A stretch of 60,969 bases of DNA from Phoronis australis (taxonomy: Eukaryota; Animalia; Phoronida). The notes under the pieces are model-generated. The model saw nothing but the letters and a program-made list of their open reading frames with translations. It had not been told where the DNA came from and ran no database searches. Made by a program: the position numbers and the translations under genes. Position 1 is the first letter of the stretch, and each line of letters starts with the position of its first letter. Location of the stretch: positions 154,561 to 215,529 of the forward strand of contig NMRA01000627.1 of the NCBI GenBank assembly GCA_002633005.1. The letters are read 5' to 3'. This document shows, piece by piece, positions 1-60,969 of this stretch.

Positions 1-2454
1 AGTCACGAGCGAGGATAATTGGCTTCGCTCATGCGGATATGATCAGCTGATTACAATCTAGCTAGCAGACTGTACTTTTTATGGAGAGAGTTTTACGTAG
101 TTTTTACTGTAATATTTGAAAAGAGGAGCGAAAACAAATATGAGTACAACTTTGAATTTTTCAAATCGGCCCAGGATAAGAGATTTTGCAACACAGCAAC
201 ACTCACGATTACTTTCATGCGGCGCGCACGAATACAAAAATATAGGACCCAAGTTATTTAGGTTTTGGAACACATGCATTGCAATATTCAAAATACGTTT
301 ATTATGAATCTTACAAGCTGTAAAACGGCGTTAAATTTCATTGTGCTCGTTTATTGTCATCCGTCAAATGGGCAATTTCCGAGATGTGATCTGCGGTGTG
401 CGCGTATGTACAAAACACGTGATTGTTATGTTCCTGAAGTACGAAAATTAAGAAACTTTAGCATGCCGTTATTATTGACAGGGACACGATAAAACGAATT
501 TGGATTTTGACTAGTTTTGATACAGCGAGCTGGCTGACCACTGCATCAGTGTCTCCGTTAGACCCAGAAATTTCACACAGCCCGGGTAGTTCACCTCGTC
601 CCCAAGATGTAGATCGAGCCTTGGACTATAATACTCCACGGTAGAGCTAACGACGTGCACACAAAATCTGAGTTAACCAGCACAGCTGTTTAAGTGAAAA
701 ACAATCTTGCATAATCCTCCGCCTTTTGTTACAAAAAAGTCTCGTCGATGACCCGCACACGCACGCTCACTCACTCTCATACGCAGACGAACTTCAAAAC
801 AAACGTCACGTGACAACAACATGTGTGTTCAGCCAGAGATTTTTCTCGTGTTGTGGAATACGATGTAGCGCGGATTTGGACTTAATCGCAATTAATCTGG
901 ACTCCATGTGAACTTTAAAAGTTAATTGTAAAACATAAGGAAGATTTTAGGTAATTTGTTGAGTCAAAACTATATTTTTTTCAAGAGTTTTCCTATTGAC
1001 AATCGCGATTCAGCGACGCATCAATCAGCAAGTTTTCGCCCTGTTATGAGCACAATTTTTTGAAAAATTGTCGTAATTTAAAAACGGTAGTTGATAGCAA
1101 TGCACCACAATTTTGTAGAAATACTGTCACAGGCTACAAATACGTCACAGAGCGTAAATTTGATGAATCCTAGCTTCCGATTTTACCCGTTTGGGAAACC
1201 GGGTTTCAACTGCCGTACGGCTACAATGAGCGTCCCCTCCCTGTGAAATGAATTTTTCTAAGCGTTTGTTTGAGCCAATACAGTATACAGCTTTCCACCA
1301 AGGCTAGGTGATGCAAGACATTATTCTTTGTTGCATTATAGTAACTGGTCTTGGCTAATGGGGCTATTCGGAGAATTCTCCTCGCGGTGTCGCTGCTGTA
1401 CTAGTGGTGATTAAATTGCGCATGCGTGGCTGTCTGCATGTAAACAACTTGTAAAAGATGGAATTTTTATCAAAATACGTCGTTGCGCTAAGACTTATTA
1501 CTGCTAATTTCCTTGGTGCAAGTCTTCGACAGGTGGCCACAAATTCCCAAAAGACCTAAGGTTACTATATTCGTGGGCAATTGTGGTCAACAGGGTCAAC
1601 TAACTGACAAAAAGTGTGTGGATGCTGAAGCCCCGTGTGTGCTCTATGTCTATGACTATACAGTTCCATTCGGAGACTACACAACATTACTTGGTAAGTT
1701 TTTAGCAATCGGTTTCTATCAACATCGTTCGGTGATGTTATCCCCACCAGTTACCCCCACTGAATAACAGTTTTATTGAGTGGAACTAAGTGTTTCTTTT
1801 TGGAAACTCGCCCGATGCCGGGTAGGCTAGCAGCACATATTCATATTGGCCTGGGTGGGACAGTGCTCCCAAAATAAGAGGTGTATGGTACGTGATGCAC
1901 AGAAGTCAAGAGTGACTTTTCCACAGCAGTTTCTCTTCAAAACTATGCTGTTTCCAATAAAATTCTCTAGATGAGTGAGTTTCCTTATTTTATCGTGGAC
2001 CCCACCCCCAAGACCACCAGCTCAGTTATCGAATTAACATGAATAAGCCTTAATTCAGTAAATGTCGTAACATTGCATTGGAAAAAAAATGACACCTAGA
2101 ATGAATTGTACTTGTTGAGATCAGAAGCACATTTTAAGTGTCATGGAAAAATACACATTGTTAAATCACTTTTAGCCTGTTTCACATATTTTTATGCAGT
2201 TATTAAATAAGAATTGGGTACAAAGGTTATTAGTTTCTACACATAAACATGAAGATGAAATGTCAAGTATGTTCTGCCTTACAAAAGTAATTCCGGCGTA
2301 CAGAGCGCCTATAGCCTCTACATCGCCTCTGGTTCGGGCCAACAGAGGCGATGGTCATTGCCTAATATTAAATAAGAATTGGGTACAAAGGTTATTAGTT
2401 TCTACACATAAACATGAAGATGAAATGTAAAGTATGTTCTCCCTTACAAAAATG

Positions 2455-2935
2455 AACTTAAGTTTTTCGATGAAAACTTAAGTTTTTGGCGAAAAAACTT
2501 AAGTTTTTGGACAATAACTTAAGTTTTAGAGGAAAAACTTAAGTTCTTCCGAAAAACTTAAGTTTTTAAAAGAAACTTAAGTTTTTAAAACTTAAGTTTT
2601 TCCCCAAAAACTTAAGTTTTTCAGCACAATGTTAAGTTTTTCAGAAAACTTAAGTTTTTTCAAGTGTAAAACTTAAGTTTTCACAAATAAACTTAAGTTT
2701 CAAGTAATAACTTAAGTTTTCATGAAAACTTAAGTTTTTTGTACTAATAAAACTTAGGTTTTTCTGATAACTTAAGTTTATCACAAAACTTAAGTTTTTG
2801 TAATTTTAAAAACTTAAGTTTTCCTGACTTCTTAAGTTTTTCAGAAAACTGGATTTTTTCATTTGTGGAAAACTTGAATTTTCTAAAAACTTTAAGGTTT
2901 CTATGTGATGAAAATTTACGTTTTCAAGTTTTTAA
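2455..2935. repeat. Left subterminal array of the palindrome AAAACTTAAGTTTT
   Basis: More than 20 copies, roughly 20-nt spacing. Confidence 0.9.
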
Positions 2936-5626
2936 AATTTGAATATTGTGAGATGTATTTAATTTTTGGTTCGAAATTTTTCCCATTATTTTCCAACAAA
3001 AAATTATTGTTTTCTCATACAAAACCCATCATCTCAAAAAAATGTTGCCCGAATGTTTCCTTAGCATTTATATAGATATAAATACCATAAAACGACGAAC
3101 ATTTAACCTGGTCAAAACAGAATTAGTGCAGTTATGTAATCATTACGGCACGTCTTTGTGAATTTAAATGTAGACGAACATCCGGTGACCAACAGCAGTA
3201 AGAATGCACCCAATGTTAATCCCCTGAGACACTGACCTGGTCAGTACAATGTAATCAATTGATTTCATGCAATTCTTAAAAAAACGTAGTTCTTTTGCAA
3301 GTTTCCTTTGTGTTGAGTTGTATTCGTAAGGCAGTTTCCACCGGAAGTCAACAGTTTGAATTTTATAACGGACAGTCAACTTCGAGGAAAAAGTCGTGTG
3401 TTGGCTAGCCTGCGACAATGAAGTTTATATTACTACGAGCAGAGCCAGCAAGAAGACATTTCAGAAGTTTTGGAAGTCAGGTTAGTGCCAGAGAGCGTTC
3501 TAAAATCGATTGGCCACAATCGGTGGTGTGATTTCCAACGAACGTGTTAAGTTCGTTATTGTCAGCCACTCACGAGTCACCACGCTGTCACACACCGACA
3601 TGGACTCATTCTGTGTGTGAATTATCTAACCTTCTAACGTGTAATATACTTCAGGGGAATCCATAACGTTCACATAGGCTATTACTCTATTATATTTCTG
3701 TCTTCTGAGGTTGTGGCAGTGTGATCAATGCAAGGGGGGGGGACTACCAAGGCAAATTGTAATCGTCTCCCAAATTAGAAGAGTAACTATGGTATCTGAA
3801 CCATTGTCACATGTTCACAGGCGCCGAAATGAGCTAGGACGAACTCTAGACACTTCTGTGTATTCATTAGTTTATACGCCCTCATGCATTAAACTTGAGT
3901 TGTTGCTAACCTCAATTTCAATTTTTGCTATCCGTAAAAATCTTGCACAGTTTTGGTCATCAGTACCTTGTATTAAATTAAAACCAAATTTTAACGTATA
4001 ATGATGCCAGATATACTTTTATTTTCAATAAATAATTACAATTTTTGAAAAATAGATAGACCGCGAAAAAGTCACCCTTCAGACTTCAGAGCGGCAATCC
4101 CTAAGACCGTATTCCTCTTCTTTCGGGAGTCGCCACCGGGAGCCGGGGATTCATAAGATTGTCCTTTGGAATTCCCCCTGAATAAACACCAGGCCTTTTA
4201 AACTGCTGTGTAGTGTAGAAAATATGTCGTCAATCATTCACTTTTTAGCTTTTGCGCTTATCTGTATGACTTACATCCGCTGACGAACGCGGTGCTTCCA
4301 GCATGGGTAAACGCCGGCAAAAATCAAACGTCATCCCGTGTTCACTGTCTCGCAGGCCAGAAAACCTAATTTCTCATGACGGAACCCATCTCCGCACTCT
4401 TTTTGTTTCATATTTTTGCTTTGATTCTTTCTGAACTCGTTTTTTAGCAACTAAACCAATGCTTCCATGTTTAGACATTTTGCCAGAGTGCAGACGATCA
4501 GTAGTATCACGTGACAACTTATTCAGAAACTGCAGGGCACGTTCAGAGAATCGATAGGATTTGACCGCGAGCGTCATCTGTGCACGCCGCATCACACTCG
4601 TTCTATTTTCCTTTCGGTGCTCATTCGAAGACGGGAGTTTCTTTGACGACCACAGGGGCTTTTTCGACGGTTTTTATAGGCTTGTGTCGGGGTTCGTTAC
4701 TTTGGAGCAAATGTCGAGCAGACAATCTTAGGATCTACTTGCCTATGCGGCTAGCTTTTTAACTTGCCCATCGGGCAAGTACTTTTCAAATTCCACTTGC
4801 CCGACGCAAAATCTACATGTACACGGGCAATCGGGCAACCGTTATTGTTGAGCCCTGTCATATCACTACAGGTCAATAATTTGCAAGGTTCACTTGCCTC
4901 ATCCACGCACCAATCCTAAAATTTGGGGGGTGCTCAAATTTTTGGGCATGTTGACCTTTTACTAAAAAAACGTGGTATGTTCAGAGCTGTGCACAGTGCA
5001 TTCCTGAATTACAGCTTTTTAGTGGACTCGTGTCTCGTTTTCTCAATTTTTTTTGTTTCTATGAGGCTGACCTTTTCATGCCCACTTCGGCAAGTGGGGG
5101 GGGTGCTCGTTCGAACCTCCCCTGGGTGCGCGCATGTGCCTGGTTCTCAAAATTAAGAATCACCAATGTAACTATTGTATTGCCTATTTTGACTGATTTG
5201 CTCAGGTTTCACGGGAGGATCTAGGTTATTGAATGTGAAAGGACATCCCGATCCCGCTACTAGTACCCTATCTGGAATACCTCCCGGCATAGGTCACAAT
5301 GTACCCAAGTGAACTCTCACCAGTCAACATGTTAACTATTGTGAAGCACAGTGAAACTTGCATAATTCCTATCTAATTGCACCAAATAATTCAATGCCAA
5401 TAAGGAAATCTGTGTGATTTGACTTTGGGATTGAGTATGTGCTTTCGAATTTTTACCGGGTTGTGGAATACTAGAATGTGGCAAAAGTTTGCATATTCAG
5501 ACTTAAAATTTTCACCTTCAATGCGAGTTCAACTGGTTTTATTGAAATCAAATATTTCAATGTCATGGTGAAAGTGATAGTTAATCTGGGTACAACTTTA
5601 CCTAGGAGTTGAGTTGAGTTGAATAT

Positions 5627-7053
5627 CATGGGTGAGAAACATCATGACCGCCGGTCCTCTAAACTGGACCTCCAGGAATCAAATGGGACCGCCGCACCAG
5701 AAAATGGGACTGACGCACCTAAAAACATGACTGCCCCACCACAAAACAGGACCGCGGGGGACTAAAACCGCAATGACTAAGATTTATTACCGTTAGGCCT
5801 ACACAGATCATACAATGGGGCTATGTACGTATGCACATGCAGGTCTTGTGTAGATTAATCCACCGGAATCTTTTGTGCGCAACAGAGGACACTTCGCTTT
5901 GTAATACACGGCGCTTTTGAGTTTTACTCATCACCAGGCTCCCGGCTGCGGTATGTGACTTATAAACAGTTGAAAGGTCAACATTTAATAAATCTAACAG
6001 TTCAAAACAACCACGTTGTACGCTTTTGAGCTAAATAATTATAATTTTATCCACTGCGTAAGTTTTAGAACAAAATGAAAATCATTTTCTCCAATTTGAC
6101 GTTTAAAGTTAGTCAAGTAAAAAAACGGGCCTTCTGGTTCTCGGGTGAAGCATCATCATACTAGCTGCCTTTTTGCGGCAAAGCTGTATACTAAATATAC
6201 AGCTTTGCGCCGATGTGGGTAAAAAACTGAACATGTAAAATCTTCACCCGGCGAATTTGTGTTATTAACGACACTCTTCCTTGAGTAAACTAAATTATTT
6301 CATCGGCGCTCGAGAAAAATTGTCGTTCTGTCGTTATTCTGCGTTCTCTTAAGTCGGCTTACATTGGCCGGTTCCTTTTCCCCCCGGCCGATTCTTCAGT
6401 CAACTGTTCTTCTACAAGGTTGCGTACCTGGCACAACAAATTATCTAAACTGGTTTCATTTCGTTATAAGTTTTTAGTATACCAGCAAATCGAATTTCAG
6501 AACAATTCTTGTTGCCGCGAAGTTGTCGTCATCTTCCAAAAGATGTCGCAAAATTTTTCTGAGGAAATGGCGCGTGCACATGTCACGAGGGCGACAAACT
6601 TATTGTTACAATAGTTCATAGACTGTTTTTCACTCAAGCTGTTGCGACCTGCAAGGTGAGTGTTGGTTGACGCCTACATTTTGCATGTGCCTGCGCTGGT
6701 CGCGCGCTCTACTACATGTTGATGTAAGTTTCACGACGAGGTGACTAGCAGAACTACCCGGGCTGTGGGAAATTTCGGGGATGTAATGGAGCTCAATAAC
6801 GCTAAGCTGTCAAGCTTTATTTTGGCGATAGTCTTTACACAGCTATCTGACCGGTTACGTCATAACCCGCAGTATCACAAAGGCCTTAACTACTCAGTCC
6901 CCGGCGGTCCTGTTTTGTGGTGGGGCGGTCATGTTTTTAGGTGCATCAGTCCTGTTTTGTGGTGGGGCGGTCATGTTTTTAGGTGCGTCAGTCCTGTTTT
7001 GGGTGAGTCGGTCTGATTTAGAGGACCGGCGGTCGTATTGTTTCTCACCCGTG
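5627..7053. mobile_element. Non-autonomous TIR element with CAY...GTG ends and 5-bp TSD (Transib/Chapaev-like)
   Basis: CATGGGTGAGAAAC..GACCGCCGGTCCTCTAAA / TTTAGAGGACCGGCGGTC..GTTTCTCACCCGTG; TSD AATAT; ~20-nt subterminal repeats. Confidence 0.75.
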
Positions 7054-7292
7054 AATATGGACTGACTAGAATGATCTCCTCATGTCTGTAGGGGCATATT
7101 CGTTTCCCTCTAGAAATTTGCTTGAAACCTCAATTTAATATCTTTGCAAATGTCAACCAGTAAAGTGATTGGTAGGAGTACTACAGGATATAGTATTTTT
7201 TGTTTACTGTAGTACATGAGATAATAATTTTATTTTTACTGTAAACTATTATGGTTACGTAAGACTTCTCGTGAAGACCATGCCAGTATATT

Positions 7293-7454
7293 CAATGGTG
7301 GATTCAGAAGACATCTAAGTGGCCATGACCCCGGCCCCCTAAAACGCTACAAGATCAATTGGCAGTTGGGGGGCAGGGGGTGAATGTCTGATGGGCAAAA
7401 CCCTACTCTGCCCTAACCCCCCAACTCAAAATCCTGGACCCCCCACCGCCCCTG
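7293..7454. mobile_element. Degenerate short MITE of CAGTGGCGGATC...CCGCCCCTG type
   Basis: Imperfect terminal inverted repeats with G/C-run interior; no TSD seen. Confidence 0.4.
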
Positions 7455-8775
7455 ATCTTTACATGGATAACATTCCCTGTAAATGGGTTATATCTGGATT
7501 CTTAAGAAGCTATCACATACTGTTCTGTTTACTAATATCTCACTGTTTTCAGGTCTCTATTAACTTGGCAGAGTACGTGGAAGAACAAGACATCCAAACA
7601 TTTGCATCGAAACAATCACCCAGGGGTGGTATTGGGCTGTTTACATCGACATGGCAGGTAGAGCTTCATATGTTTCATTGTTGAGTTAAAAATAGTGCTG
7701 CTATCAGGGTTTGAATTTGAAACAATATGAAATTTGTCCTTGGTTTAGCCAATGGGATTATAATCTTTAACAAGCTCACTGATTCTTGTAGCCATTTGGT
7801 CAAGTCAATGTAAAGCTTCTTGGTTTTGCTATAAGTTTCAAAAAGTACACGCGGAAGTATACATGTGAGATTAAACTTTCAGTTCTAACCCTGGTTGTGC
7901 CGGCTAAATGTCCATGAAACATTAGTAAGAAGTTCTATGCTGGCTGGAAACAGCTAGTTAGAATACAACTAGCTCTGCTCATTATGTAGAGTTGTGCATT
8001 TTCTTATCAGATTAACGAATTAAACAATGAAAAGTTCATAAAAATAATGGGAATTGAAGTTTATTGCAGTTGCCAACAGTTTCATCATTTGATAAAAATA
8101 TGAATTAATTTGTCATAGAACTTGAACTAAAAAGTTACATAATACGATACCTGGTTAGCCTGAAGTCCAACTTTTATTAACACATTAAGTTTTGTCATAT
8201 GCACGGTTTGTTCTAGATTGTAATAGCATAATAGGTGACCATGTGCATGTTTTGTATTCAAGTTGTATAGAATAAAATTGTTTTGAATGTCGCGAATCCA
8301 GGATTAAAACTTCATTCAAAACAGTATGTGGAAAACTGACCCACTGCAGTGAATGCTTGAAGTAAACTTGCAGACTAGGCTTGCACTTGAATCCTGGAGA
8401 GTGATTGGTTAAATTTTGAGTTTGAAGACTATTCTAGGCTCTGTATATAAGTCAGGAAGTTTAACAAATCAGTGTTGTATAAACAGCACGATAAATATCC
8501 AGCAAGTTAAGTTGTCTTATACTGATAGCTTTTACCCGTCTGTTATTAAAATTTGTTGTCTTTATTGCAGAGTGTGCCTTCAACAATCGTTGGATAAGGA
8601 AGGTTACCCAGACAACGCAACGTACGCACTTACGAACTGCAGCTCATGAACCTATGAATTCAGTTATCTGAGCTCACAAACGCGCGTCTGTAGTCACAAA
8701 ACATGGATTATTTGCCTGTGAAGCTAAGCGAGCAGATCCAGCTAAAGAAGATTAAGTGGCTTGTGGTCTACCATA

Positions 8776-9170
8776 GGGCCCTTTCACATTGACTTAACTC
8801 TTGTCTGAGCGGAGAATCGGCGTATACTGCGAAGTTAAGTGGACCGTTCATTCTGGCTTCGGTAGGTAATGAACTTCGAAGTAAACAGTAGGTGACGCTG
8901 TCGTGATCGAAAGCATCGCAAGGTAGCACTGCACGCTAAGATGTGACAACTTGGGAACATTTACATGTGTTAATTGACGAAAAACTTATTTTTAAATTGA
9001 TTGGTGATTATTAGAGCAAGGAATAAGCAACTATTACCCATCACACTACTATGCAATTGTTAATGATAACAGTGGCCCCTGGCAATAACTTCGATAGGAT
9101 TGAAGTTGATAGTTTATACTGACAGTAACTTCCAAAAACTTCGACGTGTCGATGTTAGTATGAAAGGCCC
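8776..9170. mobile_element. MITE with Harbinger-like TIR
   Basis: TA|GGGCCCTTTCACATTGAC ... GTTAGTATGAAAGGCCC|TA. Confidence 0.6.
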
Positions 9171-10009
9171 TATATTTGTGTGAAGTTCAGTAGCTTTAAA
9201 TTAAAGAAAAATTAATATTTCTGTGGTGAATGGTCTAAGTTTTCTAGTTTCCATCTCGTATAACCAGGTTGTACTTAGGGTTACTTTTAGTGAAACTTGT
9301 TCGCATCATGGAGTGTATTGGATTTACTTCTATTATGACTGTCAACAAAACGAAACTTTGACATTTAAATTGATATTTTTAAGGTTGCAAAAAATTATAG
9401 TTGATTCTAGGCACTATTTCTAGCATAAGGATTGTACTTCCCAAAATCAGACCTGTCGCCATTGTCGATAAACTTTTAGTTACCTGTTACGTTTTATGTA
9501 ATTATGCTTTTGTCTCTGTAGATATTCTTGGATTTTGCATATTAAGTGATTTGTTATTCTTGGTGTCATTGCTGTAATTTTAGTTGAAACGTAGACTTTT
9601 GTTGTGACTTTCGTGGCTATGTAATCACATTTTCTTTGGTTGTGTTTCATGATTTGGTAGTGATTTCTCTGTTTGTACATTCCATTTTGCTCCCTCAGTT
9701 ATCGCATAATTGTCATAGATTAAGAATGATGCAAATATTGAACATATTATTAGCCTCATTTAGTTTTCACTGCATTGTATGCATGACACTTGATGAACTG
9801 ATTTTTGAAATGTTTCTGGTTTTTAAAATTTTGATATTTCACTTATGTTCACTTATTTTAAGGAACTAGTGTATTTTAGGCAATGCATTTTATTTTCTGC
9901 AATTAATCACTGTTAATGTAATGTTAATAGAACTTTATGAGCATCATTAAATTTGTTACTGTACTCCACTCTTGTTTTAGTGAAAGTCGAAATTTTTGAA
10001 TGTCTGTCC

Positions 10010-10325
10010 TATTGAAACTTATTGCTTTTAGAAAACTTCAGTTTTCAAAAGTTAGTTCCTTCAAAACTTATGTTTAAGTTTTTATAAGTTATACTTAAGT
10101 TTTTGAAAAACTTAAGTTTTCAGAACTTAAGTTTTTGAAAAACTTAAGTTTTCAGAACTTAAGTGTTTGAAAAACTTAAGTTTTTGAAAACTTAAGTTAT
10201 GAAAACTTAAGTTCGTTCCAAAAAACTTGTTCCAAAATACTTAAGTTTTCGACAAAAACTTAAGTTTTTGGGAATGAAAACTTAAGTTTTTGAGACCAAA
10301 ACCTTAAGTTTTTCGATGAAAGTTC
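10010..10325. repeat. Right subterminal array of AAAACTTAAGTTTT
   Basis: Same palindromic motif repeated up to the right TIR. Confidence 0.9.
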
Positions 10326-12035
10326 ATTTTTGTAAGGGCTGCCTTACAAAAGTAGTTTTGTCTTGTCTTTTCTTTTACAATTTGCTAATATTTCTATTCT
10401 GTTACAGGCAAGAAAAAACAACTGAAACCAACCGCCTGGCCATCTATTTCACCGTTGGACAAAGTGAAAACCAATTCTTCAGCAATAACCTGAGAGAATT
10501 GAATGTAATTTAGTAATTCAGCACCTGATATGCCTGATTATGAACTCCCTCGCAATGTTGTTTCTTTCTGTGCTTTTTCGGTTGGCAATTTGTTTTTAAA
10601 TACACTGATAATTATTTATTCTCGAATCTTGTGCATAGTAGCTAGCTACAATTGAAAACATACAATAAGACAATCGATGCAGTCACTGAATGTCATTTCC
10701 CCATAATCTGTACCAAATTGAAAAGTTTTTGCCAATAGTATAAAGCCTTTCATCTGAAAGGAAAATTTAATGTCACTCAGCTTTTGGCTTTCATTTCACT
10801 GGGTTCTAGTTTCAATGGCCTATAGAAGCGCTTGTAAAAAAGGTCCAGTTTCAACACGTGGCTTTCTTTCATGTAACCTCATTCAGCCTCAATAACATCC
10901 ACAATTAGACCCTTGAAGGTAAACACAGCAGCATATCACTTGAATCGTTTTGAGCCCAAAATCAGACTCTGAACTAGACCAGAGTGTGACTAGGTCTTCT
11001 TTAGCTTCAGTCCCTCATGTTTCTTCCAGGAAAGGAAATAAACTATTGTCCACACATGACTCATTGCCTATGAAAGGGCATCCTCGCCAACAAGGCTTAT
11101 TTGTGTAGCAGTCAGATATAGTTCATCTGGATACACAGACACTCCACTGGCACATTGTCTTATGGTAACTTAGTACTGCGATTCACATTTCTCCAGGGCC
11201 ACTGACTTGCACATTGTGCCAAGCAGCACTGCTGGTGTGTGGAAGTGCTGTGGGAAGAGAACGGAGTAACAAAGCTTGTCTATGATACTGCTTGAAGTGG
11301 TCTTAAAATGTCACTGCACCTGGAACAAATATTGAAATATGAATAATTAAGTACTCCAGATTGGATCAAAAATGTTATCCCTGTTTTTCAAAAATATATG
11401 GTGATTGGTCTACAGTTTCACATAAAAGTAAATATTTACTATTTTCAGAAACCAAGGGTGTATATAATGAGTATTGCATAAAACTGTGTCTTTATTTTTT
11501 ATCCCTAGCCATAACAATTCTTTAAACGCATCACTTGTCTGTAAAATATACAATTTTTTTGAGATAACTTCAAAGCTTTGTTGCCCATTTTCAAGCCTTT
11601 TTAATTTTGATACTTTCAGCAATTTTAAACTCAGATTACAGGTTCATGGGTCAGTCAAGCATACTTCTAGCCTAAGGTTAAGGGAACCGTTTTTTTTTCT
11701 AATAGAAGATATGAAGACTTGGGTCTAAAATCTGTTAAGCGCCACCTAAATTGACCACTTTAGGTCAGTAAGTAAGCCCTACTCTCATTGGATAGTATCT
11801 AGCTTATATACCTGTATGGTTTACACTAGTAAATGAAAAAGTATGTCCCATACTGAGAACAACTACCCGTATATCTGTTTCCATGGAAGCTGTTTAGCCC
11901 TTGATACCGTTCCATTTTCAGTATTTTATTGGCTGTTCTGTGTTTAGAACTATAAAACGAGTGTGTGTATGTTTATTCAAAATTTACGAACGCGCCAGTG
12001 AAACTCTCCAGGAAGGTCTCTAAGCGGTCATATTG

Positions 12036-13200
12036 CTATTGACGCACGGTTGTAGGCTGGTTGCACGAAGCAAGTGTAGCGATGGGACGACTGCTAGCCT
12101 GAAGGGTTTCACCTTCCCGTATCCAACCTAGGATAGTCGTCCGCTTGGAGGCAATGACCGTTTTGGTAGGAGGCAAATGTAGACCAGACTTAGGAAGGGC
12201 AAGAAATACCCGTAAGTAGCACATATGGCGTCTGGCCACCACAGTAAAGGTCGTCTACCAACTTGGTTGCGATGCCTTGTTCGAGATCACCAAGGCCACG
12301 GCAAGTAAGTTCTTCTTGTGCTGTTTCTGAACCTAGCATCCTCAGGGCATATCTGGCATAGACACGAATGTCCTGGAAGGGTGTTACCATGCCGCAATAC
12401 TTCATGGATTCACGAGACAAGGAAATGTGATTAAAAGTCACTCGTGAGGTCCGTCTTGGCTATGAATCGCCACTGTGTAATTCTGCGTAGAACCGATTCT
12501 ACACCAAGCATGAGTAATATTTGGGATTTGGCGTATCTTCCAACATCCGTAAAGGCTGTCACGAGCCGAAATCCACAGGTGGGCTTTTTGACCAGAAAGG
12601 ATGGGTTGAGATATTCAACTCTGCCTTTACCTCTTCAGGACGAACGAAGACACTGAGTGCTTCAAGATCGTGGAACTTCTCTTGAGGTCAAAGGAGTTTA
12701 GTCGGCGAGTACATATATAGACGACCTATGCGTTGGGGCGGCTGAATAAGACCCATGTTAGCAGAGCCAGCGGATCCATTGTAACCGGTAAAATTGGGGG
12801 TGAGAATAGTGGCAAAGGACTCATGGAACATTTCGAAATCCTTCTGAATGACACATGGTAAAACTAAGTGAAAATAGTGGACCTGAGATGAGGTAAACCA
12901 TGGTGAATCAAACGTAACCAAGTGAGCACTGCTAAGTTCTCTAAGGTCGGAGACATCTCTTCCTTGTCTGTCATCACCACGCCATGATGTAGAATGGTGT
13001 TGTCCGGACCGAGCAAATTGTCTTCGATGAATGACATGATCCGCAGATATGAACCTTCCAGGCGCTCGTCGTGTTGGCGGCGAATATCAGAAAAAACAAT
13101 GAAATCTCCTCCAGGTGTCTGAAAGCCGCAATGTCTTCTAATAGTTTGCCATATACCGGCAGGTGAGGTGGTCTATTTGACAATAGCGCAACGGGCAATC
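12036..13200 (-). mobile_element. Degenerate LTR-retrotransposon-type reverse transcriptase fragment
   Basis: [46 protein letters not shown], upstream [11 protein letters not shown], downstream TTILGWI; frameshifted. Confidence 0.75.
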
Positions 13201-15882
13201 ACAGGAAAATGGTTGTAAAGTTGGCCTTAAATGAGGTTTATATATAAGTGCGTTAGTTTCTGACCCGCTGCGGTCCGCTGGTATATTGTTTATGTCGTCA
13301 ACTAAGCCCCTCAGGGGGAGTTTGGCTTTTTGTCACCCATGCGCCTATAATAATAAATGATGACTAGGCCTAGGTTACCATCTGTATTTTCATCGAACAA
13401 GAACAGGAGAGAAGTAACAAAAATATACGTACGAATAAAGTACGTAAGCAAATAATGGCTCATGGTGAAATTGCATCATACCACGGAAAAACACTGTTGG
13501 TGATCAAGCTCAATGGTGACTGCCCTCGAGGGCCACTCGACACCGAACCAATATCACTTTCTCTACGTGTGGCACAGGCACAGAAATGTAGTTGAAAGCG
13601 CACCTCCTCATCTTCGGCTTCGGGGTAGCTTGACTATCACGCAGGAAAAATCGTGACGTTTTCATTTTGCGTTCCGAAAGGAATCAAGGCCTGGGGCCTG
13701 TTTCAGGAACCTTTTTGGACGTACACCAAATCAGATTTGTGGTAATTATTTGCTTGGGATTCTCAATACATTTTACACAGGCTCAGCGAAAAAGTCAAAT
13801 CTACAAACTTACAAACAACACTCCCTGTCTACCGCTAAGCCAAATACCAATTACGCATTAAACAGCAGAATATTCTAAGCCCAACGTACTGAAATGATAG
13901 AGACACAGGCCTTGAAAACGGTGATTGTCGGACAGACAACGGCAAGAATTATCAATACCACAAAATTTTGTTGTTTTGTAACTCCAAGAAATCTTTCCCA
14001 TTCAACAGCAATTCTCAAATTGCGTTTTAGCCGCACACGATTATGTCCCGTTAAATGAAATTTCAAGTTTCGGGAAAGATTCGAAACATTTATGTGCAGA
14101 TACTACCTGAAATTGTACTAATGGTGCTTCTACTTAGAATTTTGACATTGACAGCTCTTTGTTGGTAATTGTCAACCTCAAAACTCGTTTGTGTTTTCAA
14201 TTGGAGGTACGCTAATTAATGTGTTTTCAAAAGCGTGCACTAGCCTTCCTGTGGATTATCCGGGGAATTATTTTTTGCCTACAAATATGGTTGAATGAGA
14301 CAGACTTTTTAAATAGATTTTATTGAAGCTAAAAAGAAACAAAACATTTTGTGTTTTAGTGATTATATGAGTTCAAAAAGACGTGTATGTAGTCGTGGTT
14401 TTGTGTGTCAAAACTTCGCTGCCGTTGTCCAGCTTGATTTAGAAACGATCAGCACATTGTACGTTATTGACCGTCTTGTGCTGTATGCACACTACGTTAT
14501 CTGCATTGCTGGTTGGTGTAAAACCATCAACACTCTGGGATCCCTTTATCAAATATCTTTTTAATTGATCACTTTTATCCATAAAAATTCATGATTAAAC
14601 AATTAATACACAAAGTGGCGCCGAACGCAAAAAGTCGTAAAATACCTTTTCAACAAATAGTTGAGAATCTAATTCCTAAGGATGTTCAAGTGAGAGATAT
14701 TTGTTTTGAATATTGCAACAATTTCTGGATAAAAAATCACCAGACCGAAAACACGGACAAAAATAAACTTTATCCATCCTTACACGCTTTCTGAATTCTC
14801 CGCTACTAATAAAATACGTGCTCGTGCCCTCAAAGAATTACCCAGTAAGCAAAAGCCAAGCGCAGAATCAAAGGTCACAATTTCCATATCAAGGAAATGT
14901 GCTACGTCTATGTCTTGCCATACCAAATTAGGAGACGTGCTTCGCAGTGGGATAAAAATCGAGGAAGTGACCAGCAGTCGACATAATTTTTTGAATTTTG
15001 AAACTAAAGCGAAAATGCTTTGACATCAACAATTTTCAAACTCATCAAAATTTCTGTTGCAATAGCAAAGAACCACTTTGAATATTGTAGTTTAGCTTAC
15101 TTTGGGCGTTCTTTGCCACTTTGTTTAATTCATGACAAAAATGTCGCGTAACATTTTTTTATCACCTTACCGCTGCTTGTTTGAAGTGTGTGGTTTCAAC
15201 TTGAACATAAATTTCTGTAAAAAATCTAAAAAGTGATCAATTTATTGTTTTCGTCAGAGTGTTTAGAAATGTTGTGTCTCCGGCATATATTGTATCCTAA
15301 AATAACAGATGTATTACCTAATTAAATTCCTTTTTAAATGACCATCGAGGTTTATGCAGTCAATATCTCCGTTGCTCGAATGTAAAACAAAGACATGAAA
15401 AATTTGCACGGGCACGAACCATGAAATAAATGTGAATAATTTACAATGCGATCCACACTTGCACTAAAGTGAAGCCAATGTCTCAAACTGCTTCATGTAA
15501 TGGTTGTTAAAGATACAAGTTTGCCATACAATTGAAATCGACTGAAGTCAACCCAAGCATCTTGCATACTTTTGTTCATCAATGGCTTTTAAAAACTGTC
15601 GTGAGCAGCAATGGAAATTATAGTTGAAAATTCAAACAATATTTTTGGGGAAAATTTCAAGAAGCTTGAAAATTCAGTGGGTGTTTTGGGACGCAGTTGG
15701 AGATTTTGCGGGAATAAAATTTACCAGTGGAATATACAACACAAGTATTATATTCAAGCGCAGACGTTTATTTCAACAGTGAAATTTAAATGGTCATCAA
15801 TAGCACATAAATTTCATCAATGCTTTTTAAGAATTAATTGCGTACTTTTTAAGCCATGACTTAGGCGCCGTACTATTGTGAA

Positions 15883-15974
15883 TTAAAGTTCACATATGTA
15901 ACGTGCTTTGTCGCTGCACCCCTTGCTTTCCATGTTCTGGTTACTGGGATTGAAGACCGTGCAAGCGTTTCCGT
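15883..15974 (-). CDS. Copy 1 last exon: CTLD C-half
   Basis: Translates (D)GNACTVFNPSNQNMESKGCSDKARYICEL*; AATAAA at 15767-15772 downstream. Confidence 0.8.
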
Positions 15975-18778
15975 CTGTAAAAGAGCCAAAGGTCACGTGG
16001 TATGAATACTACAATAACACTCATAAGTTTGAGTTGCCGATTACTTACCTGAAAAGACCGATATCTCCTGGTGCTGGTGACAGAATATTCATTAGAACAA
16101 AATTTTAGCTCGAGCGTAGTTCTTTTGTTCTGCGTCAACCAATATTTTGAGTATAGTGGAACATTTGTGGTTATTCGCCTGAGCGACAATAACGGAAGTT
16201 TTATACAGACTTTCACTCGATTTACAGACGACGGATTTAGGGAGGCAATGTCCCACCTCTTTGGAAGGACCAAAAACAAAAGTGACCGACATGTCATTTG
16301 CATGTGTAACGTAAAAATAAACCTTCAGAAATTGTCATTCGCTCGCCCCAGCCCCTTCCCCCAATCCCATCATTCATACAACCTTGACCTGCAAAATATC
16401 CAGTTTAATACAGAATAGGTAATTAATTTATCCTGTCCTAAAAACTAAACAAGCTGAAACGCGAGATCGCCGCGTATGTTGATGTAAACTGGACGTGATT
16501 CATAAACGAGGACTTTTTCATTATTTCAATTTACAATGCTGTGGAAATGTATAGTTAGCTATTTAGCAATTTGTGATAAATGCAGAGCGAATTTCTTGTC
16601 GAACGACTAAACGAAAGGATACAACTAAAAGTACATACTCAATTCTGTTTATTTAAAAACGCAGCTTTATTTTAAAAGAACGATACTACTACCGTTGTTT
16701 GTTACACAGGGTTCGAATTAGATATTAAGCTACAAGGCCGACAACCTATAGGAGTCAAATTTTGAAATCAGGAAAATTTAAATTCTTACCAACAACACTC
16801 CACACCTCAACGTCGGTCCATTTAACATTATGTCCACAGCCGAGTGTTCCGTTGTAGGAGTGATGAAAGCAGTAGCCGTTAGACGGGAAGTACTTGTTGG
16901 GGCTGTTATATGAGTAGCTGCCATAGAAGAGCGTCAGATCGTGACCATTGCCAAAGGTTGGACCATATTTGTAGGTATCGTACAGAGCGTATTGTTGATA
17001 CCTGTACTGACTGTATTTGGCTGATGTACATCCCTGTCTACACAGCCGAAACACGAATGTGTTGCTGTCGGGCTTGTAACTCCCAACACTTGTCCAGGAG
17101 ACAGAGGCATAACCACCGAACGTGGTTCCACTCGTTGAATCTTTCCCAATAGAGATGGTTGGGCCCTTATTGTTGCATCTGCTGTGGAATACTGATCCGT
17201 TCATACCGTCACGTGATGCCCTGTACAGGAGCTTGAATGTCTTTCCCGGGAACCATTTTCTCAGCAAAGCTACGTTGTCTATAGTCAACAAATTTGAACT
17301 AAAAATGGCCCCCATGTCTGAAATTCAAACATATCATAGACGTATCATCACTGTTTCCAAGCTGACAATGCAATTTTTGTTATTGGCAGTACTCGAAGTA
17401 TTAGTTGGCACAATTTTTGTCACTTGAACAGGTAAAAAAGTATCCAAAATGAAACGTGAAACCTGAGGAGTTAATACACAAAACGTACCCAGAGTGGCAC
17501 ACATGAAGTAAGATCCCACGAGAAATTATTCCGCGTATCGACCGAGACCGAAGGTCGAGTGGGATATTACTTCATGTACGCCAATCGAGGTACGTTTTGT
17601 ATTTATCCTATGCGCTTCGAATTCCTAAGTTTCATACATTTTTGCGGCTGATATTTCAAATACTTCACCAAGACTGTTCACATGACGGATCACATCTTAT
17701 ATGTATAAACTTGCGCGTTAGGTTCCAAGTTTTCTTTTGTAAAAGAAACAGTTTTAAAAGTAACGATTTATTTCTTGGAAAGAGGTAGCAAAGATGAAAA
17801 CAACGGCAACTGAGCAGTTGACTTGTAACATCTCCCGGAAAAGTTAAAAAACAACATTATTTGATGTTTTAATTTCCTAGGAATCGGCGCCTGAGTTGCA
17901 AACGATATAGTATTCAGCAATTGAAAACTGAGACATAAGTGTCTTATAATTAACAGTTTTGTTCCAGATTTTAAGTTAAGGGCCTGGTTGCATGTCGAGT
18001 GTCAGTTGCAACTGTATTACTTTAAACTATCTTCGGAAAGTTTTATGATCGAACCGGATGAAGACGTCGAGTCGACATTGACCTACCTTTTGAACTTTCC
18101 ATGTCAGAGGTCGCTGTTGAAGTAGTGCGGAGGTGAATCCGGAAAAAGTTATTTCGTGGCCGTATTTCCATCGACAGATTCACCGCGCGTGGGATAATAT
18201 AAAGTATACAATTAAAAATAAATAAAAATTTGGCGTTTAACGCCATTGGAGTTGATACCTTTTCGCGTTCCTTTACCTGTATCCCATATGGCGTCGCCTT
18301 TTCTCAACGATCTTTGAGCAAGGAAGGATCTCAAACGATGAGAGTCCAAAGAAACTACGTGAGAATTGTCTTCAAGACATTTCCTTTTTGCGGTTTCCCA
18401 ATCCACTGAAACGTCGCTCAGTTTGAAACACGAATGTTCAAAGTAACGATATTGACTTGGGCAATATAGTTTACTCAGAATACGTTCGAAGGAGGACGAA
18501 GACATTTCGCGTTGACGTATGACATCCTGGAGTAACTCGGTAGCAATACGTCGTTCTTCACCGCTTTTGTTTCGCATTTCTTCAAGCTCCGTTTGAAAGT
18601 GAGTTATGGTTTTTAGAACAGTCGATTGGAAAATCCGGTTGCTTTTTTCTTCCTCTTTCAATAAAGAGATTACGGATTGTTCGAGAACAGATCTCTTCGC
18701 GGCAGCCGAAGTCGCGTGGAGAGGCGTGGCTTCGTGACATAGCACAACGATGACTATTAAGAGATTAACAGTGAACAT
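15883..18778 (-). CDS. Copy 1 (type A): secreted coiled-coil C-type lectin-like protein with an inserted TLDc domain; exons 18778-18277, 17317-16790, 15974-15883 (~373 aa)
   Basis: Donor ACAG|GTAAAG, acceptor TTTCAG|AC, donor GTTG|GTAAGA, acceptor TTTTACAG|AC. All introns are phase 1 and the frame is continuous from ATG to TAA. Six long-form CTLD cysteines are split between exon 1 and the last exon. Confidence 0.85.
16790..17317 (-). CDS. Copy 1 TLDc exon (528 nt, phase 1-1)
   Basis: TLDc motifs FKLLYRASRDG..FHSRCNNKGPTI..FGGY..SW..FVFRL..GPTFG..DL..DVEVW. Confidence 0.9.
17472..18197. mobile_element. Crypton-like non-autonomous element in intron 1 of copy 1
   Basis: Absent from the other three introns. 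A ~130-nt inverted repeat (17472-17603) abuts a TATCCC...GGGATA-bounded segment. A second, inverted copy lies at ~22205-23490. Family assignment is inferred from structure only. Confidence 0.55.
18277..18778 (-). CDS. Copy 1 exon 1: signal peptide, KR, coiled coil, CTLD N-half
   Basis: Hydrophobic leader MFTVNLLIVIVVLC; CPSQYRYFEHSCFKL..DWETAKRKC..HVVSL..IW matches the CTLD N-terminal pattern. Confidence 0.85.
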
Positions 18779-18903
18779 TTCTACTCATGGGTTTATCAAC
18801 AAGCACAGCTAGGCCGTTTCACAACACCAACGGGCAACAAATCGTCCTCAACTGTACTACGTCACTGGAGATTGTCAAAGTGACAGGAACCTACATGTAC
18901 CAT

Positions 18904-18932
18904 CCTTTTATAATGTGAACGTTTGTGATAAG
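18904..18932 (-). promoter_or_regulatory. Candidate TATA box with adjacent GATA motif upstream of copy 1
   Basis: TATAAAA at 18912-18906, ~130 nt before the ATG. TGATAAG and TATA-like motifs lie at similar distances in the other copies. Confidence 0.35.
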
Positions 18933-19104
18933 GAAAATATCTCCCTCAAGGTGATATTTTTCTTCAGGCCCGTAACCAGGGGGACTCTCCCCACTGAAAA
19001 GGTCCAGCCTCAGCCCATCTGTTAGAGATAGGATATAGATGAACAACAACAAGAACAACAACAACAACAAAATTATTGCAGTTACCGGTACTACTAGTTA
19101 TAAT

Positions 19105-21709
19105 GGGGCTATTCGAAAAATTTACAATAACTAGAGGGCGCGCGTGTACTAGTGGTGATCGATTAAGCAGCCTCGATTTCGCCAGCCCTTTAAATACATG
19201 GTGATATGGCTTGCAGCCGTGCCAACTGAATCTGAACTTGCGTGAAAAGGGTGCTTCTATGACAGGAAGTAAGCACGACCTTAAACAAAGGTAAGGTTTG
19301 TGATTATTTTAATGATTATTCCATGTTTTTTCTACTGGTACATGTTATTCGCCGATGTCGACTTCGCGGCAGTCGCCAGTAGGGTTAATCTTTGCTTGTT
19401 GTGAAGCGTGTTAAGATACTTGACGTCACTCGGGATCTTTTCGTACATCAAAGCATTATTATTGTTTGGAATGATTTCTAACAGGTTTATCAGTGACAGT
19501 TACATCAATTTATGCTGAATGTTTATGTTATCAACTCGATATTCGTCAGTGAGTTGAGATTACAATCCAAGCCCTATAGCAAAGGGTACGTCTTCCGGAA
19601 ATCTATTACACGTTGAAATAGGAAATCTATCATGTCTGTTTTCACGTGACCTTTGTTTTTAGGTTTGAGGGCTGCACCGTACCTGAATGGACAAAAATTA
19701 GTTTCTGCAGCTCAGCAAGATCTTAATTCCCATCCAGTGCAGATCTGTTGTCAAAGCCTAATTGCTGTATCAGAGACAACGAACAAAGCTTTTGAAAAGG
19801 AACAGCTATTTTCAAAGAAAGGTATGTAAGTCGTTTTGTTAAATTTACTTATTCAGGTCCTTAAAGGGGGATTGGAATAGGGGGTTGGGGTTGTAAAATT
19901 TGGTGCAACTGAATGTGTGGAAGTTACAGGTAATGCATGTCTGGGGGAAAGAGCATGGTAAGGTAATTCTTAACCGTCATGAAGTTCCTTCAAGTTTATT
20001 TCATTAAACTGTTCTGCTATCAATTGTAAACACATAATAATATATTACATTTTCTAATTTTCAGTGACTGGATAGTCTTAACTCATGCCTTGAAATGTTG
20101 TAAGTCGTTTATAAATTCAAATGACTGCAATTTTTTGTGAAAATTGATTTTTTATGGTGAGTTACGATTTGTTATTACTGTTAAACAACAGAAAGATTAT
20201 CCATCATTTTAAGCGACCCAAGTCTTCATATCTTCTATTAGAAGAAAAATAAAAAGTCTGAGAAATGCTTCCCTCAGCCTTAGACTAGAAGTACATGTAT
20301 GCTTGACAGACCCATGAATATGTAATCGGAGTTTAAAATTGCTGAAAATATCAAAAATAAAAAGGCTTGAAAATGGGTAACAAAGGTTTGAAGTTGTCTC
20401 AAAAAATTGTATGTTTTGCAGACAAGTGATGCGTTTAAAGAATTGTTATGGTTACGAATGAAAAATAAAGACGCAGTTTTATGCAATACTTATTATAAAC
20501 ACCTTTGGTTTCTGAAAATAGTAATTATTTAATTTTATGCAAAATAGTAGAGCAGTCACCATATCATATTTTTGAAAAACAGGGGTAGCATTTTTGACCC
20601 AACCTGGAGTACTTAATTATTCATATTTCAATATTTATTCCGGGTTCAGTGACATTTTAAGGCCACTTCAAGCCGCAACATGACAAGCTTTGTTACTCCG
20701 TTCTCTTCCCACAGCACTTTCACACACCAGCAGTGATGCATGGCACAATGTACAAGTCAGTGGCCATGGAGACATGTGAATCGCAGCACTAAGTTACCAT
20801 AAGACAATGCGCCATTAGATTGTTTGTGTATGAAGAGAAATTATATCTGACTGCTACACAAGTAAGCCTCGTCGGTGAGGATGCCCTTTACTAGGCAATG
20901 AGTCATGTGTGGACAATAACTTATTTCCTTTCCTGGAAGAAACATGAGGGACTGAAGCTAAGGAAGACATAGTAACACTATAAATATTTATTCCAATGCA
21001 ATGTTGCAACATTTACTGAATTAAAGCTTATTCATGTTAATTCGGTAACTAATCTGGTAGTCCTGGGGGTGGGGTCCCTATAAAATAAGGAAACTCACTC
21101 ATCTAGAGAATTTCATTGGACACAGAATAGTTTTGAAGAGAATCTACTGTGAAAAAGTCACCCTTGACATCTGAGCGTCATTAACCTTACATCTCTTATA
21201 TTGGGCGCACTCCCACCCAGGACAATATGAATATGTGCTGCTAGCCTACCCGGCATCCGAGTCCCGGGTGAGTTTCCTAAATGAAACACTTAGTTCCACT
21301 CAATAAACCCGTTATTCAGTGGGGGTAACTGGTGGGGATAACATCACCGAACGATGTCGATAGAAACTGATTGCTAAAAACTTACCAAGTAATGTTTTTT
21401 GTAGTCTCCCAATGGAAATGTAGAGAGTACACAAGGGGCTTCAGCATCCATATAGTTTTTGTCAGTTGGTTGACCCTTTTGACCGCAATTGTCTACGAAT
21501 GTAGTAACCTTAGATCTTTTGGGAATTTTTGGCTACCTGTCGAAGACTTGCACCACGTAAAATAGCAATAATAAGGCTTAGCGCGACAACGCATTTTGAA
21601 AATAATTCCACCTTTTACCAGTTGTTTACATGCAGACAGCGACGCATGCGCAATTCAATCACCACTAGTGCAGCAGTGACACCGCGTGGAGAATCGTTCG
21701 AATAGCCCC
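19105..21709 (+). mobile_element. ISL2EU-like DNA transposon derivative with YqaJ exonuclease relic
   Basis: TIR GGGGCTATTCGAA / TTCGAATAGCCCC, TSD AT. ~20700-20970 translates to degenerate FHTPAVMHGTMYKSVA..LFV..LTATQVSLVGEDALL, resembling YqaJ. Confidence 0.7.
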
Positions 21710-21893
21710 ATTAAGTTTGAAGAATTTGCTTCTGATTTAAGCGCTTCGTATACTCATCGGGCCCTACATGGCCCCAGGGCCCAATTTCGCCCGAGTGGTG
21801 TTTTGCCTCTTGCAGACATTAGAGGAGGCTTGACATCATTAATTGGCATTGAACGTGAGTGGTTGCTTCACCGTTATCGTCGATATTATCGGT

Positions 21894-23588
21894 AGCCAAA
21901 CGGGTGAATGTTACGCCGTCAAATTATGTGTTATTAAGTTAATTCTTGTCAGAGACATAAAGTAATTATTTGCAGAGTAAAGTAATTATTTGCGCAGTAA
22001 AGTAATTATTTGCGGAGTAAAGTAATTACTTAAGACTTAATACATTACGGCGTAAAGTAAGTATTTGCGGCGCTTAAAGTTACTTTACGCCGCAAATAAT
22101 TCCTTTGCGCTCTACTAAGTTTCTTTGCGCCGCAAGTAATTACTTTACACCGCAAATAATTACGTTACGTTGTAAAAAGTTACTTTACGCTACAAATAAT
22201 TACTTTATCCCATACGCGTTGAATCTGTCGAGGGAAATACGGCTATGTAATAATGTTTTCCGTATTCATCTCCCGCACTACTTCAACAGTGATCTCTGAC
22301 AACAAAGGTTCAAAAAGTAGGTCAATGTCGACTCCACGTCGTTAGCCGGTTAGATCATCAAATTTTCGGAAAACAGCTTAAAGTAATACAATTGTAGCAG
22401 TGTAAATACCACTCAACATGCAATCAGATCTCAATCGTAACATATGGAACAGGACTGTTAATTATATGACAGTTCTGTCTCAGTTTTCAATTTCTATATA
22501 TTATATCGTCTGCAACTCAGGTACCCATTCCTCGCCAATATCAAACATTGTTGTCACTGGCCATGACAGCACCCGATACTATCGGCGACAGTATTATACG
22601 AGCAGCAACGACGACCGTGCTACAGAATCCGTAGCCAGCCAGCTAGCGCGGTATGAACACACTGTCGTATATTTAGTATACATCTTTGTACCAAGGCTAC
22701 AGAATCGGTAGAAATGCGACAACGTACCTGCAACAACGCTACAACAGGCATATTCGCCGGAGCTGTCATCAACGGTGGCACTTAACTTCTCCGTGAAGAC
22801 AGACGACGCGTAGGCTACGCGCTGCGGTCAATGACCTAGTTTCATGAATGAGTGCAACTACCCGATGAGGATTTTACACTGTTATAAATATTGTTGTTAT
22901 TTATTCATTTCCGAAATGCACAATAACTGTCGTTTTCACACTTTTTATCAGTTTCAAGTAATAAAGTGCTACATTTAAAACTGTTTTCTTTTACTATAGT
23001 AAGTTAGCAACACAACGCGCACGTACATACAAACAGGTTGTGATTCGCCACGTAAACAGTCAGGGTGAAGTATTTATAAAGTGCCGAAAGAAAACAAAAG
23101 AAACCAACGAATTCGATGCGTATGGGATAAATCCAAAACGCACCTCGAGTGGCGTATATGAAATGACATCCCACTCGACATTATTTCACGTATCGACCTC
23201 GACGTTCTGTCTCGGTCGATACGCGGAATAATTGTATAATTACTTTAAAGTAAGGAATATACAACCCTGCAAAACTGCCTTTTGGGAATCCATCAATGCC
23301 TATTTATTTTAGACCAACCGTGAATTTCTGTAATTTAGATATGAGTGCGTGCGTGTGTGTGCCTGTGTTTCATTTGCAAAGATCTTATTGTTTGTAAGTA
23401 TTTGTGTATTTAGAAATAAAATGATTAAAAAAAAGATACGCGGAATAATGTCTCATCATGCACGCCACTCTCGGTACGTTTTGTGTATTTATGCCACAAA
23501 TAATTACTTTACGCTGCAATTAATTACGCCTTGAACAAGAATTATCGTACACACGTAATTTAACGGCGTAACGTTCACCCGTTTGGCC
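21894..23588. mobile_element. TIR element with 20-nt tandem repeats, carrying a nested Crypton-like copy
   Basis: GCCAAACGGGTGAATGTTACGCCG / CGGCGTAACGTTCACCCGTTTGGC; AGTAAAGTAATTATTTGCG repeats at 21958-22206. Confidence 0.65.
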
Positions 23589-23853
23589 AATGATACGCCA
23601 TAGGGTATCAAGGAAATTTAGAAGTAAATATCTACATGTATGATTACATGAACTTAAGCTTTAAAGCAGCGAAAGAGCTCTCAAAAAGTAATGTGGAGTG
23701 AATGTCTTAAAATCGACCAAGAAACAAAACAGCGGAAAATATGATTGTTTTCTGCTATTTTGATATGCTTGCTAGCATAGTACGGTATTGTGCAGGCATT
23801 TCAACTGTCGAATTGACGATGATCTCAAATATCCCTACTTCGTATTCTTTTAA

Positions 23854-24298
23854 AGGATACTAAACCCTGTGATAATTTCCACCAACTCTCGTTCTGTCAC
23901 CTGCTAATGCATCACTGGTGCCAATCTCCCAAGTTAAAAGAATTCCAAATCCGATTTTGTCCTGTTAACAGATACTAAAAAACGAGTTTCCCATTCAGTT
24001 CTCTGAAACAAATTAAAGTTCTGTAACGGCTCGACAACCCTCTAAACTTTTGAGGAAAAATAGAAAATTCCTTGTAAATTCAGCTAAAAGGGCAAGCGTG
24101 ACATACGCTGTTAGCGAGTTCGCGGCATCTGTGAGAAAAGACCACCCACCACGGACCATAAAGTCCATTTCGTGAGATAGTGGGTATGAATTCTTCGTTG
24201 GTTCCTGCTTTATCTTACAAGATTGATGCCAATGATGCATCAGCAAGTACGAGAACGAGGATTGAATGAAACCATCAAAATAGGGTTTAAAGTTCTTT
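23854..24298. mobile_element. Kolobok-like MITE
   Basis: TTAA|AGGATACTAAACCCT ... AGGGTTTAAAGTTCTT|TTAA with longer imperfect inverted arms. Confidence 0.5.
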
Positions 24299-25852
24299 TT
24301 AAGGAAGGAATCAATTAAAAATTCATAAACCCCATATCACAGTTTGGACAATATTGTCCTTGGTGGGTTGATTTTTTCGACAGTTGCCGTGCAATTCGCA
24401 AAAAGCGTAGGTCACGCTTGCCCGTTCAGCCAACTTTGAAAGGAGTTTTTTCAACAAACTTTTGAGTGTTGTTTTGTTTCAGAGAACTGGATGGGAAAGT
24501 CAAAAGCCAAATCTGGGTTTGATATATTTTTAAAAACGCAAGAACGTAATTTTCCCTATTCGTAAGTCATACGGGCAATTTCGTAGGCGCATGAAAACAA
24601 TAGGTCCCGGAAGTTGTTTTCAGTCTAGGTACAGCGCTCAATGCATCTAATAGCCGAAGTATTGTTTACTTTTACATGCATTTCCAGCGGTATAAGTAAC
24701 ACGCAAAAATACAACCATTTAAAAATTTCATGAAGTCATTCTCAGACTAAAGAATTCCGTCCAAGTACGTATTTAAGCACGCTTGATTTGAAAGTATGGC
24801 CAACAGTAACGCGAGAACGTTCTCTTTCTGGACCACATTACTTGTCCGAGTTTGACTCGCATTTTTTACGAGCAACCGTCACGGCATCCTTATTTCCGTC
24901 TCATCTCAAGAACAAAGAGGTAAGAGTTATCGTTGTGTATACAGATTACCCCCTCCCCCCCTAATTAGGCTGCGTCAAGGGCCTTACTGAAAACTATGAC
25001 CGGTCGACCTTTGCAAAATATCAACGGTCCACCGTTCCAGAAATTCGAACCACTCCTTGCGCTATGCTAGCTACGGGCCTGTTCTTTGTTTCTTTGCGAT
25101 TAGATAAATTCTTGAAAGTTGCCACGTGTTCACTTGCAAGATAGAGCTGTCGGCAAGCACACGTGTATGTGGAGGCGTGTACAAACAAGCCTATGAGAGG
25201 AGTAGCCACTCGTCTTTGCATAAAAACATGCGCATTTTTAAAAGCAGCGTTCCCATTATGTGACCTTTAGAACATTTAAATAAACACCTACACCATGACG
25301 ACGTCTTTACCTTCTCCAAGTAAATTATTTTGAGATGAGGAGAACCGGTAAAACAAAGATACATCGAAATGTTGGTAGAGAGACTTCTTTATTTGGTTGT
25401 AATCAAACCAGCAGATGGCGTGCAGTTTATTTCATGTTTTTACAGTCCCATTAAAACTTTATTTACTTTAAGTGAAATATGCCAGCCAAAACAACGCCTC
25501 TAGTAGTTTATGACAAAATCGTTTGCAAAGTTTTCTAGAAGTTACAACACCAACAACCATATCGCCATTGATTTCCCCGAAAGGTAGTTAAAACGAAAAA
25601 ATATTCAAAACTGTTTTAACTCAGATAGTTGATCTGAGTAAAGATGTAAAGTTGAGAGACACCCCTAGATGTTCCAGAAATATCATGGCATGGGTGGGAA
25701 ATGTTGAGCATTTGTATTTTATTGTTAAGCAGGTCAACAGTTTAAGTATCCGGAGGAGATTCACTACTTTATAGGAGAGTGTGTGCTACTGTTCCTGTCA
25801 TAGAATTGCTCTTTGAGAAAATTCCCCTTTCCAGCAATTGCCTGCAAACATG

Positions 25853-26734
25853 TGTTGGATGATTGACTGTGGGTTTGTTTATAAAGTAGCTATGTGCGTA
25901 GATGGAGAGTGAGTAATTAAATCCAGTAATTAATTTATTATATGATCAGCCCTAATTAGACAAGTGAAACCTGCTGTTAATTAAGTAATCATTTACAAAG
26001 AAGAGTAACTACGCTAGCGCCCTCTTTAAAGATTATTTTAATCAATCAACCAAAATAATCAAATGTCTTATCTGCTATCCAAGCTAGGACTCTCCACTTG
26101 TTGGATGTCTGTCCTGTTGGTGAATCTTCGAACTACACACACAGTATAGCGACAGTGTACTTACTGGTCACCGTCTCTGGTGATGCAACACTTGAAGGCA
26201 ATTTCTTCTACCCGCGATTCTTCTTGTTAGTCATAGTCTCTGGCTGGTGACGCAACACTTCAGGTAGTATCTTACTACCCACGATGCAAGTGACAAGCTC
26301 TTGGTTAACTTCCTGTTCGTTAACCCTTGCCAAGATCCTTTCTAGAATCTTCCACGAGATGGCTCTGTCGTACAATTTCTTCTGTACGCCGTAGCAAGTC
26401 TTTATGCTTCAACTACTATGACTCATCTGAATATCTTGTTGATTTTAGCCCATAATATAACATTCTACTTATTTAGTGATTGGCTAATAAAAAACACACG
26501 ATTATATCCAATCATGAATTGGCTGTTGCAGTTTGTTCTCAGAATTTTCTAGAATCTCTAGAGTACTTTGACCCCAGAACTAAAAGTTGTGAACACCATC
26601 TAAAAATAGATTTTGACATTAAAGTACATGTCAACAAGTCTGACCCCTTGATTTAAAAGTACAAGTGCACAAATTGGGGGCTACTTAAAATGGATCTGTT
26701 CTTACTAATTACTTAATCAATATTTATTCTGACA
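25853..26734. mobile_element. Solo LTR (882 bp)
   Basis: TG...CA ends, 5-bp TSD ACATG; empty site in the paralogous flank near 47750. Confidence 0.8.
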
Positions 26735-27778
26735 ACATGGTTTTGTGTATGTCGATTTCCATACTCCAGCAGGTTTGACGATGCCAATATTTATCAAATC
26801 ATATCACGGTTGTACGTCACGAGAAAACAACACACGAAGATCTTGATAACCGACTTAGAAACTAGACCGATACGTGATATCTTGCATGAATCGCAGGCGG
26901 AGATAAGCGAGATCATAGCAGACATCACCTGTTAGTTCACATGAATTGCGTCAAAACATATATGTAAACGACCAAGTCGTTTTTACTGTGCATTTATAGG
27001 CTTTCGATAAGCTTCACATTTTAAACATTGTGAAAATGGTACAAAAAGTCGGTATGCATGGTACCATCCGTGTAAAGCAAGATATAGACAGTATACTTTC
27101 CGTAATACAAGTGCTACTGAACACCAGAAGACTTCTACTAAGGACATGGTCAGGTGACCCGACTGATGGCAGATTGGTAAAAAAATCAAAATCAAATCCT
27201 ACAGGCTGTATGCTTTCAAAACACATGCAGTTTTACAAAGCAAATACTTGAAAACATGCACTTTTACTCTGTATATTTTTGGCTAACAGCACAGGCTGAT
27301 GAATAAGGCTCCACATATCCTTTAAAACACCTGTCTTGCTGTCGTAATGCCGGCAAATTTATACTGATGTTTGACAGAATACGCTATTGGCTTATAATAA
27401 AAGGCAAACTTCTTGAAATATCGATAAGTGAAGGACATCATGTCGCACATACATGTATTTCCCACTACGATAAAGAATCCGCGGTCATATAGTCGATGGC
27501 TAAGACTGGTATAGATAGCTGTGTTGAATGCCATCCGATGTCAAAGGCTTAAATAAATTGGTGGACTTAACCTAATAAAGCAGAAGAAGGGGTTGACAAT
27601 GTGTTACATTCATCTGTTTTTTAAATTACTGAACCGCTATATGCAGAAGAGAATTTCTGACCTCCAAATCTGGGTCGATATCAGGCGAAAGTCGCTTTCT
27701 CGCTTTCATTACTATAGAGAACGTCAATATGAAAAGTTCCTTGTTGGGTTTTGTATAAAATTACTTTATATCCATTAA

Positions 27779-28119
27779 AAGGATATTCAACCTCTATTGA
27801 TAATTTCAGGCAAACTTCTTTCTGTCTCATTGTTCCCAATCATGAAAACTAGAAGCAGGAATCAACTACGTACTTATACTTCCTATGTCAAAGATTGTAT
27901 ATTATGATTCTCGGTTGTTTTTATCACAGTTGCCATGTAATTTGCTAAAAGGCTTGGTCACGCTTGTCCGCTTAGCAAACATCGAAACGAGTTTTAAAAT
28001 TTTCCTCCAAACGTTTGAGGGTTGCCAAGTGTTACATAGCATTATTTTGTTTCAGGGAATTGAATCAAAATGTCGCTTTTAGTATCTGTTAATAGGACAC
28101 AACCGGGCCAAGTATCCTT
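27779..28119. mobile_element. Kolobok-like MITE, also present at ~48727-49044
   Basis: TTAA|AAGGATA ... TATCCTT|TTAA. Confidence 0.45.
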
Positions 28120-28973
28120 TTAAACAGCCTCCTGATTTCTAAGAAACTCGAGTTGTGTTATTAAGGCACTTCCAAGAATACGATAGTATATCACTCCGGC
28201 TGGTCTGCTTACTCAGCTTGTCCGGAATCTGCTTTGCCAGGTTGTTATAGCCCAGTTGGCTGTTTGGTGTACTCATTTGGTACTTTATATGATATTTGCC
28301 CATTTGGCAGTTTTTACCAACTTGGTACTTATTGAATTTGCCGATTTGCTTAACCCAGTTGGTAGGCAATCGGCCAATACCCATTTGGTATTATGTACCC
28401 ATTTGTTACTATGCTAACCTGTGCCACTTAGTATCCGATACTCAATTTCACTTTGGATATCGGAAATGTGTGTGTTATCAGTTGTAATTAAGGAACCCAC
28501 CCCAAAGGCATCTGGTTCCTTCAGCGAAATATTTACTTGTAGAGTTGTGACCCTGAAATTCCCAATACAACTTAAAATATATATTATTCTTGTGGTTTTA
28601 TATGTCCCCAATAATCCCAAAACTGCGTTTTTGTCGTACAACGATAATGCCCTGTTAAATGAAATTTCAAGAATCGGGAGAAACTTTCAAACATTTATAC
28701 ATACACAGCACTGATTCGTAGTTTAAGCGCAAACAATCTAAAATTACAACTTCTTCATAAAACAAATTCCTAACGTTTCTTCTCGCATTTTTCGCGTGAG
28801 CAGCTCATTAGTAGTATATGTCAACCTCAAAACGTTTGTGTTTTATTAGGAGATTGCTGATTGTTGGGCTCCCGGCGAAAGCGTGTAGCGCCCTTATAGG
28901 GCTTTATCGTTTTGCCATTGAAAATGATATATTTATCAAATGAGTTAAGACTTCTTGATATTATGTAGCTCTG

Positions 28974-29215
28974 TCAATTATTTGAAGACTTCTTTTGGAA
29001 TACCATCTTCTCCAGGGGTTTTATCGTTTTTAAGTTTATTTGTTGCGTGATTGATTTCGGACACGTCGATTTCCTTATTAAGTTGTACCAGGATTTCATC
29101 ACCAGGTGTGTTGGCACAGTCATTGCAGTTTTCGTCATGCTCTCGCATTTCATCCAACAAATTATTAAGGAATTCCCCGTTTTCAATGTTCAAAAGATTT
29201 TTTGTGCATAAGATT
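28974..29215 (-). mobile_element. Non-LTR retrotransposon (LINE) ORF2 fragment
   Basis: LNKEIDVSEINHATNKLKNDKTPGEDGIPKEVFK, the typical pre-RT K-x-PG-x-DG motif. Confidence 0.75.
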
Positions 29216-30135
29216 TTTCATGTAAAGGAAACGTACTACCTCCATGTCTTGCAATACTAAACAATGAGGCATGCTTTATATTGTGTTCTTTATTTCATGC
29301 CCCAAAATGTCGCGTAATATTTTTACACCACGTGACCGCTACTTGCTTGAAATGACCCGTTTTTCATTTCAGCATAAGTTCCTGATAAAAAATAACAAAA
29401 CAGTGGTCGATTTCTTGTTTGATTTATATTTATTTGTGTCAGTGCGTTGGAAATTGTGTGTTTTAAATTAATTACCGTCAAACAACGGATATATCTGAGT
29501 AATTTCCCTTTTTATAACACCATATAAAGGTTTGACAGCCAATATACCCGTTGGTCGAATGTAAAACAAAAAATGAGAATCTCGCTCGGCTATGACCATG
29601 AAATGTGTGTGCATAACTTGCGTTGCGAATCAACATTCGCACTAAAAAGTAGGTGTCTCAATGTGCTAAAAGTGTCCAAAATGGAAAGCAATGGAATGGC
29701 TTTTAAACATTTAAGTTTATCATTTTGTTACCATCAACTGAAGTCAGCCCAAGCCACTTGCACCTTTTAGGGATCGATCACGATTCTAAAGAGTGTAATG
29801 CGTAGCAATGGAAATTGTAGCTCAAAACTTAAATAATATGGTGTTTGATAAAGTTTTAAAGTTTTACGAAGCTTGAAAATTCCCTGAATGTTGTTTTTGG
29901 GAAATCAATGGTATCGTTGATTTTGACAGCAGTTATAAAGATTTTCCATGAATAAAATGTTCAGATCTAGAAAGTGACAAGTGAAAAATAAAATTCAAAA
30001 ATTCTATTCCAGCACAAAAGTTTATTGAAATTTTCGAGTTTGAATATTTTTAATAGTACATAAAATTTATCAATGTTTTCCGATTCTAAATTGCTTATAG
30101 TTTAAGCCGTGTCGTGGGCGCTGTATTATTCTGAG

Positions 30136-30221
30136 CTAAAGTTCACAGATGTAATGTGCTTTGTCGCTGCAGGCCTTGATTTCCAAGTTCTGGGAACTGA
30201 AATTGAAAACCGCGCATCCGT
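30136..30221 (-). CDS. Copy 2 last exon: CTLD C-half
   Basis: GCAVFNFSSQNLEIKACSDKAHYICEL*, visible at the end of ORF 30136..30435. Confidence 0.8.
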
Positions 30222-33200
30222 CTGAAAGAGAGGCAAGAGTCACATGGTATGAGTAATACAGTAACAGTGAAATAATTGTGGTGCCAGTTACTTGAAAACT
30301 CCACAACTCCTGGTGTTCGTGAAAGAAATATGTTTGACCATAAAAATATATGTAAACAACCAAATTTGGTTTGGGCGTAGCATTTGTGTTTTGCGAGTAC
30401 AAAGAGTATTCTGGAATTATTTGCCCAGGCTGCACTAATATAAAATTTGCTCTAACAGGGCGAATTTAGAGAGGCAGGGTGCGACTTGTTCGGAAACGAC
30501 CAGAAAAAAACACGGCCGACATGCCATGTGTAGGGCTTATGCGAACATTTGTCTTCACAAAATGGTGATTCGCCACCCAATTGGTCGTCAGAAAAGTGTG
30601 AGCCCCTCCCCTTTCATCTCAGCTTGACCCGCTAGTAAAATACGGAACATAAAGTTCAAGACAGAATGAGTAATTAATTTACACGATTCTCAAAAACTAA
30701 CCCAGCTGAAATCCACGGCCGATGAGCACGTTCATGTACAATGCACGTGACTTACATGTACAAACCTGGGCCCGGAATCTAATCTTTGAACTCGAAACGT
30801 TCTCGAAATAATTTTCGTAATTTCTCTGCTATTTTTGTGCGTACTCAATATAAGTGGTTATCACACTGTGCTCGAACACATTATAGTTTATATATCATGA
30901 GTTTCTCGTCCAAGTTTGCATTTCATGAACCTTTATATTCGTGCTTCAAACTCGAGTAAAACTCGAGATTTCGAGTTCAAACTCGAACTTTTACCCGTAA
31001 TATTGGGTTTATAAACTGTAAACTAGGACTAAACAATTATCTATATAAGTTATTGTGTACTCGATCATAGAATAATAGACAACTATACCACAATATTAAC
31101 TTCCAATGGCAAATACAAACGTGTGATAACCCATTTAGTTATCTCACTAGTGAGATAACATTTTGGCGTTAAACCGAGGCAGGTTTCGAACCCAGGCCTC
31201 AAGAGTTTTGGGTCGCCGACTTTACCACTCCACTCAGCGGCTGACGTCATCGAGCGTGAAAATAGAATACTTAAGTGAGCACGTTCAATAATCCCATGTT
31301 CAACAAAGGGCATTGTACTGACATTTATAAGCTATGAAAAATAAGACGCATAATTTCCAGCAAAACGATATTTTAATTGAGTGAAATTTATCTCTCATTT
31401 TCTTTCACTTGTAAATCCCCGATGTCCAATTTGAATGCGGATATCGTATCGTCGGGATCCTTTGACTTGAGAATTATACTCAGTTACCAGTGGTAACCTA
31501 CTTTAGCAGACGATAGTTTCCCGGTCGAAGTTTGACGTGATAAAATGTGTTTTAAGCTGTACTAGTTGTTAAACTTTATGACTTTATTTCTATTTTGTTT
31601 AAATTTTCAATTGGTTTTAAATAAAATCATTATTAAACAAAAATAGCTCGGCTTTTCTTAAAAGGTCACGACCTCAGAAAGTAGTTACAAAGCCGAAGCG
31701 AGTCGAGAAAGGTAAATCAATTTATTGCGATGTTTCTCGTTTAGTATGTGGTATAATATAATTCTCAAAATCCACGAGGGTTCTAGATAAGGGGCATAAC
31801 GACTGAGAACATGTAATAACCTATGTTCATCATGAGTTCGCATAAAAGTAGAGCAGAAATTTCCAAACTTAATTCGAAGTTCAATTTTGAGTAAAAACAT
31901 TAGAACCCTCGGTCAGGACTGTTTCTTTACTTCAATTTAGAACGTGAAGTTAACTTCCTTAACGCAATGAAAATATAAGTAGCGCTTTAGCAAATTGTGA
32001 TCACTATTTTAAGAGTTTAACTTTACTCCTGCTCAGTGAGTTTGAACGCTAACGATTAAAACATAGACTTAGAAGTAATATGTTAATTCAGTTTATTAAA
32101 AAAACGCAGTTTTATTTTAAAAGAACAGTATACCAGTGAAATTTGTTTGTCACAATTGTTTCGAAAGATATATTGAATTTGGGATTTTTTGTATTACAAT
32201 ACATAGAAGTCAATTTTCAAACGCTTACGAAAGGTTAATTCTTACCAGCTACACTCCACACCTCAACGTCGGTCCATTTAACATTGTATCCACAGCCGAG
32301 TGTGCCGTTGTAGACGTATACTTTGCTGTAGCAGTAGCCGTTAGACGAGAAGTACCTGTTTGAGCTGTCATACGAGTAGCTACCACTGAAGAACTTCAGG
32401 CCTTGACCCCTGCCAAATGTTGGACCATAGTTAGAGTTATCGTACACAGCACCTGGTTTATACCTGCGCTTACTGTACCTGACTGATGTACATCCCTGTC
32501 TACACAGCCGAAACACGAATGTGTTGTAGTCGGGCTTGTAGCCGTTGACACTTGTCCAGGACACAGAGGCATAACCACCGATCGTGGTTCCACTCGTTGA
32601 ATCTATCCCAATAGAGATAGTTGGGCCCTTATTGTTGCATCTGCTGTGAAATACTGAAGCGTTCATTCCATCACGTGATGCCCGGTACAGGAGCTTGAAT
32701 GTCTTTGTCGGGAACCATTTTCTCAGCAAAGCTACGTGGGCTGTAGTCAATAAGTTTGAACTCAGAATGGCTCCCATGTCTAAAATTCAAGCGTATTATA
32801 CAAACATGAAGTATCATACATGTTTCGAAGCTGACAGTGCAATTGCGCTATTGGGATTATAGCCAAATAATAAAAATGGCGGTTACCGAAATGTTAGTTT
32901 ACACGATTTTTGTCACATTAACGTCCGAAAAGGAGTCACAATGAAACGTGAAACCTGAGTAGTTTATTCATGAACACGCCAACGTGACTGAATACTGGTA
33001 AAAACGACAGACAGTTAACAGTACTTTTTTCAAACATCCAAAATATTTACTTTATTAAAAATGCTAGATAACAAAAAGCCCCATATACACACTGCAATTG
33101 TGTACAGACTTGTTGAATGCGTAAACAATATACACATCAATATAAGAACGTCCACATGAACAAATTTTCCATGCAACATAGACTACGAGTAAACAGGTTT

Positions 33201-34201
33201 ACCACTACAACAAGATTGCTTAAGTACAAAGTATTGCAAATTAAATAACATTCATTGACAGAAACTTCTCATTCCAATATTTCATTACATTTGATACGTT
33301 TATTGGACGGAAGTAACACAACAGAGGAAATTTTACCATTTTCATCCTCTACATTAGGTCTGAAGCCTCCCCACTTTTCTGAGTTATTGATTAAGGTTCA
33401 AAAAACCGTCAAAATCAAAGTTAGTGAATACTTTAACAGACTACCTATCACCACCTAAACACACAACCTTTAAATATAAGGTCCTGGCTCAACTATGTAC
33501 CAAAATATAATTACACAATACAGGAAAACACTGACGTAACACATGTCTGAAGCGTAAAGTAAGATAGTGGCGATAATCTATTTCCAAGATGATGGGATTT
33601 TGAAATAAGGTTGTGCATCGTACAGAGTGGAAGGTTTCTTTAACTAAAATGCTTTTGAAAATTTGATATTTAACGTCATTGGCATTAATGCATTTTCCCG
33701 TATTTTACCTGCAGCCCATATGGTGTCGCTCTTTCTCAAGGAATCTTGACCCGGGAAAGTTCTCAAACGATTAGAGTCCATCAAGACTACGTGAGAATTG
33801 CCTTCATGGCATTTCCTTTTCACGGTTTCCCAATCTGCTGATGTGTTACTCAGTTTGAAACACGAATGTCTAAAATAACGATATTGACTTGGGCAGTACA
33901 GTTTACTTAGAATGCGTTCGAAGGAAGACGATGACATTGCTCGTTGACGTATCACTTCCTGGAGTAACTCCGTGTGAGAGCGATTCATGTTTTTTCGCAT
34001 TTTTTCAAGCTTCGTTTGAAAGTTAGTTATGCTTTTCAGAACAGTCGATTGAAAGTTTCGGTTGTTGTTTTCTTCATCTTTCAGCAAGGAGATGACGGAT
34101 TCTTCAAGAACAGACCTCTTTACGACAGCCGAAGTCTCCTGGGAAGGCGCGACTTTGTGACGCAACACAACGAAGACCACAAGCAGATTAACGTAGAACA
34201 T
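30136..34201 (-). CDS. Copy 2 (type B): same architecture; exons 34201-33709, 32779-32246, [30309-30292 micro-exon], 30221-30136 (~370-376 aa)
   Basis: GCAG|GTAAAA, TTTTAG|AC, GCTG|GTAAGA, TTTCAG|AC; frame intact; AATAAA at 30021-30026. Confidence 0.85.
30765..31917. mobile_element. ~1.15-kb TIR element in intron 2 of copy 2
   Basis: Imperfect TIRs CCTGGGCCCGGAATCTAATCTTTGAACTCGAAA / TTTTGAGTAAAAACATTAGAACCCTCGGTCAGG; absent from paralogous introns. Confidence 0.6.
31173..31241 (-). pseudogene. tRNA-derived / Pol III promoter-like segment
   Basis: A-box-like GAGTGGAGTGGTAAAG and B-box GGTTCGAAACC; poor acceptor and anticodon stems. Confidence 0.5.
32246..32779 (-). CDS. Copy 2 TLDc exon (534 nt, phase 1-1)
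   Basis: TLDc motifs as in copy 1; splice sites in homologous positions. Confidence 0.9.
33020..33545 (-). mobile_element. ~520-bp insertion in intron 1 of copy 2, possibly a retroposed 3' end
   Basis: Absent in copy 4 (~55295); minus-strand AATAAA followed by a short A-run at the left edge. Confidence 0.4.
33709..34201 (-). CDS. Copy 2 exon 1: signal peptide, coiled coil, CTLD N-half
   Basis: ORF track 33644..34201, truncated at the conserved donor after IWAA. Confidence 0.85.
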
Positions 34202-34944
34202 TTCTGCTCATGGGTTTGTCGACCAAAACATGTACAGTTAGACCGTTTCACAACTCCAACGATCAACAAATGTCCTCAGTTGTAGAGAGTTTCTCAAGGT
34301 TGTGAAACTGACATAGACATAACATTTCTTGATAAGGTGAACGTTTATAGTAAAGTGAAATGTTTTTCTTGTAAGAGAAACACTGAGATTAGATAAGTCC
34401 ATGAAAATGGTCAATAGTTTATGAGCAAGATACAGCGACACATGTATGTTGACACTTATATCAACAAACTCATGAGAGTAAATTCTGATTTTTGCATGAA
34501 AGTCATCACGTGTTCAAATAAGCAATATCTGTGTAATGAGAAGCAAAATTTTCAAAGCGTTCCTACAGTGAATATTTGCACTTTTTGAAATTCTAGACCG
34601 TGTATAAAATTTTTTTTTACAAAAATCTAAGAAAGAAATACTTATTTTGGGCTATAATTGAGGAAATTTGAATTTTAAAGGAAAATAGTGTTTCATTCTC
34701 TACGTAAGCCAACCTTACACAAACACTGTTTGCACAAAAGTAGACGAGAAAACGTGCATTTTTTACGCCGCAGTCTCTAGCGAAGTTCTCAGCACATCAA
34801 AAGATTGATGGTGCTGTCACAGATTAAGTGGGTTGGATGCTATTCATGAGCTTGTATTGGATGAAATACTTGTTGTCGTAGTAAAGAAAAAACAATAAGC
34901 AACAGATGCGATCAACGTGACTGCTTTCAAAATTCAAAAGTTAA

Positions 34945-36802
34945 GAGTGACTCCATATATAAACCAACAGGTAGAGTCTATACCCAAAATCACAGATTTT
35001 TTTGAAACTTAGCACATGAGTTTGGTATGTTGAGATGTATAAAAACCTCACTTTTCAAGAATTTTCATTCATTATTTTTCTTTTTATGACCCGTACCTCC
35101 ATTTTGCAACAAAATTGGGCGTCGAAGTAGGCATGTTTGAATGCATTTTACTAGCATGTGTGGTAAGGTCAAAACAAATGAACAATACGAATTGAAAGGT
35201 CAATGGCTGAATAATTTAATGGCATAACTTTCAAAATTCATTTTTAAATTTGTACGTTTTGAATTTATAAGTCAAAAAAGGCTATTTTTCATGTTTTCAC
35301 TGAAGCCATTTTTGGCCAAATTTGGCACTCTGTAGCAGCCATAACGCACCTTTCCTGAAATTGACTTTATGATAATTTGTTCATTCACTCCTAACCTGTT
35401 CATAATCTAAAATAAAAAATCTTGCCTCTAATGTAGTTTTTGCGTACGAAGCANNNNNNNNNNNNNNNNNNNNNNNNNNNNNNNNNNNNNNNNNNNNNNN
35501 NNNNNNNNNNNNNNNNNNNNNNNNNNNNNNNNNNNNNNNNNNNNNNNNNNNNNNNNNNNNNNNNNNNNNNNNNNNNNNNNNNNNNNNNNNNNNNNNNNNN
35601 NNNNNNNNNNNNNNNNNNNNNNNNNNNNNNNNNNNNNNNNNNNNNNNNNNNNNNNNNNNNNNNNNNNNNNNNNNNNNNNNNNNNNNNNNNNNNNNNNNNN
35701 NNNNNNNNNNNNNNNNNNNNNNNNNNNNNNNNNNNNNNNNNNNNNNNNNNNNNNNNNNNNNNNNNNNNNNNNNNNNNNNNNNNNNNNNNNNNNNNNNNNN
35801 NNNNNNNNNNNNNNNNNNNNNNNNNNNNNNNNNNNNNNNNNNNNNNNNNNNNNNNNNNNNNNNNNNNNNNNNNNNNNNNNNNNNNNNNNNNNNNNNNNNN
35901 NNNNNNNNNNNNNNNNNNNNNNNNNNNNNNNNNNNNNNNNNNNNNNNNNNNNNNNNNNNNNNNNNNNNNNNNNNNNNNNNNNNNNNNNNNNNNNNNNNAG
36001 TGTTTAAATTAACCTGATTATGTAAAAGAAATGAAGGAATAAAAAAGGGTTACACGTACATTTTTATATATCCTCAAGCTCAACCTCAACTGACTCCCTC
36101 AGTGGGCAAAGGTCATCGGGTTCAGTTTTGATACTAGCCGCGTAATAAACCCGGAAACATCTTGTTTTCATTTGAAAGACTTTAGACTTGGTTTCTATAA
36201 CTAGTTAAAGCAGACTTCTTGCCCAAAAGTTTGTTCAAATGGTCTGTAAACTCTGCTCGTCATTTCCAAACTATGAAAATAGACTGTTTTGCAAGACAAT
36301 TTTCACTAAAGTGTAAAGTTGAGGCAAGATTTTTTATTGCTCAGTCATCAAGACTAACTCTTTAACTATATGTTCAAAACGTCCCATAAGGCTACAAGGT
36401 GTTTTATGGCAGTGAGAAGGTCACAAAAATGGCCACTAAAATTAGCCCCAAAAAGTGGTCTGTGGATTATCTCCCCTGTCTAGCACAAAACTGTCAGATT
36501 TTAATAAATGACACAGAATTTTGCACAGTATACGTTGGTTATTTCAGCCACCAAAATATAGCTTTTGATCTATTTTGTATGTTACTCATTTTTGTTGCTG
36601 AAAACATGCGATTTTTGAGACGTCTAATATGCCCAATTGTGCCAAGTTGTGTTATCATGCTCCAGCGGCGAAATTAGAGGTCATTGAGTGCACAAAATTT
36701 GGCATTTGGGTTTTTGTTAGGATACCTACCCATGTACAAAAAATGAATTTTGACGTATAGACTGATTTTTGAAAATCTACTGGTTTTTATATGGACTGCC
36801 TC
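34945..36802. mobile_element. TTAA-targeting TIR element (Sola3- or Kolobok-like), spanning the assembly gap
   Basis: TTAA|GAGTGACTCCATATATAAACCA ... TGGTTTTTATATGGACTGCCTC|TTAA; empty site near 56825. Confidence 0.6.
35454..35998. other. Assembly gap
   Basis: 545 consecutive N. Confidence 0.99.
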
Positions 36803-36978
36803 TTAATATAAGTCGTCTTTGAATTTTTTAAATCGGCGCATTTTTAGAGAAGTTAGCAAAATATGTTTTCTTCAGCAGTGCGGCTGAGCCACACGGATTA
36901 ATTTACTTTTATAATTGGACAGGTTACTCACAGTCTGACTTTTGCGTTAGGTAGACAAAAGGCCAAACGTTAAAGTAT

Positions 36979-38319
36979 AGAGCTAATTCACGCGGCGGAC
37001 ATTAAAATCCAAAGCGGGGCTCACTGCGATAAACAAAGGGGAAGTTGAGATTGCAAGTGTTAAATGGCTGGTCTTTCGAGTCCAACTTGGATATTAAATC
37101 TTAAAAATGTCTCAATAATTTATCAAAGAGACGTAGAATAATACATTAGAGAACAAGTCAATGCGCCAACGAGTTGTCTGATGTAAGGGTATAAGTTTTT
37201 TTTTCGGAAAAGTACAGTTGAAGCAAAAAAATTAAATATAGCCAAATTGCGGCGACATTAATGTTACGGATTAGGTATAATGGTGAATGCAGGTTTACGT
37301 ATCTTCTTGTAAATTGTTGGTAATGCTTTCTACACGAACCAGTTGATTTGTCATTGATCTGAAAGAATAATTGATGTTATTAAATATATTTTTATTGGTA
37401 TAAATAACCAAGTTCGTAATTGAAAATAAAAATTTTTGACCATCAATTCTGCATTCTTGGTTTAATAATTTTTACGTCTATTTCATATGTTAGGTTTCAA
37501 ATATCAATATAGACCAAGTTGAATTTTAAAATTAAACCACCTTATTTGTTCGTCCAAAGCATAACCTCATTTTAGAGTTCAATTTCACTTAACTGGACAG
37601 AGTAAGCATAGTTATCATATTTCTTCAGAGACCTCGTTCATCCGAGAGGAAAGGTGCCTGTGCCTTCTGAGAGGGGAATTTTTTCGCTGAGTGAGGGGGA
37701 AAATCTACCTCCCGATCACAATCAATAGCACTCCCGCCTGTTGCAAGTTCTCATAGGCTCTGTCTCAAGTAGCACTTTGTGCTCTTTCAAATTGTTACCT
37801 GTGTGGTTAGGTGATTTGAAATTGGAGGAGAAATTTTCAATCACTAGGGGAATTTTTAGGCCTCGTGGGGGTATATTGGGTGATATTTCAATACTTTTAG
37901 AGGTGAATAAGGCCGATATTTGGTCCCAAAATGGAGGGATTGTGGGTCCTGTCGTTTTTGGAGAGAAAAATGCATCATGTTTCAACCCGTAGTTATGAAA
38001 ACACAGCCTAGCTGGCCGAAGATTCTCTGTTGCTGTGATGCTCGGCAACCGAGATGAGACAAAATTTAATATGATCTAATTCTATAAAAACATTCACAAA
38101 TTTTACACGGACATATTTTCCGTCGTCGCGGCTTATGGCAACGACCCAACGCTTCCGAATCTCAACGTCCTTAGGGGTTGTAAACAGACAGTTGAGTGTC
38201 CGTATTTTTTCTAGCTGTTGGAGCAACGCGGAATACAACTACTAGTGCCGATAAGCCAACAGAGCTATCGTAGCAAGCATCATTTTGGAACGCGCCTCCT
38301 GTCGGCGTGAATTAGGTCT
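36979..38319 (-). mobile_element. TIR element with THAP zinc-finger relic (ISL2EU/PIF-like)
   Basis: AGAGCTAATTCACGC / GCGTGAATTAGGTCT; empty site near 56953; minus-strand CIPRCSN..LFTTPKD..RKRWVVAISR..RLC fragments. Confidence 0.6.
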
Positions 38320-38339
38320 GTGGGTTGCCTAATATGTTT

Positions 38340-39200
38340 GCAAACTATTCTAAGAGATGGTAAAAAAGTTGACAAACTGTATGTCGATGTCCAGTTGTTG
38401 GATGAACGATGAAACAGTTTCTCATATTTGCTTGTTGTTGCGGCGATCAGGATAGTGATGTTTGTTTTGTGGCACTGTGGTAAGGAGTTTTATTTTCTTA
38501 AGAACCAAGCACATGAGCACTGCAGCAAATATAGAATCGAAAATTCGCCATCGTTTTCATTAACGAAGTAGCTGTTAAAGGAATTGCTTCCAGTACAAAA
38601 TTATAGAATTACCAACTTGTTCATTTGATGTACCTCTATGGTAAGAAAAAAGTAATTCGCTGATCCTTCAAGGTATGTTTATCTTGTAACTTGTATGGAA
38701 TGATTGATAAAGCAAAGAACCCAAGGTGAAGACTTTCAGTCTAGCTTTTAGTATTGGGGGGACAAAAGGACAAATGTTAGCGTATAAATTGCCTCATATG
38801 TCTGCAAACTATTCTATGGGATTGCAAAAAACTGAATGCCAGCATTTACTTTATCTCTATTTTGAGTTATCGGTTGAGCGACGAAGCAGTTTCGCATATT
38901 TTTTGTTGTGACGGCAATCAGGATATCAATGTTTGCTTTGTGGCTCTGTGGTAAGGAGTTTTTGTTTTCTTAAAAACCACGGTCTTGAGCACTACAGCAA
39001 CTATAGCATCGAAATTTGCCATTGTTTTCATTAGCAAAGTAGTTGTAACAGGATTTGCATCCAGTTATAAATTATAATAGTATTACCGACTTGTCCATTT
39101 GATGTATTTCTATGTCGAAAAAAGGAATTCACTGATCCCTCACTGTACATGTTCATGTATCTTGTATCTTTTATGGCATGATTGAATATGCGTATGGGGC
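38340..39200. repeat. ~470-bp diverged tandem duplication, also at ~56960-57740
   Basis: GC(G/A)ATCAGGATA..GTGGTAAGGAGTTT recurs at ~38443 and ~38914. Confidence 0.7.
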
Positions 39201-42199
39201 AAATCGCCTTGTGAAGCTATACCGGATCTTATCGACAAGTCTATGAATTTTGGAAAATATATACAAAATTATACATTTCATCTCAATGAAAGTAGATATT
39301 TTTAAAGTGTAAAAACTGCATAACCTGATTTTTTATTGTTTTCCTATCTACCTTTGATTGGATCACATGGGTGCATTGATATCCCCACGACGATATCGAA
39401 ATTTCATGTGATTATGTTCTTGATGAAATCTCAAGAACGGTGCTTCAATTTAGTAACTTACCAATTCATAGATGTTTTATGCAACCTTTGAAAATCGTAC
39501 AGGTCGTTCTGCAAAAATACAACGTTTCTCAGTGAAATAAAATCCCTAACAACGCGATATAATGCATACAATGCACTGTCTTTAAGTTAAATATGAACCC
39601 ATTCTGCTATGTCTGAGGTATGATAAGCGCTTCCCCAGGAAATAGATTTAAAAATAAAAAATCAGTTAACGGAACGAGCATTGGCAAGTGCGCCTATTCG
39701 ATGACGTCATTAAGTCTTGGTGAGATTTGGCTTAGAAATTTGGTTCATTTGCTTACACATTGTTCAGTGATTTTGCTTTTGTTTTAGTTTTCTTAATTCA
39801 AATGTTTATATTTTCTGATTATCTATTGTATCGTTTCAATTGTTTCAAACGAAATCCATGAAGTGTGTCTTTTTTGTTCAAATTTTACAAAAGCTTATTT
39901 TTGTTCTTTAACCAAAATCATGATGCTTAAAAGTGTTTTCTAAACATAGAAAAACTGAGTTGTGGTGAATCGTGTCAGTCACTTTGTAAACATTGGCTGT
40001 ATAACAACTTTTTTAAAAATCAAATCTGAAGAAATATATTGTCGGAGTAATTTGGTCATTAAACATCATTTGATAATCAAAATGAAAACTGTCAGCATTT
40101 GATTCATTCTATAATGCTACTTTAAGCAACTTCTATATTTTTTCATCATTCGGAAATTCGTGACAGAACTATCTAGACATTAGCGGATTTTTCAAAATCG
40201 TAGTACAACGAGTTACATGTTGAAGCATACAATCAAGTCTTAACTGGGGCCTTATTCACAAACACTTTTGGACCTACAACAAGTTGGATTCATGGCAATA
40301 AGTAACCTACCATTTTAGGCAGGCTTGAAGGACCAAGGGTCGGCAAAAAGCTAAATCTACAGAAGTTACAAACAACAGTCCCTCTCTACCTTTAAGCCAA
40401 ATGCCACTTAGGCGTTAAAGAGGAGAGTATTATATGCCGAGCGCACTGAAACGATAGAGAAACCGGCCTTGAAAGCAGTGGATGTCGGACAGACAACAGC
40501 GAGAATTGACAATTTGTGAGAGAACCAGAACTTCGAAAAATCTATCCCCTTCAACAATAATCCCAAAATTGGGTTTTGGTCGTACAACGGTAATGCTCTG
40601 TTAAATGAAAGTTTAATTTTGGGGAGAAACTTCCAAACGTTAATCCTAAAGAAGGTAGTTTGCGTTTTCATGTAGAACGTAAAAATGACTAACCCAGTGA
40701 TTCAAAAAGAACACTGGCAAACGAAAGCGCACTCAATTTTCAGTTCTATGATACAGGTTAAAAAACAACTTGTATACTGTACGTTTATTGCATCGATTCT
40801 AGTGATCACCAATGCAAGTCAAAAATCTTAAGGGACGCGATTTCAAACCATTGACATGAATCAGTGTACTAAAAATTAATTATGACCGATATTTATTGAT
40901 CAGCAATGTAGACACTACAGTTACAGACAGTGACCGCTTTTGTTAACGTCTTGTGGCAATGATAAAAATAATTGTTTGTAGTGTGATTGATTACAAGTTT
41001 TACTGTGATGAGGTATGAAGTAATATGCATGCCTAATATGCAGATACTAGGTAGTTGAAAAAATATTTACCGTGTTTAATGAATCCGTTTGTTATGAAAC
41101 ACTGCAAATGTATGATTGCTAATTGTACATACGAAGCACACCCGATTAGAATACAAACAGACAAATGCTTGATGATCATGGGAGTACCTCTATTACATGC
41201 CAGAACGACATTAGATAGTTGTTGAGCCTTAGGGGATAATAAAGCTTACATAACATCACACTGAGCCACCTACACCAGGCATCTACAGACGATACGCTAT
41301 TTCAAAAGAAGCCACAACTACTCATTTTTCATAGTCATAACTGCTCATCTTTCATCGTATTACTAAATCACAAACACCTAGATTTATATAAGACGTTTCA
41401 TAGTAATATGCTACAAAACCTGCTCTCCCACATTTATGGAAGGCCAAAGTGGAAACATTTAACGACATATATTTTCTAATGCAAAACATTATACATCTCC
41501 AGGACCAAAAATAAATATCCCAAAACCAGAACTTTTACTTAAGCAAGAATCAAAACATTGAGATTGTTTTCACACAGAAGACCAAAAAACAAATCAAGAC
41601 CAAATTCACCACGTCAAGTCTGAAAATTTATCACATCAGCACCTACAATTTATTACGTGAGGACCAAAAATTCTTCACTTCAGGATCAAAATTAAACAGG
41701 ACTGAAAATTTAATAAAATTTAATAAAAATAAAATCTACCTTGTCAGTAACTTTCCACGCCAAGACACCACGTCACCATGCCCAAGCATTGATCCTTCAA
41801 AGAGATTACGTCCGTACTACATGTATAAGCAAGGGCTAAGCGTTCAACGTCTCGCCAACGACAAACATACATGTATTATCTTGGAAATGCGGTTGAATTT
41901 CTTTCATCTCCTCCACGTTTTACAATACAGATGCCAATGTATAGGAACACATTGGATTGTCATAATTGCATAATGGATGGTCACGTGGTCTCCGAGCATG
42001 AAAACAATGCTGTCGTGGCGTGATAAATTTTATATCCTGGCGTGATAAATTGTATGTCCTGACGCGATAAATCCTGGTTGCAGTTGTTTTTGATTTTACA
42101 GAGAATTGAATTTCTAAATAGAAAATGGCTGTTATTGATTTTTTCACTTTAATATCCGGTGGCTGCTCCACCNTTACGCAACTGCTACTGTAGCCTAAA

Positions 42200-42403
42200 A
42201 ATAGAAGCCGACCAGTTGGTCGGCTGACGGCCGGTCGGCTGAAGGGTCGGCTGAAGGGTCGGCTGGGGAGTCGCCTTATGAGTCGGCACTGCGGGCGGCT
42301 GGCGGTCGGCTAATTTTTAGCCGACCGGTCGGCAAATTTGCCGACCGGTCGACGGCCGGCCGTCGACCAATTTCCTACCGGTCGGCCAAAAATTCGTGAT
42401 GTG
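42200..42403. repeat. GC-rich GCCGACC/GGTCGGC array ending in ...GTG, probable transposon terminus
   Basis: About 12 direct and inverted motif copies next to a single N at 42173; lies in a ~40645-42410 block absent from paralogous flanks. Confidence 0.65.
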
Positions 42404-44325
42404 TGCTGTGCATGCATACACAACATTAATTTGTAGCTATAGCGCAAACAATCTAAACTTACAACTTCTCAATAAAACAGACGCCTAACGTTTCCACTTG
42501 CACTTTTTACATGAGCAGCTCTTTAGTGGTATTTGTCAACCTCAAAACTTGTTTCTGTTTCCAATTGAAGATACGCTGATTGATGTGTTTTCGAAAGCGT
42601 GTACTAGCTTCCCTGTGGAATTATTTTTTACGGACAAAAATGGTCGAATGAGACAGACTTTTTAACCGGATTTGACAGGAGCAACAAAACAACAAAACAC
42701 GTTGTGTTTTTGCGATTATATGTATTCAAAATGACTTGTATGTAATCGTGGTTTTGTGAGTCGAAACGTCGCTGCCGTTGTCCAGTTTGATTTAGAAACG
42801 AACAGTACGTTATTCACCGTCTTGTGCTGCATGCACACTACACTCTCTGCACCACTGGTTGATGTAGAAGTGTCAACCTTCTTGGAGCCGTTTATCAAAT
42901 AGCCTTTTAATTGACCATTTATGCATTTAAAAGTTCACATTTCCCGAATCCTAGATGAGTGAACAATCAATACATAAAGTGGTGTGGAACGCGAAAACTC
43001 GTAAAATACCTTTTCAACAGATAGTAGAGAGTCTTATTCTTAAGAATGTTCACGTGAGAGATATTCGTTTCGCATGTTGCAAGAATTTCTGAATAAAAAA
43101 TCACCACCCCAAAACGCAGACGAAATATGAACTTCCTTCATCCTTATACAAATTCCGAATTCTCCGCCCCCTAATAAATATGTGGTTACTGCGCTCAAAG
43201 AATTACCCAGTAAGCATTTGCCAACCGTAGAATCAAAGGTCAAAGCTCACATTTTCCATATCAACGAAATGTGCTACGACTGTGTCTTGCCATACCAAAT
43301 AAGGAGACGTTTGCATTGTAGGATAAACATTGACGAAGTCACCAGTAGCCGACATAATTTTTTGAAGTTAGAAACTAATGGGACGTCAACAATTTTTAAA
43401 CTCGTTAAAATTTCTGTTGCAATAGCAAACAAAAACTTCGAACAATGTAGTTTAGCTTGTTTTGGGCGTTCTTTGTCACTTTAATTCATGCCAAAATGTC
43501 GTTTAACGCGTTTATATCTCCTAACCGCCGCTTGTTTGAAGCGTGTGCTTTTGAACATAAATTTCTGAAAAAAATCTAAAAGGTGATCCATTTATTGTTT
43601 GAGTTATATATGTTTGTGTAAGAGCGTTTAGAAATTGTGTGTTTCCGGCAAGGCAAATAATGTATCATCAAACAACAGATGTATCAGCAAATTAAATTCC
43701 TTTTTAAATGACTATCGAGGTTTGCATTGTCAATATCCTCGTTGCTCGAATGTAAAGCAAAGGCATGAGAAACTTGCACGGGCATGAACCATGAAATAAG
43801 TGTGCATAATTTGCGATGCGAAACCACACTTGCACTGAAGCGAAATCGACGTCTCAAACTGCAATATGTAAATGTGTAGAAAATGGAGAGGGCTGAAATG
43901 GCTGCTAAAGATACAAGTTTGCCATGCAATTGAAATAGACTGAAGTGAACCCAATCATCTTGCATATTTTGCTTATGAATAGCTATTAAAAAATGTCGTT
44001 AGTAGCAATGAAAACTATAGTTGTAAATTCATACAATATTTCTGGAGAAAAATATTAAGAGACTTGAAAATTTCCTGGATGTTGTTTTTGGGAAATCATT
44101 GGTATCGTTGATTAAGAGCGCAGTTGGAGCTTTTGCGGGAATAAAATGTTCAGCTCCTAAAACTTACCAGTGGAATATACAACACAAGTATTACATTCAA
44201 GCACGGAAGTTAACTTCAACATGGAATTATGAATGGTCTTTAATAGCACATACATTTCATCAATGCTTTTTAATATTTAATTGCGAACTTTTAAAGCCGT
44301 GCCTTGATCACAGCATTATTCTGAC

Positions 44326-44653
44326 TTAAAGTACACATATGTAACGTGCTTTGTCGCTGCACCCCTTACTTTCCATGTTCTGGTTACTGGGATTGAAGAC
44401 TGTGCAAGCGTTTCCGTCTGTAAAAGATCCAGAGGGCACGTGGTATGAGTAGTACAGTAACACTCATAAGTTTAAATTGCCGATTACTTACCTGAAAACA
44501 CAACATCTCCTGGTGTTGGTGAAAGAAATTTATTGTTTGAACTATAAAGATTCATATATGTAAAAGAAATTTGTAGTTTGAACTAATTATAGTGATACAC
44601 ACAACACATATATATATATATATATATATATAACTGCCAAATTATAGTGATAT

Positions 44654-44690
<37 letters not shown>

Positions 44691-46764
44691 ACTGCCGGAT
44701 TTAGGGAGGCAATGTTTCACCGCTTTGGAAGGTCCAAAAACAAACGCGGCCGACATGTCATTTGTAGCGGTTACGCAAACATTAACCTTCAGAAATTATC
44801 ATTCGCCCCTCCCCCCACTTCCCCTATTCCCCCCATTCTTACACCTCCTTGAAGTGCAAAAGCTCAATAGAGAATCAGTAATTATTTTATCTGGTCCTAA
44901 AAATATAATCAAGCTGAAACGCATGCTCTTTGTATGTTCATGTACACTGGACTTGATTCACAAATGAGGATTTTTTATTTCAAGTTAAAACATGAAGTTA
45001 TTTCCACAACAAAGCGATAATGCATAGGGAGGCAGTGAGCAATTTGTGATCACGGCAGAGAGAATTTCCTGTAAAACGTCCATACTTAACAACAAAATGT
45101 ACATACTTGGTTCTGTTGATTTAAAAACGCAGCTTTATTCTAAAAGAACGACACTACTACAGTTTGTTCGTTACACGAGTTACCAATAATTAAGTTGGAA
45201 AGAGTTTTTGAACTAGATAATCAGCTACAAAGCTGACAATTTATAGGAGTCAAATTTTGAAAAGAGGACAAAAGATAAATTCTTACCAACAACACTCCAC
45301 ACCTCAACATCAGTCCAATTAACTTTCCTTCCACAGCCGAGTGTGTCGTTGTAGGTGGATTTTTTGCACTAGCCATTAGACGGGAAGTACTTGTTGGTGT
45401 TGTCATACGAGTAGCTACTATGGAAGAACATCAGGTCGTGACCCCCGCCAAATGGTGGACTATAGCTGTAGCTACTCCATAGAGCGTATTGTTGCTCCCT
45501 GCACTGGCTGTACTTGGCTGATGTGCATCCTTGTCTAGACAGCTGAAACACGAAAGCGTTGTTGTCCGTCTTGTAGCTTTGGAAACTTGTCCAAGAGACT
45601 GAAGCATAACCTCCGAACGTAGTTCCATTCTTTAACTCCTTCCCAATAGAGATGGTTGTGCCCTTATTGTTGCATCTGCTGTGAAATGCTGAACCGTTCA
45701 TACCGTCACGTGATGCCCGGTACAGGAGCTTGAATGCCTTTCCTGGCAACCATTTTCTCAGCAAAGATACGTGGTATGAAGTCAATAGGCTTGATTTGAG
45801 AATGTCCTCCATGTCTAAAATTCAAACGTATCATAGGTGTATCATCCGTGTTGATAAGCTGTCAGTTCAACTTTCATTATTGGAATTACAGCGAAACAAC
45901 AAAAAATGACAGCACCCGAAATATTGAAATATTAGTTTACATCATTTTTGTCACACGAATATTCAAAAAGGACCCACAAGGAAACGTGAAAACTGAGGAG
46001 TTTATTCTTCAACGAAACGAATGTAACTGACAATGTTGCTGCTAAAAACAACATACAATGACTTGACTGAATTAAACGTAAAATGATGTATTGTATACAA
46101 CTAATCTATGTTGTAAGATGATGGGATATTGAAATAAGTACAAGTGTAAACTAGGTACTCGTGCATCATATAGAATGGAAGATTCCATGCTTCTGAAAAA
46201 TTGTCATTCACGCGTTTGGCCTTAATACTTTTCCCCGTATCATTACCTCGAGCCCATATGGTGTTGCCTTTTCTCAACGCTTCTTGACCAAGAAGGGATT
46301 TCAAGTCATGAGAGTCCATGGAAACTATATGAGAATTGTCTTCAAGGCATTTTCTTTTCGCAGTTTCCCAATCCACTGATACGTCGCTCAGTTTGAAGCA
46401 CGAATGCCCAAAGTAACGATATTGACTTGGGCAGTATAGTTTACTTAGAATGCTCTCGAAGGAGGATGATGACATTTGGAGGACGAAGAAATTTCGCGTT
46501 GACGTATGACATCCTGAAGTAACTCAGTAGCAATACGTCGTTCTTCACGCTTTTGTTTCGCACTTCTTCAAGCTCCGTTTGAAAGTGAGTTATGGTTTGT
46601 AGAACAGTCGATTGGAAAATCCGGTTGCTTTCTTCTTCCTGTTTCAATAAAGAGATTACGGATTGTTCGAGAACAGATCTCTTCGTGGCTGCCGAAGTCG
46701 CGTCGAGAGACGTGACTTCATGACACAGCACAACGAGGACTATTAGGAGATTAGCGGTGTACAT
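44326..46764 (-). pseudogene. Copy 3 (type A): disabled paralog; exons 46764-46247, 45814-45287, [44509-44492], 44417-44326
   Basis: Exon 1 has a 1-nt deletion near 46548 and a 17-nt duplication at 46461-46494 (net frameshift). TAC>TAG stop at 45369-45371 in the TLDc exon. The AATAAA present in the other copies is lost. Confidence 0.8.
44586..44696. repeat. Duplicated (CA)n(TA)n microsatellite cassette
   Basis: AATTATAGTGATA(CA)n(TA)nACTGCC occurs twice. Confidence 0.85.
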
Positions 46765-49700
46765 TTCTGCTCATGGATTTATCGACAAGCACAGCTAGGC
46801 CGTTTCACAACTCAAGCGGGCAACAAATGTCCTCAAAATGACAGGAACCTACATGTAACAACCCATTATAAGGTGAACGTTTCTGATAAGAAAAACATCT
46901 CTTTCAAGGTGGTATTTTTCTTTGATCAGAAATATTGAGATTAGATAAATTCTTGAAAATTGCCACGTGTATTGCTGAAAGATAGAGCCGTAGGCCTGCA
47001 CACGCGTATGTGGACGCGTATATGGATAAACCTGCGAGAGGAGTAACCATTGATCTTTGCATGAAAATATGCGGATTTTAATTCAGCTCTTCCATTAATA
47101 TGAGCTGCAAAACTTTTAAATAAATACTTACGCCATGACGATACCATATCTTCTCCAAATAAGTTACATTGAGATGAGTACCACAGATAAAACAAACTAG
47201 ACAAATTTTTGTAGAGAGTCTTCGTTATTTGATCGTAATCTAACCAGCCGATGACGTGGAGTTTAGGTCATGTATTTACAGTACCGTTAAAACTTTATTT
47301 ACTTTAGTTGAAATATGCCATCCGAAAGAATATGTCTAGTAGTTTATGACAAAATCGTTTGTGAAACTGTTTAGAAGTGACAACACTAACAACTTTATCG
47401 TCATATATTTCTAAGAATGGTAGTTAAAATGTAAAAATATTCAAAATTATTTTAACTCATACAGTTGATCTAAGTAGCGATGTGCATTTGAGAGACCCCT
47501 AGATGTTCCCGGAATATTATGGGATGGGTGGGAAATATTCAGTTTTTCCGCGGGGGTTTCGATCGTATCCCCAGAACCTCCCTGGTTACGGGCCTGAAGC
47601 ATAAACTGAACATATGTATTCTACTGTTATGGAAGTCAACATTTCCAGCACCCCGGGATGACTGACTTCTTTTTAGGAGTAGGTGTGCTACTGTTCCTAT
47701 CATAGAATTGCTCATTGAGAAAATGCCCCTTTTCAGCGATTGTCTGCCAACATGGTTTGATACTTGGTGTATGTCGATTCCCATACTCCAGCAAGTTTGA
47801 CGATGACAGTATTTATCAAATCATATCACCGTTGTAAGTCACGAGAAAACAACACACGAAGATCTTGATAACCGACTTAGAAACTATACCGATACGTGAT
47901 ATATTACATGAATCGCAGGGGTAGATAGGGAAGGTTATTGCACAAAGCACCGGTTAGTTTACATGAATTGCGTCAAAATATATGTGTAAACGACCAAGTC
48001 GTTTTTACTGTGCATTTATAGGATTTTGCTAATGCTTCTCACTTTAAACATTGTGAAAAATGCTACAAAAAGTCGGTATGCATGGTACCATCCGTGTAAA
48101 GCAAGATATGGACAAGTGCTACTGAACACCACAAGACTTCTACTAAGGAAATTGTCAGGTGACCCGACTGATTGTAGATTGGTAAAAAAAATCAATTCCT
48201 ACAGGCTGTATGCTTTCAGAACACATCTAGTTTTACAAAGCAAATACTTGAAAACATGCACTTTTACTCAGTATACACTTGGCTAAGTAGACAAACTTAT
48301 GAATAAGGCTCAACATATCCTTTAAAACACTTTTCCTGCTGTCGTAATTCCGGCAATTTTCTACTCATGTTTGCCAGAATATACCATTGGCTTACGAAAA
48401 AGGCAAACATCTTGAAACATCGATAGTTGATGGACATGATTTCGCACACATTTCTCACTGCGACTGATATAGCTGTATTCGATGCCATCCGATGTCAACA
48501 AGCTCAAATAAATTAGTGGACTTAACCTAATAAAGCAATGGGAAGGGTTGACAATGGGTTTCATTCCTCTGTTTTTAAATCACTGAACCACTATGTCTAG
48601 AAGTGAATTTCTGTCCACCAAATCTGAGTCGAGGTCAAGGGAAGTCGCTTTCTCGCATTCATTACTATAGAGGGCGTCAACATGGAAAGTTTTGTATAAA
48701 AACACGAAGTTACTTCATATCAATTAAAAAGGCATTCAACAATATTTTGATTATTTCAGCCAGTCTTCGTCCTGTCACCTGCTAATGCCTCATTGGTGCA
48801 AACCTTGAAACATGGAAACAGGAATGAACTACAAATTATACTCCGTATGTCACAGATAGAATATTAAGATTCCCGGTTGGTGGTTTTTTCCACAGATGCC
48901 TTGTAACACGTTAAAAGGGTTGGTCACGCTGGTCCGTTATTCCAAATTTTTTAGGTTTGGCGAGTGCTAAATACCATTATTTGTTTCAGGGAGTTGAATG
49001 GGAATGTCGTTTTTAATAGGACAAAACCATGTTAAGTATCCTTTTAAACAGCCTCCAAATTTCTAAGAAATTGGACATCGTATTGTATTATACAGGTATT
49101 TCCAAGAAAACGATAGTAAAACTGAATTAACTGTCTGCCATATTATTAAGTATTGTTGTTTAGAAAATGTTTTGATACGCTGAGAACTGGATTTATTTCT
49201 CTGTCGGCTTCCTTACGCTATTTGTCTGTGGCCACGTAAATAACAAAGATGGTAGAAAATCAACATTGTATCCATTGATGCAAGTGTCCTCTATACAAAC
49301 TTCAATCACTACCTCCAGTTTTCTATACTCTCGCCTTTAATGAAAGGACAGTTTTAAATTCTGATTAAGCTCACAAAATTCACACCGTGACCTGAACTTT
49401 TAAGACCCTGATCTAGCCTGTAATTTGTCGGAAATAAGTTGAGACCAATTGCATAATGGTAAATGACGTGAATCAAATTTTCCTTTTGATAAAAACACGA
49501 GTTTAATGTTTCTTTATGTAATGCTTCTGAAAAACCCATGATTATTTTACTTAACATCTGATGCGCACCACCTAGACTGGCCAATTTAGTTTATTAAGTA
49601 AGCCCTACTCTCATTGGATAATGTCTAGCTCATATGGTTTACACTAGTCAATAAAAAACAAGTTCACATACTGAGAGCAACTACCTGTATATCTGCTTCC

Positions 49701-50899
49701 ATGGAGGCTAATTGTTATTGGTGTGATTTTGGAAAGCTCAAATACAGGCGAAATAATGCATTGTCTGGGAATACTGACAAATGCATTGGCATATAAGAAT
49801 GTAAGGTTATAGCATTCCTTTACAAGGCCAGTCGTCTTTTGTGCCTTCTGCTAACCTGCCATGATCTACACTATCGCAATAATAGAGTATTGATTCACTT
49901 AAGCATTCCATGAAATTGCAGAGAAGCACCTGCCGCAAAGGTTACAATGGACAGCATACGTTGAAATAATGTGTTTCTTCAGAAGAAATGAAATCGGATG
50001 GCTTATTGTTCGAATATTCTCATATCAATTTATTTGATACTTACGTTAAAAGTTGCTTATGCAATAAACGAAACCAAGAATATGGCACGAAATTTATCCC
50101 ACTAAATGTCGTTTGTAATTGTAACACATTCGAGTTAATGACGGTTTTCTTTTTATATTGCAATACAAAATATCTTGGAAATAGTTCAAGTTTGTATCAA
50201 AGACTAATGGAAAAAGAATCATGTGCTTCGTTCCGCAATAACTTTGTGAACACTCTTTAACAATGCTACCGACATTGCCTAACTACTTGGGATGAATAGG
50301 AATATTCATTGTCACGGCAACACCTTATGTTTTCAAAAAGTATTAACTGTTGTAAAAATGTTATGTAGCTCTAACGATGTTGAACAAGGAGTTGACAAGT
50401 TTATTTGCCATTGCAATTATTTTTGTACTTTCGAAATAGTGCTCATCCTACTGAAATACTAGTTACACACATTTGGTTTCAACATGGATATGTAAAGAAG
50501 TCCTGACAAATCTGTTGCGAAAGATGTGCGCATTTTTTTATGTTGTCAATTGCCTAGACTACCATTTTCGTACTCAGATTCATACTGTGGCAGTTAATCA
50601 CTTACGATTTTTTTGAGATTTTATGCAGGCTTAAAGAGCAAGGCTAAGCAAATAAAGTAATTCTACAGACATCACTGATAGCAGCCCGTAATCGAACTGC
50701 CTACTAATTCTGCAAAAGCATCCGGACGCACTACTCCTAAACCAAATCCCACTTACGCGTTAAACAGCGGAGTACTTTAATAAGCAGAGGGTACTCAAAT
50801 GATAAATACGCCGATTGTCAGACACACAACGGCTAAATTTATTTGTAATAAAACCACAAAACACACCGTATTTTGTTGTTTTGTACCTCCAGTCAACGG

Positions 50900-52900
50900 T
50901 AGTAACTTCAAAAAATCGTCCCCGTTTAACTGTAATCCAAAACTTTCGAATTGTTGTTTTTCATGACGAAGTTGAAAGACGTCCTACTCCGATAATAAAT
51001 ATTGACATCGATGTAATCATCGGGCTTGCAAACTTTTACATTATCCCTTTAGGCTATTGATTTCCTTAGTGGAGTGTTCGTCCTTGAGGTAGTTATTGGA
51101 CATGACAGTTTTGTAAAATAACTTTTTGGTAACACCGGTCCGACGCGCAATGGATTCACAATTAATTCAGGACAGTATACAAAAGCATTGGTGCAGCCAA
51201 TAATCATCAGGGTTTGTCGTGTGCAACCTACCTCTTGATTGAAAAACAGCCAATTAAGAGAACCAAATACGCACTTCTTAGGAAGTCGACCACAACTGCA
51301 ACCTCATACAGCTCAGAGCACTCACTTTTGGCGTGAAGACAAAAACCTTTATCAGTATGCTTGTGATAAACTGATGTTGAAAATAGAATCTTGTCATTTC
51401 CAGGAAGTTCGTGGATAAACTTAAAAAAGTGACTCTGAAGTTCATTACGTACTGATAACAGGCCATCAAGATTACAATAATTATCAATACCAGCCAATTA
51501 TCTTACATAGCTAGGAATACCACCGATCACATTGCTAGTATGGTTTTCCTCTTCAGACTTAAATAACTTTGAAAAGTTTGGACCCAGAGGAGAGCCAGTG
51601 CTGACAACATCTTTTTTGTAGAAACAATTTACCATTTATTGGGGACAAATAAAACAACAACAATAATAAATATTTTAAGTTGTATTGGGAATTTCAGGGT
51701 CACAGCTCTACATATAAAGATTTCACAGAAGGAACCAGATGGGTTCCTTATTTACAAGAGATAACACACACATTTCCGATACCCAAAGTGTAATTGAGTA
51801 TCGGATACTAAGTGGCACAGGTTAGCATAGTACCAAGTGGGTACATAATACCAAATGGGTATTGGCCGATTGCCTACCAACTGGGTCGAGCAAAGCGGCA
51901 AACTCAATAACAAGTACCAAGTGGGTACAAACTGCCAAATGGGCAAATATCATATAAAGTACCAAGTAGGTACATCAAACAGCCAACTGGGCTATAACAA
52001 CCTGCAAAGCAGGTAATGGCAAAATAGCACTTTGGTAGTGCAGATGGTCAGCAACTCTCTCATATGAGTTGGTGAAATCTTGGGTGGCATTAAATGTGGG
52101 TGATGGTAAACACTATAAAAAATGATAGCAATTGTCGCATCAACAAGCATGTTGGTGAATAAAAACATAAGTTGGTAATGAGGGGATGGCACTTGCGTGC
52201 GCATAATATCAATGAAATCTGTACGAGATTTAATGGAGTATTGACTCTGAATGTACGGTTTTGTGATGTTAACTAGATGCTTCGCTCTCTTGTACGTAGG
52301 CGTCATGACTTGGGATATTATTGGCCGAAGAAGAACATCTTTTTGTGCATTTTAGGGTTACCATTGAGATAACCTTCGGAGAAGTCACCTTCGATTACAG
52401 AGAAAATGTGACCACCAACCTTAGAATTTATAGCCTTAATGGGACGATTAAGTTCATGGTTAAGATGGATGAAGGGTGTCCGACTAACGTTGGTAAACTT
52501 GGTAGGGTCACATATTAATACTCAATTTATCGGGATAGTCATCTTTGTTTAAAATAACGTACTGAGCAGACATGTCGGCGCAGCGAATAACGATACCATC
52601 ATTATTGTTGAGCCGCTTGGAAGCATCTCTGCAGACGACTAAGGAGAGAGCACACTGATGATTTTTGATGCGACACTGATACCCGTGCGAGAAAGTCCTT
52701 TTCTGCAGAGTCCCAATCATAGTCTGACAGGTTCACATAGGTTTCACGTTCCTCTGGTAGTTTAACGTCACTGTGGTAGAGACTGGGCAGTTTCTTTATG
52801 AAATTCTTCTCAAATATGAGCTCATGTTTCGCTATGTTCGTATGGATACACTTAAAAATAACCATTGTTAATGACGACAAGTGTCGTGTATTCAACCAAT
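50900..52900 (-). mobile_element. Degenerate Penelope-like retroelement
   Basis: TPTYKRAKHL..LFTN..VDATI..PPKI..MRELLTICTT; TGSPLGP; TSVYHKHTD..L..KSEC; IYYRSR..VMKNN. Interrupted by a ~370-bp insert at ~51640-52012. Confidence 0.75.
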
Positions 52901-53635
52901 TTTGTAAGTCGGAAAACTTGCTGTTGAAGTACTTCTAGTTATGTATTTTGTGTCCGTGTATTGTAAATTTTGTGTCTCAAATTATTTGTACTCGAACAAC
53001 ATGGATATCGGCTAATTAAATTCCATTTTGAATCACTGTCGAAGGTTTGACAGCCAATGTCTCCGTTGCTAGAATGTAAAACAAAAATATGAGAACTTTG
53101 GTCAGAAACCATGAAATCTGTGTGCATACTGAATGTTGCAAATCAACATTCGCACTTAGAAGAAACCGGTGTCTCAATTTGCTAATATTGTCATACTTGG
53201 AAAACACTGGAATGACTGCTTAAGATTCAAGTTTGTCATCAAATTGCAACCTAATGGAGTCATCTCAAGCAACTTGCATATTTTAGAGACATGCTTAAGT
53301 AATGTAGTGAATAACAATGGAAATCATAGCTCTAAATTTATACAATTAAGTATTTTGGTATAAAATCACGAAGGTTAAAAATTCCCTAGGATGCTGTATT
53401 TGTGAAATCAATGGTATCGTTGATTTTGACCGCAATGACAGGTTTTACCGGAATAAAACGTTCAACTTCTACAACTTACCAATGAAAAAACAACACAAGA
53501 ATTGTATTTAAGCAGATATGTTTATTTAATCTTTGAAGTTTGAATGCTCTTTGGCAGTACACAAACTTCGTCAGTGCTTTCAATTCCTAAATGCGTACAC
53601 TTTAAGCCGTGTCGTGAGAGCCGTATTATTCTGAC

Positions 53636-53721
53636 TTAAAGTTCACATATGTAACGTGCTTTGTAGCTGCATCTTTTGTTTTTCATGTTCAGGGTACTGG
53701 GATTGTAAACCGCGCATGGAT
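53636..53721 (-). CDS. Copy 4 last exon: CTLD C-half
   Basis: PCAVYNPSTLNMKNKRCSYKARYICEL*. Confidence 0.8.
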
Positions 53722-56068
53722 CTGAAAAAGAGACAACGGTTATATGCAGCAATTTACAGATGTTTGAGGTACTGACTACTTACGTGAAAACATCATAACT
53801 CAGTGCTGGTGCAATAAATTTGTTGTTTTACCTATATGTGTGGGCGTGCGCACGTGTGCTTGTGTCTTGCCGCAAACAACATTTCCAGTACAATAGAGTA
53901 TCTGTGATCAGCAGCACTAATGTAAATTTTATGCTGAAAGTTAGTTGATACATCTAAGACGAACTTAGGGAGACAGGGCCCCACCTCTTCGGAAACGACC
54001 AAAAACAAACGCGACAGACATGTAATGGGCAGATGTTATGCGAACATTTGCCTTCATAAAATTGTGATTCGTCCCCAATTTTTCGTCAAAAAAGTGTGGT
54101 AACCTTCCATCTAACCTTGATCCGCCAGCAGGGCCGAACATCAAGTTTCATGAAGGTTCAGTAGGTTCAGTAATGAATTTTCTGGTTCTCACTAACTAAG
54201 CCAGTTGAAATGTAGTCCTGTACACTGAACGTGACTTACAAGGATTTTTCTTTATTTCAAGTTACAACGCACTGCTAATGTATAGTGAGCTAATTAGCAA
54301 TTTATGATCAATACAGAGTAAATTTCTTGTAGAACAGCTACACAAATAAGATTACAACTAAAAGTACATACATAATTCTGTTCATTTAAAAACGCAGTTT
54401 CATTTTCAAAGAACGATGCTACTATAATTTGTTTGTTAAACAGTGGTCGAATTTAATATTCAGCAACAAGGCCGAAAATCTATAAGAGTCCTGTTTTGAA
54501 ACGTGGGTAAAAAGTAAATTCTTACCAACAACACTCCACACCTCAACGTCGGTCCATTTAACAGCATGTCCACAGCCGAGTGTTCCGTTGTAGGTGGATT
54601 TATTACAGTAGCCGTTAGACAGGAAGTACTTGTTGGAGCTTTCATAATATTTGCTATCACCATAGAACACCACCAGATCGCGACCCTTACCAAAGGTTGG
54701 ACCATGAAAGGAATCATCCACCAGAGCGCTGTGTTGATTCCTGTACTGGTTGTATCTGGCTGATGTGCATCCTTGTCTACACAGCCGAAACACGAATGCG
54801 TTGCTGTCGCGTTTCTCACCAACGGTGCTTGTCCAGGAGACAGAGGCATAACCACCGAACGTGGTTCCGCTCGCTGAATCTTTTCCCATAGTGATGGTTG
54901 GGCCCTTATTGTCACATCTGTCGTGAAATGCTGAACTGTTCATACCGTCACGTGATGCCCGGTACAGGAGCTTGGATGTCTTTTCCGGGAACCATTTTCT
55001 TAGCAAAGATACGTGGTCTGTAGTCAGTAGGTTTGAACTAAGAATGGCCTCCTTGTCTGAAATTCAAGAGTTTCATGCAAAAAGGGAGTATCATTCATGT
55101 TTCCAAGCTGACATTGCAATTGTGCTATTGGAAGTATAGCCAAATAATAAAAATGGCAGAAACCGAAATGTTAGTTTACACGATTTTTGTCACATTAACA
55201 TCCGAAAAGGAGTCACAATGAAACGTGAAACCTTAGTAGTGTATTCATGAACAAGCCAACGTAACAGAATGCTGGTAAAAACGACAGACAGTTAAAACTT
55301 ACTTGTCTGAAGCGTAAAGAAAGACAGTGGCGTTAATCTATTGTCAAGATGATGGGATTTTGAAATAAGCATAATTCTTAACTAGGGGATCCTGCATCGT
55401 ATAGAGTGGACGATTTGTTTCACTTAAAAATGCTTCTGAAATTTGATAGTTAACGTCATTGGCATTAATACATTTTCCGTGTCTTTACCTGCAGCCCAAA
55501 TGGTGTCGCCCTTTCTCAACGAATCTTGACCAAGCAAAGATCTCAAACGTTGAGCGTCCATAAAGACTACGCGAGAATTGTCTTCAAGACATTTCCTTTT
55601 CGCGGTTTCCCAATCCACAGATACGTTGCTCAGTTTGAAACACGAATGTCTAAAATAACGATATTGACTTGGGCAGTACAGTTTACTTAGAATGCGCTCG
55701 AAGGAAGACGATGACATTGCTCGTTGACGTATAACTTCCTGTCGTAACTCGGTAGCATTAAGTGAAAATGCATTGCGTAGTTCCGTGTGAGAGCGATTCA
55801 TGGTTCTTAAAACCATTGAATGAAACTCCAGGCTCTTACGTCTCTCTTCACTGCTTTTGTTTTGCATTTCTTCAAGCTTCGTTTGGAAGCTAGTTATGCT
55901 TTTTAGAACAGTCGATTGAAAGTCTCGGTTGCTTTTTTCTTCATCTTTCAGCAAGGAAATGACGGATTCTTCAAGAACAGACCTCTTAACCACAGCCGAA
56001 GTTGCCTGGGAAGGCGCGACTTTGTGACACAGCAAACCGCTGACTACTAGTAGATTAGCATAGAACAT
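53636..56068 (-). CDS. Copy 4 (type B): same architecture with the longest neck; exons 56068-55489, 55056-54526, 53721-53636 (~398 aa)
   Basis: Start assigned by homology (MFYANLL; an upstream in-frame ATG lies at 56098). GCAG|GTAAAG, TTTCAG|AC, GTTG|GTAAGA, TTTTCAG|AT; AATAAA at 53521-53526. Confidence 0.85.
54526..55056 (-). CDS. Copy 4 TLDc exon (531 nt, phase 1-1)
   Basis: Begins (D)KEAILSSNLL; the ATG seen in other copies is AAG here, so this is an internal exon. Confidence 0.9.
55489..56068 (-). CDS. Copy 4 exon 1: signal peptide, coiled coil, CTLD N-half
   Basis: ORF track 55424..56098, truncated at the conserved donor. Confidence 0.85.
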
Positions 56069-58851
56069 TTCTGCTGATAGGTTTATCCACAAAAACATGT
56101 ACAGTTAGATCGTTTCACAACACTAACACGCAACAAATGTCCTCAGTTGTAGAGTGTTTCTCAAGTTTGTGACATTTTTATGTTAAAACATAGACATAAC
56201 ATCTCTTGATAAGCTTGAAGTTTATAGTAAAGTGAAATGTTTTACTTGTAAGAGAAACACTGAGATTAGATAATTCCATGGTCAATAGTTTGTGTGCATG
56301 ATACACCGAAACCCATTCACACATGTACGCTGACACGTATATTAACAAACCCATGAGAGTAATCTCAGGTTTTTTGCATGAAAGTCACCATGTCTTAAAA
56401 TACGCAGTATCAGTGTAATGAGAAGCAAAACTTTCAAAGCGTTCCTACAGTGAATACTTACGCTTTTTAAGGTTCTAGACCGTGTACAAAATTTTTATGA
56501 CAAAAATCTAAAAAAGAGATACTTATTTTCGGGAACAATTGAAGAAATTTGAATTTTAAATAAAAAATAGTGTTTTATTTTTTACGTTAGGCAACTCTTA
56601 CACTAACACTGTTTGCAGACAGTCTCTAGCGAACTTCTCAGAACATGAAATGATTGATGGTGCTGTCACAGATTAAGTGGGTTAGTTGCTCTTCATGAGC
56701 TTGGCGAAATGTGTATTGGATGAGATGCTTGTTGTCGTAACAACGCGCATGTTCAGCATGCGAGTCCCAAAGTAAAAAAAAAACAATAAACAAAACAAAT
56801 GATCAGCATGACTGTCTTTACAATTAATATTACTCGTCTTTGAATATTTAAAATAGGCTGCGATACACGGGATAATTTACTGTTATTATTTGACGGGTTA
56901 GTCACAGTCTGACTCTTAGCGTAGGGTGGACAAAAGGCCAAATATTAGCGTATGGGTTGCCTCAAATGTCTGAAAACTACGAGATGGTAAAAACATTTGA
57001 CACGCTGGATTCCAGCATTTACTGTATGTCGATATCCAATTATTGGATGAACGATGAAACAGTTTTGCAATGTTGCATTGCTTGTTGTGGTGGCGATCAG
57101 GATAGTAATGTTTGTTTTGTGGCATTGCGGTAAAGAGTTTTGTCTTCTTAAGAATGACATACATGAGCACTACAGCAAATATAGAATCAACATTCGCCAT
57201 CATTTTCATGAGCAAAGTAGCTGTAACAAGAGTTGCGCCCAGTAACAAATTATATTAGTTTTTATACATTGTTCATTTGATTAAACTTGATGGCGAGTAA
57301 AAGTAATTCGTTGATCCTTCAGGGTACATTTGTCTTGTATCTTGTATGGCATCGTTGGTGAAGTAAAGCGCCCAGTATAAGTGGCCCCAACCTTAAGTTT
57401 TTCAGTATGACTTATAGCTTTGGGTGGACAAACAGCCAGTTATTGGGTGTGCGATGAAACAGCTTCGGCAATCAGGATATTAATGTTTGCTTTGTGGATC
57501 TGTGGTAAGTAGTTTTTGTTTTATTATGTACCACGCACATGGGCACTACACCAAATATTGAATAGAAATTTGCCATGGTTTTCATTGGCAAAGTATCTGT
57601 AACGGGAGTTTCGTCCAGTAACAAAGTATAATAGTGTTACCGAATTGTTTTTTGATGGACCTCTATGTCGAGAAAAAGTAATTGGCTGATCCCTCACTGT
57701 ATATTTATCCTGTACCTTTTATGGCATGATTGATGCGTATTGGGCAAATCGGCCATTGAAGCCTTTCAAAGTTATACCGGACCTTTTTGATAAGTCTGTG
57801 AGTTTTACCAAAATCTACAGAATAAGTAAAAAACGGTAAAACCTGATTTTGACTGTTTTCCAATCCATCCTTAATTGGGTCACGTGGGTAACCACGCGAC
57901 GGTATCAAAATTCCATTGATTATGTTCTTGATGAAGTCTCAAGAACGCTGCTTCAGTTTTCTAAGTTACCAATTCATAGATCTTTTGTGCAGCTTTTGAA
58001 AATCGTAACATTTCTTAGAGAAATACAATTCGTAACAGGCCTGTATAGCGCGTACAGTTCAGTGTCTTTAAGCTTCATATGAACCCACTCTGCTCTATCT
58101 GAGGTATCATAGGCGCTTCCCAAAGAAATAGATTTAAAAATTGCGGAACGAGCATTGGCAAGTGCGCCTATTCGATGACGTCATTAAGTCTTGGTGAGAT
58201 TTGGCTTAGAAATTTGGTTCAAGTGTTTACACATTGTTCAGTTACTTTGATTAGGTTTTACTTTTTGTAAATTGAAATGTTAATATTTTCTGATTATCCA
58301 TTGCATCCTTTCAATTGTTTCTGTAAAGTGTATCTTCTTTGCTCAAATTTTACAAAAGCTGATTTTTAAATAAATTTTGTTCCTTAAGCAACATCTGGAT
58401 GTTTGAAAGTGTTTTCTAAACATACAAAAACTGAGGTGTGATGAATCACAACAGTCATGTTTTAAACATTCGTTGCAAATCTGAATAAATATAGTGACGG
58501 AGTAATTTGATCATTAGACATCATTTGGTAATTAAAATGAAAACTGTCAGCATTTACAGCAGTGTGGCAAACATTCTATAACTTCTATGTTTTTCATCAT
58601 TCGGAAATTCGTGACAGAAATATTTAATCATCAGCGAATTTTTCAAAATCGTAGTTCAACAAGGTACATGTTGAAGCTCACAGTCAAGTCTGGTCTGAGG
58701 TCTTATTCACAAACAAGTTGGATTCGTGGCAATAAGTCGCCAACGATTCTATGCAGGCTTAAAGGGCCAAGGCTCGGCAAAAAAGCTAAATCTACAGAAA
58801 CTACAAACAACAGTCCCTCTCTACCTCTAAGCCAAATGCCACTTAGGCGTC

Positions 58852-58929
58852 AAAGAGGAGAGTATTATATGTCGAGCGTACTGAAATGATAAAGAGGAGA
58901 GTATTATATGTCGAGCGTACTGAAATGAT
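58852..58929. repeat. Perfect 39-bp tandem duplication
   Basis: AAAGAGGAGAGTATTATATGTCGAGCGTACTGAAATGAT x2; single in the paralogous site near 40417. Confidence 0.9.
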
Positions 58930-60377
58930 AGAGACACTGGCCTTGAAAGCAGTGCATGGCGGACAGATAACGGCGAGAATTGCAAATTTGTGAGAGAACC
59001 CGAACTTCCAAAAATCTATCCCCTTCTAAAATAATGATTGTTCATCCATGAAAAATCCTGCCCATGTGTCACATACTGAGCCACAACACCACGTTCCTCA
59101 CAATATCTTTTTTATCACTCCAGTTGGTCTGCTCACTCAGCTTGTCCGGAACCTGCTTTGCAGGTTGTTATATGTCCCCAATAATTCCAAAATTGCGTTT
59201 TGGTCGTACAACGATAATGCCCTGTTAAATGAAATTTCAAGAATCGGGAGAAACTTTCAAACATTTATACATACACAGCACTGATTTGTAGTTTAAGCGC
59301 AAACAATCTAAAATTACAACTTCTTCATAAAACAAATTCCTAACATTTCTTCTCGCATTTTTCGCGTGAGCAGCTCATTAGTGGTATTTGCCATACTCAA
59401 AACGTTTGTGTTTTAATAGGAGATTGCTGATTGTTGGGCTCCCGGCGAAAGCGTGTAGCGCCCTTATAGGGCATTATCGTTTTGCCATTGAAAATGATAT
59501 TTTTATCAAATGAGTTAAGACTTCTTGATATTATGTAGCTCTGACTATAGCTACAAAAATACTTGTGTCTTGTGGTTATATGGGTTCGAAAAGATTTAAA
59601 TATGTAACTGTGGTTTCGCTTGTAGACACTTCGCTGTCGTTGTCCAGTTTGATTTAGAAACCCACCGACTCGTGCTATATGCTCACTACACGCTCTGTAT
59701 CACTGCTTGTTGTGAAACTTTCAACCTTCGTGGAGCCCTTTATCAAATAGCTTTTTAACTGGTCGTTTTTACCTGTAAAGCTTCACATTTTCCGAACAAA
59801 TATTTAGTGGCCTGGAACACGAAAACTCTTAAAATACATTTCAAACAAATTGTGGCGAATCTTATTCAGTATGTTAACGTGAGATTTATTCATTTTAATA
59901 CTGCCGGAATTTTTAGAAATGAAATGTTAGACTATATCACAAACAACATCAAAACTTTTTCATCCTAATGACGTTTCCAAATTCTCCGCCCCTACTAAAA
60001 TATTTGCTCACTGCACTCAAAGAATTAGCCATTAAGTATTAGTTAATAATCGTCATTGTCTTATTTACATCCAAGATCACATTTCTATATAAGGAAATGC
60101 GCTACGTCTATGTCTTGCCATACCAAAAAAGAGACATGCTTTTACATTGTGGTATAACAATCGACGAAGTGACCAGCAGCTAATAGAATTTTTTTGAAAT
60201 TTGAAACAAAAAGGAAAATCCTTTGCAAACAACAGTGTGATTTCTTTTTCAATTGCTCTAAGACACATTGAGTAATGCAATTTAGCCTGTTTTTAGTATT
60301 CTTTACCACATTAATTCATGCCACAAACTCGTGCAGTACTTTTTCACGTTTTCCCCCGTGCGTGGGTGGGCGCAGGT

Positions 60378-60969
60378 TGTTACAGACCGGTGCTAATAGC
60401 TTTCGGTGCGAAGATTGACTGAAGATTGGTTCGAGTTAATCCTTTATTAATCTGTGACGGGACGTTCGTAACTTTACGCTTATTGTTATTCTTATTTAGT
60501 TGCAAATGTTCAGTTATTCTTATGCTAATGTCTTTGTTGCGTCTCTGTTCGCCTTTGTTACGGGGGCATGTGGGTGCGACTGTATGTGTCGGGCAATTCG
60601 CTAGCGACAGGCTTAGGAGAAGGGTGTTTCCTTCTTTTGCTTTCATGGAAAGTTGATGTTATCATGTGCAAATTGAACTGAAACGAATGCCTGGTGAGAG
60701 AAAATACATATTTTGAGGTTCAGTGGAGACTTGCTCTGTTACATTTGGCGCCCAACGTAAATCGAACAAACCAGAACTTTTCTCTGACGACGTCTGTAAA
60801 ATTATGACCGTGCTACGGCCTTGCATGGAAAGTTGAACTGCTTGCTGACTTTACAAGATTTATGTCGCGACTCGGGTAAGAATTTTCTGGAAAGGACAAT
60901 GTCTTAATTTGCTACTGTGGTCACAAGTTCGTGGTGGTGTCTGGAACGGATCCTCGTGCTCGCCAAGAA
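60378..60969 (+). mobile_element. 5' end of an LTR retrotransposon: LTR ~60378-60743, PBS 60746-60758
   Basis: TGTTACA...TGTTACA, then TT, then TGGCGCCCAACGT, complementary to the 3' end of tRNA-Lys(CTT). LTR start is approximate. Confidence 0.75.

What the first reader, a model, noticed from the sequence alone, without database searches (positions are those of the whole stretch)
15883..56068. Secreted C-type lectin fold with an entire TLDc domain inserted in its ligand-binding loop, expanded as a tandem family
Seen: in four paralogs, three phase-1 exons splice into signal peptide + coiled coil + CTLD N-half (CP..C, C, ending at the IW of the WIG-equivalent strand) + TLDc + CTLD C-half (C..C..YICE). 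The ORF track shows these as unrelated ORFs. Known: TLDc proteins (OXR1, NCOA7, TBC1D24, TLDC1/2, IFI44 family) are cytosolic and several bind V-ATPase. The CTLD long loop after WIG normally carries EPN/QPD, followed by WND; none of these motifs is present here. Inference: the lectin acts as an oligomeric scaffold displaying an extracellular TLDc domain, possibly a new pattern-recognition, effector or toxin family. I do not know of a described protein with this nested architecture.
Basis: partly seen in the sequence, partly recalled or inferred. Interest (0 to 1): 0.92.

Follow-up and report, generated by a model that had tools for sequence, protein, structure and literature searches.

The report
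Secreted lectin carrying swapped-in TLDc head
An animal gene family splices a whole TLDc domain, known as a cytosolic proton-pump regulator, into the place of the sugar-binding loop of a C-type lectin-like protein that is predicted to be secreted, so TLDc likely serves here as a binding head outside the cell.

Summary
The architecture is real. Four minus-strand, three-exon copies encode a predicted signal peptide, a predicted coil, the first half of a C-type lectin domain (CTLD), a TLDc domain and the CTLD end. One 1191-nt contig of a related copy bridges all three exons; stranded RNA reads show the exon 2-3 joint directly and the exon 1-2 joint as loose ends. The TLDc fold is confirmed. It is unusually basic and has two glycosylation sequons and a CxxxC rare or absent in 288 relatives, fitting life outside the cell. 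Secretion, CTLD closure and function were not tested. This scan earlier found TLDc-in-CTLD in bacterial surface proteins; there the loop is kept and trees reject a shared clade, so the nesting likely arose twice. No description turned up in nine paper searches. Best guess: a secreted recognition protein with TLDc as its variable head; a V-ATPase toxin is unlikely.

The parts
18259..18778 (-). Copy A exon 1: predicted signal peptide, KR site, predicted coil, CTLD first half (C106, C117, C134; ends W-x-x-G-K).
   Evidence: stranded reads
16790..17317 (-). Copy A exon 2: complete TLDc domain, phase 1-1
   Evidence: Pfam TLD E 6.8e-24; model pLDDT 86.8; Foldseek 4acj E 4.5e-8
15883..15974 (-). Copy A exon 3: CTLD end with three cysteines (C-x14-C-x7-C, YICE) and stop
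   Evidence: joint to exon 2 in 194+113+3 reads
33709..34201 (-). Copy B exon 1 (only the upstream donor is present)
32246..32779 (-). Copy B exon 2, TLDc
30136..30221 (-). Copy B exon 3
46229..46764 (-). Copy C exon 1, broken by a 1-nt deletion and a 17-nt insertion relative to A (pseudogene or null allele)
45287..45814 (-). Copy C exon 2, TLDc with an in-frame TGA at 45369-45371
44326..44417 (-). Copy C exon 3 (97% identical to A in protein)
55489..56068 (-). Copy D exon 1, coil 26 residues longer than in A; the downstream GT is out of frame
54526..55056 (-). Copy D exon 2, TLDc
   Evidence: bridged to exons 1 and 3 by X1 contig 2
53636..53721 (-). Copy D exon 3

Best explanation
These genes splice a TLDc exon in place of the sugar-binding loop of a C-type lectin-like protein, giving a likely secreted protein in which the lectin halves are predicted to close into a pedestal that would hold TLDc outward as a variable binding head, most likely for recognising microbes or other foreign surfaces. 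Steps: (1) shown: three exons on one transcript in related copies; (2) shown: TLDc fold and loss of the Ca/sugar loop; (3) inferred: origin by exon shuffling, a phase 1-1 TLDc exon taking the place of the loop-coding part; (4) predicted: export by the signal peptide, trimming at the KR site, glycosylation and disulfides; (5) predicted: the coil joins several chains so that the heads bind with avidity; (6) inferred: the basic, Tyr-rich, fast-changing second half of TLDc is the binding face, and acidic surfaces are the likely targets.
For: A 1191-nt contig bridges exons 1-2-3; stranded reads cover exons and almost no intron in copy D. Hydrophobic N-terminus in A, B and D (Kyte-Doolittle 11-residue peak 3.3, 2.8, 2.1) and no later membrane span in exons 1-2. 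KR at 28-29 in all four copies. Six CTLD-type cysteines kept in A, B and D. Sequon at TLDc N39 in 4 of 4 copies against 7 of 287 relatives; second sequon in A, B, D against 4 of 265; CxxxC at 92-96 in 3 of 4 copies against 0 of 288. Net charge +6 to +14 against a median of -1. dN 0.24-0.32 in TLDc 100-160 against 0.07-0.17 in 1-99; coil dN/dS 0.15-0.29. Laid reads per million records: about 201, 160 and 8 in three samples of one study. An intron downstream of WIGL is described in fish CTLD genes (PMC514892 passage). Nearest named TLDc relatives include invertebrate IFI44-like proteins, and that grouping is not rejected (p-AU 0.16).
Against: No ligand, protein or location data. Closure of the CTLD was not modelled. 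The variable block was chosen after seeing the alignment, includes low-confidence loops (pLDDT 50-64 at 131-160), and exceeds dN/dS 1 in only 2 of 6 pairs, four... of which three involve the broken copy, so relaxed selection explains it as well. Tyr content is not extreme (6-39% of relatives reach it). Sample types are unknown, so the uneven expression fits a gland, gonad or mantle as well as immune tissue. The signal peptide was judged by hydropathy only, and is weakest in D. No read set is near-identical to copies A-D. The IFI44-like grouping is not recovered in the slower trees.
Confidence: 0.45

Rival explanations
1. Same secreted architecture, but the job is non-immune: a matrix, mucus, adhesive, biomineral or gamete/seminal protein in which TLDc binds a self partner.
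For: Nearest Atlas clusters for exon 1 are perlucin-like (0.88) and seminal Acp29AB-like (0.88) lectins, leads only. Strong, sample-specific expression. Tandem growth and fast change also mark reproductive and matrix proteins (own knowledge).
Against: Scores under 0.9 show only a general CTLD likeness. Gene birth and death with a broken copy and mosaic exons is typical of defence families (own knowledge) but not exclusive to them.
Confidence: 0.3
2. Extracellular redox guard: TLDc works outside the cell through its cysteines, as once proposed for OXR1-type proteins.
For: The TLDc cysteine C47 is kept (264 of 288 relatives, 4 of 4 copies). TLDc proteins are linked to oxidative stress by an unknown mechanism (PMC8329711 and PMC9263379 passages).
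Against: No catalytic activity was tested or is established in the passages read. A redox job does not explain fast surface change or display on a coil.
Confidence: 0.1
3. Secreted effector or toxin that enters target cells and takes apart the V-ATPase through TLDc.
For: Several TLDc proteins bind and disassemble V-ATPase (10.1101/2025.05.24.655954 passage). All 14 listed Foldseek hits with E under 0.001 are such TLDc proteins.
Against: Only 14-21% identity to those proteins. Of mEAK-7 contacts G276, H277, P316 and Q317 (PMC9263379 passage) only the glycine is kept, by the alignment. The binding site is on cytosolic V1 subunits, and no translocation part or membrane span is present. Sequons and extra cysteines point to an extracellular fold.
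Confidence: 0.08
4. A chance fusion without selected function, or a TLDc exon that is usually skipped to give a compact CTLD.
For: Both introns are phase 1, so skipping would keep the frame. One copy is broken. Exon 1 joints were hard to see in raw reads, so a rare skip could be missed.
Against: No exon 1-3 joint is listed (one search lists all its joints; one search hides three). Exon 2 depth matches exons 1 and 3. B has no stop where neutral change at 10-30% would give 4-10 on average (none in 1.6%, 0.15% and 0% of 2000 trials). TLDc 1-99 dN/dS is 0.32-0.52.
Confidence: 0.05

Closest known systems
Coil + long-form CTLD proteins (DC-SIGN/CD209, DC-SIGNR, CD94; tetranectin and collectin layout recalled)
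   Same: Helical neck followed by a six-cysteine CTLD. Exon 1 aligns to CD209 up to the W of the WIGL-type strand; exon 3 aligns weakly to the CD94 end.
   Different: The whole long loop, with EPN/QPD and WND, is absent and a 175-residue TLDc domain stands in its place. The N-terminus looks like a cleaved signal peptide.
TLDc family (OXR1/Oxr1p, NCOA7, TBC1D24, TLDC2, mEAK-7, Rtc5p, IFI44)
   Same: Fold and core glycines. Sequence type lies with the IFI44-like, BTB-TLDc and protist TLDc proteins.
   Different: Internal and not terminal, behind a predicted signal peptide, with added cysteines and sequons; three of four aligned mEAK-7 contact residues are not kept.
Bacterial-type giant surface proteins with TLDc nested in a CTLD (P0064, probably P0058; earlier scan notes e1-4816522, e1-4987376; not found in print)
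   Same: TLDc sits between the WIGL-type strand and the last CTLD strands.
   Different: P0064 keeps the loop up to its EP motif and inserts after it; it is a repeat of a 6157-residue protein. AU tests reject a clade with the window's TLDc (p 0.003, 0.026, 0.026), which points to separate origins.

Membership tests
C-type lectin-like domain (CTLD, PF00059) | Four core cysteines plus the long-form N-terminal pair | tested here: met
   C106, C117, C134 in exon 1 and three cysteines in exon 3 in A, B, D; alignments to CD209 and CD94
C-type lectin-like domain (CTLD, PF00059) | WIGL-type strand | tested here: inconclusive
   W aligns with the CD209 W; the motif reads W-x-x-G-K/N and is complete only with the downstream donor
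C-type lectin-like domain (CTLD, PF00059) | Pfam Lectin_C above the curated cut-off | tested here: not met
   Each half alone fails (exon 3: 15 bits against 22.6; exon 1: no hit); the halves were not scanned joined
C-type lectin-like domain (CTLD, PF00059) | Halves close into one disulfide-linked fold | not testable with these tools
Ca-dependent C-type lectin (true sugar-binding CRD) | Long loop with EPN/QPD, and WND | tested here: not met
   Absent from the spliced frames; no loop-like exon found in the introns or window by motif scan
TLDc domain (PF07534) | Profile match above cut-off and TLDc fold | tested here: met
   72-85 bits against 24.5 in 4 of 4 copies; pLDDT 86.8; TM 0.68 to 4acj
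V-ATPase-binding TLDc proteins | Contact residues for V1 subunits A, B, E | tested here: not met
   mEAK-7 H277, P316, Q317 not kept, G276 kept; Y341, T354, K384 lay outside the numbered alignment
V-ATPase-binding TLDc proteins | Cytosolic location and measured binding | not testable with these tools
   Sequence signs favour export; needs experiment
IFI44-like proteins | N-terminal TLDc followed by a GTPase-like domain | tested here: not met
   No such domain in the spliced frames; IFI44-like hits P0094, P0115, P0137 carry MMR_HSR1

The most novel reading that the evidence does not exclude
TLDc is at root a portable ligand-binding module and not only a V-ATPase regulator. An animal and bacteria have each, independently, mounted it at the ligand site of a CTLD, and this animal has built from it a secreted, diversifying recognition family whose ligand would be the first extracellular TLDc ligand.
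Probability: 0.4. Interest if true: 0.85.

Novelty: new variant of a known kind. Interest (0 to 1): 0.7.

Why it matters
The TLDc papers read treat the domain as an intracellular V-ATPase or stress module; a 2026 review has no mention of secreted, extracellular or lectin. An expressed, selected family that puts TLDc behind a signal peptide at a lectin's binding site gives a small, soluble test case for what else the domain binds, which also bears on the unexplained TLDc of IFI44. It is also a clean case of exon shuffling that exchanges the binding loop of a fold, and apparently converges with a bacterial layout.

Tried and rejected
No whole genome is held, so family size and the organism were not determined. 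Homolog searches with exon 1 found nothing (word-limited, weak evidence). The exon 2 search of longer proteins gave 11 TLDc proteins, none with Lectin_C. Of the 160 proteins fetched by then, 158 were scanned with Pfam and 0 showed Lectin_C; four of them had families beyond the five shown, and only 150 of 10,707 hits were listed. Viral and metagenome contig scans found no relative. The first fold, with 4 sequences, failed (pLDDT 31). The run search listed no indexed RNA holder; evidence comes from the laid reads only. A giant-virus source for the TLDc exon was considered because P0019 is the nearest row (SH 99 in FastTree, 90 in the mixture tree, unresolved in the third): not established. The careful tree did not finish; AU tests rest on a quick LG+G4 tree of 34 of 292 rows, after 25 long or distant rows were dropped from a 59-row set. 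Profile comparison of exon 1 with P0064 was not significant (E 0.17). No loop-coding alternative exon was found in the window. Eighteen other frames gave no Pfam hit. Nine paper searches showed no such architecture in listings; subscription journals are mostly missing and no supplements were read.
Full report
Observation. The window is AT-rich eukaryotic DNA with no long frames. I call them A (18778-15883), B (34201-30136), C (46764-44326) and D (56068-53636). All introns have AG acceptors and GT donors in phase 1. A, B and D give open frames of 374 (380 with the second donor), 371 and 399 codons including the stop. C has a 1-nt deletion and a 17-nt insertion in exon 1 and a TGA in exon 2. Flank matches show that the array is a duplicated two-gene unit, A+B then C+D, with a third unit starting near 59.27 kb. 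TLDc of A is closer to B (dS 0.27) than to C (0.38), which suggests exchange between copies.

Domains. Exon 2 passes Pfam TLD in 4 of 4 copies. With 57 sequences it folds at pLDDT 86.8 and matches solved TLDc domains (4acj, E 4.5e-8, TM 0.68, 14-21% identity). The last 70 residues of exon 1 match CTLD first halves (CD209 E 6.7e-5, and most of the 60 listed rows are CTLD proteins); Atlas neighbours are Lectin_C clusters at 0.87-0.88, a lead only. Exon 3 matches CTLD ends weakly. Between the W-x-x-G strand and the first cysteine of exon 3 there is nothing of the long loop, so TLDc replaces it. Whether the halves close was not modelled.

Transcripts. Four runs were laid: X1 (contigs, RNA by guess) and X2-X4 (raw stranded RNA reads, 18-19% of each read). 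On A, first mates lie on + over the three exons, as expected for a minus-strand RNA; intron 1 also holds unstranded repeat reads. Joint 15974/16790 has 194, 113 and 3 reads and one contig. On D at 80% likeness, one 1191-nt X1 contig covers exon 1, exon 2 and the joint to exon 3. Loose ends of 184 and 116 reads at 55041 say the same: read by eye, they join the exon 2 start to a stretch that matches the 15 bases before the downstream donor site of D in 12 places. No exon 1-3 joint is listed. Most reads are only 80-95% alike, so this shows expression of the family, not of these exact copies; 214 and 183 loose ends do equal the first 30 bases of A exon 3. Reads per million records were about 201, 160 and 8 in X2, X3, X4.

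Signs of export. A 12-residue hydrophobic stretch opens A, B and D, no later membrane span exists in exons 1-2, and a KR pair follows at 28-29 in all four. Against 288 fetched TLDc domains, the sequon at N39 (4 of 4 copies) occurs in 7 of 287, the second (A, B, D; C past its stop) in 4 of 265, and CxxxC at 92-96 (3 of 4) in 0 of 288; two cysteines in 140-165 occur in 49 of 288, among them all four bacterial-type surface domains. Net charge is +6 to +14 against a median of -1. The coil is judged from hydrophobic spacing only. Disulfides were not measured.

Selection. Pairwise dN/dS is 0.15-0.29 in the coil, 0.35-0.52 in the CTLD first half, 0.32-0.52 in TLDc 1-99 and 0.49-1.65 in TLDc 100-160. 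The block was picked after seeing the alignment, counts are small and three of six pairs include the broken copy, so this marks a variable face without proving positive selection.

Relatives. No full-length relative was found, and 0 of 158 scanned TLDc hits showed Lectin_C. The two unscanned giants are the exception: P0064 shows, by eye, a CTLD first half, a kept loop up to EP, TLDc and a CTLD end; P0058 shows the same start, and its far side was not printed. This agrees with earlier scan notes on myxobacterium-like proteins. The insertion point differs by about 20 residues, and AU tests reject the window's TLDc grouping with the nested bacterial domains (p 0.003 and 0.026) or with all four (0.026), but not with IFI44-like domains (0.16) (quick tree, 34 of 292 rows). 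The nearest single row is P0019, an unnamed membrane-anchored-looking protein with two TLDc domains; its place is not stable. Other hits pair TLDc with EGF, fn3, PKD, Stig1 or MACPF domains, so extracellular TLDc is probably not rare in sequence space.

Mechanism. Shown: the nested transcript, the TLDc fold, the loss of the sugar loop. Inferred: exon shuffling, since the TLDc exon is phase 1-1 and an intron downstream of WIGL is described in fish CTLD genes (PMC514892; the second intron here does not match the C2-C3 position given there). Predicted: export, a coil-held oligomer and a CTLD pedestal. Guessed: TLDc binds acidic foreign surfaces (0.45). A matrix or reproductive role (0.3), a redox role (0.1) and a V-ATPase effector (0.08) are the rivals. 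Against the last, only G276 of the four aligned mEAK-7 contacts is kept, the glycines needed for NCOA7 binding are argued to be structural (PMC8608904), and no entry part exists.

Literature. Nine searches gave no such architecture in their listings. I read passages only of PMC8608904, PMC514892, PMC8329711, PMC13570293, 10.1101/2025.05.24.655954 and PMC9263379; no supplements were read, and genome-paper supplements could list such a protein. InterPro architectures could not be searched. The tetranectin and collectin comparison is recalled.

Verdict. A real, expressed and selected domain-in-domain gene family with an architecture not found in print. Both domains are known and the function is inferred, so it is a new variant of a known kind; apparent convergence with bacterial proteins raises its interest. 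Score 0.7.

Noticed in passing
loose ends at window 15958 (X2, 51 reads) and 53718 (X3, 60 reads, agreement 0.75): An exon 3 variant is preceded by a different exon that ends in phase 1 with x-P-Y-K-P-Q-S-N and has no AG at the joint. It resembles the end of an ordinary CTLD long loop and may be the parent gene or an alternative exon. Not present in the window.
   Followed up: partly
loose ends at window 54526 (X4, 19 reads): A TLDc exon end is followed by three codons and a stop: another TLDc gene with the same phase-1 3' boundary, a possible relative of the exon's donor gene, seen in the sample where the nested family is low.
   Followed up: no
window 59267-60332: Repeats the 3' flank of copies A and C, so a fifth copy or its remnant may lie beyond the right edge; the match stops at 60332.
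   Followed up: partly
window 18568-18639 and 55753-55921: Reads show coil-length variants (goes back 72 or 87, skips 42), so expressed copies differ in neck length.
   Followed up: no
P0058 4410-4581, P0064 5139-5306: A second TLDc in each giant protein sits inside what looks like a split beta-sandwich domain, so TLDc nests in more than one host fold.
   Followed up: no
P0019: 949-aa unnamed protein with an N-terminal anchor, a weak CPW_WPC match and two TLDc domains; looks like a giant-virus membrane protein (my reading) and is the nearest TLDc row.
   Followed up: partly
window 18788-18765: A short out-of-frame upstream ATG frame overlaps the start codon in A (ATG also present in B and C, absent in D), and a TATAAAA lies at 18912-18906.
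   Followed up: no
window 2441-2900, 10026-10338, 21957-22208, 17484-18227, 28417-29217, 12193-13198: Palindromic satellite-like repeats, transcribed dispersed repeats in intron 1 of A, and decayed LINE-like and other mobile-element-like frames (by eye; no Pfam hit). An assembly gap of 546 N lies near 35450-36000.
   Followed up: partly
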